The position numbers and the translations under genes were made by a program. Below, one piece after another: positions 1 through 64,000 of a DNA stretch of 64,000 bases. Each line of letters opens with the position of its first letter. The first letter of the stretch is position 1. The notes beneath the pieces are model-generated. The model saw nothing but the letters and a program-made list of their open reading frames with translations, ran no database searches and was not told the DNA's origin. This DNA is from Candidatus Eiseniibacteriota bacterium (GTDB lineage Bacteria; Eisenbacteria; RBG-16-71-46; CAIMUX01). The stretch lies in contig CAWHYG010000007.1 in the NCBI GenBank assembly GCA_963833505.1, positions 195,964 to 259,963 on the forward strand, in the 5' to 3' direction.

Positions 1-1
1 C

Positions 2-334
2 GGGGCCTACGTCTATCGCGCCGTGGCCCGCGACGCTTCCGGGGTTCGGGAGCTCGAGCATGCCCAGGGCCGGTTCTGGGTCGAGACCATGGGGCCGGAG
101 TTCGCCCGCACATGGACCGACACCGAAGCCCTCACCGAGATCGCGAAGCGGAGCGGAGGCGCCGAGGCCGACCCGTCGGGGCTGGCCGGGCTGCTCGAAT
201 CCATCCCGAGGTCGATCCGCCGAATGGGCCGGATCAAGGAAATCGAAGTCTGGAATCACTGGCTCCTGTTCCTGTGCTTCGTATCCGCGCTGTCCGTGGA
301 GTGGTTCCTGCGCCGGCGCCGCGGGCTCGCTTGA
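2..334 (+). CDS. hypothetical protein, C-terminal fragment (gene starts upstream of window)
   Basis: Frame open from window edge to stop at 334 (same frame as ORF 23..334); C-terminal hydrophobic helix WNHWLLFLCFVSALSVEWFL then RRRR; no family recognised. Confidence 0.35.
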   Translation, partial: GAYVYRAVARDASGVRELEHAQGRFWVETMGPEFARTWTDTEALTEIAKRSGGAEADPSGLAGLLESIPRSIRRMGRIKEIEVWNHWLLFLCFVSALSVEWFLRRRRGLA

Positions 335-336
335 TG

Positions 337-980
337 CCCGTCGACGCCGGTTTCGTCTCGGGGACGGAGCCGTTCGTGCCAGCCCCACGCCCCGGCGCGC
401 CAAAGCCTCCGTGGACCGGGTCGTCGGCCCTGCTCCGTGCGGCTCCGCGCACTTGCGTGCGCTCCCGCCGTACTCCGGCACGGGCCTCCTTCATGGTCCA
501 CTCCGGCTTCGGCGCGCCAGGGCTCTGCTGTGGACCCTGAACGCGGGTCTTGGCTCGTGAACTGAGCCGTTCGTGCCAGCCCCACGCCCCGGCGCGCCAA
601 AGCCTCCGTGGACCGGGTCGTCGGCTCTGCTCCGTGCGGCTCCGCGCACTTGCGTGCGCTCCCGCCGTACTCCGGCACGGGCCTCCTTCATGGTCCACTC
701 CGGCTTCGGCGTGCCAGGGCTCCGCTGTGGACCCTGAACGCCGGTCTTGGTTCGTGAACTGAGCCGTTCGTGCCAGTCCCACGCCCCGGCGCGCCAAAGC
801 CTCCGTGGACCGGGTCGTCGGCCCTGCTCCGTGCGGCTCCGCGCACTTGCGTGCGCTCCCGCCGTACTCCGGCACGGGCCTCCTTCATGGTCCACTCCGG
901 CTTCGGCGCGCCAGGGCTCCGCTGTGGACCCTGAACGCCGGTCTTGGCTCGTGAACTGAGCCGTTCGTGCCAGTCCCGCG
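337..980. repeat. tandem repeat, 197-bp unit x ~3.2 copies, intergenic
   Basis: Motif gagccgttcgtgcc recurs at 367, 564, 761 and 958 (exact 197-bp period); copies nearly identical; unit not a multiple of 3 and contains palindromes (gcgcacttgcgtgcgc, ggcgcgcc). Confidence 0.85.
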
Positions 981-1079
981 CCGTGACTTCGTGATCTCCG
1001 CCGGGCACCGCGGTCCCGATCCTGCTAACCAGATCTTCCCGTCGAAGCGGCGACAACGCCCGCCGCCGAAGGGAGACCG

Positions 1080-2888
1080 ATGTCGACCACATCCCACACT
1101 GCTTTCGCCTTCTCGATCCGTGCCACCCCGGAAGCTCCGCGCGAAACGACGCCGACGTCCCGGACGAGCCGGTCGGACGGCGACGCCCACCGGTCCTGCT
1201 TCAACTGGCGGAGTCTTGTCTTCGCCGCGTGCCTGGCGGCCTGCTGTCTCTCGTTTGCGACGCCGGGAGCCGTCCCGGCCGCGCTCTCGATCAACGAGGT
1301 TTTCTACGATCCGGCCGGCACCGACGCGGGTTTCGAATGGGTCGAGCTGTACAACTCCGGGCCGTGGGCCGAGACGCTGGAAGGAGCCGCGATCGAATCG
1401 GGCGGCGAGTCCGCCTCCAATCCCTGGAAGCAGGTCTGGGCAGGTTCGGAAGGGGAGTGGGTCGATTCCCGAGGCTTCTTCTGGATCGGGGGATCCTACG
1501 CGGGCCGTTCTGCGGACTCGCCCGGGACGCTGGACCTGCGGAACGGATCCGGCGCCGTCCGGCTTCTTCGCGGCGGTCTCGAGTTGAATCGGGTCGGCTG
1601 GGGGAACCTCGAAGACGCGGATCTCTTCGAGGGAGAACCGGCGCGGACCGGGCCGGCAGGGCGAAGTCTCGCCCGCAAGGAGGACGGCCTCGACACCGGT
1701 GACAATCAGGCGGACTTCGAGATCGCCTTGCCGACTCCCGGCCGTTCGAACCATCCCCCGTGCGATCTGGCGGTGCGACTCCTTCGGAGCGGGCGCGGGC
1801 TGCCGATCCCGGAGGGCACGGAAGCGTTCCTGACCGGGGTCCTTCTGGAGAACCTCGGACGATCGGACCTGTCGCCGGCCCGGGTGAGCCTGACGGTGGA
1901 TGGAATCTCGGTGCTGCCTGATCCTGCGCGGACGCTTCCCGACATCGACTCGGGCAGCTCGGTGCTGATCCCGTGGACCGTTCCGCTCCGTTCGCAAGTC
2001 GGACTGGGCCAGTGGACCTGCCGTGCCCGACTGGACGGGGATACCGAGCCGACGGATGACGCTGACACGCTGCGCCTTTGGGTCGGCCCCTCTCCGGTGC
2101 GCTTGCTCAAGCTCGCGCCGCACCCGATCAGTGGCGCGACCGAGTGGCTGGCTCTTCAAGCCGCGGCCGATCCGGGCCGGGCGCCTGCTTCGTCGATCTC
2201 ACTTGAAGGCTGGTCTGTGAAAGATTTGAGCGGCAACAAGATCCGCATTGAATCGGCCGCCCCGGTTCCGCCGGATGGAATCCGGATCGTGGCCCGCGAC
2301 TCGACCGCGATGAAAGCGACGCCGGGCTTCGCGCCGGGGACGCTCCTGGCGTGGTCGGGAACCTGGCCGTCCCTCAATGACGCGGCCGGCCCGGGGGAAG
2401 CCGCCGACTCGGTCTTCCTGCTCGACCCTCACGGGGTCATTGCGGACTGGGCGGCCTACGGTTCGACCGGGCCGGGCGAAGTGTGGATCCGTCTTTCGGG
2501 CGCGGAGCACGGCCCCACCGGTTGGACCGTGGATCCAGCCGCGAGCGCACCCGGAGTCGCGGTCGAAGGCCCCAAGGTCGCCGATCCGGAAGGAGATCAC
2601 TGGGCTCCAGCCGCTCTGGCCCTGGGCCGGGACGCCGGGGGCGCCTGGTTTCGATTGGCCGCCCGGTTGTTTCCGGGCTCCTGGGAGGTTCGCGTCGTGA
2701 ACCTCGAGGGCCGGGAGGTCTGGAGGTTCCACGGCGCCACCGTAGATCGAGCGGACTGCTGGATCCGATGGGATGGGCAAAGCTCCGGTGGAACGAGCCC
2801 GGCCGGCCTTTACCTGGTCCAGGCCCGGATCCGTTCGCAGAGCGGAGCCGAGCAGGTCCTGCGGGCGCCGCTGGTGCTCGACCGATGA
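1080..2888 (+). CDS. lamin-tail-domain (LTD) secreted protein with C-terminal FlgD-Ig-like / T9SS-CTD-like beta-sandwich domain
   Basis: ORF 1080..2888; N-terminal hydrophobic signal-like segment LVFAACLAACCLSFATPGAV; LTD signature INEVFYDPAGTDAGFEWVELYNSG; C-terminal ~70 aa with V-x-L-x-GR-x-V ... WDG ... GLYLV pattern; start codon uncertain. Confidence 0.7.
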   Translation: MSTTSHTAFAFSIRATPEAPRETTPTSRTSRSDGDAHRSCFNWRSLVFAACLAACCLSFATPGAVPAALSINEVFYDPAGTDAGFEWVELYNSGPWAETLEGAAIESGGESASNPWKQVWAGSEGEWVDSRGFFWIGGSYAGRSADSPGTLDLRNGSGAVRLLRGGLELNRVGWGNLEDADLFEGEPARTGPAGRSLARKEDGLDTGDNQADFEIALPTPGRSNHPPCDLAVRLLRSGRGLPIPEGTEAFLTGVLLENLGRSDLSPARVSLTVDGISVLPDPARTLPDIDSGSSVLIPWTVPLRSQVGLGQWTCRARLDGDTEPTDDADTLRLWVGPSPVRLLKLAPHPISGATEWLALQAAADPGRAPASSISLEGWSVKDLSGNKIRIESAAPVPPDGIRIVARDSTAMKATPGFAPGTLLAWSGTWPSLNDAAGPGEAADSVFLLDPHGVIADWAAYGSTGPGEVWIRLSGAEHGPTGWTVDPAASAPGVAVEGPKVADPEGDHWAPAALALGRDAGGAWFRLAARLFPGSWEVRVVNLEGREVWRFHGATVDRADCWIRWDGQSSGGTSPAGLYLVQARIRSQSGAEQVLRAPLVLDR

Positions 2889-4924
2889 TGGCGCGCGCGT
2901 CTGCGGCCTCGAGGCCGGACTTCCTGAGGACGTGCCGATGGCGCCGCGCCGGAATCACGGTTCTTCTCGGCTGGATGCTGTTCGCGCCGCCGGCCCGGGC
3001 CGCGTTCGAGATCCGCCTGGGCGGGCCGATCGGGTCGCCGCTCGTCCCTCCGTTCCTGCCCGCGCCGTTCGAGTGGTTGGATGAGGTGCCGGCAAAGCTG
3101 TCGCCCGGGCTGGCCGTCGGGGCGCTGCACCTCGAGCCGTTCGGGCTTCCGGCCGTGACGTACGACGCCTGCGCCGTCGGCGGCTCGTTTCGCTCCTTCG
3201 CGCCGCATCTGCGCGTGGCGCGCCTCGCAGCAGCCGGCTACGCCGAAGACGAGGTGTCGGCGGGCCTCAAGAGCCGCTGCGGCCTGGCCGGAGAGGCCGA
3301 TCTGCTCGCGACCCAGGCCGGGCCGGGTCTTCAGACCCAATGGGGCATCCACCCGCACGCCGTGGCCACCGCCTCGGTCGGAGCAGCCCGCGGATGGAGG
3401 TTCTTCCGAGGTTCGCTCTGGATTCAGGACGCGCTTCGATCCGGCGGTTCCCGAAAGCTGGGACTGGCGCCCCGCCCGCAGGTTCGCCTCGAGATCCACG
3501 CCGGCTCCGGTTGGGTCCTGGCCCTGGGCAAGGACTGGGGCGTGTCGGGAGTTTCCGGCGGTCGTGCCCTGGCCGCCGTGCAATGGTCGCCCGGTTCGCT
3601 TCTCAAGGTCGGCGAGTGCTGGTCGGGGAGCGGCCCCGAGTGCCACTGGCTCGAGGCCGGCGCAGGCGCGCTGGAAGGCCTGCTGTGGAGCGCCTCAACG
3701 GAAAGCGGAGTTCCAGCGACGCCCGGGATCGCGCTCGCATGCTGCGTCCCGCGCGCCGGGAGGCCGGCCTCGAAGCCGAAGGACCGGTTCCTTTGGATGC
3801 GGCAGGCCTGTGATGGCGATCGGAGATCGGGCGTTCCTGGCGCGGCGGTCCGACTCGCGGATGAGCGCGCAGCGACCGGACCGGCGGACGGGAGGCCCGA
3901 ACCGCCGTCCTCGAAACCCGATTCGATGGCCGTGGATCAACCCCTGACCGAGCCAATGCCCTCGACCCCTGATTCGACGGCGGCGGACCAACCCGTGACC
4001 GACGCGGCGCTCGAAGACCTCGATGGCCCTCTTTTCCGGGACGGGCAGCTTCTGGATCAATGGGCGGAGGCCGACAGCTTCGGCGCCGAAACCGACTCCC
4101 TTTCCCCCGGCGATGGCGGAGCTTGCCGGGCTGCATCCTTGGGGCCTTCCACGGCGGCAAGGTCCCGGACTGCCTTGGGATCAGGCGTTCCGCGTCTTCG
4201 CGACGACCACGCCTGGTTTGGCCCGAACGGAGCCCGGCCCTGGCAATCGGATGACGCCCGGTTCGTGCGGCCGTTGGATCCGGGCGCCCTCAGCCTGCAG
4301 GTTGCGGCGCAAAACGGCCGGCCGCGCGACGCAGTGGGTCGGAGGCGGGCTCCTTCAGACTTCGCGGCTCGAGGCGGTCGCCGCCACCGGAGGTTGCCCG
4401 CTCTTCTTCGGGGTCGGTCTGTTGGCGCGAGCGCCGGCGGTGTTCCTGCAGACTCCCGGGGATTCGTCGGGTCGCGGCCTTCCCGCCGCTTCGAGGTCCG
4501 TGCGCGGCGGGACGCGAGCCGGCCGCGATCCCGATCCGTCTCTCTCGCCCGAAGCGACGGCTCAAGGCTTCTCGATCGGCCTGGCCGGGAGAATCGGCCG
4601 AGGCGTTCGTCTCCTGGCCTCGGAGGAACACGACGGCTCGCCGGTGGGATCGGAGAGTCATTGCATCGGCGTCCGCCGCGACGGGGCCGAATGGTCGGAG
4701 GGCGGTCTGTTGCGCTCGGCGCAACGCGGGCCGGGCGCGGCCGGCATCTGGGTCGCCCGGCGGCGGCCGGGGGAGGAGACGTCCCTGGAAATCGCGCGCC
4801 TGACGCCGTGCCTTGGTCAGGCCGGCGTTCGCTGGAGCCGGTTCCTGACCGGGGATCGCGGGCGCCGGCTCTGGTGGGACCTGGTCGTCCGGCAGGCTCT
4901 GCTTCCCTTGGATCGCTTGGATGA
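2885..4924 (+). CDS. hypothetical secreted protein (probably the 5' part of a longer frameshifted gene ending at 5693)
   Basis: ATG at 2885 overlaps the upstream stop (ATGA coupling); signal-peptide-like RRAGITVLLGWMLFAPPARA; codon third-position GC bias is clear up to ~4080, then the frame decays into Arg-rich translation; true 3' end uncertain. Confidence 0.4.
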   Translation: MMARASAASRPDFLRTCRWRRAGITVLLGWMLFAPPARAAFEIRLGGPIGSPLVPPFLPAPFEWLDEVPAKLSPGLAVGALHLEPFGLPAVTYDACAVGGSFRSFAPHLRVARLAAAGYAEDEVSAGLKSRCGLAGEADLLATQAGPGLQTQWGIHPHAVATASVGAARGWRFFRGSLWIQDALRSGGSRKLGLAPRPQVRLEIHAGSGWVLALGKDWGVSGVSGGRALAAVQWSPGSLLKVGECWSGSGPECHWLEAGAGALEGLLWSASTESGVPATPGIALACCVPRAGRPASKPKDRFLWMRQACDGDRRSGVPGAAVRLADERAATGPADGRPEPPSSKPDSMAVDQPLTEPMPSTPDSTAADQPVTDAALEDLDGPLFRDGQLLDQWAEADSFGAETDSLSPGDGGACRAASLGPSTAARSRTALGSGVPRLRDDHAWFGPNGARPWQSDDARFVRPLDPGALSLQVAAQNGRPRDAVGRRRAPSDFAARGGRRHRRLPALLRGRSVGASAGGVPADSRGFVGSRPSRRFEVRARRDASRPRSRSVSLARSDGSRLLDRPGRENRPRRSSPGLGGTRRLAGGIGESLHRRPPRRGRMVGGRSVALGATRAGRGRHLGRPAAAGGGDVPGNRAPDAVPWSGRRSLEPVPDRGSRAPALVGPGRPAGSASLGSLG

Positions 4925-5693
4925 CGGCGACCCGCCCGGCGCCCCCGCCAGGACGCTTTCGTATCGAGGGGCGGAGCTGGGCGCGTCCTCCGGGCGCCAG
5001 TCGGCCGGGGCTCAGGTTCTGTGGGAGCGGCGCGCGGCGTGTCTCGATCCGGCCTCCGGCGATCCGACTACGCCGCGGCTCCGCGAAGCCGAGGTCCGGC
5101 ACCTGCGGCTGTCCGGACAGGGATTCGTGACCGCGGGAATCGCCTGGACCTTCCGCGCCGACGCCCGGGACCGGACAGCCGTCACCGTGGGATTGCCGGA
5201 CGCGCCGTTTGAATCCGGGTTGTCCACCAGCACGAGCCGGATCCGAGCGCGCGCGACGCTCGAATCGACCGCCGGCGGCGGCCTTCTCGTCGGGCTCCCG
5301 TCCGGATATGGGCTCGAGCTGGGAGAAGAGGCGCTCCGGTCATCTTCCTCGGGAGGCTCCGATGCCGCCGTGCCTGCCCTCTGGGCCGGCGCCTGGCACA
5401 AATGCGCGATCCTGCGGCGGATCGACGGAGCGTTCGGTTTCGTCGTGATTCAACTTCCCGGATCGCGAAGCCTCTCGCTTTCCCCGTTCTGGATCGGAGG
5501 GAGCCGGTTCCCGGTTCGGGCCGGCGGATTCTGGAGCGCGGTCCGGGTGTCCGGGCGGCTCGGTCCCCTGGCCTGGTGGCTTCGCGGGTTTGTTCCCATC
5601 CGTCCGGAAGGAAGTCGTTCCACCGGGTCTGCCCGTCGGAATCCGGGAGGTGGATTCGAAGCCAGCGTGCATTTCGAAAGTGGAGCGGCCTGA
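4023..5693 (+). CDS. hypothetical protein, beta-rich/aromatic-rich C-terminal region (possible outer-membrane domain); probably the 3' part of the gene starting at 2885
   Basis: ORF 4023..5693; strong GC3 codon bias from ~4550 to the stop; overlaps the preceding ORF in another frame, so a frameshift or two overlapping genes; true start uncertain. Confidence 0.4.
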   Translation: MALFSGTGSFWINGRRPTASAPKPTPFPPAMAELAGLHPWGLPRRQGPGLPWDQAFRVFATTTPGLARTEPGPGNRMTPGSCGRWIRAPSACRLRRKTAGRATQWVGGGLLQTSRLEAVAATGGCPLFFGVGLLARAPAVFLQTPGDSSGRGLPAASRSVRGGTRAGRDPDPSLSPEATAQGFSIGLAGRIGRGVRLLASEEHDGSPVGSESHCIGVRRDGAEWSEGGLLRSAQRGPGAAGIWVARRRPGEETSLEIARLTPCLGQAGVRWSRFLTGDRGRRLWWDLVVRQALLPLDRLDDGDPPGAPARTLSYRGAELGASSGRQSAGAQVLWERRAACLDPASGDPTTPRLREAEVRHLRLSGQGFVTAGIAWTFRADARDRTAVTVGLPDAPFESGLSTSTSRIRARATLESTAGGGLLVGLPSGYGLELGEEALRSSSSGGSDAAVPALWAGAWHKCAILRRIDGAFGFVVIQLPGSRSLSLSPFWIGGSRFPVRAGGFWSAVRVSGRLGPLAWWLRGFVPIRPEGSRSTGSARRNPGGGFEASVHFESGAA

Positions 5694-6164
5694 GCCATGG
5701 CTTCACGGGTCGAACGGCCCGCCTGAGCCGTGGCTTCACGGGCCAAACGGCTTCAAACGCGGATGCCGGAATCGAGAAGGGGCCCGATCCGTGCGAACGG
5801 ATGGGCCCCGATTCTCTTTGTGCGGGCTTTCCGGGGCTTTGAGAGCCGCTTGTGGCGGCAGTCCAGGGGACCTCCGGGGATCGCCCGAATCCGAAGGTGC
5901 GTCCACCCCCGGTTCCGCGCTTCCCGAGCTGTGATGTCAAGAAGTCGGTGACGGGTCCCGGATTCTCTTGCGCCCCGCCGTTCCGAGCGCCGGCAGCGCT
6001 GCCGGCCCGGATCGATCGGTCCCATTCGACGATTCCGTTTTGGTCCGGAATCGCCGCCGGCCGCGACGCGGCGACAAGATGGGCGGGAAACTAGATGGGC
6101 CCCGGGCCCCTGTCAAGCGGCCTGTGAGCCAAAGCGCTTGTGCTCGATTCTCCCTGGATCGAGC

Positions 6165-7724
6165 ATGAGGGACATGGACCCGTCTTCTTTGCTCGACCGG
6201 ATCCACCTCGCGATGGTGGAGTCGGGAAGGACATGGCCGGCCGGCGAGCTGGCCCGGGAGTTTCTCCGGCTCACCGTGGATGGCCCTGCGCCCCAGGCCC
6301 TCATCCGCCGCATGTTGGCGGCTGATCGGCGCTTCGCCGAAGTCGCTCCCGGACAATGGGCCGCCCTTCGGAGGTCGAGCCTGCCTCTCGTGGATGGCGG
6401 CTATGTTCTCGCATGGGTCGAGATCGGGGAATCGCCATCTCCGGAGGGATGGCGGCTGCACCTTCGGCCCTACGAGCCGCGCAACCAGGGATCGGGGGGC
6501 GCTCCGGATTGCATCACGGTCACCTCAGGAGATCCCGATCATCTCGAGCGCGCTCGCCGGACCTGGGAAGGGCGCCGTCTGGCCACGTTCCAGTCCGGTC
6601 CGCTCGGCCGGTTCCTGCAATGGATGGAGCGTCGTTGGGGACTGGCGGAGTGGAGCTCGCCGCTGGTGGATCTGCAGGCCTGGGTCCGGGTGGCGTTGCT
6701 TCGAGAGGGGCTCGGTCCGGCGGAGACGCAAAAGGCGCTTCAGCTCTCCTCGTTGTCCGAGCGGTGGCGGCTGGGCCCGATGTCCGAACTGCCCCCCGGC
6801 GTGCCCCTGCCCGCGCTGTCCGCCGTGTTCGATCGGGTCTTGGAGCGATTCGGATCGTGGACGGAAGAGGCCATGGCCCGGGAGTGGGAGGAGGGCTTCG
6901 CTCCGCGACCCGTTCCTTGGGAACGATTCGCGTTTGATCCCGCGGAGGTCGAGGCGGTTCCCGATTCCCCGGGCATCTATCGTTTCTATGATGACCGGGA
7001 AACCCTGCTCTACGTCGGCAAAGCGGTGCGCCTTGCCCGGCGGGTCGGGTCGTACTTCCGGCCGCTGCCTCCGGAGTCGACCAAGAGGGAGCAACTCCTC
7101 CAGAAGATCCACCGGTTCGAGGTGGAGCCGCTGCCTTCGGAGCTGGAGGCGTTGGTTCGGGAGGCCGAGGCGATCCGACTGGCGCGGCCGCCGTGGAACG
7201 TGCAGGTCGAGATCCATCCGATCGAGCGGTTGTCTCCCGATTGGTGGTGGCCGCTGGTCTTCGTCGCGCCAGGAGAGGATCCCCTCAGGGTGTCCGCGTT
7301 CCTCGTGGCCGGGCCGGAACAGGCCTTCCTGATGCACCTGCCGAGGGAGGGACGAGCCGAGGAGCTGTGTGATCTCGCCGCCTGGCTGGATCAGCGGCTG
7401 GAAGACGGGGGAGATCCAGCGAGACGGGACGAGTCCTCCGACCGCAACGGGCCGCAGGCGGAACTCGTCCGCGACGGGGACATGGCGGATGCGGTCGATC
7501 GGTACACTCCGAAGGCGCTGGAGCCGCCGGAGGCCAGGCTAGTGCTGCGCTTCTATCTCCGGCAGCGGGATCTGTTGCACCGGGTCGAATCCGTGCACTT
7601 CACGAACGGCTTCGCGCTTCTCGAGGGTCTCCTGGCCCTGGCTCAGTCGGCGCCTCAGGGCTCTCCGATCGATCAGCGACCGTCGCGGCGTGGTCCGCTC
7701 GATTCTGCCGTCCGGAGTTCGTGA
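6165..7724 (+). CDS. GIY-YIG nuclease domain protein with large uncharacterised N- and C-terminal regions
   Basis: ORF 6138..7724; central motif PGIYRFYDDRETLLYVGKAVRLARRVGSYF ... EALVREAEAIRLARPPWNVQ matches the GIY-YIG (UvrC N-terminal-like) fold; start taken at the in-frame MRDMD. Confidence 0.6.
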   Translation: MRDMDPSSLLDRIHLAMVESGRTWPAGELAREFLRLTVDGPAPQALIRRMLAADRRFAEVAPGQWAALRRSSLPLVDGGYVLAWVEIGESPSPEGWRLHLRPYEPRNQGSGGAPDCITVTSGDPDHLERARRTWEGRRLATFQSGPLGRFLQWMERRWGLAEWSSPLVDLQAWVRVALLREGLGPAETQKALQLSSLSERWRLGPMSELPPGVPLPALSAVFDRVLERFGSWTEEAMAREWEEGFAPRPVPWERFAFDPAEVEAVPDSPGIYRFYDDRETLLYVGKAVRLARRVGSYFRPLPPESTKREQLLQKIHRFEVEPLPSELEALVREAEAIRLARPPWNVQVEIHPIERLSPDWWWPLVFVAPGEDPLRVSAFLVAGPEQAFLMHLPREGRAEELCDLAAWLDQRLEDGGDPARRDESSDRNGPQAELVRDGDMADAVDRYTPKALEPPEARLVLRFYLRQRDLLHRVESVHFTNGFALLEGLLALAQSAPQGSPIDQRPSRRGPLDSAVRSS

Positions 7725-7857
7725 TCCATGCTAGACTTCGTCGCGAATCGCATGCGCAGTTTGGGTGATCGGTTTCTGAAGAACGGCCGATACTCATAGC
7801 GGAAGGGCGGTCACGGTTCCCTTCCGCGCGCTCCGGCAATCCTGATCCCGGCCGTGT

Positions 7858-7890
7858 CATCCTACCCCGCAAGGGGTAGGATGGGTTTTT
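7858..7890 (+). terminator. intrinsic-terminator-like hairpin (11-bp perfect stem, GCAA tetraloop, then GGTTTTT) directly upstream of the arcC RBS
   Basis: catcctacccc-gcaa-ggggtaggatg followed by ggttttt; arcC RBS ggggagg and ATG 7903 follow immediately; a second hairpin cggaaggg...cccttccg lies at ~7800-7826. Confidence 0.5.
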
Positions 7891-7902
7891 GGGGAGGATT
7901 CG

Positions 7903-8865
7903 ATGACACGCACCGTGTTGCTCTCCCTGGGGGGCAACGCCATCCTTCCCGGCCGCGGCGCGGGAACAATCGGTGAGCAGTTCCGGGTCACCCAGGCTTC
8001 CATGACGCACGTTGCCGACCTGCTCGAGCAGGGCGTGCGCGTGATCCTGACCCACGGGAACGGTCCGATCGTCGGCAACATCCTCGTCCGGAATCAAATG
8101 GCTCGAGACCGGATCCCTCCCATGCCTCTCGACGTGTGCGGGGCCGATTCCCAGGGTGGCATCGGTTACATGATCCAGCAAACCCTGCAAAACATCCTGC
8201 GCGAGCGCCGGATCCCACGTCCGGTCACGACCGTGGTGACGCAGGTGGTCGTGGACGGGAACGATTCCGCCTTCACCCATCCGACCAAGCCGATCGGACC
8301 CTTCTACACCGAGGAGGAGGCCCGGAACCTGGAACGGCTGAACGGCTGGACGATGGCGGAGGACTCCGGACGCGGGATGCGCCGCGTCGTGCCGAGCCCG
8401 CGTCCGCTCAGGATCGTCGAGGAATCGGCGATCCGCGCGCTCTTCGAGGCCGGGCACGTCGTCATCGCGGCGGGGGGCGGCGGAATTCCTGTGCGGGAGG
8501 ACGGCGGCGCGCTGCGCGGGGTCGAGGCGGTCATCGACAAGGACCTCACGTCGGTGATCCTCGCCCTGGCGGTGAAGGTCGACACCTTGATCAACATCAC
8601 CGCGGTCGACCAGGTGCTGCTCGATTACGGCAAGCCCACCAGCCGGGCCGTTCCGCTTCTCACGATCGACGAAGCCAGACGCTACCTGGACGAGGGGCAG
8701 TTCCCCGAGGGCAGCATGGGTCCGAAGATCCGCGCCGCGATCCGCTTCCTGGAGGCGGGAGGACGCGAGGTGATCATCACGAGCCCTCCCGGAGTCCGGG
8801 AATCGCTGCGCGGTCGCGCCGGGACTCGGATCATCCCGGCCAGAGCCCAGGCGCCCGTTTCCTGA
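7903..8865 (+). CDS. arcC: carbamate kinase
   Basis: ORF 7903..8865, 320 aa; motifs LLSLGGNAI, THGNGPIVG, GSMGPKIRAA typical of carbamate kinase; RBS ggggagg upstream. Confidence 0.9.
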   Translation: MTRTVLLSLGGNAILPGRGAGTIGEQFRVTQASMTHVADLLEQGVRVILTHGNGPIVGNILVRNQMARDRIPPMPLDVCGADSQGGIGYMIQQTLQNILRERRIPRPVTTVVTQVVVDGNDSAFTHPTKPIGPFYTEEEARNLERLNGWTMAEDSGRGMRRVVPSPRPLRIVEESAIRALFEAGHVVIAAGGGGIPVREDGGALRGVEAVIDKDLTSVILALAVKVDTLINITAVDQVLLDYGKPTSRAVPLLTIDEARRYLDEGQFPEGSMGPKIRAAIRFLEAGGREVIITSPPGVRESLRGRAGTRIIPARAQAPVS

Positions 8866-8935
8866 CCGGTGCGAGTCCTGACCGAGTCCTGACCGGCGCG
8901 AGCGGGCCGCGCGGGTTGCAGGACGGTCCCAGGCC

Positions 8936-10993
8936 TCAAGGACTGCCTGACGGCGAGCGGTTCCCTGGATTGCCCCTCGACAGCAGGCCTTGCATCTGTG
9001 CCGCCTCCGGCGCTCCCGGAAACTGATCAACGAACCGCGCGGCCCAGTCCCGCACCTTCGACCTGTCTTCGGCCTCCGCGTACAGCCCGATCAGATTCAG
9101 GTACGCGCTCTTCCGAGCCGGGTCGAGCGCGATGGCCCGCTGGAACCAGGCCGCGGCATCCTCCCGGTTCCCGGCCTTGCGCTCGGCCATCCCGAGGGCC
9201 TCCGCCAGGGACGCATCTCCGGGGTCGAGCGCCTGCGCCTGGGCCAGCACCCCGGCGGCGTCTCCATACCGGCCGGTCCGCGTCCAGGCGATTCCGAGGT
9301 CCTTGAGCAGCGTCTTGGACCGGTTCCCCAGGGAGTAGGCGGTCTCCAGCTCGCGCGCTCCCTCCTGAAAGCGTCCGGTGTTGACCAGGAGCGACCCGTA
9401 CTGCGCGTGTTTGAGCGGGTCCGCCGGGTCGATCCGGACTGCTTCCGCGAGGCAGGGCTCGGCGCCGGCAATGTCTCCTTCCTTGAGGAGCGCCGCGCCC
9501 AGGTTGGCGAGCGCGCGAGCGCTGGTCGGACGCGCCCGCACGTCGGCGGCGAACAGCGCGTGCTCGTTTCTCCAGGCCGGGAGCCTCGCTTCCAGGATCG
9601 CGCAGAACGGCAGCGCCAGGACCGCGCCCGCGATCCAGCCTCTCCTGGGATTCCTCGCCAGAAATCCGTCGGCGGCGGCTCCCAGAAACAGCAGCAGCCC
9701 CACCATCGGCAGATACAGGAAGCGCTCGCCGTAGATCTCTCCCGTTGGAAGGAACTGGAGCACGGGCAGGATCGAGAGGAAGAACAGGCACAGCCCGACT
9801 CCGCCCGCCGGAGAGGCCAGGATTCCGGCGAGTCCCGCCGGGATGAGCCGGCGCCGGCCGCCACTGTCCAACCCGCGCCCCGGCGATCGCCCCTGGAGAA
9901 GGGCAGCCGCCGACCAGACGCAGCCGATCCCGATCGCCGCCAGGACCAGCAGCCCGAGGAGTCCGGCAAGGAGCGGTGCCGGCGACTTCGAAAGCCGCGC
10001 CGGCGGATCGATCGCTAGCGGCCATGGAACCACTGCCAGCCGCAGATAGGTGACGAGGAGATTGCCGCCGAGCAGAAGGCGCGCGGCGAGCGAGCCGCGG
10101 CCGGGAAGAGACTGGCTTCGCCCGAACGCGCCGGCTCCCAGGACCGCGACGCGAAGGATGACGTAGGCCGCCACGGCCGTGCCCAGGGAAATCCAAAGGC
10201 AGAGCGGAACACGGCCGGGCGGCTTTCCGCCCTTGGTCGTGAGCCTCCCGTCTCGAGCCGACGGGCCGGCAGGTCGTCGGCTTCCGGACCGTTCGTTCAC
10301 GGATGCCTCCGGCCCAGGCGTCGATTCGCGCGGTTCCGGCGCGAGAAGAACCAGCGGCGCGAGCAGGATGAGCGCTCCGGCCGACTCCTTGGACGCCAGC
10401 GCAAGGAGGAGAGCCAACGAAGCGACCAGAGCGGCCGGCCATCGCCACCGGCGCGCCAGGCGCCCCTGCCGCGCGCGGCAAAGAAGGAGGAGACAGGCCA
10501 GGGTGAAAAACGCGGCGAAGAGATCGGTGAATCCCGAGATCCACGAAACGGCTTCGGACAGGACGGGATGGACCGCGAAAACCGCCCCCACGACGAGAGC
10601 AGTGGCCGGCGACAGCCCGAGCAGGGAGGCGAGCAGCGCCAGCGAGGCGGCGCAGGCGGCGTGAGTCGCGACGTTCCGGAGATGAAAGAGCCAGGGACGC
10701 CCATTCCCGGCGATCCAGGTGGTCGTGTTCATGATCGTGACGGCAGGGCGGTAGTAGAGGGCCGCATCCGGACTCCCGGCCCGCGACGGAACCCAGCCGT
10801 ATCCGTGGCCGATTGATCGCCCGAGATCTCCGAGATCGTGCGCCGCCGGATTTTCGGCGATGAAGGTCACGTCATCCCAGACGAAGCCGCCGAGCAGCGC
10901 CGGGAGATAGGCGAGAATCGCCAGCAGGATCACGGCGCCGAGCGCCGGGCGCAGATCAGCCGGCCTGGTCTTCCCGGCGTCGCCCTTCTTCAC
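8936..10993 (-). CDS. GT-C fold membrane glycosyltransferase fused to C-terminal TPR repeats (TMTC/PMT-like)
   Basis: Within ORF 8936..11251; multi-pass N-terminal membrane domain with FVWDDVTFIAENP motif, then TPR repeats; start set at GTG 10993, which overlaps the stop of the upstream SGNH gene (GTGA). Confidence 0.7.
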   Translation of the reverse strand: MKKGDAGKTRPADLRPALGAVILLAILAYLPALLGGFVWDDVTFIAENPAAHDLGDLGRSIGHGYGWVPSRAGSPDAALYYRPAVTIMNTTTWIAGNGRPWLFHLRNVATHAACAASLALLASLLGLSPATALVVGAVFAVHPVLSEAVSWISGFTDLFAAFFTLACLLLLCRARQGRLARRWRWPAALVASLALLLALASKESAGALILLAPLVLLAPEPRESTPGPEASVNERSGSRRPAGPSARDGRLTTKGGKPPGRVPLCLWISLGTAVAAYVILRVAVLGAGAFGRSQSLPGRGSLAARLLLGGNLLVTYLRLAVVPWPLAIDPPARLSKSPAPLLAGLLGLLVLAAIGIGCVWSAAALLQGRSPGRGLDSGGRRRLIPAGLAGILASPAGGVGLCLFFLSILPVLQFLPTGEIYGERFLYLPMVGLLLFLGAAADGFLARNPRRGWIAGAVLALPFCAILEARLPAWRNEHALFAADVRARPTSARALANLGAALLKEGDIAGAEPCLAEAVRIDPADPLKHAQYGSLLVNTGRFQEGARELETAYSLGNRSKTLLKDLGIAWTRTGRYGDAAGVLAQAQALDPGDASLAEALGMAERKAGNREDAAAWFQRAIALDPARKSAYLNLIGLYAEAEDRSKVRDWAARFVDQFPGAPEAAQMQGLLSRGNPGNRSPSGSP

Positions 10994-12234
10994 CTTTCGA
11001 CTCCGATCCGAGTGATTGTCTTCAACTCGCGAGCCGCGATCCGGGCGGCCAGCATGTGGCCTTCGCGGTTCCAATGCGGGTTCCGCCGGAAGTAGAGCAG
11101 GCCGCCCCGGGCCGCCGCCGCTCGGAAGTCCGGCAGGGGATCGATGACATCGAGCCCGACGTCCCGGCAGAACTGGAGCAGCCGTTGGTTGGGATAATCC
11201 GGATCGAAGTCGCCCGGTTTCAGCCCATAGCGATCCACCACCTGCTTCCACTGGCGGGGATAGACCTGGATCTGCGAGGGAATCAGGAAGAGCACCGGAT
11301 GCGACCCCTCGCGGATCACCGCCTCCCTCCAGGCCTCCAGCAGCGCGAGGGTCAGCTTCCAGGCGGCCTCCTGCGGAGGGGACGGGTGGACGCTCAGAAT
11401 GCCGACCTGGCTCGAGTAGTAGATCATCGGGCTGGAGTAGATCAGGCCGCTCGCTTCCCAGCGACGGGTCAAGGCGGGAATGCGCGAGAGCCAGTCGAAC
11501 ACGCTGGCATAGAGGGCGCTCCTGGCGTCCAGGAAATCGTGCAGGGGAAACGGGGAATGCGTCAGCGAATCGGGCGGGCCGGCGGAATCGGCGGGAGCCA
11601 CCCGGGGCACAGGAACGCCCTTCAGATCCAGCTTGTCGCCGTTGAACACGAAATAGGGTTTGTACAACCCGTACCGCTTGTCCCGGATGTTGTCCTCGAA
11701 GTCGTTGTCAATGGTCAGGGCGAGCAGGACGACGTCCGGCCGGTACCTCCTTCCCTCGGTGGCGTAGAGCAGGAACTCCTGATCCGTGCCGTAGCCGCTG
11801 ACTCCGAGGTTGACGACCTCGGTGTGGTCCAGCTCCTGTTTCAGAAGATCGGCGAAGTTGAATCGGCGCTCGACGCCGTCTCCCATCATGAAGGAGTCGC
11901 CCAGGATCAGGATCCGCCGCTTGCCCGGCTGCCGCTCGTAGGGAATCTCGTCGTCCCGGAATCCGCGGGAATTCGTGGTGATGGTGTGCTCCACCTCCCA
12001 GGTGCGGTGCAGGATGGTAACGTTGGGCTTGAGGGTCCAGCCGAGGAGCTCGTTGTACTGCCCGAGGCGGCCGTCGGTCAGGAACTGGTCGCGCGTGATC
12101 GAGCCCGGATGCCGGTGGCTGCCGCGTTCATAGGGGAGAAAATGCCGCAGGAGCAGCTCACAGGCCATCAGCCCGATCAAGGTGCTGCCGGCCGCCAGAA
12201 GCAGGTTGCTCTGCCAGGGCTTGATCCGGGGCAC
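10990..12234 (-). CDS. SGNH/GDSL-family hydrolase (N-terminal membrane anchor)
   Basis: ORF 10990..12234, 414 aa; motifs ILILGDSFMMG and GVSGYGTDQE typical of SGNH hydrolases/acyl-esterases; N-terminal TM helix. Confidence 0.7.
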   Translation of the reverse strand: MPRIKPWQSNLLLAAGSTLIGLMACELLLRHFLPYERGSHRHPGSITRDQFLTDGRLGQYNELLGWTLKPNVTILHRTWEVEHTITTNSRGFRDDEIPYERQPGKRRILILGDSFMMGDGVERRFNFADLLKQELDHTEVVNLGVSGYGTDQEFLLYATEGRRYRPDVVLLALTIDNDFEDNIRDKRYGLYKPYFVFNGDKLDLKGVPVPRVAPADSAGPPDSLTHSPFPLHDFLDARSALYASVFDWLSRIPALTRRWEASGLIYSSPMIYYSSQVGILSVHPSPPQEAAWKLTLALLEAWREAVIREGSHPVLFLIPSQIQVYPRQWKQVVDRYGLKPGDFDPDYPNQRLLQFCRDVGLDVIDPLPDFRAAAARGGLLYFRRNPHWNREGHMLAARIAARELKTITRIGVER

Positions 12235-12334
12235 GCCGCCATCCCCTCCTTCGGCGGGAGCGCCGCGGTCCGACGCGCCGGTCGCCGTGAACGCCCGCCG
12301 ACCGGGCGGGCGCCATGATCATCCTACATCGCGA

Positions 12335-14257
12335 TCAATCCCGGCCGCCGGCCGCTCCTCCGGAAGCCGCTCCGGCGCTGAGCGCGGCCTGGACGCGGCG
12401 CAGGCCTTCCTGGGCTCGCCCGTATCGCGTCTTGAGGCTCAGAGCGGCCTGGTACTGGACGAGGCTCGCCGGGAGCTGCCCCAGCGCCTCCAGGGAAGCG
12501 GCGAGATTGCAGCGGAGAAGAGCGTCCTCCGGCTTGAGGGCGACCGCTCGCTCGAAATAGGGGAGGCTCTGCGCCATCTGACCGGATGAAGCCAGAGCCG
12601 CTCCCAGGTCGTTGCACGCGGACGGGTTGTTCGGATTCGCCTCGAGCGCCTGCCGGAATTCCGCGATGGCCGCGCCGGTGGCGCCTCGGGTCCAGTACGC
12701 GATTCCGCGCTGATAGTGCCAGCGCGCCGGACTCCCGTGCACACCTGCGAAATTGATCGAGGCGAGGACGCCCGCGACGATCAAGAGGCTTCCCCAGCGG
12801 ATCAGGGGCGACCAGTTCCTGTCCCGGAACCATCGGCCCATGCGTTCAAGAAAAACGGCGGCCAACAGGATGAGCAGGGGAACGATGGGGAGACGGTAGC
12901 GGGTGGTGATGCCGAAGGGCAGGTATGACACCACCCAGGCGACGAGGAAGAGGAGCAGAAGCGCCGGCACCACGTTCCCGCGGCGCGCCTCGCCGGGCGG
13001 CAGCGTCTCTCCGCGCCGCTTTTCCCCGGAAGCCGGCTTCTTCCTCTCGCGCCAGGCCGCCAGCAGCCACTGGAGCGCGCCGGCCAGGCCCAGCGCCAGG
13101 ATCGGAGGGAAGCCCACCGGATCGAACCTCAGCACCGCCGAGGACTTCCTCTCCAGCGCCAGCTCCTTGCTGTCCGAAGACTCTTCCGGCCCCCAGAAGA
13201 TCAGCGCACGCCGGCCGAGAAGCTCAAGCTCGCGCCCCGGATGTGCCGCCATGAAGCGGAACGCCCGGCCGGAGTAGTAGCTGGAAAGCTCGGAGTAGCT
13301 GAGCTTCCGGCCCAGCCGGGCTTCAACGTTGGCCGCCAGCTCAGGGTAGTCGTAGCAGGTGTGGCGGACGTCGATCTCCGGATTGTCGGCGCTGACCAGG
13401 CCGTTGGCAGTCTCGTTGTTCCCCATGAACAGGTTGATGCCGCCGTTGGAAGAGATCGGCACCAGCTCGCGGCTCGCGGTCCAGTTGCGGATCGTCGCCG
13501 GCAGGATCATCAAGAGCGCCCCGAGCGACAAGGCGAGGATCGTGGCCGGACATCGGCGGCGCTCTCCGTCGCTGCGCTCGATCCAGTACGTCCAGACCCA
13601 CGCCGCCGGGAGCAGCAGAAGGGCGCTGGGCCGCGCCAGGCCGTTCAGGCCGATCAGGACGCCCGCCCCGGCCGCCCGGAGCGGCGTCCTCTGCCTCTCC
13701 CAGGACATCAGCGCGAGAATCAGGCCGAGCAACAGCAGGACCATCAGCACCGGTTCCTGGAATTCCCCTTCGAAGTAGATGAAGGTCCAGTAGGTCGCCA
13801 TCAGGAGCGCGGTGATCCCGCCGGCCGCGGGACCGAAGGCCACGGACGCGATCCGGAACGCCAGGCAGACGTTCAGCAGTCCCAGCGCCATCTGGAGCAG
13901 ACGGGGGCCGAGATAACCGGGGCCGGTCGCGCGATACAGGAGACCGAGGAAGTAGGGATAGCCCGGAGGCCGGAAGTACGGAGTCGTTCGAATCTGCGGG
14001 TCCGGATTGTCCCCCGGCGGCTGCCATTGGCCGAAGGCGAGAGCGCGGGCCCAGTAGTTGTGATAGTCCGCGTCGGCCTGGGGCGCGTTGTAGTCGGGCG
14101 CGCGCGTCAGGTCCAGCAGGTAGAGTCCGCGAAGACCGGCGCCCAGAAGAAGCGCCAGCGCCAGCACGGCCAGCGCCCACCGCCTCCGGGGCATCGTCGG
14201 CCGCGGCGCAGGGATTCCCCGTTCGCGAGCAGCGGGTTTACGCGCGGGCCGGCTCAT
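12335..14257 (-). CDS. glycosyltransferase family 39 (ArnT/PMT-like) membrane protein with C-terminal TPR repeats
   Basis: ORF 12335..14257, 640 aa; N-terminal multi-TM domain with DADYHNYWARALAFG ... TTPYFRPPGYPYFLGL; C-terminal TPR repeats; start ATG overlaps upstream stop (TGATG). Confidence 0.75.
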   Translation of the reverse strand: MSRPARKPAARERGIPAPRPTMPRRRWALAVLALALLLGAGLRGLYLLDLTRAPDYNAPQADADYHNYWARALAFGQWQPPGDNPDPQIRTTPYFRPPGYPYFLGLLYRATGPGYLGPRLLQMALGLLNVCLAFRIASVAFGPAAGGITALLMATYWTFIYFEGEFQEPVLMVLLLLGLILALMSWERQRTPLRAAGAGVLIGLNGLARPSALLLLPAAWVWTYWIERSDGERRRCPATILALSLGALLMILPATIRNWTASRELVPISSNGGINLFMGNNETANGLVSADNPEIDVRHTCYDYPELAANVEARLGRKLSYSELSSYYSGRAFRFMAAHPGRELELLGRRALIFWGPEESSDSKELALERKSSAVLRFDPVGFPPILALGLAGALQWLLAAWRERKKPASGEKRRGETLPPGEARRGNVVPALLLLFLVAWVVSYLPFGITTRYRLPIVPLLILLAAVFLERMGRWFRDRNWSPLIRWGSLLIVAGVLASINFAGVHGSPARWHYQRGIAYWTRGATGAAIAEFRQALEANPNNPSACNDLGAALASSGQMAQSLPYFERAVALKPEDALLRCNLAASLEALGQLPASLVQYQAALSLKTRYGRAQEGLRRVQAALSAGAASGGAAGGRD

Positions 14258-16212
14258 CAGGGGTTCGGCGCCCGCCGGTCCTCGCCGGTCGCCAGGGCGC
14301 GTTGGATCCGGGCGAGGCCTTCCTGGGCCCGCCGGGAATCAGGATCGATCCTGAGCGCCTCCTCGTACTGCGTCCTCCCGTCCGACGGGCGGCCCAGAGC
14401 TTCGTAGGCCGCCGCCAGGTTGCAGCGCGTCACGGCGTCGTCCGGTTTCGACTGGACCGCGCGCTGAAAGTACACGAGGGCCTCGCCCATCCTGCCTTCC
14501 TGCGCGAGAGTCGTCCCGAGGTCGTTGCACGCCGCCGCGTGGCGCGGGTTCGCCTGAAGCGTCTCGCCGTATTCGCGCACGGCCTCGTCTCTCCGGCCCA
14601 GGCGCTGGTAGGCGATGGCGCGCTCGTAGTGCCATCGAGCGAGGCTCGGCTGGTACCGGAGCGGATCCAGGTGGGCGAGAAGGAAAAGGACCACGAACAA
14701 CCCCGCCCATCGACCGGCCATCGCGAGGTTTCGCTTCTTCAGGAGGCCGACCACCCGCATCACGAACACCGCGCCGAACAGCATCAGAAACGGGATGACC
14801 GGTACGCGGTAGCGCGACGTGATGACGAAGGGCAGATAGGAGAGGAACCAGACGATCAGGATGACGAGCAAGAGCTCGGTCAGCTCCTGCGCCTGATCGG
14901 AAACCTCGCCGGCGCGCCGATCCGGCGGTCGAGCCCGCCGCTCCTTCATCAGCAGGATGATCCCGCCGAGGCCCAGAGCCAGCACGAGGGAGAAGCTCCA
15001 TGGGTTCCACCGCAGCACTCCCAGCGCCTGCCGCTCCGCTTCGACGACCTTGCTGTCGTCGAGTTCCTTGGGTCCCCAGAAGAACAACGTCTTCCTTCCG
15101 GCGAGGCCCAGGCTGTCGAGCGGATGATCCAGCAGGAAGCGAAGCGCCCCGCGGGAGAAGTAGGCCGAGACCTCGGCGTGCGACATGGGACGGCCGAGCT
15201 TCCTCTCCACCCGGGCCACGATCTGCGGCCAGTCGTAGCAGGTGTCAAGCTCGCCGATGTCGGGCAGGGTGCCGCGGACCAGCCCGTCGGCCCGCCCGTT
15301 GTTCCCCATGTACAGGTTGATGCCGCCGTTCGAGGAGATGGGCACGAACTCGTGGGCGACGCTCCAGTTGCGGATGGTGGCGGGAAGAAGGGCCAGCGCC
15401 ATCCCGCCGAAGAGCGCAGCGACGTTTCCGGTCCATCGCGCCCGCGCGCGCCGGCGCTGCAGGATCCACCAGGCCCACAGCGCGACGGCCGGACCGAGCA
15501 CCAGGGCGTTCGGACGGATCAGCGCGATGAATCCCATCAGGATCCCGGCCGCCAAAGCCAGGAGCGGACGAGGTTTCGCCGCCCAGCGCAGGAGCAGATA
15601 AACCAGGAGGAGCAGGAGCGGGCAGAGGAGCGCGGGATCGAGCAGCTCGCCTTCATGGAAGATGAAGACCCAGTCGGTCGCCGTCATGCCGGCGAAGACC
15701 AGCCCCACCGCGGGTCCGAAGATCGGCGCGGCCAGGAAGAACGCCCCGGCCGACGTGACCAGGCCCAACAGCATCTGGACGACGCGGGGTCCGACGTAGC
15801 CCGGCCCGGTCAGCTTGTAGACGAGGGCCAGAAAATACGGGTATCCCGGCGGACGGAAATAGGGAGTGGTCCGGATCTCGGGATCGGGATTGCCCCAACG
15901 CTGGGTCCACGATCCGAAGGCGAGGCCCCGAGCCCAGTAATCGTGGTAGTCGGCGTCCACCTCGGGAACCTTGAAGTCAGGCTGCCGGGCGATCTCCGTC
16001 AGATAGACGCCGCGCAGAACGGCTCCCAGGAGCAGGATCGCGGCCAGAACGAGCAGGACCCCCGGTGTGATCGCAAGCGACGCGCGCCACGACCGCGCGC
16101 TCCCGCCCGGCCGCGCGTCCCGCGTGGCTCCGGCACCCGGCGCTCCCGGTTTCCCGCGCGGAGGCGACGTCCCCTCGGGACGTTTGCCCCCCTCTTTGGC
16201 GACTCGATTCAC
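14257..16212 (-). CDS. glycosyltransferase family 39 (ArnT/PMT-like) membrane protein with C-terminal TPR repeats (paralog of 12335..14257)
   Basis: ORF 14257..16212, 651 aa; same motifs as the neighbour (DADYHDYWARGLAFG, TTPYFRPPGYPYFLAL); C-terminal TPR. Confidence 0.75.
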   Translation of the reverse strand: MNRVAKEGGKRPEGTSPPRGKPGAPGAGATRDARPGGSARSWRASLAITPGVLLVLAAILLLGAVLRGVYLTEIARQPDFKVPEVDADYHDYWARGLAFGSWTQRWGNPDPEIRTTPYFRPPGYPYFLALVYKLTGPGYVGPRVVQMLLGLVTSAGAFFLAAPIFGPAVGLVFAGMTATDWVFIFHEGELLDPALLCPLLLLLVYLLLRWAAKPRPLLALAAGILMGFIALIRPNALVLGPAVALWAWWILQRRRARARWTGNVAALFGGMALALLPATIRNWSVAHEFVPISSNGGINLYMGNNGRADGLVRGTLPDIGELDTCYDWPQIVARVERKLGRPMSHAEVSAYFSRGALRFLLDHPLDSLGLAGRKTLFFWGPKELDDSKVVEAERQALGVLRWNPWSFSLVLALGLGGIILLMKERRARPPDRRAGEVSDQAQELTELLLVILIVWFLSYLPFVITSRYRVPVIPFLMLFGAVFVMRVVGLLKKRNLAMAGRWAGLFVVLFLLAHLDPLRYQPSLARWHYERAIAYQRLGRRDEAVREYGETLQANPRHAAACNDLGTTLAQEGRMGEALVYFQRAVQSKPDDAVTRCNLAAAYEALGRPSDGRTQYEEALRIDPDSRRAQEGLARIQRALATGEDRRAPNP

Positions 16213-16432
16213 GCGCTGCCGATCCCCCGCGTGTCCGTCCTGGGACCAAACCGCTTGCCCCAGGGTACCGCAGGTTCGACGCCGCCGTCAGCAGGGAGAC
16301 GGCCGGCGCGGCGGCATGGCGGAAGCAACACGCTGTTGTCTCTGTTGGTCTGCCGTCGGCGCAAGCGAGTCGGCCAGCGGCTTTGCGTTCGAAGGCGGAA
16401 AGGGTGCATACCATTTGCAGAGGAGAATCCCG

Positions 16433-17071
16433 ATGCGGAAATCGCTTTTCCTGGTTGGTCTCTTGCTCTTTTCCCTGGCGCGTCCCGGCGTGGGCAGTTG
16501 CGGCCCGTTGCTCAACGAGATTCTCGCCGCCCCGGCCCGCGACTGGGACGGCGACGGCTCGTACAACTCGAAGAACGATGAGTGGGTCGAAATCGTGAAC
16601 CCCGGCTCATCCGCTCTCGATCTCACCGGCTACTACCTGGGCGACCAGGCCGGGAAGTGCGTCTATGGCTTTTCGGGCAGTCTGGCCGCCGGTGCGGTTC
16701 AGGTCGTCTACGGCAGCCAGTCGGTCGCCTGGGAATCGGCTCACGGGCAATCCACCGTGGGGCTCGGTCTCGCCAACAGCGGCGATACCGTGGAGCTGCT
16801 CCAGATGGTCGGGAAAGACACTCTCCTGGTCGACGCCTACACCTACAACGCCAATGAAGGGGGGTCCGACCGTTCCACCGGACGAGTTCCCGACGGCGGG
16901 CCCGACTGGCAGATCTTCGACGCGCTCGACGTCTATCACGGAACGACGCCGCCTCTCGGCAACGGCCTCGCGCCCACGCCGGGCGCGCTGAACGATCCGG
17001 CCGTGACCCAACCCACGCAGGTGGCCACCGACACCTGGGGGCGCGTCAAGAGCCTGTACGGCCGCCCGTAG
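16433..17071 (+). CDS. lamin-tail-domain (LTD) secreted protein / possible lipoprotein
   Basis: Within ORF 16067..17071; start at MRKSLFLVGLLLFSLARPGVGSCG (signal peptide with Cys); LTD motifs LLNEILAAP ... DEWVEIVNPGSSALDLTGYYLGD ... GDTVELL. Confidence 0.7.
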   Translation: MRKSLFLVGLLLFSLARPGVGSCGPLLNEILAAPARDWDGDGSYNSKNDEWVEIVNPGSSALDLTGYYLGDQAGKCVYGFSGSLAAGAVQVVYGSQSVAWESAHGQSTVGLGLANSGDTVELLQMVGKDTLLVDAYTYNANEGGSDRSTGRVPDGGPDWQIFDALDVYHGTTPPLGNGLAPTPGALNDPAVTQPTQVATDTWGRVKSLYGRP

Positions 17072-17106
17072 CTTCCATCCGTTCGAGCCCCAGCTCCCAT
17101 GCGGGC

Positions 17107-17141
17107 GAGCCGGGCTCCGCGTCCTGGCGCGGAGCCGGCTC
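17107..17141 (+). terminator. GC-rich imperfect palindrome downstream of the LTD gene (terminator-like hairpin, no U-tract)
   Basis: gagccgggctccgcg / cgcggagccggctc inverted repeat (one-base bulge), ~35 nt after the stop at 17071. Confidence 0.3.
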
Positions 17142-17210
17142 CGCGCCGGGAGCCATCCGATCGCCCGACCCGCCCCTTCGGCCCGGTGCGATAGGAATCG
17201 CGGCGCACTC

Positions 17211-17239
17211 TTGCCGCTGCCGCGACCCTCTCCTATCAT
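17211..17239 (+). promoter_or_regulatory. candidate sigma70-like promoter (TTGCCG-N17-TATCAT) a few bases upstream of the hldA start; would give a near-leaderless mRNA
   Basis: -35 ttgccg, 17-nt spacer, -10 tatcat, ATG at 17246; unusually AT-containing for this genome. Confidence 0.3.
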
Positions 17240-17245
17240 GCCGGC

Positions 17246-18325
17246 ATGCCGTTTCCATCTCCCGATCGCCTGGAGTCGATCCTGACCGGTTTTTCCGGTC
17301 AGAAGGTGCTGGTCCTCGGCGACCTCATGCTGGATCGCTACGTCTGGGGAGACACTGCGCGCATTTCCCCGGAAGCGCCGGTCCCGGTCATCGAGGCGCG
17401 GGAAGAGACGGCCCGGCTCGGCGGCGCGGCCAACGTCGCCAGCAATATCCAGGCTCTCGGCGCAGAGCCGCTCCTGGTCGGCGTGACCGGAGCGGACAAC
17501 TTCGGGCAGGAGCTGGTGCGCCTGCTTCGCGGCCGACACATCTCCGCCGGCTGGCTGGTGGCCGATCGGGGCCGCCGCACCACCACGAAGACCCGCATCC
17601 TGGCGCGAAACCAGCAGATCGTCCGGGTGGACCAGGAGGAGACCGCCGAGGTCAACGGCGCGGTCCTGGACTCGGTGCTGGATCGAGCCTCGGCCGCCCT
17701 CGAAAAGGCCGCGGCCTGCGTCATTTCGGACTACGGCAAGGGCGTCATCACGCGCGCTCTTCTCGAGAGCGTGCTCTCGGAGACGAAGTCCCGGGGGATC
17801 CCGGTCTGCGTCGATCCGAAGGAAACGCATTTCTTCTCGTATCGCGGCGTGGCCGTCATCACGCCGAACGCGGCCGAGGCGGGAACGGCTTTCGGCCGGC
17901 GGCTGCGGGATCTGCCGACCCTGCTCGCGGCGGGGCAGCGCCTGCGGTCGGAGCTGGGCTGCCGCGCCGTTCTGATCACCCGCGGCGAGCAGGGCATGAC
18001 GCTTTTCCAGGAGGCGGGTCCGACGCTTCACTTCCCGGCCGTGGCCACCGAGGTCTTCGACGTCACGGGCGCGGGCGACACGGTGGTGAGCGTCTTCGCC
18101 CTCGCTCTGGCCGCCCGGGCCGAGCCGGCGGAAGCCGCCGCGATCGCCAATCATGCCGCGAGCCTGGTCATTCGCGAGGTCGGGACGTCGGCCACGACGG
18201 TGGAAGCGATCCGGCGCTCCTTCGTCGATCAGGGAGGGGCGGATCCCGAGGAATTGCGGGCGGACGGGCCACCGGACGGCGCGCCTGGAGGATCGCCGGA
18301 TGGACCGATCGATTTCCGACCCTGA
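17246..18325 (+). CDS. hldA: D-glycero-beta-D-manno-heptose-7-phosphate kinase (RfaE domain I, carbohydrate kinase)
   Basis: ORF 17246..18325, 359 aa; pfkB-family kinase motifs VLVLGDLMLDRY, PNAAEA, VFDVTGAGDTV; matches HldE N-terminal domain. Confidence 0.85.
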   Translation: MPFPSPDRLESILTGFSGQKVLVLGDLMLDRYVWGDTARISPEAPVPVIEAREETARLGGAANVASNIQALGAEPLLVGVTGADNFGQELVRLLRGRHISAGWLVADRGRRTTTKTRILARNQQIVRVDQEETAEVNGAVLDSVLDRASAALEKAAACVISDYGKGVITRALLESVLSETKSRGIPVCVDPKETHFFSYRGVAVITPNAAEAGTAFGRRLRDLPTLLAAGQRLRSELGCRAVLITRGEQGMTLFQEAGPTLHFPAVATEVFDVTGAGDTVVSVFALALAARAEPAEAAAIANHAASLVIREVGTSATTVEAIRRSFVDQGGADPEELRADGPPDGAPGGSPDGPIDFRP

Positions 18326-18881
18326 AGGGCTCCTGTCCCGCCCGGACCTGGCTCGCCGCTGCCAGGACCTTCGCCGCCGGAGCGCCCGGATCGTCTTCAC
18401 CAACGGCTGCTTTGACCTGCTCCATGCCGGACATGTGCTCTACCTGGCTGAGGCGAGGGCCCTGGGCGACGTCCTCGTGGTCGGGCTGAATTCCGACACC
18501 AGCGTCCGCCTGCTCAAGGGGCCGACCCGTCCCTTCCAGGACGAGCGGGAACGGGCGCTCCTCTTGCTCTCCTTGCGCTCGGTCGACCTCGTTTCGATCT
18601 TCCCGGAACCCACCCCTTTGGAGTTGATCGGTGCCGTCCAGCCGGATATCCTCGCCAAGGGCGGGGATTATCGCCCGGAGGAGGTTGTTGGGCGGGAGGT
18701 GGTGGAAGCCGCCGGGGGTGAGATCCGTATCATCCCGTTCCATGCCGGATATTCGAGCAGCGCTCTGATCCGGTCCATTCTGCGATCGCTGTTCCCTGGA
18801 GGGCCGGCCCTAGAGCGGTCGCCAGGCGGGCGGCGCGCCGAGGGGATCCGCCGGGGACTGGCCGCGCGCCCACTCCTCTAA
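18300..18881 (+). CDS. hldC: D-glycero-beta-D-manno-heptose-1-phosphate adenylyltransferase (RfaE domain II, cytidylyltransferase-like)
   Basis: Within ORF 18153..18881; start at MDRSISD (18300); motif IVFTNGCFDLLHAGHVLYL typical of the nucleotidyltransferase HxGH family; overlaps hldA 3' end. Confidence 0.8.
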   Translation: MDRSISDPEGLLSRPDLARRCQDLRRRSARIVFTNGCFDLLHAGHVLYLAEARALGDVLVVGLNSDTSVRLLKGPTRPFQDERERALLLLSLRSVDLVSIFPEPTPLELIGAVQPDILAKGGDYRPEEVVGREVVEAAGGEIRIIPFHAGYSSSALIRSILRSLFPGGPALERSPGGRRAEGIRRGLAARPLL

Positions 18882-18945
18882 AACTCGAACTCGGACCGGT
18901 CGTCGTACCACGCTCCGGAAGCTGCCGGAACGGGAAGGGCGACCC

Positions 18946-20295
18946 TTGGGGGCTTCCATGGCATCGACTTCGAAACGAAGGCTGATCGTGCTCGGCGCGG
19001 GCGGCCGGGACTTCCATAACTTCAACGTCTGCTTCCGGCATCGAGACGATGCGACGGTTCTGGCCTTCACGGCGACCCAGATTCCCGGGATCGAGAACCG
19101 CGTCTATCCGCCCAGTCTCGCGGGCGCCGGCTATCCCCAGGGGATTCCGATCATTCCGGAGGAATCCCTGCCCGCCTTTCTCAAGAAGAACCCGGCCGAC
19201 GAGGCGATCTTCGCCTACAGCGACGTCTCGCACGAATACGTGATGCGGAAGGCCAGCTGGGTTTTGTCGATGGGGCTCGATTTCCGGCTCCAGAGCCCCG
19301 TTTCGACCCAGATCGCGAGCGCGCGGCCGGTCATCTCGGTGCTGGCCTCGCGGACCGGCGCGGGCAAGAGCCAGACCACGCGCAAGGTCTGCCGCCTGCT
19401 GCGCGAAGCGGGGCGCAAGGTCGTCGCCATCCGCCATCCCATGCCGTACGGCGACCTGGCTCGCCAGGGGGTCCAGCGGTTCGAGACCGTGGCTGATCTC
19501 GCCCGGCACGAGTGCACGATCGAGGAGATGGAGGAGTACGAGCCCCACGTCGTGGCCGGCACCGTGATCTACGCCGGCGTCGATTACGAGGCCATCCTTC
19601 GCGAGGCCGAGAAGGAGGCCGACGTCATCGTCTGGGACGGCGGCAACAACGACACCTCGTTCTATCGGCCCGACCTCCAGATCCTGGTGGTCGATCCGCT
19701 CCGGGCCGGCGACGAGCTGTCCTACCATCCCGGCAACACCAACCTGCTCATGGCCGACGTCATCGTGATCAACAAGATCGACTCGGCGACCCTCGACCAG
19801 GTGAACGCGCTGCGCCGCAACATCGCGGCCTATGCGCCGGCCGCCCGGGTCATCGACGCCGCCAGCCCGATCTTCGTGGACGACTGGGAGAAGATCCGCG
19901 GCCGCCGGGTCCTGGTGGTGGAGGACGGGCCGACCTTGACGCACGGCGGGATGAAGATGGGCGCGGGCATCGTGGCCGCGCTCAAGTACGGGGCGAAGGA
20001 GATCGTCGATCCCCGGCCCTATCTGGTCGGCTCAATCCTCGAGACCTTCCGGAAGTACCCTGGCATCGGAACGCTGCTTCCCGCCATGGGGTACGGCGAA
20101 GAGCAGGTCCGCGATCTCGAGGCGACCATCCAGCGGACACCGTGCGACCTGGTGTTGATCGGAACGCCGATCGATTTCCGCCGCGTGGTCAAGCTCGACA
20201 AGGACTCGGTGCGGGTCACCTACGAGCTGGAGGAGATCGGCGAGCCGAAGTTGAAGGACGTCCTGGCGAAGTTCCTCGTCGGCGAAAACCGGTAG
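18946..20295 (+). CDS. P-loop NTPase-like protein, tentatively cyclic 2,3-diphosphoglycerate synthetase family
   Basis: ORF 18946..20295, 449 aa; Walker-A-like SRTGAGKSQTT; overall resemblance to bacterial proteins annotated cyclic 2,3-diphosphoglycerate synthetase; family assignment from memory only. Confidence 0.5.
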   Translation: MGASMASTSKRRLIVLGAGGRDFHNFNVCFRHRDDATVLAFTATQIPGIENRVYPPSLAGAGYPQGIPIIPEESLPAFLKKNPADEAIFAYSDVSHEYVMRKASWVLSMGLDFRLQSPVSTQIASARPVISVLASRTGAGKSQTTRKVCRLLREAGRKVVAIRHPMPYGDLARQGVQRFETVADLARHECTIEEMEEYEPHVVAGTVIYAGVDYEAILREAEKEADVIVWDGGNNDTSFYRPDLQILVVDPLRAGDELSYHPGNTNLLMADVIVINKIDSATLDQVNALRRNIAAYAPAARVIDAASPIFVDDWEKIRGRRVLVVEDGPTLTHGGMKMGAGIVAALKYGAKEIVDPRPYLVGSILETFRKYPGIGTLLPAMGYGEEQVRDLEATIQRTPCDLVLIGTPIDFRRVVKLDKDSVRVTYELEEIGEPKLKDVLAKFLVGENR

Positions 20296-20317
20296 CCGGG
20301 CGGGGGACGGGGAGAAT

Positions 20318-20440
20318 CAGCGGCGGGGAGCGCCGCCGAACGGCCCGGACGCGAAGTCGGCGGGAGCGCCGGCGAACGGGCCCGGGCGTGAAGTCGGCGG
20401 GCAGCGCCGCGGAAGGGCCCGGGCGCGGCGGCGCGCCTCC
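20318..20440. repeat. imperfect ~35-bp tandem repeat x3 in the sucC upstream region
   Basis: gcgccgccgaacggcccggacgcgaagtcggcggg / gcgccggcgaacgggcccgggcgtgaagtcggcggg / cagcgccgcggaagggcccgggcg. Confidence 0.5.
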
Positions 20441-20478
20441 GTGGGCACAAGCAGTCCGAGGGGACTGGAGGAGGTTCG

Positions 20479-21612
20479 GTGAACATCCATGAATACCAGG
20501 CCAGGGAGATCTTCCGGGCTCACGGGATCCCCGTGCCCGGAGGCGAAGTGGCTTCGACCCCCGAAGAGGTCGAGGCCGTCGCCGCCCGGTTGGGCGGGCC
20601 GGTGGTGATCAAAGCGCAGGTGCACGCCGGCGGTCGAGGGAAGGCCGGAGGCGTCAAGCTGGCCTCGAGCCCCAAGGAAGCCCGGGAGAAGGCGACCGCC
20701 ATCCTGGGGATGGAGATCAAGGGCCTCAAGGTGCAGAAAGTGCTGGTGGCGCCGGCCCAGGACATCGCGCACGAGTACTACCTCGGGGGCGTGCTCGACC
20801 GCCAGGAAGGGCTGCCGCTCCTGATGGTCTCCCGGGAGGGAGGCATCGACATCGAAGAGGTGGCCCGCACCAAGCCGGCCGCCATCCATCGGCGTCATTT
20901 CGATCCGGTCGGCGGGCTCCACGGCTTCGAGGCGCGCGGCCTGGCCTACGCCATCGAGTCCGACCCGAAGACGGCAGGGCAGATTGCCGCCATCCTCCAG
21001 AAGCTGGCGCGCGCGTTCGTGGCGGTCGACGCATCGCTGGCCGAGATCAACCCCCTGATCCTCACGCGGGGCGGGGACGTGGTGGCCCTCGACGCCAAGA
21101 TCAACCTGGACGACAACGCCCTTTTCCGGCACCCCGAGCTGGCCGCGCTTCGCGACCTTTCGGCGGAGCTTCCCGAAGAGGATGTGGCGCGCAAGCAGGG
21201 TCTCTCCTACATCAAGCTCGACGGCAACATCGGATGCGTGGTCAACGGCGCCGGTCTGGCCATGGCGACCATGGATCTGGTCAAGCACTCCGGCGGGATG
21301 CCGGCCAACTTCCTCGACATCGGCGGATCCTCCGATCCGGAGAAGGTGGTCACCGCGATCCGCATCATCACCGCAGATCGCAATGTGCGCTCGATCCTCT
21401 TCAACATCTTCGGCGGGATCACGCGCTGCGACGACGTGGCCAAGGGGCTCAAGGAGGCGGTCACCCGCACCGGGGTCAAGCTCCCGATCGTGATCCGGCT
21501 GACCGGCACGAACGAGGCCGAGGCCCGCGAGATTCTGAAGGGGACGCCCGGGTTGACCTCGGCCGAGTCGATGGACGAGGCGGTCCGGCTCGCGGTCGAG
21601 TTGGCGGTCTGA
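20479..21612 (+). CDS. sucC: succinyl-CoA synthetase (ADP-forming) beta subunit
   Basis: ORF 20479..21612, 377 aa; [20 protein letters not shown] ... classic SucC N-terminus (ATP-grasp); GTG start preceded by ggaggag RBS. Confidence 0.95.
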
Positions 21613-21626
21613 AGGGAGGTGCCGGC

Positions 21627-22502
21627 ATGAGCATTCTGATCGACGAAAGGACGAAGCTGGTGGTGCAGGGGATCACCGGACGGGACGGCTCCTTCCACGC
21701 ACGGGCCATGAAGGCGTACGGAACCAACGTGGTGGCCGGTGTGACGCCGGGCAAGGGAGGCGGATCCCTCGACGGCATCCCGATCTTCAACACGGTGCGC
21801 GAAGCGGTCGCGGAGACCGGGGCGAACGCCTCCGTCATCTACGTCCCGCCGGCCGCCGCTCCCGACGCCATCCTTGAGGCGGCCGACGCCGGGGTCGGCC
21901 TGGTGGTGGCGGTGACCGAAGGCATCCCGACCCTCGACATGGTTCCGGTGATCCGCGAGCTCCGGGCCCGCGGCTGCCGGCTGGTTGGGCCCAACTGCCC
22001 GGGCCTGATCTCGCCCGGCAAGGCCAAGGTCGGCATCATGCCGGGAGACATCCATCGTCTCGGGCCGGTCGGGGTCGTGTCGCGAAGCGGAACCCTCACG
22101 TACGAGATGGTTCACCAGCTCACGAAGAACGGGATCGGACAATCGACCTGCATCGGGATCGGCGGAGACCCGATCGTCGGCACGACCTTCATGGACGTGC
22201 TGCCGCTCTTCCAGGCCGACCCCGAGACCAAGGCGGTCGTCATGATCGGCGAGATCGGAGGCACCGCCGAGGAAGAGGCGGCCGCCTACATCCGGGAGAA
22301 GATGACCAAGCCGGTGGTCGGATTCATCGCCGGACAGACCGCTCCTCCGGGCAAGCGCATGGGCCATGCGGGCGCCATCATCGCGGGGGGCAAGGGCACC
22401 GCGGCGGAGAAGATGCAGGCCCTGGGCGCGGCCGGGATTCCGGTGGCCATGATCCCATCCGAGGTGGGGCCGCTGATCCGGCGCGCGCTCAATCTGTCCT
22501 GA
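21627..22502 (+). CDS. sucD: succinyl-CoA synthetase alpha subunit
   Basis: In-frame ATG (residue 132 of ORF 21234..22502): [25 protein letters not shown] ... SRSGTLTYE ... GHAGAII; RBS gaagggagg upstream. Confidence 0.95.
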
Positions 22503-22617
22503 GCCCGGAGCGCCGGTTCGGATAGGCTGGCCGGGGGGCCGGATGTTCGGGACGTGCGGCGTCCTGTGCCGGCCCCGGCGCGGTGGGGCCGCGGGTTCGG
22601 CAAGGAAGGAGGCAGGA

Positions 22618-23034
22618 TTGGATCGGACACTCATGATGATCAAGCCCGACGCGGTGGAGCGGCGGCTCATCGGCCGGATCCTGGAACGCGTGGAATCGGC
22701 CGGGCTGAGCGTCGCTCGACTGCGGATGGCGCGCCTCACCGAGGCTGAGGCCCGGGCCTTCTATCGGGTGCACGAGGGAAAGCCGTTTCTCGATTCCCTG
22801 GTCGCCTTCATGTCCTCCGGCCCCGTGGTCGTCCTGGTGGTCGAGGGGGAGAACGCCGTCCGCCGCCTCATGGACCTGATCGGTCCGACCGATCCGGCCA
22901 AGGCCGAACCCGGCACGATCCGCCGGGACTTCGGACTGTCCATCGAGAAGAACTCCGTTCATCGTTCCGATTCGACGGAGACCGCCGAGAGCGAGATCGC
23001 GTTCTTCAAGCTCGGGCTGGAGCTTCGAAGCTGA
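22618..23034 (+). CDS. ndk: nucleoside diphosphate kinase
   Basis: Within ORF 22543..23034; LDRTLMMIKPDAVERRLIGRILERVE ... NSVHRSDS; start taken at TTG 22618 after aaggaaggagg RBS (ATG 22633 is an alternative). Confidence 0.9.
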   Translation: MDRTLMMIKPDAVERRLIGRILERVESAGLSVARLRMARLTEAEARAFYRVHEGKPFLDSLVAFMSSGPVVVLVVEGENAVRRLMDLIGPTDPAKAEPGTIRRDFGLSIEKNSVHRSDSTETAESEIAFFKLGLELRS

Positions 23035-23052
23035 AGCGCGGAGGAGACTCCA

Positions 23053-23604
23053 GTGAACCCATCCGGGCCCTTCGTGCTGTCGCTGCACGACCTCGAAGAG
23101 GGGGAGACGCACCTGGAGATGGTCGGAACCGGTTCCGACCTGGAACTCTCGCGGGACGAGCTGGCGCTGTCCCAGCCGGTCGTGCTGCGCGCCAAGGTCT
23201 TCCGGGCCGCCTACCATGTGGAGGTCCAGGGGACCCTCCTGACGACCGCGGATCTGGTCTGTGATCGCTGTCTCGAACCGATCCGGCGCGCGCTCGAGAT
23301 CCCGTTTCGGGTATTCTCCGAGCGGCAGGAGACCCGGGACCACCGGACCAGACAGGAAATGCGTGAAGAGGATCCCGGGATCGTCTACCATGATGGGCAG
23401 TTTGTGGTTCTGACCGACGAAGTGAGACAGGAGCTTCTGGTGGAGAAGCCCTGGCACGTCGTCTGCCGGCCGGACTGCCTGGGGCTCTGCCCGCGCTGCG
23501 GAGGCAACCGCAACGTGAGCGGCTGCACCTGTCCGGATCGCCGGGATCAGGACAGCCCCGACGCGGAACGCATGGACTCGAAACCAAGAATTGAGTCGGA
23601 GTAG
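23053..23604 (+). CDS. yceD: YceD/DUF177 family protein (large-subunit rRNA accumulation factor)
   Basis: ORF 23053..23604, 183 aa; C-terminal CxxC...CxxC (CDRCLEP ... CLGLCPRCG); conserved position upstream of rpmF-plsX-fab operon. Confidence 0.8.
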   Translation: MNPSGPFVLSLHDLEEGETHLEMVGTGSDLELSRDELALSQPVVLRAKVFRAAYHVEVQGTLLTTADLVCDRCLEPIRRALEIPFRVFSERQETRDHRTRQEMREEDPGIVYHDGQFVVLTDEVRQELLVEKPWHVVCRPDCLGLCPRCGGNRNVSGCTCPDRRDQDSPDAERMDSKPRIESE

Positions 23605-25510
23605 GAACCATGGTCACCCATAGCCCCCTCCACAGAACCGGACGAGCGGGACTACCGCATCCGGCTCCCACCTTGGGTCATCACGCCCAGGCGCTGATTG
23701 GGCCAGGGTTGACAGATCCGGGGAATTGGGAGCCATTGAGTCACCAAGCGTTTCCATCGGACGACCGTGAGCCGCGTCGTCTGACTTCGGCGGCGGAGAC
23801 TCCGCCCCCATCGCCAGGACACCGCGTTGCGGAAGGCCGAGAGGGCCGGTCCGTTTCGAGGCACCCCGTAATAGCGGTAGTGCCCGAGCAGGACCGTCCG
23901 CAGGTAGGCTCCTTGGTCCGGGACGGGGTCGTGCAGTCGCCTCCGGAGTTCGCTGCCGATCTCCTTGAGCTTCGCCTGCCACCGCTTGCGCATCGTCTGC
24001 CGCAGCACCGTGAACTTCCCCCGCCGGGTCTTCCCGCAATGTGCGTGAAGCCAAGGAAGTTGAAGGTCGGGGGCTTCCCGTCCCCCCGATCGCGTCGGTT
24101 CTTCTCGGCGAAGCGACCGAACTCGATCAGGCGGGTCTTTTCCGGGTGCAGCTCCAGCCCGAACTTTGCGAAGCGTTCGCGCAGCTCGACCAGGAACCGC
24201 TCGGCCACGTCTCGATGCTGGAACCCAACCACGAAGTCATCGACAAAACGCACCACGACCACGTCGCCGCGCGCTTGCTTCGTTCTCCATCGCTGGATCC
24301 ACAGGTCGAGAGCATAGTGCAGGTAGACGTTGGCCAGGAGGGGACTGATCGACCCGCCCTGAACCGTGCCCACCCTCCCGGCGATGCGCTTCCCCTCCTC
24401 CAGCACGCCGGCCTTGAGCCACTTCAGGATCAAGCGCACGACCCGCTGGTCCGCGATCCGGTGCTCGATGAATTTCCGCAGCCATCCATGGTCGAGGGTA
24501 TCGAAGAACGACCGGATGTCGGCGTCGAGCACCCAGCTCACCTTCTTCCGTTCGATCCCGACCGTGAGTGCATCCAGCGCTTGATGCGGGCTGCGTCCCG
24601 GTCGGGAACCATAGGAAAATCCGAGGAAGTCGATTTCGTAGATGGCGTTCAACACCTCGACCACCGCACGCTGGACGATCTTGTCCTCCAGCGTCGGAAC
24701 TCCGAGCGGCCGCTGCCGCCCGTCGGTCTTGGGGATGTACGCTCGCCGAACCGGCTTCGCCCGATACGCTCCTCGCTTCAGCCTTTCGGAAAGGTCTCGG
24801 AGGTTCTCTTCCAAGTTTTCCCCGTAGTGCTGCCAGGTCTCGCCGTCGATTCCTGCCGCCGCGTTCTTCTTCAGGGCGAAGTAGCCCGCGCGCAGTCGAT
24901 CCACGTCGTAGACATGGTGCAGGAGCGTGGTGAACCGCTGTTTCCTGTCCTTTCTTGCCGCCTGTCGTACCCGCTCCAGTCCGCTGGGCACGCACTCCCG
25001 GCTCTGTGTCCGGTGCGTGTCGGCTTCGAGCGAGTTCCCCTTGGCCCGACCCCTTCCCTCCATCACCTCCGCCACCGGTCGCCCGGCACCGTTCGGCGAC
25101 TTCCCCGGTACTACGGGTCGGTCCGACCTCCCACCTTCGTCCATCATCGGCGTGCGCCTTTCGGCTTCCCGATGCGGTCTGGGCATACCCTGCTTCCAGA
25201 CGAGGGCGGGATCTCCCGGTTCCCATGCAAGGTGACTCCGAACGTGCTCAGGGCCTCTGACCGCGCGGGGTCCCTCGGCGTCTCGCCATGGCGACGCCCA
25301 GGGTGTGGCCTTCCGCTAACCTCCACAGCGTCGGCACCCCGAAGTGATTCATGGATTACGCGGCTCAATACCCGGCCCGCCCGTACCCCTGTCAACGCTT
25401 CACTCCCGGCCTCGCGGCCGACAGCGCATGACTCGGGGCCATCGTGGGTGGCTGGCCCTTCGATGTATGACTCTTTCATTCACTTCACCTCGCCGGTTTG
25501 ACCGGCGCAC
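23605..25510 (-). mobile_element. bacterial group II intron (~1.9 kb) in antisense orientation between yceD and rpmF
   Basis: Minus strand starts GTGCGCCGG (GUGYG 5' consensus) at 25510; domain-V-like hairpin GAGCCGGAUGCGG-UAGU-CCCGCUCGUCCGGUUC at 23635..23667 with AGC triad; encodes an RT/maturase ORF; 3' boundary approximate (+/-5 nt). Confidence 0.8.
23652..25186 (-). CDS. group II intron-encoded reverse transcriptase/maturase (apparent -1 frameshift after FLGFTHI, near 24010-24040)
   Basis: ORF 23741..25186 carries RT motifs (AAGIDGETW, RRAYIPKTDGRQRPLGVPTLEDKIVQ, VVRFVDDFVVGF, FLGFTHI); ORF 23652..24008 in another frame carries the maturase/X domain (LRQTMRKRWQAKLKEI ... LLGHYRYYGVP); junction reads attgcgggaagacc where ggaaag would restore the frame. 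Confidence 0.85.
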
Positions 25511-25519
25511 GGAGGCACC

Positions 25520-25699
25520 ATGGCCCTGCCCAAGAGGCGACACTCGAGCGCACGGCGGGACAAGCGCAAGGCGAACTGGAAACTGGCGGCCCCGCCCGCT
25601 TCGAAGTGCTCCAACTGCGGAGCCGTCAAGCGCCCCCATTACGTCTGCCCGCAGTGCGGCTACTATCGGGACGAGGAGTTCGTGGTCGTCGAGAGCTGA
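25520..25699 (+). CDS. rpmF: 50S ribosomal protein L32
   Basis: 59-aa ORF below track cutoff, read directly: MALPKRRHSSARRDKRKANWKLAAPPASKCSNCGAVKRPHYVCPQCGYYRDEEFVVVES; ggagg RBS 5 nt upstream. Confidence 0.85.
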   Translation: MALPKRRHSSARRDKRKANWKLAAPPASKCSNCGAVKRPHYVCPQCGYYRDEEFVVVES

Positions 25700-25765
25700 G
25701 GCGCCGGCCCGTCCGAGCGCAGCTCGAGTCATGCGAAGGCATCTTGAGGCAGACACGAGGCCGTC

Positions 25766-26842
25766 TTGGACCGCTTGGGGCCTGGTGAGGGCGGCTTGAC
25801 CGATCTCGTTCGCCGCAGGCGAGTGGCCGTCGACGCCATGGGGGGAGACACCGGTCCCGCGGTGATCGTGGCCGGAGCCGTTGAGGCCGCGCGCCGCTAC
25901 TTTGACACCACCCAGGTCGTCCTGGTCGGCGACGAAAGCGAGATCCGCCGCCATCTGGACCGGACCGTCGAGGAGGAGCTCGGCGTCGAAGTCGTCCACA
26001 CCAGCCAGACCATCGATATGGGGGAGTCCGCGACCAGCGTCTACCGCCAGCGGCAGGATGCCTCCGTGGTCGTGGCCACCCGGTTGCTCGGAGCCGGGAA
26101 GGTGGACGCCTTGGTTTCCGCGGGCAACACCGGAGCGGTCGTGACCTCGAGCCTGCTCGAGCTCGGGCGGGTCAAAGGGGTGGCGCGTCCGGCCATCGCC
26201 AGCCTGGTGCCGACTCCCACGGGACACACGGTGCTCCTGGACGTGGGCGCGAACTCCGACACCAAGCCGCTCCATCTGTTCCAGTTCGCGATCATGGGAA
26301 GGATCTACGCCCAGTATGTGTTCGACGTGGCCGATCCGCGCGTCGGGCTGCTCAACATCGGCGAGGAGAGCAGCAAGGGCTCGGAAGTGGCCCAGCAGGC
26401 CAACAAGATCCTGGAAGCGAGCCGGGCCAACCTTCACTTCATCGGCAACGTGGAAGGTCGCGACATCCTCCGCGGCACGGCGGACGTGGTCGTCTGCGAC
26501 GGGTTCACCGGCAACGTGATCATCAAGTTCGCGGAGAGCGTGGTCTGGATGGCGGTCGAGTCGGCGCGCCGCGAGCTGGCCAACAATCTGAAGTTCAAGT
26601 TCGGGGCTCTGCTGCTGAAACCGGTGCTGCATCGGTTGCGAAACCGGCTGAATTACGAGGAATATGGGGGGGCGCCGCTGCTCGGTGTGAACGGGGTAGT
26701 CGTGATCGGCCATGGCCGGTCCTCGGCCAAGGCGATCATGAACGCGATCCGCGTGGCTGACAAAGGTGCCCGGGAACGGATCGACCAGAAAATCAGAGAG
26801 GAACTGGCCCGTGAACAGGGAAGCGAAGAGGCAGCTGGTTAG
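25766..26842 (+). CDS. plsX: phosphate acyltransferase PlsX
   Basis: ORF 25766..26842; VAVDAMGGDTGPAVIV ... SAGNTGAVV ... CDGFTGNV motifs; true start may be the GTG at ~25823. Confidence 0.9.
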   Translation: MDRLGPGEGGLTDLVRRRRVAVDAMGGDTGPAVIVAGAVEAARRYFDTTQVVLVGDESEIRRHLDRTVEEELGVEVVHTSQTIDMGESATSVYRQRQDASVVVATRLLGAGKVDALVSAGNTGAVVTSSLLELGRVKGVARPAIASLVPTPTGHTVLLDVGANSDTKPLHLFQFAIMGRIYAQYVFDVADPRVGLLNIGEESSKGSEVAQQANKILEASRANLHFIGNVEGRDILRGTADVVVCDGFTGNVIIKFAESVVWMAVESARRELANNLKFKFGALLLKPVLHRLRNRLNYEEYGGAPLLGVNGVVVIGHGRSSAKAIMNAIRVADKGARERIDQKIREELAREQGSEEAAG

Positions 26843-27821
26843 GGAGGTTCGCTTCGTCTCGACCGGTCGGTATGCCAATGAGAACCGGATCCTCACGAAC
26901 CAGGATCTCGAGAGGATGGTCGACACCTCGGACGAGTGGATCACGACTCGGACCGGGATCAAGGAACGGCGGATGGCCGAGCCGGAGCAGGCGGCCTCCG
27001 ATCTGGCCTATCCGGCCGGCAAGCAGGCGATGGAGCGCGCCGGGGTCCGGCCCGAAGATCTCGACGCCATCATCGTCGCCACCGTGACCGGCGATCACTG
27101 GTTCCCGTCCACCGCCTGCCTCCTGCAGGCGCGTTTCGGTGCCGTCAACGCCTACTGCATGGACGTCATGGCGGGCTGCTCCGGATTCCTCTATGCCACC
27201 CAGACCGCGCGCGGTCTCATCGCTTCCGGTTTCGCCGACACGGTGCTGGTGATCGGCGTCGAAGTGCTGACCCGCATCACCGACTGGCAGGATCGCAGCA
27301 CCTGCATCCTCTTCGGCGACGCCGCCGCGGCCGCGATCTTGAAGCCCGGGGACGAAGACCACCGGATCCTCGGCCTCAGGCTCGGCGCGGACGGCACCAA
27401 CTCTTCCCTGATCGAGCTGCCCGCCGGCGGGACGCGGATGCCGATCACTCCGGAGGTGCTGGCAGGGCGCCTGAACTACATCCGCATGAAGGGCAACGAG
27501 GTCTTCAAGCTCGGCGTCCGGGGGATGGAGGAGGTCGCGAGGCAGGTGCTGGATGAAACCGGTTACACACCGGCCGATCTCAAGCTCCTGATCCCGCACC
27601 AGGCGAATCTGCGAATCATCGAAGCCACCGCGAAGCGGCTCGAGGTTCCGCCGGAAAAAGTCTATTGCAACATCCAAAAATACGGCAATACTTCGTCCGC
27701 ATCCGTCCCGCTGGCCCTGGACGAAGCGCTGGTCGAGGGGCGCGTCGTCGAGGGCGATCTCGTGCTCATGGTGGTGTTCGGCGCGGGTCTGACCTGGGGC
27801 GCGGGACTGATCCGCTGGTGA
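26811..27821 (+). CDS. fabH: 3-oxoacyl-ACP synthase III
   Basis: Within ORF 26766..27821; NQDLERMVDTSDEWITTRTGI, AGCSGF, HQANLRI, GNTSSASVP motifs; start set at in-frame GTG, overlapping plsX 3' end. Confidence 0.9.
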   Translation: MNREAKRQLVREVRFVSTGRYANENRILTNQDLERMVDTSDEWITTRTGIKERRMAEPEQAASDLAYPAGKQAMERAGVRPEDLDAIIVATVTGDHWFPSTACLLQARFGAVNAYCMDVMAGCSGFLYATQTARGLIASGFADTVLVIGVEVLTRITDWQDRSTCILFGDAAAAAILKPGDEDHRILGLRLGADGTNSSLIELPAGGTRMPITPEVLAGRLNYIRMKGNEVFKLGVRGMEEVARQVLDETGYTPADLKLLIPHQANLRIIEATAKRLEVPPEKVYCNIQKYGNTSSASVPLALDEALVEGRVVEGDLVLMVVFGAGLTWGAGLIRW

Positions 27822-27977
27822 GGTCCCAGCAGGGGGCCGGCGGCGCGGAATCGACGGCCCTCGATCTGGAGGCGACGGAGGCGCTTCACCCACCGGGCCG
27901 ACTCGTCGGGGACGACGCCGGCGAACCGAAGGAGCCGGTTTCGCCCGCGGCCATGGTGGTCACGCCGTGAGGCGGCG

Positions 27978-28934
27978 GTGGCATGGAAGGAGGACCGATT
28001 GAAGACGGCCTTGCTGTTCCCCGGACAGGGATCGCAGTTCGTCGGCATGGGCCGGGACCTCTACGAGCGCCATCCTGAGGCCCGGGCGACCTTCGACGAG
28101 GCCTGCGAGATCCTGGGTGTGGATCTGAAGCGCATCTGCTTCGAGGGGCCGGAGGAGGAGCTCCGGCGCACGCACAACACCCAGCCGGCGATCTTCGTCC
28201 ACAGCGTGGCGACGCTGCGATCGATGGGCCTCCGGCCGGAGGGCGCGGACTTCCGTGCCGCCGGACACAGCCTGGGCGAGTACAGCGCCTATGTCGCCGC
28301 GGGAGCGATCTCGTTCGCGGACGCGCTGCGGCTCGTGCGGAGACGCGGGGAGCTCATGTACCAGGCGGGCCTGGACCGGCCCGGCACCATGGCGGCCATC
28401 CTCGGCCTCGAGGGCCGGCGGGTGGCGGAAGTGCTCGAGTCGGTTCCCGGGATCGTCCGGGCCGCCAACTTCAACTCTCCGGGACAGGTCGTGATTTCCG
28501 GGGAGGTCGAGGCGGTCGGGTTGGCGGCGCAGCGCTTGAAGGAAGCGGGGGCGCGGAAGACGATCCCGCTCGAGGTGAGCGGGGCGTTTCACTCCCCCTT
28601 GATGAAAGGCGCGGCGCGGGGATTGTCCGAGATGCTGTCAGGGACGCCCCTGGCGCGCGCGCGCTGTCCGGTCCTGGCCAACGCCTCCGCGACCGAGGTA
28701 GTCGAGCCGGAAGCCATCCGGACCTCACTCGAGGCGCAGCTCCTCTCGCCGGTGCTCTGGGAACAGACGGTCCGCGCCCTCCTGGACTGGGGCGCCGGCC
28801 GGTTTGTCGAGATCGGACCGGGCAAGGTGCTCACCGGACTGGTTCGGGCCGCGGACAAGGAGGCGAGCACGCTGGCGATCGGGGACGCCGCGCAGGTCGA
28901 GGCCTTCCGAACGGAGGAGGGACGGGAGGCATGA
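27978..28934 (+). CDS. fabD: malonyl CoA-ACP transacylase
   Basis: ORF 27978..28934; ALLFPGQGSQFVGMG, GHSLGEYSA motifs; likely start is TTG at 27999 after aaggagg. Confidence 0.9.
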   Translation: MAWKEDRLKTALLFPGQGSQFVGMGRDLYERHPEARATFDEACEILGVDLKRICFEGPEEELRRTHNTQPAIFVHSVATLRSMGLRPEGADFRAAGHSLGEYSAYVAAGAISFADALRLVRRRGELMYQAGLDRPGTMAAILGLEGRRVAEVLESVPGIVRAANFNSPGQVVISGEVEAVGLAAQRLKEAGARKTIPLEVSGAFHSPLMKGAARGLSEMLSGTPLARARCPVLANASATEVVEPEAIRTSLEAQLLSPVLWEQTVRALLDWGAGRFVEIGPGKVLTGLVRAADKEASTLAIGDAAQVEAFRTEEGREA

Positions 28935-29752
28935 TCAACCGGAACGCATTCTCGATCTCGAACCTGCCCGCGGACGGAGAGCCCGCCTTGTCCGGCACGC
29001 GTCGACCTGGGAAGCTGGAAGGACGGGTCGCCCTGGTCACGGGGGGGAGCCGGGGGATCGGTCGGTCGGTCGCGCTTCGGCTGGCGGCGGACGGAGCCGA
29101 TCTCGCGCTGGTCGACCGGACGGGCGAGCCGGAGGGACCGGCGGTGGTGGAGATCCGCGCTCTCGGCCGCCGCTGCCGCCACTTCCGTTGCGACGTGTCC
29201 GATCCGGCCCGGGTGCAGGCGTTGGCGGCCGAGGTGCAGGAAGCGCTGGGCCCTGTCTCGATCCTGGTCAACAATGCCGGCGTCACCCGGGACAACTTGT
29301 TCCTGCGCCTCGGGACCGAGGAATGGGACACGGTGCTCGGGATCAACCTGAAAGGGGCGTTTCACTGCATCAAGTTCCTCAGCCGCGGTATGCTGAAGGA
29401 GCGATGGGGCCGGATCGTAAACATGAGCTCCGTCGTGGGCCAGATGGGAAACAAGGGGCAGGCGAACTACGCCGCCTCCAAGGCCGGCTTGATCGGGCTG
29501 ACGGTCTCAGTGGCCCGGGAGCTGGCCGAACGGGGGATCACGGTCAACGCCGTGGCTCCGGGGTACATTGACACCGACATGACCGGGATACTGCCGGAGC
29601 CGGTTCGCGCCGAGCTTCTCCGGAGCATTCCAGCGGGCCGGATCGGGCATCCCGAGGACGTCGCCGGGATCGTGGCGTTTCTCGCTTCGGACGAGGCGGC
29701 CTACATCACCGGCCAGGTCATCCGGGTCGACGGCGGCATGCTCATGGGCTGA
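28931..29752 (+). CDS. fabG: 3-oxoacyl-ACP reductase
   Basis: ORF 28931..29752; [29 protein letters not shown] motifs; ATGA overlap with fabD stop; has ~28-aa N-terminal extension so start is uncertain. Confidence 0.9.
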
Positions 29753-29841
29753 CGGCCGTGGGTGGTCCTCGCGGGAGGTCCCGGGGGGACCAGGTTCGAG
29801 GGGCGACGAAGGGGGGGGATGCCCCCGGAGGAAGGAATCCG

Positions 29842-30114
29842 ATGGACAACTACGAGCAGAAGATCCGGGACATCATCGTCGAACAGCTTGGGGTCACGCC
29901 CGAGAAGGTGACGCCGGAGGCGTCGTTCATCGACGACCTGGGTGCCGATTCCCTGGACACGGTCGAGCTGATCATGGCCCTGGAGGAGGCCTTCGAGATC
30001 GAGATCCCGGACGAGGACGCGGAGAAGATGGAGAAAGTAGGCGACGCGATCCGCTACCTGAAGGATCATTCTGGAGGCGGCCAAGTAGGGTGCCGCCATC
30101 GGCCTGGACCATAA
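29842..30114 (+). CDS. acpP: acyl carrier protein
   Basis: In-frame ATG (residue 29 of ORF 29758..30114): [18 protein letters not shown] ... [18 protein letters not shown] (phosphopantetheine-attachment Ser motif). Confidence 0.85.
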
Positions 30115-30122
30115 GGAAACCC

Positions 30123-31370
30123 ATGAAGCATAAAGTCGTGATCACCGGGTTGGGCGCGATCACGCCTCTCGGTCTGACTACGCCCCATTTCTGGGGTGGG
30201 TTGATCGAAGGGCGTTCCGGCATCGGCCCCGTGACCCGCTTCGACACCACCTCATTCGCGAGCAAGATCGCCGGGGAAGTGCGCGGATTCGATCCCGGCA
30301 ACTACATGGATCGCAAGGAGGCGAAGAGAACCGATCCGTTCACCCAGTACGCGCTGGCCGCGGCCAAGGAGGCGGTGGAACAGAGCGGCCTGGACACGTC
30401 GGAGCAGAACGGAGAGCGGATCGGCTGCATCATCGGTTCGGGCATCGGCGGGACGACCACCTGGGAGGCCCAGCACCGGATCCTGCTCGAAAAGGGGCCC
30501 GAGCGCGTCTCCCCTTTCTTCGTCCCCATGATGATCGCGGACATGGCCTCGGGGCAGGTCTCGATCGTCTACGGAACCCGCGGGTCCAACTTCGCCACCG
30601 TCTCCGCCTGCGCCTCGGGCGCGCACGCGGTGGGGGAAGGGTTCCGCCTGATCGGGAGCGGCGATCTGGACGCCTGCATCGCCGGTGGAAGCGAAGCTCC
30701 GGTCACGCCGCTGGCCATGGCCGGGTTCTGCTCCATGAAGGCCCTGAGCTTCCGCAACGACGATCCCCCCCGGGCGAGCAGGCCCTTCGATCGCGACCGG
30801 GATGGCTTCGTGATGGGGGAGGGGGCTGGGGTCGTCATCCTGGAGTCGGAGGCACATGCCCGGGCCCGAGGCGCGACCATTCTCGCCGAGCTGGCGGGTT
30901 ACGGGAGCACCGCCGACGCCCACCACATCACGGCACCGGCTCCCGTGGGCGAAGGCGCAGCGCGAGCCATGCGGCTCGCGCTGGAATCGGCCGGGGCCCG
31001 TCTCGAGGAAGTGGATTACATCAACGCGCATGGAACCTCCACGCCTTTGAACGACAAGTATGAGACGATGGCGATCCACACGGTCTTCGGCGAGCACGCC
31101 CACAAGCTGGCGATCAGCTCGACCAAGTCCATGACCGGCCACCTCCTGGGGGCGGCCGGCGCCATCGAGCTGGTGGCGACGATTTTGACCGTGAGAAACG
31201 ACCTGCTTCCGCCGACCATCAACTATGAGACGCCTGATCCTGAGTGCGACCTGGACTACGTGCCGAACCGTGCTCGCCCGGCGAAGGTCCGATTCACGCT
31301 CAGCAATTCCTTGGGCTTCGGCGGACACAATGTGACGCTGGCGGTTCGGAAGTACCCGGCGGAAGACTGA
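30123..31370 (+). CDS. fabF: 3-oxoacyl-ACP synthase II
   Basis: In-frame ATG (residue 12 of ORF 30090..31370): MKHKVVITGLGAITPLG ... ACASGAHA ... HGTSTPLNDK ... GHLLGAAG. Confidence 0.95.
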   Translation: MKHKVVITGLGAITPLGLTTPHFWGGLIEGRSGIGPVTRFDTTSFASKIAGEVRGFDPGNYMDRKEAKRTDPFTQYALAAAKEAVEQSGLDTSEQNGERIGCIIGSGIGGTTTWEAQHRILLEKGPERVSPFFVPMMIADMASGQVSIVYGTRGSNFATVSACASGAHAVGEGFRLIGSGDLDACIAGGSEAPVTPLAMAGFCSMKALSFRNDDPPRASRPFDRDRDGFVMGEGAGVVILESEAHARARGATILAELAGYGSTADAHHITAPAPVGEGAARAMRLALESAGARLEEVDYINAHGTSTPLNDKYETMAIHTVFGEHAHKLAISSTKSMTGHLLGAAGAIELVATILTVRNDLLPPTINYETPDPECDLDYVPNRARPAKVRFTLSNSLGFGGHNVTLAVRKYPAED

Positions 31371-31419
31371 ATCGCGGCTTCCGCCGGCGGGCTCGCGCCC
31401 GCCTTCGGCAGGAAGAGAC

Positions 31420-32265
31420 ATGGGCTGGATCCAGCAGCTATGGCGGCGCCTTCAAGGCGGGCCAAAGCGCCAGGCCGCGGACATTCAAGGCATCCTGGAC
31501 GCCTTTCAGAGGGAGATCGGGCTCAGGTTCAACGACCAGGCCCTTCTCCGCCAGGCGCTGACCCATCGATCCTTCCTGGGGAGCAACGGAGCCGACCCGC
31601 GCCTGTCCAACGAGCGGATCGAGTTCCTCGGCGACGCCGTGCTCGAGCTGGCCGTGATCGAGTTCCTCTATCGCCTGTATCCGGAAGACCGCGAAGGAGC
31701 CCTGACGAAGAAGAAGGGGTTGCTCGTTTCCCGGGAGGTGCTGGCCCACTGCGCGGAGCGGATGCGTCTGGGGAACTACATCCTTTTGAGCGACGCCGAG
31801 CGGGATTCAGGCGGTCGGGCCCGGGCTTCGATCCTCGCCGACACCTTTGAAGCGGTGGCGGGCTCGATCCATCTCGATCACGGATTGGTCGAGGCCCGAC
31901 GCTTCGTGCGCGAGCGGCTGCTGGTGCATGCCGACAGCATCCTGAAGGATCAGTCCCTCTCGAATCACAAGAGCCTCCTGCAGGAGCGCGTCCAGGCCCG
32001 GTTCAAGACGCATCCTCGCTATCGGGTGGTCACGGAGAGCGGCCCGGACCACATGAAGGTGTTCACCGTGGAGGTCTCGATCCGGGGAATGCTCCTGGGG
32101 CGCGGGCAAGGGAACAACAAGAAGGAGGCGGAACAGGCCTCGGCGCAGAACGCCCTCTTCCGCCTCGGCCAGATCGAGCCCGACCTTCCCCCGGCAGAGC
32201 CCGCAGCGGCGCACCGCGAGACGCCGCCGGCCGGGACCGGCGGGGATCCAAGCCCATCCCCTTGA
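31420..32265 (+). CDS. rnc: ribonuclease III
   Basis: ORF 31420..32265; RNase III signature ERIEFLGDAVLELAV and C-terminal dsRBD; Pro/Ala-rich C-terminal tail. Confidence 0.9.
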   Translation: MGWIQQLWRRLQGGPKRQAADIQGILDAFQREIGLRFNDQALLRQALTHRSFLGSNGADPRLSNERIEFLGDAVLELAVIEFLYRLYPEDREGALTKKKGLLVSREVLAHCAERMRLGNYILLSDAERDSGGRARASILADTFEAVAGSIHLDHGLVEARRFVRERLLVHADSILKDQSLSNHKSLLQERVQARFKTHPRYRVVTESGPDHMKVFTVEVSIRGMLLGRGQGNNKKEAEQASAQNALFRLGQIEPDLPPAEPAAAHRETPPAGTGGDPSPSP

Positions 32266-32403
32266 GGCGCGTCCCCGGGGAGCCCTTGCGCCTCAAAGCC
32301 TGCTCGGACCTGCTTCGTCGGCGCCTCGGAGCCCTTGCGCGCCAAAGCCTGCACGGACCGTGGACGGCCGATCATCCTCCGCGGGAATCGCCGATCGATG
32401 CCT

Positions 32404-33786
32404 CTACAGCTTGAAGTTGGCGCCCAGAAGGAAGCGCTTGTCCGTGGTCTGCTCGATCGTGGTGGCGCCCGACACCGCAGAGGCGCCGAGCCGGGTGAAG
32501 CCGCCGGTGATGTAGGCTGCGTCCAGTGACATCGCCGGGTCGACCTGCACGCTCGCGCCGAAAGTGACGTAGCGCCGATCGTGGTCGAACTGCGCGGGCA
32601 CGGCCTCCCCCGCGAAGACATCGGTGGCGATCATCCGGTAGGCGACCGGCTGGGAGATGAATCCCGCCCTCACGCTGACCGGCGTCTTGGGAATGTCGTA
32701 CTGGGCTCCGAAGCGCAGATCGACGGTCGATCGGTAGGCGTAGGAATCGCCGGTTCGGATCGACTCGTGGTCTTCCTGGATCTGGGTCCAGTCGGCGAAC
32801 TGGGCGTCAGCCGAAAGGAGCAGCCCGCGCAGGGCCCCGTGAGGCGCCTGATAGGCGAGCCCGGCCGACAGGCGCGGCGGGAAATAGAACGTCTGCCGGA
32901 TCCGCTCCGATCCGTAGGGGAAGCTGTCCAGACTGTCGAGGCCACCGTTCACGACGATGCGCGCGCTGTCGCTCTGCGTGCGCTCGAGCGTGATCGACTC
33001 CGGCAGGTGCACCACCAGCCCGAATCCGAATCCGGTGTCGGAGTGGAGATAGGCTCCCAGGTCTCCGGTCACTCCGGTGAAGTCGCCGTGCCAGGTGGAG
33101 TATTCCTGGTCCGAGTCGAGGCCGTCGGCCGAGCCATAGCTGAACGTCCGGCTGAGGTCGGAGCTGCCGGACAGAACGGTTCCGCTCAGCCCGAGGGAAA
33201 GCGTCGGCGTGACCGCCAGGCCGAGGCCGATCCGGTAGGCCCCGACGCTGCCGTTCTCCTCGATGGCCTCCATCTCGTCCTTGACCGGTCCGCCCGAGCC
33301 CGAGCGCAAGTAGGACGAGTCCAGCGGGATCTCGCGGTCGTAGGAGAACCCCACGACGAAGGAGCCTCTCCAGGTGGGCACGGGATACGCGATGCCAAAC
33401 GAGTTGATTCCGCTTTCATCCGCGGTGGAGGAGGTCGGATTTCCGAAGTACCGGTTGTCCTGCTCCAGGGTCGCGTGCGAGAAGGTCCCGCCGATCTGGG
33501 TGTTCTGGATCTGGCTCAAGCCAGCCGGATTGTAGCTCAGGGCGGTGTAGTCCCGGGCGACGCCGGTCCACGCGCCCCCCATTCCCATGGCCACGGCCCC
33601 TGCTCCGGATTGGGAGACGAGGGGAAGGTCATCGGGAATCTGCGCCTCTGCTCGACCGGTCCAGGCGAGCGCGGCCAGAAGCAGAAACGACGCGGCCGTC
33701 CGGATGCTCGCCCCTGGAGCGCCTCGGCGGCTCGCCGCCGGCACCGGAAACGGATGACTCGCTTGGGAACTGCTGGATACCGTCAC
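32404..33786 (-). CDS. FadL/OmpP1-family outer-membrane beta-barrel protein
   Basis: ORF 32404..33786, 460 aa; signal peptide; N-terminal hatch-like motif GAGAVAMGMGGAWTGVARDYTALSYNPAGL (NPA motif); beta-strand-rich; ends ...LGANFKL. Confidence 0.65.
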   Translation of the reverse strand: MTVSSSSQASHPFPVPAASRRGAPGASIRTAASFLLLAALAWTGRAEAQIPDDLPLVSQSGAGAVAMGMGGAWTGVARDYTALSYNPAGLSQIQNTQIGGTFSHATLEQDNRYFGNPTSSTADESGINSFGIAYPVPTWRGSFVVGFSYDREIPLDSSYLRSGSGGPVKDEMEAIEENGSVGAYRIGLGLAVTPTLSLGLSGTVLSGSSDLSRTFSYGSADGLDSDQEYSTWHGDFTGVTGDLGAYLHSDTGFGFGLVVHLPESITLERTQSDSARIVVNGGLDSLDSFPYGSERIRQTFYFPPRLSAGLAYQAPHGALRGLLLSADAQFADWTQIQEDHESIRTGDSYAYRSTVDLRFGAQYDIPKTPVSVRAGFISQPVAYRMIATDVFAGEAVPAQFDHDRRYVTFGASVQVDPAMSLDAAYITGGFTRLGASAVSGATTIEQTTDKRFLLGANFKL

Positions 33787-33930
33787 GGAGATCCTCCTTC
33801 AAAACAGAGCGGCGCCGGAGCGGGGACGACGCAACGCTCGCCGGACGCCGTCGAGCGCAAGGGGGAACCCGGAGACCTGCTCTTGCTCAGGCGTCGTCAT
33901 CGTCTCCTCGGTTCCGCTGCGAGGTTCGCC

Positions 33931-34413
33931 TCATCGTCCCCAGGCGTGTCGCGACGCATCCCGATCCGGCGGCGATGGTGGCGGGGTGGATGAGTTCGAG
34001 TTGTTGGAATCGTCGTTCGTGCTCGCATCGACGCCGGTAGCAGGGGTGGGAGTGGTTCCCGAGCCCACCGGCGGGACGGTCGAGGCGCCGGAATTGCGGT
34101 TCCAGGCGCCGCGTCCGCTCGACGCGGGTGCCGGAGACGGCGTGGCCGATCCCGGCGCCGCGTGCCACCAGGAATCATCCCAGTACGACCACGGCTGGAC
34201 GAAGAAGACGTGGGGAACGACTCCGTAGGGCGTGAACGCCAAGTAGTACGGGTCGGTCCACTGGTCGTAGACTGTGGAGTCCGGCGGGGTCCCCAGGTCG
34301 GACTGATCCGACGCATCAGGCAGGCTCGGAGGGCGAAGCAACACGGTGTAGCAGCCGGTCCCGGCCACGACGATGAAAGCGGCAAGACAGAAGATGACCG
34401 CGAAGCGCGACAT
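33931..34413 (-). CDS. small secreted/membrane-anchored hypothetical protein (Trp/Tyr-rich core, Ser/Thr/Pro/Asn-rich tail)
   Basis: In-frame ATG (residue 120 of ORF 33931..34770): MSRFAVIFCLAAFIVVAGTGC signal/anchor; good GC3 bias downstream; no family recognised. Confidence 0.45.
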   Translation of the reverse strand: MSRFAVIFCLAAFIVVAGTGCYTVLLRPPSLPDASDQSDLGTPPDSTVYDQWTDPYYLAFTPYGVVPHVFFVQPWSYWDDSWWHAAPGSATPSPAPASSGRGAWNRNSGASTVPPVGSGTTPTPATGVDASTNDDSNNSNSSTPPPSPPDRDASRHAWGR

Positions 34414-36310
34414 GCCCGACCTCCCTGTCACCGGCTCCGCCGGCGCGGAGCCGTTTGTCGGACGCGAGTGCCAAATCCGCCGGGTCGAGAGCCGAAGAGG
34501 GCCGGTTCGGTCCTTCCCGCGGCTCACGAACTTCCTGACTCGGCTTCTTTCGACCGCAGCGTTGTCTTTTACCGTATACACGGCAGAGGCGGCGGCGTTC
34601 CCTGTTCCGGAGTTTACGCAGGTACTGCCGCAAGCAGGAGTATTTCCGCCGGACACGAGCGGGATCCGCGCCGCCCACGGCATCGTTCCGGCCAACGGAG
34701 CCGGTTCCGGACTGGAAGCGTTCCTGGCGGGTACGCTTCTGGAGGAGCAGGGACGCCACCGGGAGGCCATCGCGGAGTTCCGGAAGGCGCGGGCGGCCGA
34801 CTCGACGGACGTCGCGGCCCCGGTGGCGATCGCTCGCGCCTACGCGGAAATCGACCGCCCGGATTCGGCGGAGGCCTGGATCCGCGCGTCTCTTGGTCTC
34901 TCGCCCCGGAACCTCGAGGCGCTGGTCCTGGCGGGATCCATCGACGAAGGGCTGGGACGCCTCGACAGCGCGCGAGTGGAGTACCAACGGGCGCTTCAGG
35001 TTTCGCCCGACGATCCGGGCGCGTTCATGAATCTGCTGTCCCTCCTGCAGAGGCAGGGGCGCGGGCAGGAGGCCCTCGATCTCATCGAGCAATCCCGCTC
35101 GCCTCTGCTGGAGACGCCTCCGCTCGACTTCCGGAAGGCGCAGATCCAGGCATCTCTGGAGAAGTATCCCGAAGCGATCGAGTCCCTGGCACAGGTCTTG
35201 AAGCGGGAGCCGGATTTTCCGGATGCCGTGGCGCTGCTCCATCTCGCTCTGGCCAGATCGGCCGACCCGGTCTCGGCGGTGCCCGTCCTGGAGGAGATTC
35301 TCAGCGAGCAACCCCAGATGGACCGCGTCCGCGTGGAGCTGGCGCAGATCCTGATGTCCTCCGATCGCTGGAAGGACGCCATACCGCATCTGCAGTTCCT
35401 CTGGCAGGAGCATCCCAAGGACGAGATCATCGCCGCGCACCTCGGCGCGCTTCTGCTCCGGGCGGATCGGAACGCCGAAGCGCAGGCCGCTCTCGAATCC
35501 GCGGCCGGCCTCAAGCCCGATGATCCCGAGCCGCTCCGCCTGCTCTGGCAGGTCGCGTCTCAGTCGAATCGCGATCAGGATGCCCTGGGCCTGGCGAACC
35601 GGCTGGTCGGCCTGGAGCCTCGGGATGCCCGCAGCCGCACGATGCGCGCCCTGAGCCTGGCGAAGTTGGGACATGCGCCGGAGGCGCTGGCCGCGGCCGA
35701 CTCCGCCCTGGGGTTGGATCCGGGAGACAACGAAGCGGCCGTCCTGGCCTCGGGCATATTGAGTCGCCGGAAAGACTACGACGCGGCGGCGCGGCGCGTG
35801 CGGACCGTCATCCAGGCGCATCCGGACGACCGGCCCATGGAGTTCCGCCTGGGAGCGATCCTGGAAGAAGCCGGCCAGATCGACTCGTCTCTGGCGGTTT
35901 TCAACCGGATGCTGGCGGTGGACCCGGACGATGCGATCGCTCTCAATTTCGCCGGCTATATGTGCATCGAACGCGGAATCCGGATGGACGAAGCCATGGA
36001 TCGCGTTCGAAGGGCTCTCAAGTTGCAGCCGGACAACCCAGCATTTCTTGACAGTTACGGATGGGGCCTCTATCGCACGGGGAAGGCGGCCGAGGCGCTC
36101 GATCCGCTGAGCCGGGCCGCCTCGATCGACCCCGAGAATCCCGAGATCCTCAAGCACCTGGGCCGCGTCCAGGCCGAGGCCGGCCACAAGGACGCGGCGG
36201 CCGACACCTATCGGCGCGCGCTTCGCCTGACGCCGGGGGACCAGGAGCTTCAGGGATGGCAGCGGGAGCTGGAGCCGCTCACCGAGCCGCATCCCGATGC
36301 ATCCAAATAA
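34412..36310 (+). CDS. tetratricopeptide-repeat (TPR) protein
   Basis: ORF 34373..36310; many TPR units (e.g. AEAQAALESAAGLKPDDPEPLRLLWQVA); 5' ~300 nt has atypically low GC3, so the true start may lie further downstream (~34700-34830). Confidence 0.6.
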   Translation: MPDLPVTGSAGAEPFVGRECQIRRVESRRGPVRSFPRLTNFLTRLLSTAALSFTVYTAEAAAFPVPEFTQVLPQAGVFPPDTSGIRAAHGIVPANGAGSGLEAFLAGTLLEEQGRHREAIAEFRKARAADSTDVAAPVAIARAYAEIDRPDSAEAWIRASLGLSPRNLEALVLAGSIDEGLGRLDSARVEYQRALQVSPDDPGAFMNLLSLLQRQGRGQEALDLIEQSRSPLLETPPLDFRKAQIQASLEKYPEAIESLAQVLKREPDFPDAVALLHLALARSADPVSAVPVLEEILSEQPQMDRVRVELAQILMSSDRWKDAIPHLQFLWQEHPKDEIIAAHLGALLLRADRNAEAQAALESAAGLKPDDPEPLRLLWQVASQSNRDQDALGLANRLVGLEPRDARSRTMRALSLAKLGHAPEALAAADSALGLDPGDNEAAVLASGILSRRKDYDAAARRVRTVIQAHPDDRPMEFRLGAILEEAGQIDSSLAVFNRMLAVDPDDAIALNFAGYMCIERGIRMDEAMDRVRRALKLQPDNPAFLDSYGWGLYRTGKAAEALDPLSRAASIDPENPEILKHLGRVQAEAGHKDAAADTYRRALRLTPGDQELQGWQRELEPLTEPHPDASK

Positions 36311-36377
36311 AGGCAGGGGTTCGGGAACCCTTTCACCCCGACAGGGTTTCACCCGATGATGCCATAAGGGAGAAGAT

Positions 36378-37006
36378 ATGCAGGTGAGTGACGAAAAACG
36401 GGCGACACCGCTCATATCGGGGCTTCCGGACGAGGTCCTGATGGAACACGTCGTGAGGGGCTCGGAGGCGGCGTTCGCCACTCTGGTGGATCGCTACAAG
36501 GGCCGCGTCATCAACGTCGTCTGCCGGTTCATCAACGACCGGGATCGCGCCCAGGAGATCGCCCAGGAGGTGTTTCTCCGCGTCTTTGTGCACCGCGAAC
36601 GCTATCGTCCGAACGGCAAGTTCAGCACGTGGATCTACACGATCGCGGTGAACCTCGCGAAGAACGAGATCCGGCGCCGGGTGCGATCCGCGGAATCGTC
36701 AGCCTGGACGCGCTTCTGGAGGTGGCGGGCGACTCCAGCAAGTTCGTGGCCGACCCCGGCCCGCGCCCCGATCGCCGGCTGCGGCAGAGAGAGATCGAGG
36801 AGTGGGTGCAGAAGGGTCTGTCCGAGCTTCCGGAGAAGTACCGCGAGGTCATCATCCTGAGAGACTTTCAGCAGCTTTCCTACGAAGAGATCGAAGAGGT
36901 CTTGGGCATTCCGGGGGGGACGGTCCGTTCCCGGATCAATCGGGCCAGGGCATCGTTGCAGGAACGCCTGGGGGCCCTGGTGGAAGGTGGCATCGATGAA
37001 TTGTAG
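36378..37006 (+). CDS. ECF-family RNA polymerase sigma factor (apparent frameshift near 36690)
   Basis: ORF 36378..36860 has sigma region 2 (DEVLMEHVVRGSEAAFATLVDRYKGRVINVV ... STWIYTIAVNLAKNEIRRR); ORF 36629..37006 in another frame has region 4 (YREVIILRDFQQLSYEEIEEVLGIPGGTVRSRINRARASLQ); a single base in gaa(a)tc would join them. Confidence 0.8.
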
Positions 37007-37655
37007 GCAGGCGCGGGCTTTGTTCTCGAACCGCATCGACCATGAGCTGGCGACCCGGGACACCCAGCGTCTCGAGCGCCATGTGGCCGTGTGTCGTGAG
37101 TGCCAGGCCAAGTGGGAGTCCTTCGAGCTGACCGTCCGGATGGTCCGCACGTTGCCCCAGGCCGCTCCCGACGCCTCGTTCGTCGGCCAGGTGCTTGACC
37201 GCGTGCGGGGCTACGAGGCGGAGAACCGCGCCCGGGAGCGCGAGGCCCGGATCGGGATCCTCGACCGGATCCGGGACGGGCTGGAGGGCGCCCTCTGGCG
37301 GCGCCTGCAGCTTCCGGTCCAGCTTGCCGGAGCCGCGGCGTTCGGGCTGTTGGCGGGCTTTGTCGTCACGCAGACCCATCTGTTGTCCGGGAGGGTTCCG
37401 ATGACGATGACCGCCGCCATCCAGGGCTCCGTTCCGTTCTCCTCAGCGAGCGCCGTGGCCGGCGTCGTCCAGTCGCGCCGACCGTTCGACGACCTCGTCG
37501 GGACCATTGCGGAAAGGCAGGGATCCGGAAACTCCGACTCGGCTGCCGCCGTCCGGTCGCCGTCTTCGGACGCCGCGTCCGGTGTGCTGCAGGGGTCCGG
37601 GGCGGAGCGCCAGGTGAGCTTGAGTGCCGATGGCCGCCCTCAAATCACCTTCTAG
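36987..37655 (+). CDS. anti-sigma factor, zf-HC2 type, single TM helix
   Basis: ORF 36987..37655; N-terminal CRQA...H-x3-C-x2-C zinc-finger pattern (HVAVCRECQ); central TM LAGAAAFGLLAGFVV; directly follows and overlaps the ECF sigma gene. Confidence 0.7.
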   Translation: MASMNCRQARALFSNRIDHELATRDTQRLERHVAVCRECQAKWESFELTVRMVRTLPQAAPDASFVGQVLDRVRGYEAENRAREREARIGILDRIRDGLEGALWRRLQLPVQLAGAAAFGLLAGFVVTQTHLLSGRVPMTMTAAIQGSVPFSSASAVAGVVQSRRPFDDLVGTIAERQGSGNSDSAAAVRSPSSDAASGVLQGSGAERQVSLSADGRPQITF

Positions 37656-38928
37656 AGCCCGCCGACCAGACCCGCAGGTATCCGTCTTCGAGGGGGCGCC
37701 GGCCGGCTCGAGAGCCAGGCTGAGCGTCCCCGTTCTCTTGCTGGCTCTCCTCGTCGCTCCGGCGCTGCGCGTCGCAGCGGCCTCGGGACCGCCCGGCTAT
37801 CCTCCGGTCGCCGACGCTCTGGCCCGCCTCAGCCGCGACCTGGAGCCGTCGGTCGTCCAGATCATCTCCTTCCGGCCGATCGGACCGTCCCCGCGAGACC
37901 TGGAGGGCGCCGGAAGCGTGTCGAGATTGGAACCGTCGCGCGAAACGCTCTGGGCCTCCGGAGTGGTCTTGGACGAGCAGGGGACGATTCTCACCTGCGC
38001 CGAAACCGCCCAGCCGGGTGACAGCCTCGAAATCCGCACCGCGGCGGGCCGGCGGTTCGGGGCTCGTTTCCTCGCGCTCGACGCTCCGCTGGGAGTGAGC
38101 CTGATCCAGGCGTCCGGCGCGGAAGGGCTGGCGCCGATCCGCCTGAGCGGTCCGGCGCCTTTCCGGAGAGGCTCGTCCGTGCTGGTGCTTCACTACGTGG
38201 CCGAGGGCCAGGAGCCCGTGCTCAAGCTCGGCGCGATGACCGCCCCGCCCGCCGGTCCGGGAGACCAGAACACGCACCTGAGACTGGCCCTGGCCGACTG
38301 CCACGGCGCGTGCGGAGGCGCGGTCGTCGATGCCGACGGCCACTTCTGCGGGATCGTGGTGGACATCCAGGCGGAAGCCGAGGCCCAGGGCGGCCAGGGC
38401 GAAGTCAGACAGCCGGCGGATCTGCTTGAATACGACGACGTGGGCGTTCTCTGCGCGGGGATGTTCCCGGATCTGGCCGCGCGTCTGGAGAACCAGGCCG
38501 AGCGGCGGTTCGGTTATCTGGGGGTGCAGGCCCGGGTGGGGGACGAGTTGAGCCGGGAGCCGGATCCGGCGGACTCCACTCGCGGGCCGATCTTCGTCAG
38601 CCGCGTGTTCCCGGGCAGCCCGGCCGAGGTCGCCGGATTCCTGCCAGGGGATCAGATTCTCGCCATCGACGGGCGGGAGGTCTCCGGGCGCGCCCAGGTG
38701 ATCCGGCAGCTAGCCGAGACGCCTCCCGGCAGCGAGATCCAGGTCAAGCTGCTTCGAAGAGGGGTTCCCCTTACGCTGTATCCCCGGGTCGGGGATCGCT
38801 CGTCTCTGGAGTGGATGCAGCGCGAAGACCAGCTCAACCAGATCCGGCAGAGGCGCATCCGGCGCACCATCCAGGAGCTGGAGATCCACCTCCATCAGAT
38901 CGAAGAGCCGAAGGTGGCGCAACGCTGA
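37624..38928 (+). CDS. trypsin-like (DegP/HtrA-like) periplasmic protein with C-terminal PDZ domain; catalytic motifs non-canonical
   Basis: ORF 37624..38928; signal peptide; PDZ motif IFVSRVFPGSPAEVAGFLPGDQILAIDGREV; protease-like core where the expected GNSGGP appears as GACGGA and the TNAH-type His motif as LTCAE. Confidence 0.65.
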   Translation: MPMAALKSPSRARRPDPQVSVFEGAPAGSRARLSVPVLLLALLVAPALRVAAASGPPGYPPVADALARLSRDLEPSVVQIISFRPIGPSPRDLEGAGSVSRLEPSRETLWASGVVLDEQGTILTCAETAQPGDSLEIRTAAGRRFGARFLALDAPLGVSLIQASGAEGLAPIRLSGPAPFRRGSSVLVLHYVAEGQEPVLKLGAMTAPPAGPGDQNTHLRLALADCHGACGGAVVDADGHFCGIVVDIQAEAEAQGGQGEVRQPADLLEYDDVGVLCAGMFPDLAARLENQAERRFGYLGVQARVGDELSREPDPADSTRGPIFVSRVFPGSPAEVAGFLPGDQILAIDGREVSGRAQVIRQLAETPPGSEIQVKLLRRGVPLTLYPRVGDRSSLEWMQREDQLNQIRQRRIRRTIQELEIHLHQIEEPKVAQR

Positions 38929-39127
38929 GCCGTCCTCCCGGCCTTGACCTCTGCCCGGCCCGATGCTGATGATTCTCCGGTGCCTCGCGACGGGCGATCA
39001 TGAATAATGCGGGCTGTTCTTCGGAACGTGTTGGACCGCCGCGCCCGGGAACTGGAGCGCGGGGGCGGGAAGAGGCTCGGCGAGCCCACATCGAGAGGTA
39101 GGGAACCGGCAGGCACGCCGCTGGGCG

Positions 39128-40255
39128 TTGCCGGGATGGCGCGGGCGCAACGGCGGCGGAGGCGGCGTGATCGAGATCCAAGTCAACCTGGGTGATCGGA
39201 GCTATCCGGTCCGCATCGGCCCCTGGCGGGATTGGGACCTGAGGTCGCTCGCGCGCGGCTGGTCCCGCTCTCCCTGGGTTCTGATCGCCGACCGGCGCGC
39301 CTGGGACGTCTGGTCGCGCGACGTCCTGTCCTGTTTCGGATCCGAACAGATCGACGTGCTCGTCGCGGAACTGGACGGCGGGGAACCGGCCAAGTCCCAC
39401 GATGCGCTTTTCCGGATCTACGACCACCTCGTCCAGCACAACGTCCATCGGGACGGGACCCTCGCCGTGTTCGGCGGGGGAGTGCTGGGCGATCTGGCCG
39501 GATTCGCGGCCGCGACCTGGCAGCGCGGAATCCGATTCGTGCAGATTCCGACGACGCTCCTGGCGCAGGTCGATTCCAGCGTCGGCGGAAAGACGGGACT
39601 GAACTACGGCCGGACGAAAAACGTGATCGGGACCTTCTATCAACCCGCAGCCGTGCTGATCTCGCCGGAGTGGCTGAACAGCCTGCCTCCCCGTGAGTTT
39701 CGGGCCGGGATTGCCGAGGTGATCAAGTGCGCGGTCATCCGGGATCCCGAGCTGCTCCGGATCCTGGAGGATGAGGAACCCGACCGTCTGGCCCGTTCCC
39801 TGGTCCTGGAAGAGATCCTGGCGCGCGCGCTCGTCGTCAAGGCCCGGATCGTCGAGCAGGACGAACGCGACCACGGGCTCCGGAACATCCTCAACTTCGG
39901 GCACACCATCGGGCACGCCCTCGAGGCGGCCTCCGGATTCACGCAGCTCCTGCACGGCGAAGCCGTCTCCCTGGGCATGGTGGCGGCGCTCCACCTCTCG
40001 GTGGACGCGGCCGGGCTTCCGCCCGCCGACCTCTTGCGCATCGAGCGTCTCCTCGCGCGCCACGGCCTCCCGATCCGGGTGGACGGCATCGATCCGGCCT
40101 CGGCGCGCGAACGTCTCAAGGTCGACAAGAAGGTTCGAAGCGACGCCCAGGTGTGGGTGTTGACAGAGAGACTGGGCACGGCTACCGTCACGACCCGAGT
40201 TCCCGCCGACCAGGTCGACGCGGCGGTGTCCTACATCTTCGAGCGGGGATCCTGA
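39128..40255 (+). CDS. aroB: 3-dehydroquinate synthase
   Basis: ORF 39128..40255; LAVFGGGVLGDLAGFAAATWQRGIRFVQIPTTLLAQVDSSVGGKTGLN and NFGHTIGHALE motifs; alternative GTG start at ~39167. Confidence 0.9.
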   Translation: MPGWRGRNGGGGGVIEIQVNLGDRSYPVRIGPWRDWDLRSLARGWSRSPWVLIADRRAWDVWSRDVLSCFGSEQIDVLVAELDGGEPAKSHDALFRIYDHLVQHNVHRDGTLAVFGGGVLGDLAGFAAATWQRGIRFVQIPTTLLAQVDSSVGGKTGLNYGRTKNVIGTFYQPAAVLISPEWLNSLPPREFRAGIAEVIKCAVIRDPELLRILEDEEPDRLARSLVLEEILARALVVKARIVEQDERDHGLRNILNFGHTIGHALEAASGFTQLLHGEAVSLGMVAALHLSVDAAGLPPADLLRIERLLARHGLPIRVDGIDPASARERLKVDKKVRSDAQVWVLTERLGTATVTTRVPADQVDAAVSYIFERGS

Positions 40256-40695
40256 TGCCAAGACGCCTCCTCGTACTGCACGGGCCGAATCTGAACCTGC
40301 TGGGAGAGCGGGAGCCGCAGATCTACGGAACGCGGACTCTCGAATCCATCAATCAGGATCTCGAATCGGAGGCGGCGAGGCTGGGTTGCGAGCTCGCCGC
40401 GTTTCAATCGAATCATGAGGGAGAGCTGATCGATCGCCTGCAGCGGGCCCGGACCGAGGTGGACGGCGTCATTCTGAACCCGGGCGGACTGAGTCACACG
40501 AGCGTCAGCCTGAGGGACGCGGTGGCGGCTCTCGGCCTGCCGGTGATCGAGGTCCATCTAAGCAATCCGGCTGCGCGCGAGGCGTTCCGCCGTAGAGACC
40601 TGATCGCGCCCGTGTGCTCCGGATTGATCCAGGGACTCGGCCCGACCGGATATCTGGCCGCCCTCTGGGCGCTCAATGCTCTCCTCAAGGGCTGA
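40255..40695 (+). CDS. aroQ: type II 3-dehydroquinate dehydratase
   Basis: In-frame ATG (residue 35 of ORF 40153..40695): MPRRLLVLHGPNLNLLGEREPQIYG ... INPGGLSHTSVSLRDA; TGATG overlap with aroB. Confidence 0.9.
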   Translation: MPRRLLVLHGPNLNLLGEREPQIYGTRTLESINQDLESEAARLGCELAAFQSNHEGELIDRLQRARTEVDGVILNPGGLSHTSVSLRDAVAALGLPVIEVHLSNPAAREAFRRRDLIAPVCSGLIQGLGPTGYLAALWALNALLKG

Positions 40696-40808
40696 ACGGG
40701 GTCTCGTGACCGCCGATCGGCCCGCTTCTTGTCCCAGGCTGATGGCGCTGTCGGAAACGGCGCCGGGGCCCTTTCCGCCCGGGCCGCGGATGACTGGAGA
40801 GAGTTCCC

Positions 40809-41315
<507 letters not shown>

Positions 41316-41320
41316 GCGGA

Positions 41321-41350
41321 CGCGGCGGGGCCTGCAAGGCCGCGCCGCCG
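41321..41350 (+). terminator. GC-rich hairpin downstream of accB (terminator-like)
   Basis: gcggcggggcc-tgcaa-ggccgcgccgc, ~8 nt after the accB stop; no clear U-tract. Confidence 0.35.
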
Positions 41351-41506
41351 GCGAGAAGTCAAGGGGGTCCTCTTCCCGGCGCGCTACGCCGGCGCTCCGA
41401 CGTTCCGATCGAACGGCGGCCCTTCTGCCGAGGCCGTGCGCCGGCGTTCCGATCGGCAGGCCGCTCTCTTGATGAGGCCGCGCCCCGGCAGGTGTCCGGC
41501 GAAAGG

Positions 41507-42727
41507 ATGGCGATGGATTTCCGCCGCGTTCTCGAGATCGTCCTCGATCGGAAGGCGAGCGACCTCCACCTCAAGGTGGGAACCCGGCCGCAGATCCGGG
41601 TGGACGGCAGGATCGAGAGCGTCGATGAGCCCCCGCCCACCGTGAAGGAGATGGAAGGCTTCGCCGACATGCTCCTCACGCCGGCCCAGAAGCAGGAGCT
41701 GGCGCAGAAGCGGGAGATCGACTTCGCGATCGGAGTTCCCGGCCTGGCTCGATTCCGGGCCAACGTCTACTACCAGCGGGGGACGATGGCGGTCGTGCTC
41801 CGGCACGTCCCCCTCGGCGTCCCCGCCTTTGAAGAGCTGAATCTTCCGCCCCAGGTGGAGAAGCTCGCGCTCTCTCCCCGCGGCCTCGTCCTGGTCACGG
41901 GCACGGTCGGCAGCGGCAAGTCCACGACGCTGGCTTCGATGATCGATTCGATCAACCGCCGGATCGCGCGCTCCATCATCACGGTGGAAGACCCGGTCGA
42001 GTTTCTCCATCGCGACGACAAGTGCGTGATCAGCCAGCGCGAGGTCGGCCTCGACACCTTGAGCTACGCCGACGCGCTCCGGCACATCCTGAGGCAGGAT
42101 CCCGATGTCATCCTGCTCGGCGAAATCCGGGACCGGGAGACCATGTCGACGGCGCTCATGGCCGCGGACACCGGCCATTCGGTGCTCTCCACCCTGCACA
42201 CGGTGGACGCAGCCCAGACGGTGAACCGCATTCTCTCGTTCTATCCGCCCCACCAGCACGAGGAGATCCGCTACCTTCTCGCCTCCACGCTGCGGGCGGT
42301 GGTGTCGCTGCGGCTGATTCCCAAGGCCGGAGGTTCCGGCCGGGTGCCCGCCGCGGAGATCCTGGTCAACACTCCGACCATCCGGGACTATCTGATGTCC
42401 GCGGACAAGACGCATTCGATACGCTCGGCGATCCAGGAGGGTGCCACGCAGTACGGGATGCAGTCCTTCGATCAGTCCTTGATGCGTCTCTATCGGCGCG
42501 GTTTGATCACGCAGGAGGAGGCGGTGCGGAACTCGTCGACTCCGACCGAGTTCGAGCTGCGGATCCGGGGCATCCAGGCTTCCAGCGACACGAGCTGGGA
42601 CGTGTTCGAGGAGGGGCCCGCCGGTCCGATTCCCTCGGAAGAGCCGGGCTCGGCCGGCGGCAGCGAAGAGCGCGCCCCGGTCGCGCGGGAGCCGGCCGCG
42701 GGGCCCGGAGGCGTGGTGCGGTATTGA
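41507..42727 (+). CDS. pilT: type IV pilus twitching-motility ATPase PilT/PilU family
   Basis: In-frame ATG (residue 209 of ORF 40883..42727): Walker [41 protein letters not shown] motifs. Confidence 0.9.
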
Positions 42728-42810
42728 AGCGTTCCGGTCGCGACGCGACCGACGTTCCCACGACCCGGGCGGCGGATCGGTTCCGGGAAGGGGCAGAGCG
42801 CAGGAGGCGC

Positions 42811-44232
42811 ATGTTCACGAAGATTCTGGTCGCCAATCGGGGCGAGATCGCGGTGCGGATCATCCGCGCCTGCCAGGAACTGGGCGTGGCCACCGTCGCC
42901 GTCTACTCGGACGCGGACCGGGATTCCCTCCACGTGCGCATGGCGGACGAAGGCATCTGCATCGGTCCGGCGCCGAGCCGGGAAAGCTATCTCAACGTGA
43001 CCCGCGTCATGAGCGCGGCCCAGATCTCCAACGCCGACGCGATCCATCCCGGATACGGGTTCCTGGCGGAGAATCATCAGTTCGCCGAGGCGGTCGAGAC
43101 TTCCGGCCTGACCTTCATCGGGCCGGCGCCCGAGTCGATCCGCGTCATGGGCGACAAGAGCATCGCCAAGGCGACGATGAAGGCGGCGGGAGTGCCGGTG
43201 GTTCCGGGCAGCGAAGGAACCGTCGACGATGTGGCCGTCGCCCTGGTCCTGGCGGAACGCATTGGATACCCCATCATCCTCAAGGCCAAGGACGGCGGCG
43301 GCGGAAAGGGCATGCGCGTGGTCTCGGCTCCGGAGGAGCTGGAGCGCCAGTACCAGACGGCGCAGAACGAAGCAGCGGCCGCGTTCGGCAACGGCGCCCT
43401 CTACCTGGAGAAGTACCTGCGCGCTCCCCGGCACATCGAGATCCAGCTCGCGGGGGACACGGCCGGACGCGTGGTCCACTTCTTCGAACGGGATTGTTCG
43501 ATCCAGCGGCGGCATCAGAAGCTGCTCGAAGAGACTCCCAGCCCGGGGCTGAATCTGCAGACGCGCGAGGCCATGGGTCGGGTGGCCTGCGAGGGGGCGG
43601 GCGCCATCGGCTACCGGGGCCTGGGCACGATGGAGTTCCTGCTCGACCAGGACGGCTCCTACTACTTCATGGAGATGAACACCCGGCTCCAGGTGGAGCA
43701 TCCGGTGACGGAAATGGTCACGGGCATCGACCTCGTCAAGTTGCAGATCCGGATCGCCGCGGGCGAGCCGATTCCCTTCGGCCAGTCGGACATCGTGCAG
43801 CGGGGACACGCCATCGAATGCCGGATCAACGCGGAATCGCCGCACCAGGGGTTCCGTCCCTGCCCCGGCACCGTGACCGGTTTCCACATCTCGGGAGGCT
43901 TCGGCATCCGGCTCGACAGCCATGTCTACGCGGGTTACGCCATCCCGCCGCACTACGACTCCATGATCGCGAAGCTCATCGCTCACGGGCGCGACCGGGA
44001 AGAGGCCGTCGCCCGGATGTCGCGGGCTCTCCGGGAGTCGGTCATCGAGGGCATCGACACCACTATTCCCTACCATCGGGCGATCCTGTCCGACCCGGAC
44101 TTCCTGGCCGGCCGGTTCGACACCCGTTTCGTCGAGCTGCATAAACTGACATCCGAGCGCGAAGGCGGCGCCGGCGCGTCCGCGCCTCGATCCGAGGCCC
44201 AGGCGGCGCCGCGGGCCTCCGGAACGGCATGA
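42811..44232 (+). CDS. accC: acetyl-CoA carboxylase biotin carboxylase subunit
   Basis: In-frame ATG (residue 264 of ORF 42022..44232): [20 protein letters not shown] ... [20 protein letters not shown] ... [14 protein letters not shown]. Confidence 0.95.
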
Positions 44233-44284
44233 ACCCCACCCGGAGCGGATCCAGGATCCGCGCCGGCCCGGAGTTGAACGCACC

Positions 44285-45079
44285 ATGAAGATTGAGCTTC
44301 TGTTGACCGGCGGGGAGGTTCCTGATTTCCACGCCAAGGGGAGGCGCATCGTGCTGGTGGACGTGCTGCGCGCCGGCACCAGCCTGGCGGTCGCCCTCGA
44401 ATCCGGCGCCGAACGCATCGTGCCCGCGGAGTCGGTTGAAGCGGCCAAGAAGCTGCTGGCGCTGCTGGATCGAAAGAGCACGCTTCTGGCGGGGGAGATG
44501 GACGGAGCCAAGCTTCCGGGCTTCGACCTGGGCAACTCGCCCGGCGAGTTCCGCGACGCCCAGATCGCGGGCAAGACCATCGTCTTCAGCTCCAGCGATG
44601 GAGCGCCGCTCATGGCGCGGATGTGGGACGCGGCCGAGATGCCCCTGCTTTCGTTCGTGAACATCCAGGCCGTGACCGACTATCTGCTGGCCATGGAGGA
44701 GACCGACCTCTCGGTGATCTGCGCGGGCCGGGAAGGCCGCTTCAGCATGGAGGATGCGGTCTGCGCCGGCATGCTCTGCGAGCGGCTCGCCGGGAAGTCG
44801 TCGGATCTCGAGACCAATGACGCGGGCCGGGCCGCCCTGTTGCTCTACCGGGCCCGCGCCGCCGATCTGACCGAAGTGCTGCGGACCTGCTCGAGCGGGC
44901 TTTTCCTCAAGAGCCTGGGGCTGGAGGCGGATCTGGACGAGGCCGCCCGCGTCGACTCGATCCGGCTGGTGCCGGTGGTTCGCGAGGGACGGATCACGGC
45001 GATTCGCCCGCCCTGGCCGGCGCCCGCCGTGGACCCGCCGGTCAGTGGGTCACCTTCCAGAAGAGCAGCCCGCCGATAG
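44285..45079 (+). CDS. 2-phosphosulfolactate phosphatase (ComB) family protein
   Basis: ORF 44285..45079; resemblance to the ComB family (VLVDVLRAGTS ... SSDGAPL ... AGREGRFSMEDAVCAG); assignment from memory, moderate. Confidence 0.6.
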   Translation: MKIELLLTGGEVPDFHAKGRRIVLVDVLRAGTSLAVALESGAERIVPAESVEAAKKLLALLDRKSTLLAGEMDGAKLPGFDLGNSPGEFRDAQIAGKTIVFSSSDGAPLMARMWDAAEMPLLSFVNIQAVTDYLLAMEETDLSVICAGREGRFSMEDAVCAGMLCERLAGKSSDLETNDAGRAALLLYRARAADLTEVLRTCSSGLFLKSLGLEADLDEAARVDSIRLVPVVREGRITAIRPPWPAPAVDPPVSGSPSRRAARR

Positions 45080-46151
45080 CTCCGAAGACCAGATTCCCGA
45101 GCCAGGCCGCCAGCATCGGGGGAAGATCCCCGTTGTACCCCAGCGCCTGGCCGACTCGGATGAAGGAGAAGTAGGCGAACCCCACCGAGACGCTGATGCC
45201 GAATCCCAGCGCCAGGTTGCCGCCCCGGACCACCCGGAGGGACAGGGCGGTCCCGAGCAGGACCATGATCAGGTTGGCCAGGGGGAACGAGGCGCGGAGA
45301 TGGAAGTTCGTCATGTGCTTCTGAACGCCCCCGCCGCTTTCCCGCACCCGCCGCGCGAAGGCGAGCAGGTTCTTCATGCTCATGTGAAAGGGATCCTCGT
45401 TCAAGCGGGCGAAGTCTCCCGGCACCTCCGCCAGCGAGCTGTTGCCGTAGTACTGGAAGTGGAGGACGGTCTCGGAGGAATCGCGGAAGGACCGGTCGTA
45501 GCCGCGAAAGAAGCGCCAGGTCCCTTGCAGGTACTCGGCCGACTCCGCGTCGATCCTCCGGCGGATCTCCGGCCGTTGGATGAACTGGAGGGAGACGCCG
45601 CGAAGGGCCTGGGCTCCCGCGTCGTAGTACTGGGCCACGTAGAAGCGCCTCTGGGCGCCCAGGAACCGGACCTCGGTCTGGCTCTCGCGGTCGGCGTCGG
45701 ACTGCTTTCGGATCTCCTCGGAGAGAATGCGCTGCTGTCGCGCGTAGCTCGACGGACCGATGGCTTCGTTCATGACGTACTGGCCGATCGAGACCAGGAG
45801 GGCGGTCAGGAGCAGCGGCCGGGCCAGGCGCCATGGGCTTTCTCCCGCTCCCTGCATGGCGGTGACCTCGTTGTTCTTCCGGAGCGCGCTCAATCCCAAG
45901 AGGGCGCCGAGCAGAAGCGCCAGGGGCAGCACCTCGGTCAGGGTGGTGGGCAGCCCGTTGCCGTAGTAGCGGAGGACCATGAGAGGCGTGGCGTGGTTGT
46001 CCACGAAGACGTCGAGCTTCTCGAAGAGGTCGACGATGATGAACAGGCCGACGAAGCTGACCAGCCCGAGGAGGGAGTAGCCCAGGAACTCCCGGAGCAG
46101 GTATCGGTCGAGGATTCTCACGCCGATCCTTCCGCCGCCGCCCCGTCTCAT
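45042..46151 (-). CDS. LptF/LptG-family LPS export permease (YjgP/YjgQ)
   Basis: Second half of ORF 45042..47522; starts MRRGGGGRIGVRILDRYLLREFLG (ATGA overlap with upstream stop); N-terminal TM helices, periplasmic domain, C-terminal TM helices. Confidence 0.75.
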   Translation of the reverse strand: MRRGGGGRIGVRILDRYLLREFLGYSLLGLVSFVGLFIIVDLFEKLDVFVDNHATPLMVLRYYGNGLPTTLTEVLPLALLLGALLGLSALRKNNEVTAMQGAGESPWRLARPLLLTALLVSIGQYVMNEAIGPSSYARQQRILSEEIRKQSDADRESQTEVRFLGAQRRFYVAQYYDAGAQALRGVSLQFIQRPEIRRRIDAESAEYLQGTWRFFRGYDRSFRDSSETVLHFQYYGNSSLAEVPGDFARLNEDPFHMSMKNLLAFARRVRESGGGVQKHMTNFHLRASFPLANLIMVLLGTALSLRVVRGGNLALGFGISVSVGFAYFSFIRVGQALGYNGDLPPMLAAWLGNLVFGAIGGLLFWKVTH

Positions 46152-47522
46152 ATCGACCGGGCCCGCGCGCGGCGGGCCGGCTGGCCCGAAGTGATGGCCC
46201 GGGCCGTCAGGTAGAGACCGAGGAGGCCGAGGACGATGTTCGGAAGCCACATCGCCAGCCAGGGGGAGATGATCAGGCGGTCGGCCAGTTGCTCGCCTCC
46301 GACCAGGCAAAGGTAGTAGAACAGGAAGAAGACCACGCTGAAGAACGCCGCCGCCATCCCTCCGCGCCGGGCCATGGTTCCGAGCGGGGCGCCCACGAGA
46401 ACGAACACGATGCAGGCGACCGGAATCGAGAGCTTCTTCTGGATCTCGACCCGGTAGCTGCTGATCTGGCGTTTGACCGAGCTGATCTCGTCCATTCTGG
46501 GATCGGATCTTCTCGGCCTCGAGCTTCTGCTCCGACGTCCAGCTCGGGGGAGCGCCGGAAGGCACGGCGGGAGCACGGTGGCGGAGGGCGCCGAGCAGGA
46601 CGGCCGCTTGGAGGAGGGGAACGGGATAGACCCGATTCAGGTCGGCCAGGCTCTTGACCGGAAGTTTCGTCATCTCCTGCCGGATGAGCGTGTCCTGCCG
46701 CGCCTGCTCGGTCCGGAGCGTGCGCACGGCGGCCTCCATGGCCGGGATCGACATCTCCCGCTGGCCGCGCTGATGTTCCATCGTGGTCCGGAACTGATCG
46801 GTCGGGTCGCTGATGTTGAGGGTCTGGGCGTCGAAACGGAGCCGCCGATACTCGCCCGTCGTCGAGGTCGGATCGGCCTCGTGGATCTCGCCGTCCACGA
46901 GGTCCAGCGTGAGCGAGTTCGTGTCCGCGCGGAACCGGAGCGTACCGGTGCGCGCCAGGATGGTCCTCGGCGAGATCGGATGGGTTCTCCCGTCCAGGAT
47001 GAGCACATCCCGCATCGCTCCGGTGGCGTCGTCCAGGTGGCCGATCCAGAGGTCGTACCCCCGGAAGTCGGTGATCATCACCCCCTCGCGGATCTGGGCG
47101 GTCGGGTGCTTCCGGGAGACGTCGCTCAAGGTCTGCGAGTATCCGTAGTTCATGTCGGGCAGGATGTAGTTGTTGAAGAGCGCCAGCACCCCGGCCACAA
47201 TCACGGAAGCTGCAAGCGCCGGGCGCAGCACGGTCATGAGGTGGACGCCGCTGGCCCGGATCGCGATGATCTCGTTGTCCTGGCTAAGGCGGCCGAAGGT
47301 CATCAGGACGGAGACCAGGACTCCGCAAGGCACGGAGAGGGCGACCATCCAGCCGAGGGCCAGGACGAAGAGCTTGAGGACGATCCAGGCGCCGACGCCC
47401 TTGACGATGAGGAGCTCCAGAAGGTCCAGGAGCATGTCGATCGTCAGGAGAAAGGTCACGAAGCCGAACCCGATGAAGAACGGCCCGACCAGGGATCGGG
47501 CCACATAGCGTTTCAGGATCAT
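46148..47522 (-). CDS. LptF/LptG-family LPS export permease (apparent frameshift ~46500-46600)
   Basis: N-terminal 300 aa in the frame of ORF 45042..47522 (MILKRYVARSLVGPFFIGFGF ...); C-terminal TM region in the frame of ORF 46148..46576 (EIQKKLSIPVACIVFVLVGAPLG ... LGLLGLYL); a G5 run at 46546-46550 lies in the switch region. Confidence 0.7.
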
Positions 47523-47718
47523 CCGTGCCTTTTTTCCATCTTCGGGGGCCCGGCGCCCCCCCGATGCCGCCCGAGACGGGCGACCTCCCTGTTCGAACCC
47601 CTCAGCATCATACCCGCTCCCGGCCGAACTTGTCCCGGTCCCAGGAGTATAAGCGGGTAGTACGGGGAGACCGCGAGGTTCGAAATCTCGCCGCTGGAAT
47701 GCGGCGCCCTGGAGTGTC

Positions 47719-50700
47719 TTGAAGCGACGATCCGGAATGATCCGGCGCCGAAGCTCCGGAGTCTGCGCCCTCTTCCTGCTCCTTCTGTTCGCGGCGGGGC
47801 CAACCGGTCCCCGGAGAACTGGAGCGGAGTCGGAGTTTGCCGTGCCCGGCGGCGCGGCCGCTCATCCGGCGGACGGGGCGGGAGCTCCCGCATCCGATCC
47901 GGGGCGGGGTGCGGATGAGACGCAGCCTGATTCCGCCAAGGTCGCGCCTCCGGACACCCTGCCCGCGCCTCGCGCCAGGCCGATTCCCCCGGTCTCGAAC
48001 TCCGCGGCTCGGCCGGATTCCGCGCGGTCGGTGGGTCCGGACACGCTGCCGGCGTCCCATCCCACGCCGGCTCCGCAGGCGGCCACGACCGCGGCTCGGC
48101 CGGATTCCGCGCGGTCGGTGGGTCCGGACACGCTGCCGGCGTCCTATCCCACGCCGGCTCCGCAGGCGGCCACGACCGCGGCTCGGCCGGATTCCGCGCG
48201 GTCGGCGCGTCCGGACACGCTGCCGCCTTCCAATCCGGCGCCGGCTCCGCAGGCGGCCACGGCCGCCGCTCGAGCCGATTCCTTCCGGGTGGCCCTGCCC
48301 GACACCCTGCCGATCCCAGCCCCGGTGGAGGAGATCACCTCCTCCGACACCAGCCGAGCCGGCCTACCTGTTGAGAATCCAGCGCAACCGGACACCTCCA
48401 AGGGCCGCGGGACCAAAGCGGCTCCGGTGGCGGCTGCGGGAGTCCTGGCTGCCGCGCTCGCCGCCGGCGATACGGCGGCCGTCCGCCAGGCGTTCGCGCA
48501 ATTTCCGTTCTGGGTTCCGCCCCCGGGACTGTGCCCGAGTCAACAGGCGTTTCTCTTTCGGGTCGTCTCCGAGGAGCGGTGGGCCGACGTCATCCGGACC
48601 GGAGGGTTTCTCAAGCCTGAGATCCAGATGCGTGAAGACAGCCTGACCGCGCGGCTCATCATCCCGGAGGCGCCTCGCCTGAGCCTTGCCGACCAGGTGA
48701 CCCAGCAGGCGTCACCCCACGCCGACGACGGCGCGATCGAGCTCACGCGGACGGTCCGGGACACGCCGGTGGAGCCTCCGGTTCGAATGACCCAGGCCGA
48801 ATACCTGTCGCGTCTGACCCAGACGCAGTTCCGGCAGTTCTGGAAGGAGACGGTGGATCAGAGCCTCCGGAACAACGCGACCCAGGAAAACGGCCGGAAA
48901 GGGCTGCTCCGATTCGATCTGCCCGTCCAGCTTCCCTCGCAGCTTCAGACCATCTTCGGGGCCGGCAATCCCGATCTGTCCTGGCGCGGAAGCGAGAAGA
49001 TGTCGTTCGGCGGCACTTCCATCTGGCATCCCAATCTGATTGCCAACGAAATCGCCGCCAAGGAGTCGAAGTTCCCCCAGCTCGAGATGAAGCAGGACCT
49101 GAACTTCTCCCTCACCGGCACGATCGGGGACAAGGTCTCGGTGGACCTCGATCAGGCGACCGACACGGCCACGCCGCTCGCGAACAAGATCAAGATCCGC
49201 TACAAGGGATACGACGACGAGGTCGTCCAGAAGATCGATCTCGGCAACACCAGCCTGAGCCTGCCGGGCACGCAGTACGCCACCTACAGCGGAAACGTCG
49301 AAGGCCTGTTCGGAATCAACGCCCTGTCGCGCCTGGGCCCGGTCGACGTCACGACCATCCTCTCGAAGCAGGAGGGGCAGAACGAGTCGAAGACGGTGAG
49401 CGCCGCGGCCGAAACGAAGACGATCCAGATCAACGACATGGACTACATCGCGGGGAAGTACTTCTTCCTGCGCACTCCGAACGGTTGTCCCTGGCAGCTC
49501 GACCAGAACTCGCTCAGCGTCTTCCTCGACGACAAGAACGGATCCAACGACGTGCAGCAGGGAGCGATTCCGGGGAAAGCGACCCTGGACGGCAACTCCG
49601 CCGACGGCGGCCACAGCTATCCGGGCATGTTCTACCGGCTCCAGCCGGGACCGCCTCCCGACGGCCAGTACGAGATCCAGAATGACGTCTACACCGGCCA
49701 GCCGGTGCTGATCCTGAATGACGCACTGAACGACCGGTACGCCCTCGCCGTGACCTACGCCGGCTGGTATCTCGACGCCAACCTCCACCCCGACCAGGGC
49801 AGCCCGATCCACGTCGGTCAGATCGCGGCGGACACGCTGCGGCTCGAGTTGCTCCGTCCTTCCGTCTCCGATCTCTCGACCAATCGGAGGCAGGGAACCT
49901 GGGGCCCGCTGGCCAACCTGGAGCTTCGCAACATGTACGATCTCCAGGCTCGAGGGATCCTGAAAGCCGGGTTCCAGCTTCACATCCGGTTGAAGAGCTC
50001 AAGCGGCGGAGTCGTCGAGCCCGACCGGATCGGGCAGACCACCTTCCTGCAGATGACGGCTCTCGACCTGTCCAAGCAGACCGACACCGGTTACTCGCCC
50101 GGCCGCGACGACCTGGTCGACGACCAGTTCATCAGCTATCAAAACGGGATTCTCCACTTCCCGGACCTTCGACCCTTCGATCCCGACTCGTCCGACCTGG
50201 GGTTGCCTCCGGTACGCTGCAACGGTTTCGCCTACGCCCGCTATGGTCCGGCCAGCCCGGCCGATCCGACCGATTGGGTGAACTCGACCCTCCGGACCTA
50301 TGACACCCAGACGGCCTACCGCCCCAGGGTGCTGCCGATGTCGCCCGACTCGGCCAGCCTGTTCCGGGCGCCCGCCATCTATGACAACGTGATCCGCCAG
50401 GACACCGACAGCCGCTACTACCTGGAGATCACCTACAGCAGTCCGGTCAGCAAGATCGATCTCGGCGCCGTCGGGATCCTGGCGGGCAGCGAAACGGTGA
50501 CGGCGGGGGCGAGGACCCTGGTGCGGGACCGCGACTATCGGATCGACTACGACGTCGGGGAGGTCGAGATCCTTCCGGCCGCCGGCATCACCGAGTCGGA
50601 CCAGATCCACGTGACCTACTCCTATCTGCCGTTCGCCGGCACGGGCGGACAGAAGACGCTGTTCGGCACCGCCGCCTCCTATGCGCCCGAGCAGGGCAAT

Positions 50701-53700
50701 CTGTCCTTGTCGACCGCCTGGCTCTTCCAGAGCCAGGGCGGCGTTTCCGGCATCGAAGGGAACCGGCCCCGCCTGGGCCAGGAGCCGTCCCGCACGCTGG
50801 TGGGAGAGGTGGCCGGAACGTACAAGACCGACTCCAGGCTGATCACGAAGCTCATCGACGACATTCCGGGAGTGGACACGCGCCTCCCGACCAAGATCGA
50901 CCTGGCGGTCGGAGCCGGCATCTCCGTGCCGAACCCGAACACGAAGAACGTCCTTTACATCGACGACTTCGATGGAGTGAAGGACGACACGCCGCTCAGC
51001 ATGAACCGGCTGTCCTGGCGATGGAGCTCCATCCCGGGATCGGACCTGACCGGCGCCGCCCTCCAGACGAAGGCGAATCGACATGGGGAGCTGTGGTGGT
51101 ACTCCCCGCGCAACATCGTGCATGAGAGGGATCTCCAGCCGACGCTGGACCAGCAGGAGGGCGAGAACAGCCACCAGGTCATGATGCTGCAGTTCTATCC
51201 GCACGTTCCGGACACGGACAGTCCCGACAGTTCCTGGGCCGGGCTCACCACGCCGATCTCGGTCACCGGCCAGGACTTCTCTCGCGCCCAGTTCCTCGAC
51301 ATCTGGGTCAACGACTTCATCCAGTGGCCCGACGTCCTGCACCGGCGCCGCGGCAAGCTGCACATCGACCTGGGCAAGGTGAGCGAAGACGCCATGTGGT
51401 ACAAGAACGACCCGTCCGCTCCGGCTGACCAGTGGAAGGTCGTGCTCCCGAATGGAAAGCTCGACACCGAGGACGCCAACCGGGACGGCAAGCTCGACCA
51501 GACGGAGGACGTTGGTCTGGACGGCATCAAGCACGGCGATCCGGGGGCCGATCCCAACGACGTCTATCAGTACGATGACAGCGCCCCGGAGTCCGACCAG
51601 AAGTACGCGCACGTCAACGGGACCGAGGGCAACCAGATTCTCGACACCGAGGACCTGGACGGCGACGGCCAGCTCGAGACCCAGAACTCCTACTTCGAAA
51701 TCACCGTGGATCTGGGGGACTCGACCCTGTGGCAGACCGACGTCTACCGCGACTATCCGGGCTACCGTGGCAAGCTCGATTCGTCCAACGGCTGGCGCCG
51801 GATCCGCATCCCCCTGCAGGTGGACACCCTGGTCCATCCGGTGTACGACTTCGCCGCCGGTCCTCCGGTCTGGGCCAAGATCTTTCACGCGCGCCTCTGG
51901 GTCTCCGGGCTCTCGGCTCCGACCCAGATCGAGCTGGGCGGCATCGACATCACCGGCAATCGGTGGTTCCAGAGCCAGATCGCCGACTTGAGGGGCCGCC
52001 TGCTGCCCGACAGCGCCCTGGCGCCGGGGGAGAGCTTCTTCATCGGGACGGTGAACAACAAGGACGACGCGTCCATCTATCAGTCGCCGGTGACGATCCA
52101 GAAGGACGCCAACAACATCCCCGAGCAGGAGCAGTCCATCACGCTGAACCTCACCGAGTTCCAGCCCGGGCACGCGGCCACCATCTACCGGACGTATCCG
52201 GACCGCCAGGACTACACCTTGTACAACGACATGCAGTACTACGTGAGCGGATACAACCAGGGGAGCTCCAATCTGGTCTGCGGGGTGCGGCTCTGCCGGG
52301 ACGCGGTCTCCGATTCGGCCAACTATTACGAGTATCAGATCCCGGTGAAGTCCGAATGGCAGCTCGTCGACATCAATCTGGCCGCCCTGAGCCGGCTGCA
52401 GCTTTTGCGTCCCGACACGGTCAGCGGCATGGTGGCGCAGGATCTCGGTAACGGCGTCCGCATGATCCGGCGGGGAGCGCCCTCGTTGAACAGCGTCCAG
52501 AGGATCAGCTTCGTCGTGTACAACACGGGGAGCTTCCCGGTGACCCAGGGGAGCGTCTGGATCGACGAGCTGCGTCTGACCGACGTCAAGAAGGACGTGG
52601 GGCTCGCGGCCCGCATGCACCTGGGGGCGGATCTCGGCGGCCTGGCCCGTCTGGACCTGAGCTACCAGCGCACGGGGGCCGACTTCCTCACGGTGGGAGC
52701 GGATCGCGGCAGCGGCACCACGACGACGACCTGGGGTTTCGCCGGGTCGAGCGACAACCTGTTCGGATTCGGCGACCGTCTGGGCCTGAACCTGCCGGTC
52801 CACGTGACCTACAACGACACGCGGGCCGTGCCGAAGTTCCGCCCGAACAGCGACCTCATCCTGGACACGCCCCGGACCGGCGACATCTCGGTGACCAACA
52901 GCGAGGAGTTTTCGTTCACCGCCCAGCGGAAGCAGTCCCCGGAGTGGTGGAGCCGGTATCTGCTCGAGCCCTTCTCCTTGAGCGGGCGCGTGAATCGGTC
53001 GCTCGATCTCGAGCCCACCAGCCAGGACACCTCGGTGACCCGGAGCGGCTCGGTGGCCTGGAACTTCTCTCTCGAGCAATGGGGGGACATCGGGCTGAGC
53101 CAGAAGATGAAACTCCGCCTGATCCCCACCATGCTGTCCGCCACGGTGACCGGCGCGACCACGCAGGACCGGCGCTATTACCGGAGCGACGTCAATTCGG
53201 ACTACGCGCCTCAGCCCAGCCAGGACCTGACCTCCGCTGGCCTCGCCTTGTCTGCGGCTGCCCGGCCCTTGACGCCGGTGACCTATCGCATCGACAGCAC
53301 GCGCGATCTCATGCTCCACGAGGGGGAGATGAAGCTGTTCGGCATGAACCTGGGGGAGGAGACGGCGCGCCACCACCAGCTCAGCGCTTCAACCGACATT
53401 CCAATCCTGAGACAGATCCTGTCCCCGAGGGTGTCCTGGTCGGGCAACTCCGGTCTGGCCGCCGCCATCCAGACCTCGGTGCTGCCGGGGGAACCCGCGC
53501 GGCAGCTCTCCTTCAACAACTCGCGAACGACGGACTGGGGGGGACGCCTCTCGCTGCCCGATCTGTTCCACGGCCTGACCACCTTCGGGCGCCGTCGCGC
53601 CGCCCAGGACACAACCGGCGGAAAGGGGTCGCGGGCCAATGGAGCTTCACCGCTCCCCGGGTCTCTGGCTCCGAACGCGCCCCCGCCCGCGCCTTCCGGA

Positions 53701-55227
53701 CGGTTTCCTTCGCCCGGCCGGTTGTCGAATCCAGAGCCGGGCGGCGCGCCGGACTCGAATCCTGGTTCTCGTTTCTCGAACCCGCCGTCGGGCGGCCCAT
53801 CGTTCTCGAACCCGATGCCTGGCGCGGACCAGAATCCGACCTCGAACCCGGCTACGAATCCGGAAACGAGCCCGGCCACGAACCCGACGACCAACCCGCC
53901 CACGAATCCGGCAACGAGCCCGGCTACCAACCCCGCGACGAACCTGGCAACAGGCCCGGCCACGAATCCGGCAACGAGCCCGGCCACGAACCCGACGACG
54001 AATCCCCCAACGAACCCAGCGCCCGCCACGAACCAGAGGTCACCGGTCTCGGGTCCGGATTTGCCGATCGCCCCGGAATCCCCACCGGTGCCTCCGGGGC
54101 TTCCGTATCAGCCGCCGGAGCCCGAGCCCGCCCAGCCCGGGGCGGAGGGCACCCCGCCAAGTGGCGGGACCGCCCAGCCGTCTCCCTCGGCGCAACCGGG
54201 AAATGAGGCCGCTCAGTCGCCCGCCGGCGCAACCCAGAACCCGGCGCCGGGAACGAAACCACCGCCGTCGCCTCACGCCGGGTCCCTGGCCCGCCAGCTG
54301 GGCGTGAGCTTCATGTCCCTCGGCGCCATCGAGATCTCCTACGGTCTCAGCACCCAGACGAGCTACTCGAGCCAGAAAGGGGAGCCGAGTCTCTTCTACC
54401 AGCTTGCGTTCGTGAACAGTCCGGGGCCGGGCGCTCAGGCGCTGAGTCGCGCCACCGCCACCGAGACCAACTCGCAAACCCTCGACCTGAGCACCAACCT
54501 CAAGCTTCCCCGGGCGATCAATGTTGCGCCGCGGTACTCCCGTTCGACCGGTCAAACGGCCACGAACGGACTCACGACGATGACCAACGACCTCAAGTGG
54601 CCCGATCTCGACATCAGCTGGGGCAATCTGTACCAGGCGATCGGATTGGGCAGATGGTTCCAGGGCTTCCAGGCGAACACCCACTACAGCAAGGAGAGGC
54701 GGATCCAGGGTTCGACCGACTACCCGGAGACGAACCTGACCTCGGGCTATTCTCCGCTGCTCAACGTCAACGCCACGTTCAAATCGGGCGTGACCGCCAC
54801 CCTGAATTCCAGCTACACCTCCACCTCCGACCTGCTTACGGGCGCGGGCGAGGCCGGCGGGTACGAAACCGAAAACGACACGGACCACCTGCAATGGACG
54901 ATCACCTTCAAAAAGACCTTGAACCTGACGAAGAAGATCGCCGTGCCGATGACCAAGGAAGTCAAGACGGTGCAGACGAGGGTCGATCTCAACGCGAGCC
55001 TCGACTACATCGCCGACAAGCGGGAAACCCGAGCCTCCGGCCAGCCTCCGGTGGTGACCGACAACCGCGCGAGCGTCAAGTTCGAAGCCGGCCTGGGCTA
55101 TCAGTTCACCCAACGGATCAACGGAACCGGGTCGCTCAACTTCGGCAAGGACGTCGACAAGAAGAACGACGCCAATTCCGTGAATCAGCTCGGACTCGTC
55201 TTCACCGTCACCTTCTCGCTGGACTGA
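47719..55227 (+). CDS. sprA: giant outer-membrane protein, SprA-like (candidate type IX secretion translocon), 2502 aa
   Basis: ORF 47719..55227 with no internal stop; signal peptide; beta-rich throughout, ending in a beta-barrel-like C-terminus (...QLGLVFTVTFSLD); calcium-binding-like DxDxDG repeats; size matches SprA (~2400 aa); family assignment is from memory, not a search. Confidence 0.6.
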   Translation: MKRRSGMIRRRSSGVCALFLLLLFAAGPTGPRRTGAESEFAVPGGAAAHPADGAGAPASDPGRGADETQPDSAKVAPPDTLPAPRARPIPPVSNSAARPDSARSVGPDTLPASHPTPAPQAATTAARPDSARSVGPDTLPASYPTPAPQAATTAARPDSARSARPDTLPPSNPAPAPQAATAAARADSFRVALPDTLPIPAPVEEITSSDTSRAGLPVENPAQPDTSKGRGTKAAPVAAAGVLAAALAAGDTAAVRQAFAQFPFWVPPPGLCPSQQAFLFRVVSEERWADVIRTGGFLKPEIQMREDSLTARLIIPEAPRLSLADQVTQQASPHADDGAIELTRTVRDTPVEPPVRMTQAEYLSRLTQTQFRQFWKETVDQSLRNNATQENGRKGLLRFDLPVQLPSQLQTIFGAGNPDLSWRGSEKMSFGGTSIWHPNLIANEIAAKESKFPQLEMKQDLNFSLTGTIGDKVSVDLDQATDTATPLANKIKIRYKGYDDEVVQKIDLGNTSLSLPGTQYATYSGNVEGLFGINALSRLGPVDVTTILSKQEGQNESKTVSAAAETKTIQINDMDYIAGKYFFLRTPNGCPWQLDQNSLSVFLDDKNGSNDVQQGAIPGKATLDGNSADGGHSYPGMFYRLQPGPPPDGQYEIQNDVYTGQPVLILNDALNDRYALAVTYAGWYLDANLHPDQGSPIHVGQIAADTLRLELLRPSVSDLSTNRRQGTWGPLANLELRNMYDLQARGILKAGFQLHIRLKSSSGGVVEPDRIGQTTFLQMTALDLSKQTDTGYSPGRDDLVDDQFISYQNGILHFPDLRPFDPDSSDLGLPPVRCNGFAYARYGPASPADPTDWVNSTLRTYDTQTAYRPRVLPMSPDSASLFRAPAIYDNVIRQDTDSRYYLEITYSSPVSKIDLGAVGILAGSETVTAGARTLVRDRDYRIDYDVGEVEILPAAGITESDQIHVTYSYLPFAGTGGQKTLFGTAASYAPEQGNLSLSTAWLFQSQGGVSGIEGNRPRLGQEPSRTLVGEVAGTYKTDSRLITKLIDDIPGVDTRLPTKIDLAVGAGISVPNPNTKNVLYIDDFDGVKDDTPLSMNRLSWRWSSIPGSDLTGAALQTKANRHGELWWYSPRNIVHERDLQPTLDQQEGENSHQVMMLQFYPHVPDTDSPDSSWAGLTTPISVTGQDFSRAQFLDIWVNDFIQWPDVLHRRRGKLHIDLGKVSEDAMWYKNDPSAPADQWKVVLPNGKLDTEDANRDGKLDQTEDVGLDGIKHGDPGADPNDVYQYDDSAPESDQKYAHVNGTEGNQILDTEDLDGDGQLETQNSYFEITVDLGDSTLWQTDVYRDYPGYRGKLDSSNGWRRIRIPLQVDTLVHPVYDFAAGPPVWAKIFHARLWVSGLSAPTQIELGGIDITGNRWFQSQIADLRGRLLPDSALAPGESFFIGTVNNKDDASIYQSPVTIQKDANNIPEQEQSITLNLTEFQPGHAATIYRTYPDRQDYTLYNDMQYYVSGYNQGSSNLVCGVRLCRDAVSDSANYYEYQIPVKSEWQLVDINLAALSRLQLLRPDTVSGMVAQDLGNGVRMIRRGAPSLNSVQRISFVVYNTGSFPVTQGSVWIDELRLTDVKKDVGLAARMHLGADLGGLARLDLSYQRTGADFLTVGADRGSGTTTTTWGFAGSSDNLFGFGDRLGLNLPVHVTYNDTRAVPKFRPNSDLILDTPRTGDISVTNSEEFSFTAQRKQSPEWWSRYLLEPFSLSGRVNRSLDLEPTSQDTSVTRSGSVAWNFSLEQWGDIGLSQKMKLRLIPTMLSATVTGATTQDRRYYRSDVNSDYAPQPSQDLTSAGLALSAAARPLTPVTYRIDSTRDLMLHEGEMKLFGMNLGEETARHHQLSASTDIPILRQILSPRVSWSGNSGLAAAIQTSVLPGEPARQLSFNNSRTTDWGGRLSLPDLFHGLTTFGRRRAAQDTTGGKGSRANGASPLPGSLAPNAPPPAPSGRFPSPGRLSNPEPGGAPDSNPGSRFSNPPSGGPSFSNPMPGADQNPTSNPATNPETSPATNPTTNPPTNPATSPATNPATNLATGPATNPATSPATNPTTNPPTNPAPATNQRSPVSGPDLPIAPESPPVPPGLPYQPPEPEPAQPGAEGTPPSGGTAQPSPSAQPGNEAAQSPAGATQNPAPGTKPPPSPHAGSLARQLGVSFMSLGAIEISYGLSTQTSYSSQKGEPSLFYQLAFVNSPGPGAQALSRATATETNSQTLDLSTNLKLPRAINVAPRYSRSTGQTATNGLTTMTNDLKWPDLDISWGNLYQAIGLGRWFQGFQANTHYSKERRIQGSTDYPETNLTSGYSPLLNVNATFKSGVTATLNSSYTSTSDLLTGAGEAGGYETENDTDHLQWTITFKKTLNLTKKIAVPMTKEVKTVQTRVDLNASLDYIADKRETRASGQPPVVTDNRASVKFEAGLGYQFTQRINGTGSLNFGKDVDKKNDANSVNQLGLVFTVTFSLD
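48007..48267 (+). repeat. in-frame 87-bp tandem repeat x3 (29-aa unit ARPDSARSVGPDTLPASHPTPAPQAATTA) in the N-terminus of the SprA-like gene
   Basis: Three near-identical copies (1-2 nt differences) seen in both nucleotide and protein sequence. Confidence 0.85.
53640..54270 (+). repeat. low-complexity Pro/Thr/Asn/Ser-rich region with short tandem units (TNPA/ATNP) inside the SprA-like gene
   Basis: Translation ...NPATNPETSPATNPTTNPPTNPATSPATNPATNLATGPATNPATSPATNPTTNPPTNPAP...; ~66-bp units repeated at DNA level. Confidence 0.8.
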
Positions 55228-55766
55228 CAGCCCGATCCTCGCCCGACTGACGGTCCGTTCCGTCGGCGACTCCATCCTCCGATCGGCGATGGCCTGCCGG
55301 CCCTTTGCGCGCCTACCGGATCCGGCCCTCCGCGAACCGACGCGTGGGCCGAGGGTTCGAAACCGCCCCTTCGGAACGGCCGGGTCTCCGTCTGAGGTGG
55401 CCGTTCCCATCCGGCAGCCCCACGGGCCATGCCTCGAGGCTGAGCTATAGACATGATTGGCGGGCGCGAACGGTTCTGGCATACTGAGGAAGATGTTCCG
55501 TCCCGAACTGGCTCCCGGAAACTCCGGCGGGCCGGGGAGGTCGCAGCGACTCACATCTGCGGGGGATACCTGGTGGCCTAGGTTTTCCCATGGAGTCAGA
55601 ACCGACGGCTGGGGCCGTTGAGGAGCCTGCCGCCCCGTTTGATTTGGACGGGGGGCAGGGGGTCACTCTGCCCTTGCCACGGTGTCCGACCCTGTGTACG
55701 GTGAGACTGCGTGGACGGACGTCCACGTTTTTGTTTGAGCGGAGGTGTCTCTCCGGGGAGACTGGG

Positions 55767-56303
55767 GTGAGGCAGGCGGAATTAGCCGAGCTGGTTCGAC
55801 CTCTGCTCAATGAGGAGAAGTGTGAGCTGGTCGAGTGCTCGGTGTCGCGGACGGCGCACGGCCAGACCTTCCGCGTCTCAATCGATCGGGAGGGAGGAGT
55901 GCCCATTGAGGCCTGCGCGCATGTCAGCCGGAAGATGGCCTTGCTCCTCGACGCCAATCCGCTTCTCCGAGGCACGTATCAGCTCGAGGTCTCCTCGGCC
56001 GGAATGCACCGGCCCATCTGGAGCGTGGAGCACTTCCTGCGGTTTCAAGGGGCGCCGGTCCGGATCGAGCTGGCGGATCCGGCGGCCAATCCCCGCCGCA
56101 TCCGGGGAACGATCGGTCCGGTGGAAGGAGAGCGGGTCCGGATCCGGCTGGAGGGAAACGGGGGCGAGATCGTGTTGAGCCTGGGCGAAATCGGCCGCGC
56201 GCAGCTCAACCTGGACCCCTGGAAGAAGAGGGAAGCGATCGGGCTGGAAGGGACGGATCGGCGAGATCATGGCAATCATGGCGACGACGGACGAAATCCT
56301 TGA
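55767..56303 (+). CDS. rimP: ribosome maturation factor RimP
   Basis: Within ORF 55590..56303; LVRPLLNEEKCELVECSV ... YQLEVSSAGMHRPIW ... FQGAPVRIEL matches RimP; start set at GTG after ggggag. Confidence 0.8.
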   Translation: MRQAELAELVRPLLNEEKCELVECSVSRTAHGQTFRVSIDREGGVPIEACAHVSRKMALLLDANPLLRGTYQLEVSSAGMHRPIWSVEHFLRFQGAPVRIELADPAANPRRIRGTIGPVEGERVRIRLEGNGGEIVLSLGEIGRAQLNLDPWKKREAIGLEGTDRRDHGNHGDDGRNP

Positions 56304-57761
56304 GGCCTTGCGGCAGATCGCCCGCGAGAAGAGCGTCGATCGGAAACTTCTGATCGAGACCCTGGAAGCGGGCATTCTGAGCGCGGCCAAGAAGCGCTAT
56401 GCGACCGCGGCCGACGTTCAGGTGGCCTTTGACGACATCACCGGAAGGATCAAGGTCCTGGTCCACAAGAAGGTCGTGCCTGTGGCCATCGACCTGGAAG
56501 GGGAGATCGACCTGGAGGAGGCGACCACGCTGATTCCCGGCATCCGGGTCGGCCAGACCATTCCGGTCGAAGTTCCGGTGGCGGAGTTCGGGCGCAACGC
56601 CATCCAGGCCGCCAAGCAGGTGCTCGTCCAGCGCGTCCGCGAGGCGGAACGGGACAACGTCTATCAGGAGTTCATCGACCGGAAGGGGCAGGTCGTGTCC
56701 GGCACGGTCTCGCAGGTCGATCGCGGCAGCGCCATCGTCAAGATCGGCAAGACCGAAGGCATCATTCCGCCCCGCGAGCTCATGTACCGGGATCGCTTCA
56801 AGATCGGCGACCCCGTGCGGGCCCTGCTCCTGGACGTCGATCGGAACCAGAAGGGGCCGATGCTGGTCCTCTCGCGCACCAACCCCGAGTTCGTGCGCCG
56901 GCTCTTCGAGAACGAGGTGCCGGAGATTTTCGAGCGGGTCGTGGAGATCCGCGAGATCGCCCGCGAACCAGGGTCGCGGACCAAGATCACGGTGATCTCG
57001 CACGACGACCGCGTGGATCCCGTGGGCGCCTGCGTCGGAATGAAGGGCTCGCGGGTCCAGTCCATCGTGCGCGAGCTGGGGGGCGAGCGGATCGACATCG
57101 TTTCCTGGAGCCCCGATCCCAAGATCCTGGTCAGCCGCGCGCTGTCGCCCGCCCGGGTGCTGGACGTCCAGATCCACGCCGAAGAGAAGCGGGTCACGGT
57201 CATCGTGTCGGACGATCAGCTCAGCGTGGCGATCGGCAAGGGCGGGCAGAACGCCCGTCTGGCCTCCAAGCTGACCGGCTACGGCATCGACCTCAAGAGC
57301 CAGTCCCAGGTCGAGCTGGCCGGCGGCGGCGGACCCGCGATCGAGCTGGAAGATCTGAGCAAGGAGCTGGGACCGCGCCTGGTCGAGCGCCTGATCAAGG
57401 CGGGCAAGGAGACGTTGCAGGACGTCCTCGGGACCTCCGCCGAGGACTTGATGGAAATCCCCGGGATCGGCGAGAAGACTGCGGGCCGCCTGCTGGCGCT
57501 GGCGCGCCAGATCCTGGACGAGCGGGCGGCGGGAGCCGGTCGGGAAGGCGAATCGGAGTCGGCCCAAGGCCCCGAAGAGGGCGCGGAGACGGCGCCGAGC
57601 GCGGCCGCCAGCGCCGAGACGCCCGAAGAGCCCGCGGAGGGAACGGATCTGGAGGCTGCGGCCCCGTCCGGCGGGGAGTCGGCGGAACCGGCGCCGGAGA
57701 GCGGGTCGGAGGCTGAGCCGGGAGGGCGTCCGCCGGCGGACGAGACGGGGGAGGAACGGGA

Positions 57762-57765
<4 letters not shown>
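56269..57765 (+). CDS. nusA: transcription termination/antitermination factor NusA
   Basis: ORF 56269..57765; S1 and KH domains (GACVGMKGSRVQSIVRELGGERIDIV, AIGKGGQNARLASKLTGYGIDL); acidic C-terminal tail. Confidence 0.95.
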
Positions 57766-60113
<2,348 letters not shown>

Positions 60114-60171
60114 CGCCGCGGCGGCGGGGCGGCGGTGGTGCCGCGGGCGAACGCCCGGCCGGAGAACGCGG

Positions 60172-60480
60172 ATGTACTATGGAGTCGCGCGGCTCGAGTT
60201 CTTCATCGGCCAGAGCCGCTCCCTCAAGGACAAGCGGGCCGTCCTGAATCGGCTCAAGGCGCGGCTCGAGAATCGCTTCCGGATCGCCGTGGCGGAAGTC
60301 GACTACCAGGACCTCTGGCAGCGCTGCGCTCTCGGGGTCGCGCTCGTCGCCCAGGGCGCGGAGTCGGCCCGGAACGGCCTTCAGGCGGTCCGCCGCGAGG
60401 CGGAAGCGGACCTCAGGATCGAGATCATCGACTTCCGCGTCCGGGTTGAGCCCTTCGAGGACGGTCACTTCGAGGAATGA
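60172..60480 (+). CDS. DUF503 family protein (YlxP-like), conserved between infB and rbfA
   Basis: ORF 60172..60480, 102 aa; MYYGVARLEFFIGQSRSLKDKRAVLNRLKARL; conserved operon position. Confidence 0.7.
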   Translation: MYYGVARLEFFIGQSRSLKDKRAVLNRLKARLENRFRIAVAEVDYQDLWQRCALGVALVAQGAESARNGLQAVRREAEADLRIEIIDFRVRVEPFEDGHFEE

Positions 60481-60481
60481 G

Positions 60482-60982
60482 ATGAAGGGAGTCCGGATCG
60501 AGCGGATGGCCGAGGAGCTGCGGGCGCTCATCTCCGAAATCCTCCAGAACCGGGTCTCCGATCCGCGGCTCGGTCTCGTCGTGGTGACCCGGGTCGAGCC
60601 GTCCCGGGACATGGCGCACGCCCGCGTCTACGTGTCCTTCCTGGGGGATGAAAAGACGCAGGAAGCCAGTCTTCACGTGCTGGCGCATGCCGGAGGATTC
60701 GTCCGCCATGAGTTGGCGCGCCGCGCTCATCTCCGGCACGTCCCCGAGCTGGTGTTTCAGGCCGACCCCGGGATCCGCTACAGTTTCCGACTTCAGCAGA
60801 CCCTGAAGGAGCTGGGCCTCTCCGGCGAGGCCGGAGGCGAAGAGGAGCAGCCGGAGACCGGAGGCGGGCCGGTGGAGCCGCCGGAGACCGGAAGCGGGCC
60901 GGTGGAGCAGCCGGAGACCGGAAGCGGTCCGGTGTCGCCCCCGCCGGCCGATCCGGATTCCGGAGGCGATGAGGAGCCATGA
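60482..60982 (+). CDS. rbfA: ribosome-binding factor A, with repetitive Glu/Pro/Gly C-terminal tail
   Basis: In-frame ATG (residue 13 of ORF 60446..60982): MKGVRIERMAEELRALISEIL ... VTRVEPSRDMAHARVYVS ... VPELVFQAD; tail has PETG(G/S)GPVE x3. Confidence 0.85.
   Translation: MKGVRIERMAEELRALISEILQNRVSDPRLGLVVVTRVEPSRDMAHARVYVSFLGDEKTQEASLHVLAHAGGFVRHELARRAHLRHVPELVFQADPGIRYSFRLQQTLKELGLSGEAGGEEEQPETGGGPVEPPETGSGPVEQPETGSGPVSPPPADPDSGGDEEP
60838..60940 (+). repeat. 33-bp in-frame tandem repeat x3 in the rbfA 3' end
   Basis: gagcagccggagaccggaggcgggccggtg / gagccgccggagaccggaagcgggccggtg / gagcagccggagaccggaagcggtccggtg. Confidence 0.8.
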
Positions 60983-61947
60983 ACGCTGCGATCGACGCCG
61001 GGCTCGAGGCCGGGTTCGTCCTCAACATCCGGAAGGAGATTCCCTGGACCAGCCACGACGCGGTCGCCCGCGTGCGGCGGATTCTCGGGATCCGCGCGGT
61101 CGGCCATTGCGGAAGCCTGGATCCCCTGGCCGACGGCGTGCTGGTGGTGGGCGTGGGAAGGGGCACGAAGCTCGCCTCGCACATCATGGAGCTGCCCAAG
61201 GTCTATCGCGGGACCATGATCCTCGGCCGCCGCACCTCCACGGGCGATGCCGGTGGCGCGATCCTCGAAGAACGCGCGGCTCCGGCCCTGGATCAGGAAC
61301 AGCTCCGCAGCGTGGCCGCGGAGTTGGAGGGGCCCGGGATGCAGAAGCCGCCGATGGTGTCGGCCGTCAAGCAAGACGGCCGCCGGCTCTACGAGCTGGC
61401 GCGGAAAGGCATCCAGGTCGAACGGCCTGCGCGCTCGATCACGATCCATCGCTTCGAGATCGCAGGGTTCGACCCTCCGCGTGTCGATTTCGAGCTGGGG
61501 TGCAGCCGGGGCACCTACGTGCGAACCCTCGTCGAGGAGTTCGCCGGGCGCCTCGGGACGATCGCCTCCGTGGAGTGCCTGACCCGGACCCGCGTGGGGC
61601 ATTTCGCGATCGAGGATAGCTGCCGGATCACTTCGCCGCCCTGCTCGGAGGCGGCGGGCCTGAGGGAAAGGGCCATCGCGCCGGCGGAGGCGTTGAAGCA
61701 TCTTCCCGCGGCGAGAGTCGATCCCCACTGGGTCCGCAAGCTGCGGCAGGGACTGGCGCCGCCCTGGAGATGGCTCTCGCTCGATTCACCACCGGCGCCC
61801 GGTTCCACGCTGCGGCTGCTGGGGCCCGGAAGCGAGGCCCGGCCGGAGGGAGAGCTCCTGGCCATCGCGACCGTTGAAATGCTGCCGGGGCCGGCGGATC
61901 GACCGATCGAGCTGGCCAGCCTGCTCCGGCTGGAGCGCGTCCTCTGA
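60979..61947 (+). CDS. truB: tRNA pseudouridine(55) synthase
   Basis: ORF 60979..61947; GHCGSLDPLADGVLVVGVGRGTKL (catalytic Asp motif), KQDGRRLYELARKG. Confidence 0.9.
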   Translation: MNAAIDAGLEAGFVLNIRKEIPWTSHDAVARVRRILGIRAVGHCGSLDPLADGVLVVGVGRGTKLASHIMELPKVYRGTMILGRRTSTGDAGGAILEERAAPALDQEQLRSVAAELEGPGMQKPPMVSAVKQDGRRLYELARKGIQVERPARSITIHRFEIAGFDPPRVDFELGCSRGTYVRTLVEEFAGRLGTIASVECLTRTRVGHFAIEDSCRITSPPCSEAAGLRERAIAPAEALKHLPAARVDPHWVRKLRQGLAPPWRWLSLDSPPAPGSTLRLLGPGSEARPEGELLAIATVEMLPGPADRPIELASLLRLERVL

Positions 61948-61964
61948 AGGAGGCGCGATCGGCC

Positions 61965-62909
61965 GTGCGCTCAGGGATCCGCGGAGCCGCCCTGCCAACG
62001 GCAGTCGCCACGATCGGCGTCTTCGACGGCGTCCACCGCGGTCACCGGGCTCTGCTCGAGGTGGTGATCGAGCGTGCCCGGTCGCTTGGCGTCCCGTCGG
62101 TCGCGATCACCTTCCACCCCCATCCGGTGGCCGTCCTGGCTCCCCCGGGGCGCCGGCATCTTCTGAGCGGACCCCGGCTCAAGCTTCGATGGATCGGCGA
62201 GCTGGGTTGCCACGCCGTCTGGGTCCTTCCGTTCTCCCGGGACATGGCGGCACTGGCCCCGGCCGAGTTCCTGGACGGCCTGCTCCACGAGGTCGAGCTG
62301 GCCGAGCTGTGGATCGGCTACGATTTCCGCTTCGGCCGCGGGCGGGAAGGCGACGTCGATTTCCTGAGGAGGGCGGGGAAGGCGCGAGGCTTCGGGGTCC
62401 AGCAGTTCGGACCGGTGCATGAATCCGGCCGGGTCTTGAGCAGCTCCTGGGTGCGGGAAGCCCTGGCGCGAGGGGACGTGGACGAGGCGCGGGGGATTCT
62501 CGGCCACGAGTTCATCCTGGAAGGACCGGTGGGACGCGGTTTCGGAAAGGGAGCGAGGCTGCTGGTACCGACGGCGAACCTGGATCTTCCGGAGGAGCAG
62601 TTCCTGCCCGCCTACGGCGTCTACGCGGCCTGGGCCGAGTTCGACGGGCGGCCGCTCCCTGCCGTCATCAGCATCGGAGTCCGCCCGACCCTGTATGAAG
62701 ACGCGCCGCCGGTCGTGGAGGCGCACCTGATCGACTGGGAAGGGGATCTTCGCGGGAAGACGCTGGCCATCCATTTCGGGATCCGCCTCCGCGAGGAGCG
62801 GCGCTATCCCGATATCGACGCTCTCAGGGACGCGATCGCGGCCGACATCGCGGAGGCCAGGTCGTGGCTGGCAGGCCGGGAACCGATGGCGGTCGCGGCG
62901 GGCCGATGA
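61965..62909 (+). CDS. ribF: bifunctional riboflavin kinase / FMN adenylyltransferase
   Basis: ORF 61965..62909; VATIGVFDGVHRGHRALL (nucleotidyltransferase) and C-terminal riboflavin-kinase domain (GRGFGKGARLLVPTANLDL); aaggagg RBS. Confidence 0.9.
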   Translation: MRSGIRGAALPTAVATIGVFDGVHRGHRALLEVVIERARSLGVPSVAITFHPHPVAVLAPPGRRHLLSGPRLKLRWIGELGCHAVWVLPFSRDMAALAPAEFLDGLLHEVELAELWIGYDFRFGRGREGDVDFLRRAGKARGFGVQQFGPVHESGRVLSSSWVREALARGDVDEARGILGHEFILEGPVGRGFGKGARLLVPTANLDLPEEQFLPAYGVYAAWAEFDGRPLPAVISIGVRPTLYEDAPPVVEAHLIDWEGDLRGKTLAIHFGIRLREERRYPDIDALRDAIAADIAEARSWLAGREPMAVAAGR

Positions 62910-63069
62910 GAATCATGGCCGCAATATAAGGCGCGCCTCGTCCAAACAACGCGATTGAATCCGGGCGCAGATCCTGATACGGTGGCGGCTGATTATTGGC
63001 GCACACGCAGGGACCGCCGGAGGGTCCGACGGCCGGAGGTGCCGGCCGAGACGAACACGGAGGAAGGTA

Positions 63070-63339
63070 ATGCCTCTTTCAAAGGAAGAGAAGCAGGAGA
63101 TCATCAGCCGCTACAAGCTCCACGAGCTGGACTCGGGCAGCCCCGAAGTCCAGATCGCGCTCCTGACCGAGAAAATCCGTCACCTGACCGAGCATTTCAA
63201 GAAACACACCACCGATCATCACTCCCGCCGCGGACTTCTCCGGATGGTGGGGCGGCGCCGGAAGCTGCTCGATTACCTGAAGAACACGAAGGTCGAGAGC
63301 TACCGGAGCCTGGTCAAGGACCTGGGGCTGCGCCACTGA
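63070..63339 (+). CDS. rpsO: 30S ribosomal protein S15
   Basis: ORF 63070..63339, 89 aa; [46 protein letters not shown]... Confidence 0.95.
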
Positions 63340-63441
63340 TCGCGGTCTCCGATCCTCCCGCCGCCGTGCTGTTCCCCTGCCGGGGACGGCTCTATCCGGT
63401 TGTTTGCACATTTGACCAAGTCCGAACGGGAGAACTCTAAA

Positions 63442-64000
63442 ATGGAACACACTTTCAGCCTCGAACTGGGGGGCCGTACGCTCAGCATCGAAGTCGGACG
63501 CCTCGCCAAGCAGGCCTCCGGCTCCGCGCTCGTGCGCTACGGAGACACGGTCGTCCTGGCCACCGCCGTGGTCAGCAAGCAGGAAACGGAAAGGGACTTC
63601 CTTCCACTTCTCGTCGACTACCGGGAAAAGACCTATGCCGCCGGAAGGATCCCCGGTGGTTTTTTCAAGCGCGAGGGGCGGCCCAACGAGAAAGAGGTCC
63701 TGTCCTCGCGCCTGATCGACCGCAGCCTGCGCCCGCTCTTCGAGAAGTCGATCCGGTATGAGATCCAGATCTCCGCCGAGGTCCTCTCCTCCGACCAGGA
63801 AAACGACGGGGACACCCTGGGATTGATCGGCGCCTCCTGCGCGGCCTGCCTGAGCGACCTGCCTTTCCCCGGCCCGGTCGCGGCGGTCCGGATCGGTCTC
63901 GGAGAAAACGGATTCATCCTCAATCCCACCAGCTTCGACCTCGAAGCGAGCCGGATGAACATCGTCGTCGCCGGAACGGATGACTCCATCGTGATGGTCG
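63442..64000 (+). CDS. pnp: polynucleotide phosphorylase, N-terminal fragment (continues beyond window)
   Basis: ATG ~63442: MEHTFSLELGGRTLSIEVGRLAKQASGSALVRYGDTVVLATAV ... RPLF; frame open to window end. Confidence 0.95.
   Translation, partial: MEHTFSLELGGRTLSIEVGRLAKQASGSALVRYGDTVVLATAVVSKQETERDFLPLLVDYREKTYAAGRIPGGFFKREGRPNEKEVLSSRLIDRSLRPLFEKSIRYEIQISAEVLSSDQENDGDTLGLIGASCAACLSDLPFPGPVAAVRIGLGENGFILNPTSFDLEASRMNIVVAGTDDSIVMV

What the first reader, a model, noticed from the sequence alone, without database searches (positions are those of the whole stretch)
23605..25510. Antisense group II intron wedged exactly between the yceD stop codon and the rpmF ribosome-binding site
The minus strand begins GTGCGCCGG (GUGYG 5' consensus) at 25510, ends with a textbook domain-V hairpin (AGC triad) at 23635-23667, and encodes an RT/maturase with RT motifs, a YADD-like VDDF box and a maturase X domain. 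It fills the entire gap between yceD (stop 23604) and rpmF (RBS ggagg 25511-25515), on the opposite strand of a highly conserved operon. Both flanks carry a similar ~15-nt motif (ggagtaggaaccatggtc vs ggaggcaccatggcc), suggesting insertion at a duplicated or structured site. The RT stop codon sits in the domain-V loop.
Basis: partly seen in the sequence, partly recalled or inferred. Interest (0 to 1): 0.7.

Follow-up and report, generated by a model that had tools for sequence, protein, structure and literature searches.

The report
Intron that homes to gene starts
A real but probably crippled mobile group II intron sits backwards just upstream of the ribosome-binding site of rpmF, and its relatives show why: the RNA segments this family uses to choose a target spell "GGAGG" and "AUG", so the family pairs with the opposite DNA strand of gene starts in general.

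Summary
The group II intron is real and lies on the minus strand at 23595-25510 (1916 nt). Its 3' end is 10 nt further left, so the last three yceD codons and the TAG stop are intron domain VI. The reverse transcriptase/maturase gene carries one 1-nt deletion at 24039/24038. The stop codon inside the domain V loop is a trait of the whole family.

The "repeated flank motif" is not a duplication. The left copy is the intron's own domain VI. The right copy is the rpmF Shine-Dalgarno and ATG, which is the target the intron pairs with: EBS1 GGAGGU with GCCUCC, EBS2 CCAUG with CAUGG, EBS3 A with U.

In 54 non-redundant relatives these pairings covary. 41 have a Shine-Dalgarno-like EBS1, and 37 of those lie 9-16 nt from a start codon on the opposite strand, next to unrelated genes.

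Related genomes without the intron have yceD and rpmF 2-42 nt apart, with the same GAGGAGG...ATG junction.

The window copy is an ordinary new member of a known kind. The family's homing to the antisense strand of translation starts was not described in any paper I could search. It looks like a new specialised targeting strategy, comparable to IIC introns and terminators.

The parts
23595..25510 (-). Complete group II intron, 1916 nt (5' GUGCG ... GAC 3')
   Evidence: Rfam hits. The 5' and 3' ends are conserved in relatives. It aligns end to end with L163 at 91.4% identity with one gap.
25251..25474 (-). Domain I core, matched by Rfam RF02005 group-II-D1D4-6
   Evidence: 185.6 bits against gathering 49, full-length model match.
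25350..25354 (-). EBS2 (5'-CCAUG), pairs with IBS2 CAUGG
   Evidence: It lies just 3' of the conserved GCCGCG(A/U)AAU. Family-wide complementarity to exon -7..-19 is 4.83 against 3.95 +/- 0.13 in permutations, reached by 0 of 500.
25319..25324 (-). EBS1 (5'-GGAGGU, intron nt 187-192), pairs with IBS1 GCCUCC
   Evidence: It covaries with exon -1..-6 across 55 non-redundant junctions: MI 0.86-1.35, 87-100% paired.
25258..25258 (-). EBS3 (A, intron nt 253), pairs with the first 3'-exon base (U)
   Evidence: Covaries with 3' exon +1: U-A 35, C-G 8, A-U 5; MI 0.87.
24039..25147 (-). IEP, reverse-transcriptase part (start ATGATG at 25147, RT5 box RFVDDF), up to the frameshift
   Evidence: Pfam RVT_1. 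72-90% identity to intact 497-498 aa homologs when repaired.
24038..24039 (-). Site of the 1-nt deletion that breaks the IEP frame (ATC Ile codon reduced to AT)
   Evidence: Pairwise alignment with L163 shows this as the only gap in 1916 nt. The ORFs are split.
23652..24038 (-). IEP, maturase (X) part and C-terminus ...TQGGSRMR*, in the shifted frame
   Evidence: Matches TIGR04416 positions 272-352. Aligns with homologs to the last residue.
23635..23667 (-). Domain V hairpin (AGC triad, 2-nt bulge); the IEP stop TAG at 23652-23654 is in the loop
   Evidence: RF00029. Consensus fold with compensatory changes. MFE -42.8 kcal/mol, z -3.75 for domains V+VI.
23597..23632 (-). Domain VI: basal GGAG/CUCC helix, bulged branch-point A (complement of T23602), covarying distal stem with GUGA loop.
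   Evidence: In the consensus fold of 60 sequences, 14 of 28 pairs have double compensatory changes.
25511..25516 (+). rpmF Shine-Dalgarno GGAGGC, which is IBS1 on the opposite strand
   Evidence: Direct complementarity to EBS1.
25518..25522 (+). CCATG containing the rpmF start codon (25520-25522), which is IBS2 on the opposite strand
   Evidence: Complementary to EBS2.
25520..25699 (+). rpmF (ribosomal protein L32), 9 nt from the intron 5' end
   Evidence: Pfam Ribosomal_L32p, E 2.1e-23.
23053..23604 (+). yceD (DUF177). Bases 23595-23604 (final base of the gag codon, then tcg gag tag) are intron sequence. IBS3 is A23594.
   Evidence: Pfam YceD. The tail is 11-22 aa longer than in the closest homologs. 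The exon-joined frame has no stop for 96 codons.

Best explanation
This is a retro-inserted copy of a compact IIB-type group II intron that lacks an endonuclease domain.

Shown: it has all ribozyme hallmarks. Its three exon-binding sites are complementary to the DNA that flanks it. EBS1 GGAGGU pairs with the antisense of the rpmF Shine-Dalgarno, EBS2 CCAUG pairs with the antisense of the rpmF ATG, and EBS3 A pairs with the first base on the other side.

Shown by comparison: in this intron family EBS1 usually reads like a Shine-Dalgarno sequence (GGAGG, GGAGA, AGGAG, AAGGAG, in sliding register). In one large subgroup EBS2 carries an invariant AUG. Members lie on the strand opposite to unrelated genes, directly 5' of the genes' ribosome-binding sites.

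Inferred: the excised lariat, bound to its reverse transcriptase, reverse-spliced into the antisense strand of the rpmF translation start. It was copied into DNA using a replication-fork primer, as other endonuclease-less introns are. The insertion left the SD and ATG attached to rpmF, which presumably is why it is tolerated.

Because the intron is antisense, it cannot be spliced out of the operon mRNA. rpmF, plsX and fabH must therefore be transcribed through 1.9 kb of antisense intron or from an unrecognised promoter.

The copy now carries a 1-nt deletion in the IEP gene. If that deletion is real, the copy could move only with protein supplied by another copy.
For: Ribozyme: Rfam D1 185.6 bits and D5/D6 45.5 bits. 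The D5/D6 consensus fold has 14 of 28 pairs with compensatory changes. The fold has z -3.75.

Boundaries: the 5' GTGCG and the 3' ...CCTACTCCGAC are conserved in about 60 relatives with unrelated flanks.

Pairings: EBS1/IBS1 MI 0.86-1.35 with 87-100% paired, including lineages retargeted to other sequences (GGGGCUC/GAGCCCC, UUGCACUU/AAGUGCAA). EBS2/IBS2 exceeds all 500 permutations. EBS3/IBS3 MI 0.87.

Target class: 41 of 54 junctions are SD-type, and 37 of those 41 have CAT at -20..-8, against 0 of 13 non-SD junctions. 20 of 25 junctions with enough flank start an ATG ORF of at least 60 aa, against 4% of SD-like pentamers in the window (p about 5e-24). Eight such ORFs are real genes of unrelated families, matched from the start of the profile.

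Isolate examples: in the B. thailandensis plasmid the intron starts 11 nt from the PGAP-annotated ATG. A Ralstonia megaplasmid shows the same pattern.

Precise insertion: intron-less relatives have yceD-rpmF gaps of 2-42 nt, and L165 reads ...GAGGAGGAATCATGgcc against the window's exon-joined ...GA|GGAGGCACCATGgcc.

IEP: intact homologs up to 90% identical. The closest relative, P0001 (90% identical), scores 344 bits against the 300-bit TIGR04416 cut-off. No En domain.

Both junctions also occur in separate Logan unitigs.
Against: There are no transcript, splicing or mobility data. In the window copy EBS2-IBS2 is only 5 bp, and the IBS2-IBS1 spacing varies from 0 to 5 nt across the family, which is looser than in classical IIB introns. 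Part of the enrichment at gene starts could come from purifying selection against insertions inside genes rather than from recognition. The IEP frameshift means this copy may be dead, or the base may be an assembly error. The yceD reading frame is unexplained: the joined exons give no in-frame stop for 96 codons, so the yceD tail must have changed after insertion or the frame call is off. No promoter was found that would feed rpmF or the intron. Weak positive GC skew would put the intron in the leading-strand template, unlike RmInt1, but that signal is too weak to use.
Confidence: 0.85

Rival explanations
1. Survivorship only. The family recognises nothing more than a 5-6 nt GGAG-like IBS1. 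Copies are seen at gene starts because insertions inside coding regions, being antisense and unspliceable, are lethal and lost. The match to CAT is a by-product.
For: IBS1 is short (6 bp). SD-like pentamers are common (800 in the 64-kb window). A few SD-type junctions are not at gene starts (L105, L106, L164). Published work on IIE/IIF introns found EBS2-IBS2 dispensable for splicing (PMC3753933).
Against: EBS2 complementarity exceeds all 500 permutations. It covaries with the bases around CAT (CGAUG/CAUCG, UAGAUG/CAUCUA, GAUGCC/GGCAUC, CAAUG/CAUUG). AUG is invariant within the EBS2 of one large subgroup. Lineages with a non-SD EBS1 have matching non-CAT EBS2 partners.
Confidence: 0.2
2. One reading: the intron entered a duplicated or structured site, as IIC introns do at terminators or attC hairpins, and the two similar 15-nt motifs are the trace of it.
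For: ggagtaggaaccatgg (23596-23613) and ggaggcaccatgg (25511-25523) do resemble each other. One tandem case (L123) shows that the D6 strand can itself serve as a target.
Against: The left motif is the 3' strand of domain VI. It is conserved, or covaries as a helix, in about 60 relatives whatever their flanks. Relatives show no flanking duplication. No terminator-like hairpin lies in the 5' exon. The EBS1/2/3 pairings account for the site.
Confidence: 0.03
3. Assembly artefact: an intron from elsewhere in the metagenome was stitched into the yceD-rpmF junction of a metagenome-assembled genome.
For: Short-read unitigs break 25-28 nt inside each intron end, as happens at repeats. The 1-nt deletion could be an error.
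Against: Both junctions are present in separately assembled unitigs. The flanks are complementary to this copy's own EBS1, EBS2 and EBS3 (12 bp in all). The closest relative, with a different 3' exon, has a slightly different EBS2 region.
Confidence: 0.04
4. Domesticated regulator: the antisense element is kept because its transcript or DNA controls rpmF or yceD expression.
For: Any transcript that includes the intron's 5' exon would be complementary to the rpmF SD+AUG. The element supplies the yceD stop codon.
Against: The closest intron-less relatives have the plain junction. Relatives sit beside unrelated genes. The element is 91% identical to a copy at a different site. There is no conserved promoter.
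Confidence: 0.03

Closest known systems
Group IIC (class C) introns that insert after intrinsic terminators or at attC sites
   Same: Endonuclease-less. Spread to a generic, genome-wide sequence signal outside coding regions rather than to one homing site. The attC lineage also lies opposite to the neighbouring genes (PMC4424553, PMC7923331).
   Different: IIC introns have a 3-4 nt EBS1, no EBS2, and read a DNA hairpin. This family has a 6-nt EBS1, an EBS2 and an EBS3, and it reads a linear motif (antisense SD + start codon) by base pairing.
[quoted passage not shown] 2007 as summarised in PMC12584367)
   Same: Associated with translation signals of unrelated or housekeeping genes. One member replaces the host stop codon, much as this copy supplies the yceD stop.
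   Different: Those introns are in the sense orientation and are spliced from the mRNA. They carry a 300-700 nt insertion at the base of domain I. Here the orientation is antisense, domain I is compact (EBS1 at nt 187) and there is no En domain. From my own knowledge, not tested here, those introns belong to the CL1 class with an En domain.
RmInt1 (class D / IIB3) and other endonuclease-less IIB-like introns (classes E, F, Toro's g1-g5)
   Same: RT-maturase without a D/En region. IIB-type EBS1/2/3. Priming presumably at replication forks (PMC8914252, PMC3552965).
   Different: RmInt1 homes to one long site in an insertion sequence. The published IIF example Ge.ur.I1 has IBS1 AUUCG. I found no antisense-SD targeting reported for any of them. 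Assignment of this family to one of these ORF classes was not achieved.
Related introns on isolate replicons: B. thailandensis, Ralstonia and Variovorax (IEP 57-61% identical), and the very common Klebsiella IncF plasmid intron (domain I 71% nt identity)
   Same: Same ribozyme type and IEP architecture. The B. thailandensis and Ralstonia pseudosolanacearum copies show the same antisense SD+ATG junction.
   Different: The Klebsiella, Cupriavidus and B. anthina copies pair with a LexA (SOS) box upstream of umuD, imuA or another gene instead of with an SD.

Membership tests
Group II intron (ribozyme + IEP) | 5' end GUGYG and a domain I recognisable by covariance model | tested here: met
   GUGCG at 25510-25506. 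RF02005 scores 185.6 bits against gathering 49.
Group II intron (ribozyme + IEP) | Domain V: 34-nt hairpin with AGC triad and 2-nt bulge | tested here: met
   23635-23667. RF00029 45.5 bits. Helix pairs with compensatory changes.
Group II intron (ribozyme + IEP) | Domain VI with a bulged branch-point A 7-8 nt from a 3' end that reads AY | tested here: met
   The A opposite T23602 is 7 nt from the 3' end ...GAC at 23595.
Group II intron (ribozyme + IEP) | EBS1-IBS1 (and EBS2-IBS2) pairing with the 5' exon | tested here: met
   6 bp + 5 bp in the window. Covariation across 54-55 junctions.
Group II intron (ribozyme + IEP) | Intron-encoded RT/maturase in domain IV | tested here: met
   RVT_1. The closest relative, P0001, passes TIGR04416 at 344 bits against a 300-bit cut-off. 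The window copy needs one frameshift repair.
Group II intron (ribozyme + IEP) | Self-splicing with lariat formation, and retromobility | not testable with these tools
   No RNA data. Mobility is inferred only from related copies at many different sites.
IIB structural type | 3' exon read by a single EBS3 base remote from EBS1 (not the delta position next to EBS1), with EBS2 present | tested here: met
   Intron nt 253 covaries with 3' exon +1 (MI 0.87, 92% paired). The position next to EBS1 does not.
IIC / class C (terminator or attC targeting) | Very short EBS1, no EBS2, and a stem-loop (terminator or attC) just upstream of the insertion point | tested here: not met
   6-nt EBS1 and an EBS2. 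No terminator-like site in 25511-26000. The 5' exons are gene starts.
Specialised IIB1 start/stop-codon lineage | Sense orientation within or next to a start or stop codon, with a 300-700 nt insertion at the base of domain I | tested here: not met
   Antisense to rpmF and yceD. EBS1 lies at intron nt 187 and the whole pre-ORF ribozyme is about 360 nt. Features of that lineage are from PMC12584367.
Zimmerly/Toro ORF classes (A, D, E, F, g1-g5) | Phylogenetic placement of the RT and X domains with curated class members | not tested
   No reference class sequences were available. Only shown: no D/En region, RF(A/V/C)DD in place of YADD, ORF running into domain V. An apparent link to 'B.th.I3' was dropped because B.th. 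stands for Bacillus thuringiensis.

The most novel reading that the evidence does not exclude
The window copy belongs to a large lineage of compact, endonuclease-less IIB-type group II introns. The lineage is widespread in soil and sediment metagenomes and is present on Burkholderia and Ralstonia replicons, and I found no description of its targeting behaviour. Its exon-binding sites imitate the two signals of a bacterial translation start (EBS1 resembles Shine-Dalgarno, EBS2 contains AUG). The intron therefore reverse-splices into the antisense strand of essentially any gene start, landing just 5' of the ribosome-binding site and leaving it intact. Sister sublineages have retuned the same two sites to another conserved regulatory motif, the LexA box. 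This would be a second 'generic signal' targeting strategy for group II introns, after IIC introns and terminators, and it works purely by RNA-DNA base pairing.
Probability: 0.5. Interest if true: 0.75.

Novelty: new variant of a known kind. Interest (0 to 1): 0.62.

Why it matters
Bacterial group II introns are thought to survive by choosing harmless sites. Until now the only well-documented strategy based on a generic signal has been the terminator and attC targeting of IIC introns. A lineage that reads the antisense of Shine-Dalgarno plus start codon would have thousands of potential sites in every genome. It would always spare the coding sequence and the ribosome-binding site, and it would place a 1.9-kb antisense element between genes and their promoters or upstream cistrons. 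That has consequences for operon expression, for antisense transcription over translation starts, and for annotation: here yceD borrows its stop codon from the intron, and shadow ORFs appear. The pairing rules are simple and covary cleanly, so they could be tested directly in plasmid mobility assays using the Burkholderia or Ralstonia copies, and they might be useful for targetron design. For this window alone, the result is a corrected annotation: an antisense intron with a probably defective IEP splits the yceD-rpmF-plsX operon.

Tried and rejected
(1) Exact-protein look-ups of L32, YceD and Ndk to find an intron-less allele of the same organism. These gave only unitigs from the same sample that break inside the intron; Ndk with its long N-terminus was not on record.

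(2) A genome-contig scan with PlsX. The best relative was only 51% identical (Eisenbacteria), too distant for a junction comparison. It did give 63 yceD-rpmF gaps with a median of about 25 nt. The two large gaps (L058, L068) are not introns.

(3) Ten literature searches and several full-text look-ups for antisense, Shine-Dalgarno, RBS or start-codon targeting by group II introns. Nothing was found. Simon et al. 2008 (the class F description) was requested twice and is not held. Michel et al. 2007 (Biochimie) is a subscription-journal paper that I did not read. So prior description cannot be excluded.

(4) ORF-class assignment. I first thought that 'B.th.I3' (Toro's variety g2) was the Burkholderia thailandensis hit, but the abbreviation means Bacillus thuringiensis. 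The class is left unassigned.

(5) A promoter and terminator scan for an outward promoter feeding rpmF, or a block inside the antisense intron. The result was no better than shuffles.

(6) GC skew as a guide to the replication strand. It is weakly positive on the + strand and too weak to use.

(7) A plus-strand gene filling the gap. The 486-aa and 235-aa plus-strand ORFs have no Pfam match.

(8) DNA for P0002 (88% identical IEP) could not be fetched.
Full report
**What is there**

The minus strand of 23595-25510 is a complete group II intron. Rfam's domain I-IV model RF02005 (group-II-D1D4-6) matches 25251-25474(-) over its full length at 185.6 bits (gathering score 49). The domain V/VI model RF00029 matches 23595-23669(-) at 45.5 bits (gathering 40). 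These are the only gathering-level RNA hits in the 64-kb window (re-run at relaxed threshold).

The sequence begins GUGCGCCGG at 25510. Domain V (23635-23667) has the AGC triad and the 2-nt bulge. Domain VI (23597-23632) has a GGAG/CUCC basal helix, a bulged A 7 nt from the end, a distal stem and a GUGA loop. The intron ends ...GAC at 23595. The 75-nt domain V/VI segment folds exactly this way (-42.8 kcal/mol, z = -3.75). In an alignment of 60 family members the consensus fold has 28 pairs, and 14 of them show compensatory double changes.

**Boundaries**

The 3' end is not. The string ...CCTACTCCGAC is conserved at the 3' end of about 60 relatives whose downstream flanks are unrelated. The first 3'-exon base covaries with intron nt 253. 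The intron therefore includes 23595-23604, which is the final base of yceD's gag codon followed by tcg, gag and the TAG stop. The T of that TAG is the partner of the branch-point adenosine.

Its CCATGG is one arm of the covarying distal stem.

**The protein**

The ORF on the minus strand is split. An RT part runs from ATGATG at 25147 (Pfam RVT_1, E 2.9e-35). A maturase part (23652-24038) is in another frame and matches the C-terminal third of TIGR04416. Joined with one inserted base, the protein is 72-90% identical to intact 497-498 aa proteins from metagenomes and keeps every residue that is invariant among 16 of them.

Against the closest relative's DNA (L163) the whole intron is 91.4% identical, with a single gap. 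That gap is a missing C in an ATC codon at 24039/24038 and is not in a homopolymer. The copy is therefore a very recent pseudogene for its protein, or it carries an assembly error.

The following are traits of the whole family:
- No DNA-binding or endonuclease region.
- RF(A/V/C)DD where most IEPs have YADD.
- An ORF that runs into domain V, so that ...GSRMR* is encoded by the 5' strand and loop of domain V.

**The insertion site**

The host genes are sucD-ndk-yceD | intron | rpmF-plsX-fabH on the plus strand. YceD homologs place the host near Candidatus Eisenbacteria, and the identical protein lies on a 2.45-Mb NCBI contig.

Relatives with 56-68% identical YceD have the same gene order without the intron. 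yceD and rpmF are 42 nt apart in L165 and 2 nt apart in L166-168. In 63 more distant genomes the median gap is about 25 nt. L165 reads ...GAGGAGGAATCATGgccctt, and the window's joined exons read ...GA|GGAGGCACCATGgccctg. The insertion was therefore precise, inside GA|GGAGG, and it left the Shine-Dalgarno and ATG on rpmF. Both junctions also occur in separately assembled unitigs of run ERR11594402.

One detail stays unexplained. The window's YceD is 11-22 aa longer than its closest homologs. With the intron removed, its frame would run 96 codons across rpmF. A TGA abutting the SD is in a different frame. So the tail must have been remodelled after the intron supplied a nearby stop, or there is an indel in the tail.

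**Why this site**

I collected 80 related loci from metagenomes and located their junctions.

- EBS1. Intron nt 187-192, the loop of a hairpin in domain I, pair with the last six exon bases. Mutual information is 0.86-1.35 bits per position, and 87-100% of sequences are paired over 55 non-redundant junctions. Many changes are fully compensatory, including lineages retargeted to quite different sequences (GGGGCUC/GAGCCCC, UUGCACUU/AAGUGCAA, AGCAGG/CCUGCU).
- EBS2. A segment just 3' of the conserved GCCGCG(A/U)AAU pairs with exon positions about -7 to -16. The mean best run is 4.83, against 3.95 +/- 0.13 when introns and exons are re-paired at random, and none of 500 permutations reaches it.
- EBS3. 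Intron nt 253 pairs with the first 3'-exon base (U-A 35, C-G 8, A-U 5).

This is the IIB arrangement. In the window the three pairings are GGAGGU/GCCUCC, CCAUG/CAUGG and A/U.

**The family pattern**

Of 54 non-redundant junctions, 41 have a Shine-Dalgarno-like EBS1 in sliding register (IBS1 CTCCTT x10, TCCTCC x6, GTCTCC x5, CCTCCT x4, GCCTCC x3 and others). 37 of those 41 have CAT at -20..-8, against 0 of the 13 junctions whose EBS1 is something else.

Read on the other strand, the flank is GGAG, a spacer, then an ATG that opens a long ORF. This holds for 20 of 25 junctions with at least 280 nt of flank, against 4% of SD-like pentamers in the window (binomial p about 5e-24; one of the 20, L123, is the nested-intron case). 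Eight such ORFs are bona fide genes of unrelated families, matched from the start of the Pfam profile: transaldolase, short-chain dehydrogenase, YceI, isochorismatase, a glycoside hydrolase, an amidohydrolase, an alpha/beta hydrolase and a metal-resistance protein.

In one large subgroup the EBS2 segment carries an invariant AUG whose neighbours covary with the bases around the target CAT (CGAUG/CAUCG, UAGAUG/CAUCUA, GAUGCC/GGCAUC, CAUGCCC/GGGCAUG).

The same junction is seen in isolates. On a B. thailandensis plasmid the intron starts 11 nt from the PGAP-annotated ATG of an enoyl-CoA hydratase/phosphate acetyltransferase gene on the other strand (...CATGACATTTCTCC|GTGCGCC). The same holds on a Ralstonia pseudosolanacearum megaplasmid (CATTG/CAAUG). 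The closest relative of the window copy (L163) has the same IBS1 but a different 3' exon, so it sits at a different site.

**Mechanism**

Shown:
- The ribozyme anatomy.
- The three exon-binding pairings at this site, and their covariation in the family.
- The precise junction relative to intron-less relatives.
- The association of the family with the antisense strand of translation starts of unrelated genes.

Inferred from established knowledge of group II introns (PMC4424553, PMC12584367):
- A lariat-IEP particle reverse-spliced into the strand complementary to the rpmF translation start.
- Because the IEP lacks an endonuclease, cDNA synthesis was primed at a replication fork.
- The insertion is tolerated because the SD, the start codon and the coding sequence stay intact.

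Because the intron is antisense, it cannot be removed from the operon transcript. How rpmF, plsX and fabH are transcribed across it is unknown, and no promoter or terminator signal stands out.

**Rival readings**

- Pure survivorship, with only GGAG recognised and other insertions purged, explains part of the enrichment. It does not explain the EBS2 covariation.
- The duplicated or structured-site idea is contradicted by the conservation of domain VI and by the absence of duplications in relatives.
- A chimeric assembly is unlikely, given the copy-specific complementarity of the flanks and the two unitig junctions.
- A domesticated regulator is unsupported.

**Comparison with the literature**

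Known specialised lineages are the IIC introns (terminators and attC sites; short EBS1, no EBS2, hairpin recognition) and a IIB1 lineage inserted in the sense orientation at start or stop codons, which has a large domain I insertion. This family fails defining features of both.

Surveys of insertion contexts that I could read (PMC7306698, PMC8919778, PMC3552965, PMC3753933, PMC4424553) do not mention antisense Shine-Dalgarno or start-codon targeting. Full-text searches combining EBS1 or IBS1 with Shine-Dalgarno returned nothing relevant. Simon et al. 2008 was requested and is not held. I did not read Michel et al. 2007. The ORF class of the family was not assigned.

**Verdict**

As a window onto its family, it exposes what appears to be a new variant of group II intron targeting. 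Interest is 0.62.

Noticed in passing
L177 2930-3140 (K. pneumoniae IncF plasmid NZ_CP023943); L174 about 1100-1140; L175 about 1100-1140; L171 about 2115-2140: A sister sublineage sits beside LexA (SOS) boxes rather than ribosome-binding sites. Its domain I is 71% identical to the window intron, and matches occur on about 3,700 Klebsiella plasmid records. In Klebsiella the 5' exon ends ...CTGTATATATATACAGT|GTGCGCC, 40 nt upstream of umuD on the other strand, and the EBS1 (ACUGU) and EBS2 (UGUAUAU) loops are complementary to the box. The same holds upstream of imuA on a B. anthina plasmid and upstream of a gene on a C. oxalaticus plasmid.
   Followed up: partly
L123 about 480-570; L110 1-20: Nested and tandem copies. 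In L123 a second intron is inserted 2 nt before the 3' end of another, and its EBS1 CGGAGU pairs with the domain VI strand ACUCCG. In L110 an intron starts directly after ...CTACTCCGAC. The SD-like 3' strand of domain VI can evidently serve as a target.
   Followed up: partly
L088 2117, L095 287, L115 1350, L118 509, L096 518, L099 410: Family members whose 5' end is not GUGCG but GAAAGCG, GAGAGCG, GAUAGCG or GAGCG. The EBS1-IBS1 pairing fixes the junction, so these look like genuine variant 5' ends, some with two extra nucleotides.
   Followed up: no
window 23554-23604: The YceD C-terminal tail is 11-22 aa longer than in its closest homologs and ends on a stop codon inside the intron. The T of that TAG lies opposite the branch-point A. 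With the intron removed the frame stays open for 96 codons across rpmF, and a TGA at 23592-23594 abuts the SD in another frame.
   Followed up: partly
L105 720-742; L106 475-497: The 5' exons are tandem repeats of the IBS1 motif (ctcc ctttctcc ctttctcc| and cctcctggtctcctggtctcc|) and are not gene starts. These may be repeated-target or alternative-splice-site situations like the one published for Ge.ur.I1.
   Followed up: no
window 24041-25501 (+) and 23610-24317 (+): Long plus-strand ORFs (486 and 235 aa) run antisense to the IEP gene. The second begins at an ATG preceded by GGAG, both inside domain VI. Neither has a Pfam match, so they look like GC-rich shadow ORFs that an annotator could miscall.
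   Followed up: yes
L024 3639-3700: A RAGATH-18 RNA (Rfam RF03064, 70 bits) lies in the 265-nt yceD-rpmF spacer of a Selenomonadaceae genome.
   Followed up: no
L001 1-25; L002 2191-2218: Short-read unitigs of run ERR11594402 stop 25 and 28 nt inside the two intron ends. This suggests further copies of the intron with other flanks in that sample, which could supply IEP in trans.
   Followed up: no

What the first reader, a model, noticed from the sequence alone, without database searches (positions are those of the whole stretch)
23652..47522. Four genes with apparent single-base frameshifts, two at AA/AAA runs
The group II intron RT (ggaag where ggaaag restores frame, ~24020), the ECF sigma factor (gaatc where gaaatc restores frame, ~36690), the lptF-like permease (switch near a G5 run, ~46550) and the 2885-5693 gene (outside this span, ~4100-4500) each split across two reading frames. 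The pattern looks like homopolymer deletion errors, but could alternatively mean real pseudogenisation or programmed frameshifting. Long conserved genes (infB, accC, the 7.5-kb SprA-like ORF) are intact.
Basis: seen in the sequence. Interest (0 to 1): 0.4.

Follow-up and report, generated by a model that had tools for sequence, protein, structure and literature searches.

The report
Assembly indel errors faking frameshifted genes
The four split genes are real in the sequence, but they (and a fifth, acpP) are most likely single-base consensus errors in a long-read metagenome genome, not pseudogenes or programmed frameshifts, so the finding is ordinary.

Summary
A codon-usage HMM finds exactly four same-strand frame switches with no stop codon, and Pfam domains are split across frames in the RT, the ECF sigma factor and lptF.

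The details are largely wrong:
- Two lesions are one-base insertions, not deletions: gene 2885-5693 (GG at 4300-4301) and lptF (TT at 46495-46496).
- Two are one-base deletions at other places than proposed: RT at CACAT^TGCGGG (about 24038) and sigma at GATCC^GCGG (36688-36689).
- All runs are 1-3 nt long.
- A fifth likely frameshift sits at the 3' end of acpP (TT at 30069-30070).

The window comes from a 2.45-Mb contig of a Candidatus Eisenbacteria-like genome. Independent Logan contigs from run ERR11594402 are 99.9-100% identical to it.
- One contig lacks the extra G at 4300 and encodes the intact protein.
- Other contigs stop exactly at the sigma, lptF and acpP lesions, which is the signature of reads disagreeing on run length.
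- Over 19.8 kb the two assemblies differ by three indels and one substitution.

Each repaired protein is colinear with its orthologues and has their length, with no further decay. lptF and acpP are normally essential.

Verdict: consensus indel errors of a long-read assembly (about 85%). The RT lesion alone could be real. Interest is low.

The parts
2885..5693 (+). Gene of unknown function, 935 aa when repaired, no Pfam hit. It is split between frames by an extra G in GG at 4300-4301 (context CCTGCA[G]GTT).
   Evidence: Frame switch; junction read. Logan contig L002 (window 944-5566) is identical except for this one missing G. Its gene call is an uninterrupted 893-aa cut product identical to the repaired window gene.
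23652..25147 (-). Group II intron RT/maturase ORF, 498 aa when repaired. It lacks one base between 24039/24038 (TT) and 24037, in CAC AT^ TGC GGG.
   Evidence: RVT_1 hit. All of the best 120 homologues listed are unsplit, most of them 496-499 aa, and carry the motif H-x-C-x-K-T-R-x-G-x-F. DNA alignment with a 91%-identical intron (L005) shows a single gap at window 24039. An intact 498-aa paralogue, P0363, sits on the same 2.45-Mb contig.
23601..25510 (-). The group II intron that carries the RT: 5' GTGCG at 25510, 3' ...CCTAC at 23601. It lies antisense between yceD and rpmF.
   Evidence: Rfam group-II-D1D4-6 at 25251-25474 and Intron_gpII at 23595-23669. Ends read. Logan contigs L007 and L001 stop at 23622 and 25486, within k-1 of the intron ends, as expected for a repeat.
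29842..30114 (+). acpP with a probable fifth frameshift: an extra T in TT at 30069-30070 (CAT[T]CTGG). The repaired gene ends at TAG 30086-30088 and is 80 aa.
   Evidence: Logan contig L001 ends exactly at 30069. The repaired tail LEAAK* has GC3 5/5, against 6/14 for the window tail [14 protein letters not shown]. The PP-binding domain ends at residue 73. Homologue alignments mostly stop at query residues 74-81. The 90-aa product exists only on the source contig.
36378..37006 (+). ECF (sigma-E-like) sigma factor, 209 aa when repaired. It lacks one C in CC at 36688-36689 (GATCC^GCGG).
   Evidence: Sigma70_r2 and Sigma70_r4_2 lie in different frames. Orthologues are mostly 209 aa, up to 92% identical, and read RRRVRS-RG-IVSLD. 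Logan L006 ends at 36689 and L004 starts at 36688; this 2-nt overlap is the signature of a CC/CCC bubble.
46148..47522 (-). lptF, 457 aa when repaired. It carries an extra base in TT at 46495-46496 (plus strand CCAT[T]CTGGG; minus strand cag a[a]tg gac).
   Evidence: LptF_LptG profile positions 1-265 and 260-353 fall in different frames. Removing one base gives a gap-free junction with thirteen 449-460-aa orthologues. GC3 places the switch here and not at the G5 run. Logan L003 ends exactly at 46495.
29783..29788 (.). Intergenic G6 run between fabG and acpP. The Logan contig has G5.
   Evidence: It is the only gap in the 4.58-kb alignment of L001 with the window.
44909..44911 (+). In-frame 3-nt difference in the ComB-like phosphatase gene. 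The window has AAG (Lys); the Logan contig lacks it. Here the window looks correct.
   Evidence: With the Lys, the window protein aligns without a gap to PDB homologues 2z0j and 2yyv (LFLKSLGLEAD against LALKQVGLEAD).
25954..25954 (+). The only substitution between the window and 19.8 kb of Logan contigs. It is a synonymous Leu change in plsX: window CTG, Logan TTG.

Best explanation
The frameshifts are single-base consensus errors in a long-read (most likely Nanopore-only) metagenome-assembled genome of a Candidatus Eisenbacteria-like bacterium. At five places in this 64-kb window the assembled consensus has one base too many (4300, 30069, 46495) or too few (24038, 36688) in a 1-3-nt run. That splits otherwise intact, conserved genes into two frames. 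The organism itself most likely carries intact lptF, acpP, the sigma-E-like ECF sigma factor, the 935-aa gene and probably the intron RT.

Shown directly: the lesion positions, the intact allele at site 4 in an independent assembly, and the contig breaks at sites 2, 3 and acpP.

Inferred: that the breaks reflect read disagreement on run length, that the source is a noisy long-read assembly, and that the RT lesion has the same cause.
For: 1. Source. Window proteins are recorded on a single 2,453,571-bp NCBI/ENA contig, which is long-read-scale contiguity for a MAG. LptF and sigma homologues are named Candidatus Eisenbacteria.

2. Independent assembly. Six Logan contigs of run ERR11594402 cover 19,793 nt of the window at 99.9-100% identity. 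L002 lacks the extra G at 4300 and encodes an uninterrupted product identical to the repaired gene.

3. Contig ends coincide to the base with lesion positions that were predicted independently from orthologue alignments.
- L006 ends at 36689 and L004 starts at 36688. This is the shared-prefix and shared-suffix pattern of a CC/CCC bubble.
- L003 ends at 46495.
- L001 ends at 30069.

4. The differences between the two assemblies are three indel events against one substitution in 19.8 kb. That ratio fits sequencing error, not strain divergence.

5. The frameshifted products (90-aa ACP, 160-aa sigma fragment, 468-aa RT fragment) occur only on the source contig and never in Logan.

6. Each repaired protein is colinear with its relatives and matches their length: LptF 457 aa against 449-460 for the aligned orthologues, sigma 209 against mostly 209, RT 498 against mostly 496-499. 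There is no other lesion, and GC3 stays high downstream of each shift.

7. Five of roughly 50 genes are hit. They include lptF and acpP, which are normally essential (established knowledge), and a sigma factor 92% identical to its nearest orthologue.

8. Indel-derived frameshifts are the documented failure mode of Nanopore-only assemblies (PMC9262707 abstract; PMC6469205).
Against: - The sequencing platforms of the MAG and of ERR11594402 could not be established. No paper mentions the run, and the genome is not among the GTDB representatives scanned.
- The Logan contigs are not a clean truth set. They carry a 3-nt deletion that breaks alignment with PDB homologues, a Glu-to-Lys change (REG to RKG) in RNase III at a Glu-Gly motif that, from memory and untested here, is conserved in the family, and a rare-codon synonymous change. 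They may therefore partly represent a second strain or their own errors.
- For sites 1, 2, 3 and acpP the alternative allele itself was never seen. Only contig breaks were observed, or for the RT nothing at all.
- The runs are only 1-3 nt long, which is not the classic long-homopolymer error context.
- No sequence motif was significantly associated with the variable sites.
Confidence: 0.85

Rival explanations
1. Genuine mutations. The assembled strain really carries these frameshifts as recent pseudogenes, or the population is polymorphic for them, and the Logan contigs represent a co-occurring near-identical strain with intact alleles.
For: - Logan contigs break at sites 2, 3 and acpP, which is also what a real two-allele polymorphism would produce.
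- The Logan and window sequences also differ by an in-frame codon indel and by one synonymous and one non-synonymous substitution. These look like strain variants.
- Group II intron ORFs do decay. The window copy differs from the intact paralogue P0363 by three further amino acids.
Against: - Five frameshifts against one or two substitutions in about 20 kb is an implausible natural indel-to-substitution ratio.
- lptF and acpP are normally essential, and the sigma factor is 80-92% conserved among its closest relatives.
- There are no secondary lesions and no loss of codon bias downstream of any shift.
- At site 4 the graph shows no bubble at all: the Logan contig runs straight through with the intact allele.
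- The frameshifted products are never seen outside the one contig.
Confidence: 0.1
2. Only the group II intron RT lesion is real, an inactivated intron copy, while the others are errors.
For: - Mobile-element ORFs are commonly degraded.
- No independent contig covers the site.
- The same genome has an intact, nearly identical RT (P0363), which could in principle supply maturase or RT activity in trans.
Against: - The intron RNA domains score well in Rfam (185.6 and 45.5 bits).
- The first roughly 395 residues are identical to those of the intact paralogue.
- A single base restores a 498-aa ORF carrying every conserved motif residue.
- The same window contains four other lesions of the same kind that are best explained as errors.
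Confidence: 0.25
3. Programmed ribosomal frameshifting, transcriptional slippage, or phase variation at simple repeats.
For: Only the bare fact that the ORFs continue in another frame.
Against: - Orthologues of LptF, sigma and the RT are single unshifted ORFs.
- No X XXY YYZ heptamer, shifty stop or long A/T run is present at any junction (sequence read).
- The runs are 1-3 nt, far below the repeat lengths that give phase variation.
- The shifts go in both directions.
- One lesion is absent from an independent assembly.
Confidence: 0.01

Closest known systems
Indel-induced frameshifts in Nanopore-only bacterial and MAG assemblies. This is the problem addressed by IDEEL-type length checks, by frame-shift correction (PMC6469205) and by the R10.4 evaluation (PMC9262707).
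   Same: - Single-base insertions and deletions split conserved genes.
- The contig is very long (2.45 Mb).
- Many genes are affected per unit length.
- Differences from an independent assembly are dominated by indels.
- The repaired genes have orthologue length.
   Different: The lesions lie in 1-3-nt runs, not in the long homopolymers that are the classic context. The platform could not be verified here. No methylation-type motif was significantly associated with the variable sites.
Bacterial pseudogenes formed by recent frameshift mutation
   Same: One-base indels disrupt ORFs whose two halves are still recognisable.
   Different: Normally essential and highly conserved genes are hit. There is no additional decay. 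The lesion is absent from an independent, otherwise identical assembly at the one site where a comparison was possible.
Programmed frameshifts (prfB +1, dnaX -1, IS3-family -1)
   Same: The coding sequence continues in a second frame.
   Different: The shift is not conserved in orthologues, there are no slippery or shifty sites, and these gene families are not known to use recoding.

Membership tests
Long-read assembly consensus indel artefact | The lesion is absent from an independent assembly or read set of the same organism | tested here: met
   Site 4: Logan contig L002 is identical over 4.6 kb except that it lacks the extra G, and its ORF is intact. No contig spans sites 1, 2, 3 or acpP, so for those this is inconclusive.
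Long-read assembly consensus indel artefact | Reads disagree on run length exactly at the lesion | tested here: inconclusive
   The k-mer contigs end to the base at 36688/36689, 46495 and 30069, with the overlap expected for run-length bubbles.
Long-read assembly consensus indel artefact | Discrepancies with an independent assembly are dominated by indels rather than substitutions | tested here: met
   Three indel events against one substitution in 19,793 nt.
Long-read assembly consensus indel artefact | The assembly derives from noisy long reads without short-read polishing | not testable with these tools
   Only the contig length (2,453,571 bp) points that way. The run and the assembly metadata were not retrievable.
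Long-read assembly consensus indel artefact | Excess of split conserved genes whose repaired length equals orthologue length | tested here: met
   Five of about 50 genes are split. Repaired lengths are LptF 457 aa (aligned orthologues 449-460), sigma 209 (mostly 209), RT 498 (mostly 496-499) and ACP 80.
Genuine pseudogene | The same lesion is reproducible in independent data | tested here: not met
   Not met at site 4. The frameshifted products are found only on the source contig. Sites 1-3 were not directly testable.
Genuine pseudogene | Signs of relaxed constraint: further stops or indels, loss of codon bias | tested here: not met
   There is one lesion per gene, high GC3 continues in the downstream frame, and the alignments with orthologues are full-length.
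Programmed ribosomal frameshift | The frameshift is conserved in orthologues | tested here: not met
   Every listed LptF, sigma and RT homologue is a single ORF.
Programmed ribosomal frameshift | A slippery heptamer or shifty stop at the junction | tested here: not met
   The junctions were read directly: CACATTGCGGG, GATCCGCGG, CCCAGAATGG and CTGCAGGTT. None has a slippery pattern.
Phase-variable contingency locus | A long simple-sequence repeat (homopolymer of about 7 nt or more, or a multi-unit repeat) at the shift site | tested here: not met
   The runs at the five lesions are 1-3 nt.

The most novel reading that the evidence does not exclude
The breaks in the independent k-mer assembly at the sigma, lptF and acpP lesions reflect true co-existing alleles. 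Under this reading a natural Eisenbacteria population would segregate frameshift alleles of envelope genes (lptF, the sigma-E-like factor, acpP).

A related alternative is that the miscalls mark a site-specific DNA modification. Three variable sites share CAT(T)CTGG, but the association is not statistically significant.
Probability: 0.07. Interest if true: 0.4.

Novelty: not a real feature. Interest (0 to 1): 0.08.

Why it matters
The main value is quality control. At about one frameshift per 13 kb, extrapolating linearly from this one window to the 2.45-Mb genome gives roughly 190 broken genes. A naive annotation would report lptF, acpP and the envelope-stress sigma factor of this little-studied phylum as pseudogenes or as novel truncated proteins. 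It might even call an 826-aa lptF-lptG 'fusion', because one frame stays open across both genes.

Any downstream claim from this genome about gene loss, pseudogenisation, recoding or new small ORFs should be made only after frameshift-aware correction or polishing. There is no new biology in the finding itself.

Tried and rejected
- GATC (Dam-type) methylation as the cause. Five of nine contig-break sites lie within 7 nt of a GATC. But GATC occurs every 86 nt here, so the uncorrected p is 0.018 and GATC is not the top 4-mer. Rejected as unsupported.
- A CAT(T)CTGG / CATCTG error motif. It is shared by 25954, 30069 and 46495, and probably by the RT site. However, 23 CATCTG sites in the window show no frame disruption, and of the three further CATCTGG instances (either strand) that lie under Logan contigs, all match Logan exactly. 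A permutation test over all 5- to 7-mers is not significant.
Each restores the frame, but each gives residues that disagree with near-invariant orthologue positions or with codon bias.
- My own first RT repair (an A inserted in GGAAG) gave an Ala where 114 of 120 homologues have Cys. It was replaced after the DNA alignment.
- Other suspected frameshifts turned out to be normal gene boundaries: accB/pilT at 41315-41507, hldA/hldC at 18301-18325 with its own RBS and ATG, and ndk/yceD in the same frame.
- Identifying the source. The run accession appears in no paper, and an exact-pattern scan of GTDB representative genomes allowing either allele found nothing.
- Look-ups that failed because the start codon was guessed wrongly or the protein is not on record.
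- The search of protein representatives for ACP was only weakly informative, because cluster representatives are often over-long ORFs.
Full report
**What the window is.** The window is about 68% G+C, so spurious long ORFs abound. I therefore trained a codon-usage model on confident high-GC3 ORFs and ran a seven-state Viterbi over all six frames. Closest homologues of several proteins are named Candidatus Eisenbacteria. Exact-sequence look-ups place window proteins on a single 2,453,571-bp contig held by NCBI and ENA.

**Checking the observation.** The Viterbi path contains exactly four same-strand frame changes that do not coincide with a stop and a start. They fall near 4308 (+ strand), 24034 (- strand), 36681 (+ strand) and 46495 (- strand). 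Pfam confirms split domains:
- RVT_1 lies in ORF 23741-25186, and the maturase tail lies in another frame.
- Sigma70_r2 lies in 36378-36860, and Sigma70_r4_2 lies in 36629-37006.
- LptF_LptG profile positions 1-265 lie in one frame, and positions 260-353 lie in 46148-46576.

Other candidate junctions proved to be ordinary gene boundaries: accB/pilT, hldA/hldC and ndk/yceD. infB, accC and the SprA_N-containing 2502-aa ORF are intact.

**Direction of the shifts.** The frame arithmetic shows that sites 1 (RT) and 2 (sigma) need one added base. Sites 3 (lptF) and 4 (gene 2885-5693) need one removed base. A uniform 'deletion' model is already excluded by this.

**Site 4 (gene 2885-5693).** Looking up the upstream neighbour (1080-2888) returned Logan contig L002 from run ERR11594402.
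- L002 aligns to window 944-5566 with zero mismatches and a single gap. The window reads CCTGCAGGTT where Logan reads CCTGCAGTT, so the extra G is at 4300-4301.
- The gene called on L002 is an uninterrupted 893-aa product cut by the contig end. It is identical to the window gene after one G is removed; the repaired gene is 935 aa.

This is direct evidence that an otherwise identical sequence exists without the frameshift.

**Site 2 (ECF sigma).** A search with a repaired protein found orthologues up to 92% identical, most of them 209 aa.
- In the eleven closest orthologues aligned, the junction reads RRRV(I)R(S/A)(R/K)(G/R)(I/V)VSLD.
- The window's upstream frame gives RRRVRS and the downstream frame gives RGIVSLD. 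The missing base is therefore the third position of the Ser codon: GATCC^GCGG, with CC at 36688-36689.
- Logan contig L006 is 100% identical to window 33325-36689 and ends at ...GATCC. Logan contig L004 is 100% identical to 36688-39003 and begins CCGCGG....
- A left contig ending at the shared prefix and a right contig starting at the shared suffix, overlapping by the two Cs, is what a de Bruijn graph produces for a CC/CCC bubble. The run's k-mers apparently contain both lengths.

**Site 3 (lptF).** More than 100 homologues of mostly 450-470 aa cover over 90% of the repaired 457-aa protein.
- With one base removed at tcc cag a|atg gac, the junction aligns without a gap to thirteen orthologues. 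Both WTSEQKLEAEKIRS (upstream frame) and EISSVKRQISSYRVEIQKK (downstream frame) match.
- Codon third positions show that the upstream frame is the coding one right up to this point.
- Logan contig L003 (window 43807-46495) ends exactly at the first T of TT 46495-46496. That again fits a T/TT bubble.

**Site 1 (group II intron RT).** The 120 best homologues are mostly 496-499 aa, and the repaired ORF starting at MMDEGG is 498 aa.
- DNA alignment with a 91%-identical intron (L005, from another run) shows one gap: window CACAT-TGCGGGAAGACC against CATATCTGCGGGAAGACC.
- The same 2.45-Mb contig carries an intact 498-aa paralogue, P0363. It is identical over about the first 395 residues and reads HICGKTRQGKF.
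- The intron RNA domains are recognised by Rfam. Logan contigs stop within k-1 of both intron ends, as expected for a repeat.
- No independent contig covers this lesion, so it is the least certain of the five.

**A fifth lesion (acpP).**
- Logan contig L001 (window 25486-30069) ends at the first T of CAT[T]CTGG, the same 8-mer as at site 3.
- In the window, acpP (29842-30114) is 90 aa with the tail [14 protein letters not shown], whose GC3 is 6/14.
- Removing one T gives ...IRYLKDHLEAAK* (80 aa, GC3 5/5), with the stop at 30086-30088.
- The PP-binding domain ends at residue 73. Homologue alignments mostly stop at query residues 74-81.
- The 90-aa product exists only on the source contig.

**Overall comparison with the independent contigs.** Six Logan contigs cover 19,793 nt of the window. 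The differences are:
- one substitution (25954, synonymous CTG/TTG);
- two single-G indels (4300, and the intergenic G6/G5 run at 29783-29788);
- one 3-nt indel (44909-44911).

In addition, three contig ends fall on lesions. Indel events outnumber substitutions 3 to 1. That is the reverse of what strain divergence gives and is typical of noisy-read consensus errors.

The Logan contigs are not error-free either.
- Their 3-nt deletion removes a Lys that aligns without a gap to PDB ComB homologues.
- A Logan RNase III copy has Lys in place of the window's Glu in REG. From memory that Glu-Gly is conserved in the family; this was not tested here.

This pattern fits two different consensus procedures applied to noisy reads. 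It also leaves a small opening for a second strain.

**Alternatives.**
- Programmed frameshifting and phase variation are excluded. Orthologues are unshifted, the junctions (CACATTGCGGG, GATCCGCGG, CCCAGAATGG, CTGCAGGTT) contain no slippery or repeat sequence, the shifts go both ways, and one lesion is absent from an independent assembly.
- Real pseudogenisation is unlikely. It would require five frameshifts per 64 kb in a lineage that shows about one substitution per 20 kb against its nearest sequence. The hits include lptF and acpP, which are normally essential, and a sigma factor 92% identical to its orthologue. None of the genes shows secondary decay.

**Context tests.** I tested whether the variable sites share a methylation-like motif. 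GATC proximity is nominal only: GATC occurs every 86 nt. CAT(T)CTGG recurs at three sites but is not significant in a permutation test. No claim is made about a motif.

**What could not be established.** The sequencing platform was not established. The run accession appears in no paper, and the genome is not among the scanned GTDB representatives. Indel-derived frameshifts are the documented weakness of Nanopore-only assemblies (PMC9262707; PMC6469205).

**Conclusion.** The feature is an assembly artefact of low interest, apart from its role as a warning for annotation of this genome.

Noticed in passing
window 23601-25510 (- strand); yceD 23053-23604, rpmF from about 25520: The group II intron sits antisense in the conserved yceD-rpmF-plsX-fabH-fabD-fabG-acpP-fabF operon, just upstream of the rpmF ribosome-binding site. 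The yceD stop codon (TAG 23602-23604) lies inside the intron's last bases. The intron is multi-copy: an intact paralogue RT, P0363, is on the same 2.45-Mb contig, and the k-mer contigs break at both intron ends.
   Followed up: partly
window 45042-47522 (- strand): One reading frame stays open for 826 codons across lptF and lptG, a high-GC effect. A gene caller could therefore report a spurious lptF-lptG fusion protein whose middle is out-of-frame junk.
   Followed up: yes
whole window: GATC occurs 745 times in 64 kb (1 per 86 nt). That is about four times the roughly 190 expected from base composition alone (my arithmetic). The cause was not examined; it could be codon usage or selection.
   Followed up: no
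window 25952-25958, 30067-30074, 46493-46500 (and 24037-24042 on the - strand): Three of the 13 sites where the window and the Logan contigs differ or break share CAT(T)CTGG, and the repaired RT site would read CATCTG. The association was not significant in a permutation test. It might still mark a context-specific basecalling problem or a DNA modification.
   Followed up: partly
window 36378-38928: The frameshifted ECF sigma factor heads a sigma-E-like envelope-stress module: sigma factor, zf-HC2 anti-sigma factor (36996-37655) and an HtrA/DegP-like Trypsin_2-PDZ protease (37630-38928). The sigma factor is 77-92% identical to its closest homologues, several of them from Eisenbacteria-labelled genomes.
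   Followed up: partly
window 1080-5693 and 16067-17071: Two Lamin-tail-domain (LTD) proteins are present. One of them sits directly upstream of, and overlaps (ATGA), the 935-aa gene that has no Pfam match. The function of this pair is unknown.
   Followed up: no
window 47719-55227: The giant 2502-aa ORF matches SprA_N (type IX secretion) only over residues 1299-1712. The rest has no Pfam annotation.
   Followed up: no
Logan contigs L003 (window 44909-44911) and P0366 (RNase III gene 31420-32265): The independent k-mer contigs carry their own probable errors or strain variants. One is a 3-nt deletion that removes a Lys which aligns gap-free with PDB ComB homologues. The other is a Glu-to-Lys change (REG to RKG) in RNase III, at a motif I recall as conserved but did not test. 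They should not be treated as a truth set.
   Followed up: partly

What the first reader, a model, noticed from the sequence alone, without database searches (positions are those of the whole stretch)
36378..38928. ECF sigma / zf-HC2 anti-sigma / PDZ-protease-like trio with non-canonical protease active-site motifs
The layout resembles sigmaE-RseA-DegS/DegP envelope-stress modules, but in the protease-like protein the expected Ser nucleophile motif GNSGGP appears as GACGGA and the His-motif region as LTCAE. This could be a Cys-nucleophile variant or a catalytically dead PDZ sensor. It sits downstream of the FadL-like OMP, a small secreted protein and a TPR protein.
Basis: partly seen in the sequence, partly recalled or inferred. 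Interest (0 to 1): 0.45.

Follow-up and report, generated by a model that had tools for sequence, protein, structure and literature searches.

The report
Dead DegS-like protein beside anti-sigma
A stress-signalling operon of an uncultured Eisenbacteria-type bacterium carries a protease look-alike that has lost its cutting residues but kept its peptide-binding PDZ pocket, and its partner anti-sigma factor always ends in the kind of tail such pockets bind, which suggests that a sensor that normally cuts has been turned into one that holds.

Summary
Window 36378-38928 (+) holds three overlapping genes: an ECF sigma factor, a zf-HC2 membrane anti-sigma factor and an HtrA/DegS-like protein with a Trypsin_2 domain and one PDZ domain. 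In the HtrA-like protein the catalytic His, Asp and Ser are replaced by Glu, Gly and Cys (LTCAE, APLGVS, GACGG).

The Cys-nucleophile idea is not supported. In 47 relatives, none has His or Asp at the triad positions, and no His is invariant or nearly invariant among the 14 closest members. The Ser position drifts (C, A, S, G, T). The Cys at that position always co-occurs with a second Cys two residues before the lost His (26 with both, 21 with neither, 0 with one). The closest relative of the window protein has lost both. The Cys therefore looks like half of a pair, not a nucleophile.

- Every cognate anti-sigma factor I could read ends in hydrophobic-x-Phe-COOH (PQITF here), resembling the YxF tails of outer-membrane proteins (OMPs). 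The PDZ carboxylate loop GFLGV is near-invariant.
- The sigma gene is broken by a 1-nt deletion at about 36687. This is probably an assembly error, because an LptF gene in the window is also frameshifted.

Best reading: a pseudoprotease that binds the anti-sigma tail and gates its proteolysis. This is a new variant of the sigmaE-RseA-DegS theme. The mechanism is inferred, not shown.

The parts
32404..33786 (-). FadL/TodX-like outer-membrane protein. Divergent neighbour, syntenic in all orthologous contigs.
   Evidence: Pfam Toluene_X E 2e-8. Syntenic. tblastn with orthologues.
33931..34440 (-). Small protein with no known domain. About 165-196 aa in orthologues. The start here is uncertain; the mechanical ORF runs to 34770.
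   Evidence: No Pfam hit. tblastn match at 34054-34410. Syntenic.
34373..36310 (+). TPR-repeat protein directly upstream of the sigma gene. Conserved in this position across the family.
   Evidence: TPR_19 E 7e-46. Synteny.
36323..36348 (+). ECF-type promoter-like motif, GGGAACC-N14-GGGTT, about 55 nt upstream of the sigma start codon. Suggests autoregulation.
   Evidence: The motif GGAAC-N15-18-GGGT[TG] is found at the same place upstream of the sigma gene in every orthologous locus searched that includes that upstream region (L002, L005, L007, L008, L010, L011). There is only one other hit in the 64-kb window.
36378..36688 (+). ECF sigma factor, 5' part (region 2), residues 1 to about 104.
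   Evidence: Sigma70_r2 E 1.6e-17. About 81% identical to residues 1-104 of the orthologous sigma factors of L002 and L005.
36686..36689 (+). Frameshift site: one nucleotide is missing relative to orthologues (CGA-TC-CGC here, CGC-GCC-CGC in L002). The sigma ORF is broken in this assembly.
   Evidence: Repair scan and alignment. tblastn frame change at 36689. An independent Logan contig, L001, starts exactly at 36688. There is no slippery heptamer.
36689..37006 (+). ECF sigma factor, 3' part (region 4), in the -1 frame relative to the 5' part. Its stop codon overlaps the anti-sigma start.
   Evidence: Sigma70_r4_2 E 7.7e-18. About 80-82% identical to residues 105-209 of the orthologous sigma factors of L002 and L005.
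36996..37655 (+). Single-pass anti-sigma factor, 219 aa. Contains an N-terminal zf-HC2 domain (H-x3-C-x2-C at 37080-37106), a TM helix (37311-37385), and a short low-complexity periplasmic part carrying the conserved motif RPFDDLVG (37479-37502).
   Evidence: zf-HC2 E 3.9e-8. NCBIfam anti-sigma hits. Ortholog alignment. Coordinates.
37638..37652 (+). Extreme C-terminus of the anti-sigma factor, PQITF-COOH. Proposed PDZ ligand.
   Evidence: All 11 distinct cognate anti-sigma factors end in hydrophobic-x-Phe: PQITF, PQLTF, PRITF, PQFIF, VYIDF, VYIIF, VIVRF, DTITF.
37630..38928 (+). HtrA/DegS-like pseudoprotease, 432 aa from ATG 37630 (434 aa from GTG 37624). It overlaps the end of the anti-sigma gene. 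Layout: N-terminal signal peptide or anchor, protease-fold domain, one PDZ domain, C-terminal helix.
   Evidence: Pfam. DegP/DegS/AlgW are the best solved relatives by sequence and by fold (Foldseek E 4e-21). AF2 model pLDDT 77.
37996..38004 (+). Cys123-Ala-Glu125 (432-aa numbering). Glu125 sits at the catalytic His position. Cys123 (His-2) is the partner of Cys228.
38092..38094 (+). Gly155 at the catalytic Asp position.
   Evidence: Across the 47 members this position is G in 34, H in 8, N in 5, and never D.
38311..38313 (+). Cys228 at the catalytic Ser position (GACGG).
   Evidence: It co-occurs with Cys123 in 26 of 26 members that have either, and both are absent in the other 21.
38509..38775 (+). 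PDZ domain, including the carboxylate-binding loop FGYLGV (38509-38526).
   Evidence: PDZ_2 E 2.3e-12. The loop G-[FY]-[LV]-G-[VLI] is kept in 44 of the 47 relatives; the other three have Ala for the first Gly.
38797..38922 (+). Family-specific C-terminal helix of about 42 residues, following the motif DRSxLxW. Absent from canonical HtrA. Role unknown.
   Evidence: AF2 helix 390-431, block-mean pLDDT about 83-87 over most of its length, falling to about 68 at the C-terminal end. Conserved in the alignments.

Best explanation
The third gene encodes a periplasmic HtrA/DegS-derived pseudoprotease. It works as a PDZ-based binding partner of the anti-sigma factor, not as its site-1 protease.

Shown:
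- The fold and domain order are HtrA-like.
- The catalytic His and Asp are gone in the whole Eisenbacteria-wide family.
- The Ser position is free to vary.
- The Cys found here at the Ser position is one half of a strictly covarying Cys pair.
- The PDZ carboxylate-binding loop is near-invariant.
- The co-translated anti-sigma factor has a short, poorly conserved periplasmic segment that always ends in hydrophobic-x-Phe-COOH. That is the type of C-terminus DegS and AlgW PDZ domains bind on outer-membrane proteins (OMPs).
- The three genes overlap and sit behind a conserved ECF-type promoter.

Inferred:
- The pseudoprotease, probably a trimer like other HtrAs, captures the anti-sigma tail in its PDZ pocket. 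This caps or enlarges the periplasmic end, so tail-specific or site-2 (RseP-type) proteases cannot attack it.
- Unassembled OMP C-termini compete for the PDZ pocket and release the tail. The anti-sigma factor is then degraded and the sigma factor freed.
- The Cys123-Cys228 pair most likely forms a disulfide (or a redox or metal site) across the former catalytic centre. It is structural or modulatory, not catalytic.

The break in the sigma gene in this window is most likely an assembly indel.
For: Family and fold:
- Trypsin_2 plus PDZ.
- Best sequence and fold matches are DegP, DegS and AlgW.
- NCBIfam DegP/DegS/DegQ scores are far below their cut-offs: 72.6 against 416, 60.9 against 423.

Triad loss:
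- His->Glu, Asp->Gly, Ser->Cys in the window protein.
- In 47 full-length relatives, the His position is E/D/R/S/G/M, the Asp position is G/H/N, and the Ser position is C26/A9/S6/G5/T1.
- No invariant or nearly invariant His column.

Cys pair:
- 26 members have both cysteines, 21 have neither, none has one.
- P0036, sister to the window protein in the neighbour-joining tree, lost both.

PDZ kept:
- The GFLGV loop and SPAE-AG are conserved across the 47 relatives (loop G-[FY]-[LV]-G-[VLI] in 44 of 47).

Anti-sigma tail:
- 11 of 11 distinct cognate anti-sigma factors, from every subgroup sampled, end in hydrophobic-x-Phe, while the rest of the periplasmic part barely aligns.
- Entry titles of solved DegS structures among the fold matches list bound activating peptides that end in YQF or YRF.
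- The AlgW PDZ binds OMP and MucE C-termini (abstract of PMC8545111).

Operon and linkage:
- Overlapping genes.
- The sigma / zf-HC2 anti-sigma / HtrA-like order holds in every contig read.
- Conserved promoter motif upstream of the sigma gene.

Frameshift as artefact:
- Orthologous sigma genes are intact at 209 aa, and the window sequence has no other defect.
- A second frameshift interrupts the window's LptF homologue (LptF is essential in E. coli, from my own knowledge).
- A Logan contig breaks at the sigma frameshift site.
Against: - No direct evidence of PDZ-tail binding. An AF2 run on a fusion of the pseudoprotease with the last 70 residues of the anti-sigma factor left the tail at pLDDT below 50. 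Only a 3-residue strand formed at the end. This is inconclusive.
- The distance between the two cysteines could not be measured, because the tools return no coordinates. In classical chymotrypsin-fold enzymes, positions 55 and 195 are not disulfide partners (own knowledge). A disulfide would therefore need local remodelling.
- All family members are syntenic orthologues within one candidate phylum. Gene linkage could partly reflect frozen gene order rather than functional coupling.
- The tail could instead be read by a different, active PDZ protease encoded elsewhere in the genome.
- The sigma gene is formally disrupted in this sequence.
Confidence: 0.5

Rival explanations
1. Cys-nucleophile protease. 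The protein is an active chymotrypsin-fold cysteine protease with a GxCGG motif, as in picornavirus 3C proteases. It acts as the site-1 protease of the anti-sigma factor.
For: Cys sits exactly at the nucleophile position, in a G-x-C-G-G context. It is conserved in 26 relatives. The gene lies where a site-1 protease would make sense.
Against: - There is no His at the base position in any of the 47 relatives, and no invariant or nearly invariant His among the 14 closest members.
- The acid position is Gly.
- The residue replacing His is Glu, Asp or Gly, so it is not fixed.
- Orthologues in the same operon position carry Ala, Gly, Thr or Ser instead of Cys.
- The closest relative, P0036, has Ala there.
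- The Cys never occurs without its partner Cys.
Confidence: 0.04
2. Unlinked chaperone or holdase. The pseudoprotease is simply a member of the sigma regulon that binds unfolded envelope proteins, as DegP S210A does. It does not touch the anti-sigma factor. The anti-sigma hydrophobic-x-Phe tail is the recognition signal for a separate active PDZ protease (DegS-, Prc- or CtpA-like) encoded elsewhere.
For: - HtrA proteins keep chaperone activity without the catalytic Ser (own knowledge).
- Effector genes are often co-transcribed with ECF sigma factors, for example M. tuberculosis sigE-rseA-htrA (own knowledge).
- AF2 did not dock the tail.
Against: - An intact PDZ pocket and a PDZ-type tail are co-conserved on adjacent, overlapping genes across all subgroups.
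- No canonical HtrA motif lies in a plausible gene within the 64-kb window. The rest of the genome was not available.
Confidence: 0.25
3. Redox or metal sensor. The Cys123/Cys228 pair, with the acidic residue between them, forms a redox-switchable disulfide or a metal site in the former active centre. Its state, rather than OMP C-termini, is the signal passed to the anti-sigma factor. This is comparable to MamO, an HtrA pseudoprotease repurposed for metal binding, or to CnrX-type periplasmic sensors.
For: - Strict covariation of the two cysteines.
- An acidic residue at the His position in 32 of 47 relatives.
- Precedent: MamO (PMC4794232).
Against: - Twenty-one orthologues, including the closest relative, lack the pair yet keep the whole module. 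The pair therefore cannot be the core signal input of the family.
- Two Cys-bearing members have Gly instead of the acidic residue.
Confidence: 0.12
4. Decaying locus. The module is being lost in this genome, with a frameshifted sigma gene and a dead protease, and has no current function.
For: The sigma ORF is interrupted at about 36687.
Against: - The triad loss is ancient and family-wide, with strong purifying selection: 55 invariant columns among 14 homologues at 34-45% identity.
- The sigma gene has a single 1-nt defect and is otherwise 80-82% identical to its orthologues.
- The window's LptF homologue carries a similar frameshift, which points to assembly error.
- The promoter motif is intact.
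Confidence: 0.05

Closest known systems
E. coli sigmaE-RseA-DegS(-RseB) envelope-stress pathway, and P. aeruginosa AlgU-MucA-AlgW/MucE
   Same: - An ECF sigma factor held by a single-pass anti-sigma factor.
- A periplasmic HtrA-fold protein with one PDZ domain.
- PDZ ligands of the aromatic/hydrophobic-x-Phe-COOH type (DegS co-crystals with YQF and YRF peptides; AlgW, PMC8545111).
   Different: - Here the HtrA-like protein has no His-Asp-Ser triad, so it cannot perform site-1 cleavage by the known chemistry.
- The hydrophobic-x-Phe tail is on the anti-sigma factor itself rather than on OMPs or MucE.
- The gene is fused into the sigma/anti-sigma operon; degS is unlinked in E. coli (own knowledge).
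- There is an extra C-terminal helix.
- Functionally it may resemble RseB (a protector) more than DegS.
Mycobacterium tuberculosis sigE-rseA-htrA(pepD) gene arrangement
   Same: Gene order ECF sigma, ZAS-type anti-sigma, HtrA-like PDZ protein (own knowledge; PepD described in PMC3062566).
   Different: - PepD is an active serine protease.
- RseA of M. tuberculosis is cytoplasmic (own knowledge).
- No hydrophobic-x-Phe tail logic is known there.
MamO of magnetotactic bacteria (HtrA-family pseudoprotease)
   Same: An HtrA-fold protein that lost catalysis and was repurposed. New ligand-binding residues sit in the former active-site region (PMC4794232).
   Different: - MamO binds transition metals through a di-histidine motif for biomineralisation, according to the MamO paper (PMC4794232).
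- It is not part of a sigma/anti-sigma operon.
- It has no Cys pair.
Plant DEG7 degenerated protease domain
   Same: A degenerate HtrA protease domain retained for protein-protein interaction (PMC3194040).
   Different: Eukaryotic. The degenerate domain is fused to an active one and serves oligomerisation, not signalling.
Picornavirus 3C / PA-clan cysteine proteases
   Same: Chymotrypsin fold with Cys in a GxCGG motif at the nucleophile position (own knowledge).
   Different: Those enzymes need a catalytic His, plus Glu or Asp. No His is present at that position here, and no conserved His was seen.

Membership tests
HtrA / MEROPS S1C (DegP, DegQ, DegS) | Chymotrypsin-fold protease domain followed by at least one PDZ domain. 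| tested here: met
   Trypsin_2 E 2.4e-14 plus PDZ_2 E 2.3e-12. Foldseek top hits are DegP, DegQ, AlgW and DegS, E about 1e-20.
HtrA / MEROPS S1C (DegP, DegQ, DegS) | Catalytic triad His-Asp-Ser (TNxHV ... D[IL]A ... GNSGG). | tested here: not met
   Glu, Gly and Cys sit at the three positions in two independent alignments. No alternative conserved His.
HtrA / MEROPS S1C (DegP, DegQ, DegS) | Score above the curated NCBIfam cut-offs for DegP/HtrA/Do, DegS or DegQ. | tested here: not met
   72.6 bits against 416 (TIGR02037), 60.9 against 423 (TIGR02038), 58.8 against 756 for DegQ.
DegS-type site-1 protease of an anti-sigma factor | Single PDZ domain with an intact carboxylate-binding loop able to bind x-Phe-COOH peptides. 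| tested here: inconclusive
   A single PDZ domain is present and the loop G-[FY]-[LV]-G-[VLI] is kept in 44 of the 47 relatives. Binding itself was not testable. The AF2 fusion model was not confident.
DegS-type site-1 protease of an anti-sigma factor | Proteolytic cleavage of the anti-sigma periplasmic domain. | not testable with these tools
   Needs biochemistry. The missing triad argues against it.
PA-clan cysteine proteases (3C-like) | Cys nucleophile paired with a catalytic His at the chymotrypsin His57 position. | tested here: not met
   Cys is present at the Ser195 position. The His57 position is E/D/G in all Cys-bearing members.
ECF (group IV) sigma factors | Sigma70 region 2 and region 4 only, about 200 aa. 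| tested here: met
   Region 2 and region 4_2 hits.
ECF (group IV) sigma factors | Uninterrupted reading frame. | tested here: not met
   A 1-nt deletion at about 36686-36689 in this assembly. Likely an artefact, but not verifiable without reads.
Class I zinc-binding anti-sigma factors (ZAS, zf-HC2) | N-terminal anti-sigma domain with H-x3-C-x2-C, followed by one TM helix. | tested here: met
   zf-HC2 E 3.9e-8. HVAVCREC at residues 29-36 and a hydrophobic helix at residues 106-130.

The most novel reading that the evidence does not exclude
Across the candidate phylum Eisenbacteria, the DegS-type envelope-stress sensor may have been inverted. The protease became a non-catalytic receptor whose PDZ pocket holds the anti-sigma factor's own OMP-mimicking hydrophobic-x-Phe tail. 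Unassembled OMP C-termini would trigger the response by competitive displacement rather than by allosteric activation of a site-1 cut. In one subclade this would be modulated by a disulfide spanning the dead active site. That would be regulated intramembrane proteolysis gated by a pseudoenzyme plug instead of a site-1 protease.
Probability: 0.25. Interest if true: 0.75.

Novelty: new variant of a known kind. Interest (0 to 1): 0.55.

Why it matters
If the model holds, it shows a second logic for coupling outer-membrane-protein assembly defects to an ECF sigma factor: competition for a PDZ pocket on a pseudoprotease, instead of activation of a protease. It would also be a clean natural example of an enzyme turned into a signalling adaptor.

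The model is directly testable with peptides and a three-gene reconstitution.

Practically, this whole orthologous group appears to lack the catalytic triad, and the one member for which a public name could be retrieved is labelled 'S1C family serine protease'. The case also warns that a Cys at a Ser-nucleophile position need not be a nucleophile.

Tried and rejected
- AF2 on a fusion of the mature pseudoprotease with the last 70 residues of the anti-sigma factor, to see whether the tail docks into the PDZ domain. The tail had pLDDT below 50 and only a 3-residue strand formed. Inconclusive.
- Literature check of my recollection that DegS Asn94 (the His-2 position) contacts the oxyanion/L1 loop, which would make a Cys(His-2)-Cys(Ser) bridge plausible. 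No searchable paper held the terms, and the HtrA review does not mention it. I do not use it as evidence.
- Programmed -1 frameshifting in the sigma gene. Rejected: there is no slippery heptamer and orthologues are in one frame.
- A recurrent break of the sigma gene, suggested by L003. Rejected: that split is a 10-N scaffold gap.
- ECF re-classification paper searched for HtrA, PDZ and protease context. Nothing relevant.
- Searches for a described dead HtrA linked to an anti-sigma factor. None found.
- Rfam and sigma70/terminator scans of the region. Nothing informative.
- Search for paralogous zf-HC2 anti-sigma factors in the held sequences, to serve as a control for the Phe tail. None present.
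- A Tat signal or Fe-S cluster idea for the four cysteines. Not pursued, by my own inspection of the N-termini: a twin-arginine-like motif appears in only one orthologue, and only the two-Cys pair is conserved across the Cys clade.
Full report
**1. What is at the coordinates**

Window 36378-38928 (+ strand) carries three head-to-tail, overlapping genes.

- ECF sigma factor. Sigma70_r2 (E 1.6e-17) and Sigma70_r4_2 (E 7.7e-18).
- Anti-sigma factor, 219 aa from ATG 36996. It has a zf-HC2 domain (E 3.9e-8, HVAVCREC), one TM helix (residues 106-130) and about 85 periplasmic residues.
- HtrA-like protein, 432 aa from ATG 37630, or 434 aa from GTG 37624. It has Trypsin_2 (E 2.4e-14) and one PDZ domain (E 2.3e-12).

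The sigma stop codon overlaps the anti-sigma start, and the anti-sigma 3' end overlaps the HtrA-like start. Long antisense ORFs in this 67-68% GC sequence have no family hits or orthologue support. I treat them as spurious. Rfam finds nothing in 31-41 kb.

**2. The non-canonical motifs are real and map onto the triad**

phmmer against solved E. coli DegP chains and MAFFT with canonical HtrAs give the same mapping:

| DegP residue | Window residue | Motif |
|---|---|---|
| His105 | Glu125 | LTCAE |
| Asp135 | Gly155 | APLGVS |
| Ser210 | Cys228 | GACGG |

The conserved non-catalytic Asp of HtrAs (FLAQD) is retained, so the register is right. The AF2 model (pLDDT 77, pTM 0.70) has the two-barrel protease fold, one PDZ domain and an extra C-terminal helix of 42 residues. 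Foldseek puts DegP, DegQ, AlgW and DegS on top at E about 1e-20. NCBIfam scores for DegP/DegS/DegQ models are far below their cut-offs.

**3. The family**

A word-indexed search found only 13 close relatives at 36-47% identity, then a large gap to ordinary HtrAs. A profile search of 1.84 billion representatives found 46 proteins matching almost the whole profile in one stretch, nearly all with the same architecture including the C-terminal helix. I tabulated 47 family members.

Two members from the most distant subgroups come from Candidatus Eisenbacteria MAGs (L011; P0072; taxonomy). NCBI labels P0072 'S1C family serine protease'.

State of the triad positions in the 47 members:

| Position | Residues found |
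|---|---|
| His | E16, D16, R8, S4, G2, M1 (never His) |
| Asp | G34, H8, N5 (never Asp) |
| Ser | C26, A9, S6, G5, T1 |

None of the invariant or nearly invariant columns among the 14 closest members is a His. The triad was therefore lost before the family diversified. The Cys at the Ser position arose later, in an already dead background.

**4. The Cys is half of a pair**

- Cys at His-2 (the C of LTC) and Cys at the Ser position co-occur in 26 members and are jointly absent in 21. There are no discordant cases.
- In a neighbour-joining tree, P0036 is the sister of the window protein, deep inside the Cys clade. It has Thr and Ala at the two sites. So the pair was lost together at least once, and the module survives without it.
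- This fits a disulfide, or a joint redox or metal site, across the former catalytic centre of a periplasmic protein. It does not fit a nucleophile.
- I could not measure the distance between the cysteines, because no coordinates are returned.
- A second, less widespread Cys set exists: Cys224 at Ser-4, together with a Cys in the 250-275 insert, or Cys240 in the window protein and P0036.

**5. Context is conserved, and so is the anti-sigma tail**

- Every contig I could read shows sigma (intact and about 206-247 aa wherever the contig covers the whole gene), then zf-HC2 anti-sigma, then the HtrA-like gene. Where enough flank is available, the TPR protein lies upstream and AroB, AroQ, BCCP, a PilT-like ATPase and AccC lie downstream.
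- The periplasmic part of the anti-sigma factor is short and barely alignable, except for an RPFxDL motif and the extreme C-terminus.
- The C-terminus is hydrophobic-x-Phe in 11 of 11 distinct proteins: PQITF, PQLTF, PRITF, PQFIF, VYIDF, VYIIF, VIVRF, DTITF.
- The titles of solved DegS structures among the fold matches list bound activating peptides that end in YQF or YRF. AlgW does the same with OMP and MucE C-termini (PMC8545111).
- In the pseudoprotease, the PDZ carboxylate-binding loop G-[FY]-[LV]-G-[VLI] and the SPAE-AG helix start are conserved across the 47 relatives (the loop pattern holds in 44 of them), while the catalytic residues are not.

**6. Promoter**

A GGGAAC[CT]-N14-17-GGGT[TG] motif lies about 55 nt upstream of the sigma start codon in the window (36323-36348). 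It is found at the same place in every orthologous locus searched that includes the region upstream of sigma (L002, L005, L007, L008, L010, L011). There is only one other match in the whole window. This is the usual signature of an autoregulated ECF operon (inference).

**7. The sigma gene is broken in this assembly**

- Region 2 and region 4 are in different frames. Inserting one base at 36686-36688 restores a 209-aa protein that aligns end to end with the L002 orthologue (tblastn frame change at 36689).
- There is no slippery site, so programmed frameshifting is unlikely.
- An independent Logan contig from run ERR11594402 begins exactly at 36688. That suggests a graph break or read heterogeneity at this spot.
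- Among the window genes compared with their L002 and L005 orthologues, the LptF homologue is also split between frames, at about 46471-46479.
- I therefore consider an assembly indel more likely than pseudogenisation. Only the reads can tell.

**8. How it most likely works**

Shown:
- A dead HtrA fold with a preserved PDZ pocket.
- A cognate anti-sigma factor with an invariant PDZ-type C-terminus.
- Tight operon coupling.
- A conserved ECF promoter.

Inferred:
- The pseudoprotease binds the anti-sigma tail through its PDZ domain. It thereby shields or enlarges the short periplasmic segment against tail-specific or RseP-type proteases. The idea that RseP access is limited by the size of the periplasmic stub is from my own knowledge of the E. 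coli system.
- Free OMP C-termini compete for the pocket and release the tail, which starts degradation of the anti-sigma factor.
- In this reading the protein works like RseB plus the PDZ half of DegS, without the cut.

The Cys pair would lock or modulate the old active-site loops in one subclade.

My confidence by layer:
- Pseudoprotease: about 0.85.
- Paired, non-nucleophilic Cys: about 0.7.
- Tail-PDZ capture controlling proteolysis: about 0.4-0.45.

The AF2 fusion test neither supports nor refutes the last step.

**9. Comparison and novelty**

- The closest known systems are sigmaE-RseA-DegS/RseB and AlgU-MucA-AlgW/MucE.
- The M. tuberculosis sigE-rseA-htrA gene order is similar, but its protease is active.
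- MamO and plant DEG7 are precedents for repurposed HtrA pseudoproteases (PMC4794232, PMC3194040).
- I found no paper describing a triad-less HtrA wired to an anti-sigma factor with an OMP-like tail.
- The protein fails membership in catalytic S1C and in 3C-like cysteine proteases on tested features, while keeping the HtrA fold.
- I rate it a new variant of a known kind. Interest is moderate to high for envelope-stress and pseudoenzyme specialists. It is limited by the uncultured host and by the purely inferential mechanism.

Noticed in passing
window 36686-36689: The ECF sigma gene is split between two frames by a missing nucleotide relative to the intact 209-aa orthologues. An independent Logan contig (L001, run ERR11594402) starts exactly at 36688.
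   Followed up: partly
window about 46471-46479 (minus strand): The LptF homologue is also frameshifted: residues 1-353 are in frame -3 and residues 357-454 in frame -1. This suggests the assembly carries indel errors.
   Followed up: partly
window 36323-36348; L002 6632-6658; L005 6668-6693; L007 6405-6430; L008 2728-2753; L010 about 4327; L011 about 4412: A conserved ECF-type promoter-like motif, GGGAAC[CT]-N14-17-GGGT[TG], lies upstream of every orthologous sigma gene. One further match in the window, at 12879 (+), sits where the longest ORF is a 640-aa ORF on the minus strand, so it may be a chance match.
   Followed up: partly
window about 29800-47500, and loci L002, L005, L007, L008, L015, L017: Long conserved gene order, probably across Candidatus Eisenbacteria: FabG-ACP-FabF-RNase III, then the FadL-like OMP and small protein on the opposite strand, then TPR-sigma-antisigma-pseudoHtrA-(DUF4837)-AroB-AroQ-BCCP-PilT-like-AccC...LptG/LptF-SprA. 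The DUF4837 gene present in some orthologues is absent from the window.
   Followed up: partly
P0072 / MBU2690602.1 (L017 5001-6308): NCBI names this family member 'S1C family serine protease', although it has Ser, Asn and Ser at the His, Asp and Ser positions. It has no catalytic His or Asp, so the name is probably wrong. The family as a whole lacks the triad, so other members may carry similar names.
   Followed up: yes
window 38797-38922: A family-specific C-terminal helix of about 42 residues, rich in Arg, Gln and Glu, follows the conserved motif DRSxLxW. Canonical HtrAs end after the PDZ domain. Function unknown; it may be a coiled coil.
   Followed up: no
window 37479-37502: A second conserved periplasmic motif in the anti-sigma factor (RPFDDLVG; RPFxDL in group A, GPFEDLV in L013). 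It could be a docking or cleavage site.
   Followed up: no
window 38299-38301, 38347-38349, 38452-38454: Additional cysteines: Cys224 at Ser-4 (the chymotrypsin Cys191 position), Cys240 and Cys275. Most relatives pair Cys224 with an 'EC' in the insert. The window protein and P0036 instead share 'GHFC'.
   Followed up: partly
window 40883-42727: The mechanical ORF is 614 aa, but homology to the PilT/T2SSE-like ATPase starts only at 41513. The N-terminal 200 aa are probably not translated, a typical ORF over-extension in GC-rich DNA.
   Followed up: no
L003 about 6946-6955: The split sigma gene in this low-coverage assembly is caused by a 10-N scaffold gap, not by a mutation.
   Followed up: yes

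What the first reader, a model, noticed from the sequence alone, without database searches (positions are those of the whole stretch)
47719..55227. 2502-aa outer-membrane protein interpreted as SprA-like, suggesting a type IX secretion system
A single uninterrupted 7.5-kb ORF with signal peptide, beta-rich composition and a beta-barrel-like C-terminus matches the size and architecture of the SprA/Sov translocon. This would fit the two LTD proteins in the window, one of which ends in a FlgD-Ig/CTD-like sorting-type domain. It lies just downstream of the lptF/lptG-like genes and upstream of rimP-nusA-infB.
Basis: partly seen in the sequence, partly recalled or inferred. Interest (0 to 1): 0.65.

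Follow-up and report, generated by a model that had tools for sequence, protein, structure and literature searches.

The report
SprA-type type IX secretion translocon gene
The 7.5-kb gene really encodes a giant outer-membrane pore of the SprA/Sov family, the exit channel of the type IX protein secretion system, in a bacterium related to the uncultured phylum Eisenbacteria; this is an expected, already-annotated kind of gene with a few lineage-specific decorations.

Summary
The ORF 47719..55227 (+) is real. Its likelier start is the ATG at 47737, which gives 2496 aa with a signal peptide. It passes NCBI's equivalog model for the T9SS translocon Sov/SprA (475 bits, cut-off 200) and Pfam SprA_N. 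A profile of it and 15 relatives aligns end to end with the solved Flavobacterium johnsoniae SprA (E 7.6e-147). An AlphaFold model of the last 757 aa matches SprA chains first in the PDB. The nearest relatives (48-52% identity) are Candidatus Eisenbacteria MAGs, and one such protein is already named SprA in NCBI.

The SprA call is therefore supported. A complete T9SS is inferred, not shown: no other T9SS core gene passes a curated model in the 64 kb. The C-terminal domain of the LTD protein is FlgD-Ig-like and only marginally like a true T9SS sorting domain.

Special features: a roughly 260-aa disordered Pro/Ala-rich N-terminal extension with an 87-bp x3.2 repeat, and a 238-aa Pro-rich disordered insert that all 15 relatives lack.

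Verdict: new member of a known kind, low to moderate interest.

The parts
47737..55227 (+). sprA/sov-family gene: 2496 aa from ATG 47737 (the mechanical ORF starts at TTG 47719); stop codon TGA at 55225-55227
   Evidence: ORF; GC3 0.86; TIGR04189 475 bits against 200; SprA_N 56.6 against 27; profile against PDB 6h3i_A E 7.6e-147
47737..47829 (+). Signal peptide, approximate: MIRRRSSGVCALFLLLLFAAGPTGPRRTGA. No lipobox here, unlike several relatives
   Evidence: Read from the translation. Relatives P0007, P0010, P0011 and P0016 show lipobox-like ...G/S-C after the hydrophobic core. The cleavage site was not computed
47830..48606 (+). N-terminal Pro/Ala-rich low-complexity extension, about 259 aa (A 23%, P 17%). 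It precedes the conserved SprA N-terminal motif and is predicted to be periplasmic
   Evidence: Composition. Relatives have non-alignable extensions of 60-320 aa here, while F. johnsoniae SprA aligns from its residue 27. The SprA N-terminus is periplasmic in the extended translocon (PMC10994853)
48002..48282 (+). Tandem repeat, 87 bp x 3.2 copies, 93% matches (29-aa unit AARPDSARSVGPDTLPAS.PTPAPQAATT)
   Evidence: Tandem Repeats Finder, score 462
48607..53592 (+). Conserved SprA body (aa 291-1952), collinear with F. johnsoniae SprA. It includes the Pfam SprA_N match
   Evidence: phmmer against 6h3i/6h3j gives 4 collinear stretches; TIGR04189 best stretch 700-1715; invariant columns in A1
53593..54306 (+). 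Lineage-specific disordered insert of 238 aa (P 26%, A 13%, G 11%, S 11%, T 10%, N 9%), at a site where relatives carry a linker of about 30 aa
   Evidence: Absent from all 15 aligned relatives; pLDDT below 50; composition
53832..54017 (+). 12-bp microsatellite-like repeat x 15.5 (tetrapeptide NPAT/TNPA units) inside the insert
   Evidence: Tandem Repeats Finder
54307..55224 (+). C-terminal barrel-wall segment, about 12 predicted beta strands. It ends ...VFTVTFSLD, where relatives end ...SASFTF
   Evidence: AlphaFold pLDDT 80-95; Foldseek best hits are SprA chains 8gl8_A, 8gl6_A, 6h3j_A and 6h3i_A at E 2e-12 to 1e-8, and the next family is at 5e-4; DNA read
55709..55738 (+). Terminator-like hairpin plus T-run between the sprA stop and the probable true rimP start (about 55767)
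   Evidence: Consensus scan only. rimP homology begins at ORF residue 35-60. The scan found 6 such sites against 4.3 expected, so this is weak
45042..47522 (-). Context: fused lptF-lptG gene (826 aa), divergently transcribed from sprA across a 214-bp spacer
   Evidence: Pfam LptF_LptG in two stretches; TIGR04407 273 bits and TIGR04408 298 bits, both above cut-off; GC3 0.84 on the minus strand against 0.66 for the + strand shadow ORFs
2592..2885 (+). Candidate (inferred) T9SS-type C-terminal sorting domain of LTD protein 1080..2888: a 7-strand FlgD-Ig-like sandwich at the extreme C-terminus
   Evidence: Homologues carry PF13860; profile A4 hits FlgD at E 5e-9 and the PorU CTD at E 0.016; AlphaFold pLDDT 84; the Foldseek result is not diagnostic

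Best explanation
The gene encodes the SprA/Sov outer-membrane translocon of a type IX secretion system in a high-GC bacterium of, or next to, the candidate phylum Eisenbacteria (FCB superphylum).

Mechanism, by homology with the solved F. johnsoniae protein. This part is inferred, not shown here. After Sec export, the protein folds into a very large (36-strand) beta barrel whose pore is capped on the outside. Folded cargo carrying a C-terminal Ig-like sorting domain enters from the periplasm and binds a PorV-type carrier at a lateral opening. Cargo is released in an energy-dependent step driven by the inner-membrane GldLM/PorLM motor.

Shown here:
- Family membership.
- Full-length collinearity with the solved SprA.
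- An SprA-like fold for the C-terminal third.
- The Eisenbacteria affiliation.
- Conserved gene neighbourhood.

Inferred:
- That the partner proteins exist elsewhere in the genome.
- That proteins ending in FlgD-Ig-type domains, such as the LTD protein at 1080..2888, are its cargo.
- That the N-terminal Pro/Ala-rich extension is a periplasmic tether.
- That the 238-aa Pro-rich insert is a tolerated loop expansion. Strand parity (12 predicted strands follow it) tentatively places it on the periplasmic face.
For: - TIGR04189 scores 475.1 bits against a cut-off of 200, E 4.9e-142. Pfam SprA_N is above its gathering score.
- phmmer against the PDB finds only F. johnsoniae SprA (6h3i, 6h3j, 8gl6 and others), in 4 collinear stretches.
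- The profile of 16 family members aligns with chain residues 27-2368 of 2403 in one stretch, E 7.6e-147.
- The AlphaFold model of aa 1740-2496 is a strand meander, and its four best PDB matches are all SprA chains (E 2e-12 to 1e-8, TMq 0.45-0.49). The next family is at E 5e-4 with TMq 0.12.
- All 29 non-self homologues except two carry PF14349. P0016 is named 'cell surface protein SprA [Candidatus Eisenbacteria bacterium]' by NCBI.
- The species-representative genome scan returns three loci at 48-52% identity. Two are titled Candidatus Eisenbacteria MAGs and the third 'uncultured bacterium'.
- The gene order htrA-aroB-accB-pilT-accC-lptFG(-)-sprA-rimP-nusA-infB is kept across these MAGs and in a 41%-identical one, so the gene is a stable, vertically inherited part of the lineage.
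- T9SS is reported as restricted to the FCB superphylum and as possibly present in several non-Bacteroidota FCB phyla (PMC11285876).
- The LTD protein family ends in a FlgD-Ig-type domain with marginal similarity to the PorU and PorZ sorting domains. FlgD_ig superfamily labels are known to fall on T9SS CTDs (PMC11611037).
Against: - No other T9SS core component (GldK/L/M/N, PorV, PorU, SprE/PorW, SprT/PorT, PorP, PorZ) reaches a curated cut-off in the 64 kb. The other roughly 2.4 Mb of the genome could not be examined.
- The only PorV-like candidate, the FadL-type outer-membrane protein at 32404..33786(-), scores 31.8 bits against 90 for PorV_fam. It is closer to BamG (56.8 bits against 250), and both scores are below cut-off.
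- The window's LTD protein hits no CTD model itself, and TIGR04183 is not hit by any of 14 family members.
- The C-terminal third is too diverged for sequence-only detection: profile A2 finds nothing in the PDB.
- The protein ends in ...TFSLD rather than the terminal aromatic residue of its relatives.
Confidence: 0.85

Rival explanations
1. An orphan or repurposed SprA homologue. The lineage keeps the giant barrel but lacks a canonical T9SS, and the protein serves another outer-membrane role. Its fixed position beside lptFG and the nusA-infB operon would fit a housekeeping envelope function.
For: No other T9SS gene lies in the window. The housekeeping neighbourhood next to the LPS-export permease is strictly conserved in four MAGs. 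No paper in the library links Eisenbacteria with T9SS.
Against: In Bacteroidota the T9SS genes are also scattered (established knowledge), so absence from 64 kb means little. The equivalog-level HMM score is more than twice its cut-off. The N-terminal motif that docks periplasmic partners in F. johnsoniae lies within the aligned region, chain residue 27 onwards. FlgD-Ig C-terminal domain proteins occur in the window and beside sprA in another lineage.
Confidence: 0.1
2. A decaying or inactive copy. The 238-aa repeat-driven insert and the altered C-terminal end have disabled the barrel.
For: The insert is unique among 16 sequences and is built partly from a 12-bp microsatellite. The terminal Phe of relatives is replaced by ...SLD. 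The assembly has at least one 1-bp indel elsewhere.
Against: The 7.5-kb frame is intact with GC3 0.87-0.89 on both sides of the insert. The insert sits where relatives already have a variable Pro-rich linker of 30-90 aa. The flanking strands are predicted with pLDDT above 85. The nearly invariant Phe at position -4 is kept.
Confidence: 0.04
3. A chance ORF in GC-rich DNA, or a different giant outer-membrane protein family.
For: High-GC DNA gives long shadow ORFs, for example the 1125-aa antisense ORF at 49999..53376.
Against: The probability of a stop-free run this long is about 9e-25, and there is strong codon-position GC asymmetry. There are 29 non-self homologues at E <= 1e-10. The only family passed is SprA. 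The one other hit, a phage tail tube model, scores 26 bits against a cut-off of 60.
Confidence: 0.01

Closest known systems
Flavobacterium johnsoniae SprA (PDB 6H3I/6H3J; extended translocon 8GL6/8GL8), the T9SS outer-membrane translocon
   Same: Similar size (2496 against 2403 aa) with a signal peptide. The family profile is collinear over chain residues 27-2368. The conserved N-terminal motif region is present. The C-terminal barrel-wall fold matches.
   Different: - Pairwise similarity is low: phmmer E 2e-30, with only about 900 residues aligned.
- There is an extra disordered Pro/Ala-rich segment of about 260 aa after the signal peptide.
- There is a 238-aa disordered insert before the last 12 or so strands.
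- The host is a high-GC Eisenbacteria-like lineage, not Bacteroidota.
- The partners PorV, Plug, PPI, SprE and SkpA were not identified here.
SprA homologues of Candidatus Eisenbacteria MAGs (for example NCBI MCA9755150.1, 'cell surface protein SprA'; contigs CAIMUX010000047.1 and JADJQY010000005.1)
   Same: 41-52% identity over the whole conserved body. The same neighbourhood, lptF/G(-)-sprA-rimP-nusA-infB. A low-complexity N-terminal extension is also present.
   Different: - None has the 238-aa insert.
- Several have a lipobox-like Cys after the signal sequence; this one does not.
- In the 41% relative, lptF and lptG are separate genes and a Peptidase_M28 gene sits between sprA and rimP.
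Porphyromonas gingivalis Sov
   Same: Covered by the same equivalog model, TIGR04189 'Sov/SprA'. Comparable length (about 2500 aa, from my own knowledge).
   Different: Not compared directly here, because no Sov structure or sequence was retrieved.

Membership tests
SprA/Sov T9SS translocon family (TIGR04189 / PF14349) | Score above the curated cut-off of the equivalog model TIGR04189 | tested here: met
   475.1 bits against 200, E 4.9e-142, 3 stretches
SprA/Sov T9SS translocon family (TIGR04189 / PF14349) | Pfam SprA_N domain above its gathering score | tested here: met
   56.6 bits against 27, aa 1299-1712
SprA/Sov T9SS translocon family (TIGR04189 / PF14349) | Full-length collinear homology to a solved SprA | tested here: met
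   Profile A1 against 6h3i_A: one stretch, chain 27-2368 of 2403, E 7.6e-147
SprA/Sov T9SS translocon family (TIGR04189 / PF14349) | Giant (more than 2000 aa) Sec-exported outer-membrane beta barrel with an SprA-like barrel wall | tested here: met
   Signal peptide at M7. The AlphaFold model of the last 757 aa is a strand meander whose top four PDB matches are SprA chains. The full 36-strand barrel was not modelled because of the tool's 1200-aa limit
SprA/Sov T9SS translocon family (TIGR04189 / PF14349) | Occurrence within the FCB superphylum | tested here: met
   Nearest genomes are Candidatus Eisenbacteria MAGs. That Eisenbacteria belong to the FCB group rests on my own knowledge
Complete type IX secretion system | Motor and ring genes gldK/L/M/N (porK/L/M/N) in the same genome | not testable with these tools
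   None in the 64-kb window. The rest of the 2.45-Mb contig could not be fetched
Complete type IX secretion system | PorV carrier protein (NF033709/NF033710) | tested here: not met
   This applies to the window only. The FadL-type outer-membrane protein at 32404..33786(-) scores 31.8 bits against 90 for PorV_fam, 32.8 against 325 for PorV2 and 56.8 against 250 for BamG. Its homologues are named FadL-type transporters
Complete type IX secretion system | Cargo with a type A (TIGR04183) or type B (TIGR04131) C-terminal sorting domain | tested here: inconclusive
   No window protein hits these models. The C-terminal domain of the LTD protein family is FlgD-Ig-like (FlgD E 5e-9), with marginal hits to the PorU CTD (E 0.016) and to the PorU and PorZ models (E 0.006-0.011 in 3 of 14 members). 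The fold is a generic 7-strand sandwich
Complete type IX secretion system | Periplasmic partners SprE/PorW (TPR lipoprotein) and a Skp homologue | tested here: inconclusive
   The TPR proteins at 34373..36310 and 8936..11251 hit only generic TPR models below cut-off. No Skp/OmpH was seen in the window

The most novel reading that the evidence does not exclude
Eisenbacteria, a phylum with no published secretion-system analysis in the searched library, run a full T9SS with three unusual properties:
- The sorting signal is a FlgD-Ig-type C-terminal domain that escapes the standard CTD models.
- The translocon carries a long disordered periplasmic N-terminal tether, lipid-anchored in some members. 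In this genome it also carries a 238-aa repeat-expanded Pro-rich periplasmic loop.
- The translocon gene is locked into a conserved envelope and translation gene block beside a fused lptFG, which hints at co-regulation with LPS export.
Probability: 0.3. Interest if true: 0.4.

Novelty: new member of a known kind. Interest (0 to 1): 0.25.

Why it matters
This gene adds a well-supported SprA translocon from a high-GC, uncultured FCB lineage related to Eisenbacteria. That extends the sequence diversity available for mapping which parts of the 36-strand pore are indispensable.

It shows that one linker before the last 12 or so strands can absorb about 240 disordered residues. It also shows that the periplasmic N-terminus can be preceded by hundreds of low-complexity residues.

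For annotation it matters in two small ways. The public start codon (V42) cuts off the signal peptide. And FlgD-Ig-type C-terminal domains in such lineages may be unrecognised T9SS signals.

None of this changes the current view that T9SS is an FCB-superphylum trait.

Tried and rejected
1. A different giant outer-membrane protein family, or a phage origin. The only non-SprA hit was a phage tail tube model at 26 bits against a cut-off of 60, so this was rejected.
2. Sequence-only detection of the C-terminal third. Profile A2 found nothing in the PDB. I replaced it with a fold comparison, which did find SprA.
3. Direct library hits for a sorting domain on the LTD protein. Pfam at E<=1 and NCBIfam at E<=0.1 found none. 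Only a family profile and homologue annotations revealed the FlgD-Ig domain.
4. The FadL-type outer-membrane protein as PorV. It is below every cut-off and closer to BamG, it has no PDB sequence hit, and its homologues are named FadL. I do not accept it as PorV.
5. Fetching the source genome. The exact look-up of P0001 failed. Look-ups of two other window proteins returned only short Logan contigs from run ERR11594402. The species-representative genome collection does not hold the source genome. The genome-wide T9SS census therefore could not be done.
6. Literature on Eisenbacteria and T9SS: no paper found.
7. The motif WGxVKxLY at the end of the second LTD protein was searched across the window and the loci. 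It occurs once only, and I did not pursue it.
8. Deciding the membrane side of the insert. Only strand parity from the model was available. The loop-length pattern is not fully consistent with it, so the periplasmic assignment stays tentative.
Full report
**Observation**

The window has 67.7% GC. A single open frame runs from 47719 (TTG) to the TGA at 55225-55227 on the + strand, 2502 codons. A stop-free run of that length has a chance of about 9e-25 at this base composition. The frame shows the codon-position GC pattern of real genes in this window: GC3 0.86-0.89 and GC2 about 0.45 in the conserved parts. The long antisense ORFs inside it, for example 49999..53376, lack this pattern and are shadows.

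The likelier start is the ATG at 47737. It gives MIRRRSSGVCALFLLLLFAAG..., a typical signal peptide (read). The identical public protein (P0001, 2461 aa, on a 2,453,571-bp contig in NCBI/ENA) is annotated from Val42 and therefore lacks it.

**What it is**

- NCBIfam's equivalog model TIGR04189, 'T9SS outer membrane translocon Sov/SprA', scores 475.1 bits against a cut-off of 200 (E 4.9e-142).
- Pfam SprA_N scores 56.6 bits against 27.
- Against all PDB sequences, the protein alone finds only Flavobacterium johnsoniae SprA (6H3I, 6H3J, 8GL6 and others), in four collinear stretches, E about 2e-30.
- A profile of the protein with 15 homologues (alignment A1) aligns with that chain in one stretch, residues 27-2368 of 2403, E 7.6e-147.
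- The C-terminal third is too diverged to be found by sequence alone. An AlphaFold model of aa 1740-2496 (numbering from M7) is a long strand meander with pLDDT 80-95 outside one disordered segment.
- The four best structural matches of that model in the PDB are all SprA chains (E 2e-12 to 1e-8, TMq 0.45-0.49). The next family, FapF, is at E 5e-4 with TMq 0.12.

Membership of the SprA/Sov family is therefore met on every feature I could test.

**Whose gene it is**

The best non-identical homologues are 46-53% identical metagenomic proteins. One at 41% is named 'cell surface protein SprA [Candidatus Eisenbacteria bacterium]' by NCBI. A scan of one genome per species found three loci at 48-52% identity. 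Two are titled Candidatus Eisenbacteria MAGs and the third 'uncultured bacterium'. The source genome itself is not a representative. Short contigs identical to parts of the window come from run ERR11594402.

**Neighbourhood**

- Upstream lies one 826-aa gene on the minus strand (45042..47522). It passes both the LptF and the LptG equivalog models, so it is a fused lptFG transcribed divergently from sprA. It is not an upstream gene on the same strand.
- The fusion is also continuous in the closest MAG, where a single tblastn segment crosses the junction. In the 41% relative the two are separate genes.
- Downstream come rimP, nusA, infB, a DUF503 gene, rbfA, truB, ribF, rpsO and pnp.
- The order htrA-aroB-accB-pilT-accC-(comB)-lptFG(-)-sprA-rimP-nusA-infB... 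is conserved in all four related MAG loci. The gene is thus an old, vertically inherited resident of a housekeeping block.
- A terminator-like hairpin at 55709-55738 lies between sprA and the probable true rimP start. This is a consensus match only.

**Peculiarities of this copy**

1. After the signal peptide come about 259 residues of Pro/Ala-rich low complexity (47830..48606). They contain an 87-bp repeat in 3.2 copies at 93% identity (48002..48282).
   - Relatives also have non-alignable extensions of 60-320 aa here, and several of them begin with a lipobox-like Cys.
   - F. johnsoniae SprA aligns from its residue 27 and has no such segment.
   - In F. johnsoniae the N-terminus is periplasmic, where it folds inside a Skp trimer and touches SprE (PMC10994853). 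I therefore infer that the extension is a periplasmic tether.
2. A 238-aa insert (aa 1953-2190, window 53593..54306) is absent from all 15 relatives, which have about 30 residues there (P0012 has about 60 and P0019 about 90).
   - Its composition is P 26%, A 13%, G 11%, S 11%, T 10%, N 9%.
   - It includes a 12-bp repeat in 15.5 copies.
   - It is predicted to be disordered.
   - Twelve predicted strands follow it. If the C-terminus is periplasmic, as in other outer-membrane barrels, the insert is on the periplasmic face. The loop-length pattern is not fully consistent with this, so the assignment is tentative.
3. The protein ends ...VFTVTFSLD, where relatives end ...SASFTF. The DNA shows no sign of a frameshift.

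**Is there a T9SS?**

This is inferred, not shown.

- *Core genes.* I scanned essentially all credible ORFs of the window with Pfam, and 21 of them with NCBIfam. No other T9SS core model is passed.
- *PorV candidate.* The FadL-type outer-membrane protein at 32404..33786(-) is not accepted as PorV. It scores 31.8 bits against 90 for PorV_fam and 56.8 against 250 for BamG, and its homologues are named FadL-type. BamG is the FadL-like BAM subunit conserved in FCB phyla (PMC12611786).
- *LTD proteins.* Both are real.
- *Cargo domain.* The first LTD protein (1080..2888) hits no sorting-domain model itself. Eight of its full-length homologues carry PF13860 FlgD_ig. A profile of the last 98-109 residues hits FlgD Ig domains (E 5e-9) and, marginally, the C-terminal sorting domain of P. 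gingivalis PorU (residues 1079-1155 of 1156, E 0.016).
- *Other weak signals.* Three of 14 family members touch the PorU and PorZ models at E 0.006-0.011, and none hits TIGR04183. The modelled domain is a 7-strand sandwich (pLDDT 84) that matches FlgD, C5a-peptidase Fn3 domains and PorU about equally. The domain is therefore compatible with a T9SS signal but not diagnostic of one.
- *Wider context.* A review notes that FlgD_ig superfamily labels fall on T9SS CTDs in Cytophaga (PMC11611037). In another lineage a FlgD_ig protein lies four genes downstream of sprA.
- *Literature.* T9SS is described as an FCB-superphylum trait that 'may also be present' in several non-Bacteroidota FCB phyla (PMC11285876). 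No paper in the library mentions it for Eisenbacteria.

**Verdict**

The SprA interpretation is supported. The strand and fusion of lptFG and the start codon need correcting. The cargo link is weak.

This is a new member of a known kind that public pipelines already label correctly in sister MAGs. The disordered N-terminal extension and the unique 238-aa insert are modest curiosities. Interest is low to moderate.

Noticed in passing
window 23595..25474 (-): A complete group II intron on the minus strand, between yceD (23053..23604, +) and plsX (25766.., +). Rfam D1-D4 scores 185.6 bits at 25251..25474, and the D5/D6 model 45.5 bits at 23595..23669. Its ORF at 23741..25186 is a group II reverse transcriptase/maturase (TIGR04416, 304.7 bits against 300). 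The region has lower GC and reversed GC skew.
   Followed up: partly
window 45042..47522 (-): lptF and lptG are fused into one 826-aa ORF, and both equivalog models are passed. The fusion also looks continuous in the closest Eisenbacteria MAG. In a 41%-level relative the two genes are separate and overlap by 4 bp.
   Followed up: partly
window 2882..5693 (+); L004 1942..4620: The coding signal switches frame near 3950-4023. A short-read contig from run ERR11594402 is identical over 4.6 kb except for one 1-bp gap, and it reads through as a single ORF of at least 893 aa with a signal peptide. The window assembly therefore probably carries an indel error, or a real frameshift, in this gene. The protein has no Pfam or NCBIfam hit.
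   Followed up: partly
window 32404..33786 (-): A FadL-superfamily outer-membrane protein (Pfam Toluene_X 33.6 bits). Its best NCBIfam similarity is to BamG, the FadL-like BAM subunit of Bacteroidota (56.8 bits against 250). It also has a short N-terminal PorV/PorQ-like motif. All scores are below cut-off. Homologues lie on the same contigs as SprA homologues in two relatives, judged by matching contig lengths of 31114 and 63840.
   Followed up: partly
window 16433..17071 (+): The second LTD protein probably starts at the Met at 16433, with a lipobox-like ...VGSC. It ends in TWGRVKSLYGRP. That motif occurs nowhere else in the window or the fetched loci.
   Followed up: partly
L006 17002..17880; L007 16464..17369: In a 41%-identical Eisenbacteria MAG, and in a more distant lineage (27% identity), a Peptidase_M28 gene directly follows sprA. 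The window has no such gene between sprA and rimP.
   Followed up: no
window 41408..42727 (+): A PilT/PilU-family type IV pilus retraction ATPase (TIGR01420, 447.9 bits against 319) sits between accB and accC. This placement is conserved in the related MAGs.
   Followed up: no
window 12335..16212 (-): Two tandem paralogous genes of about 645 aa each. Both combine a PMT_2-type glycosyltransferase domain with C-terminal TPR repeats. They lie next to an SGNH/AlgX-like esterase gene and a 771-aa TPR protein.
   Followed up: no
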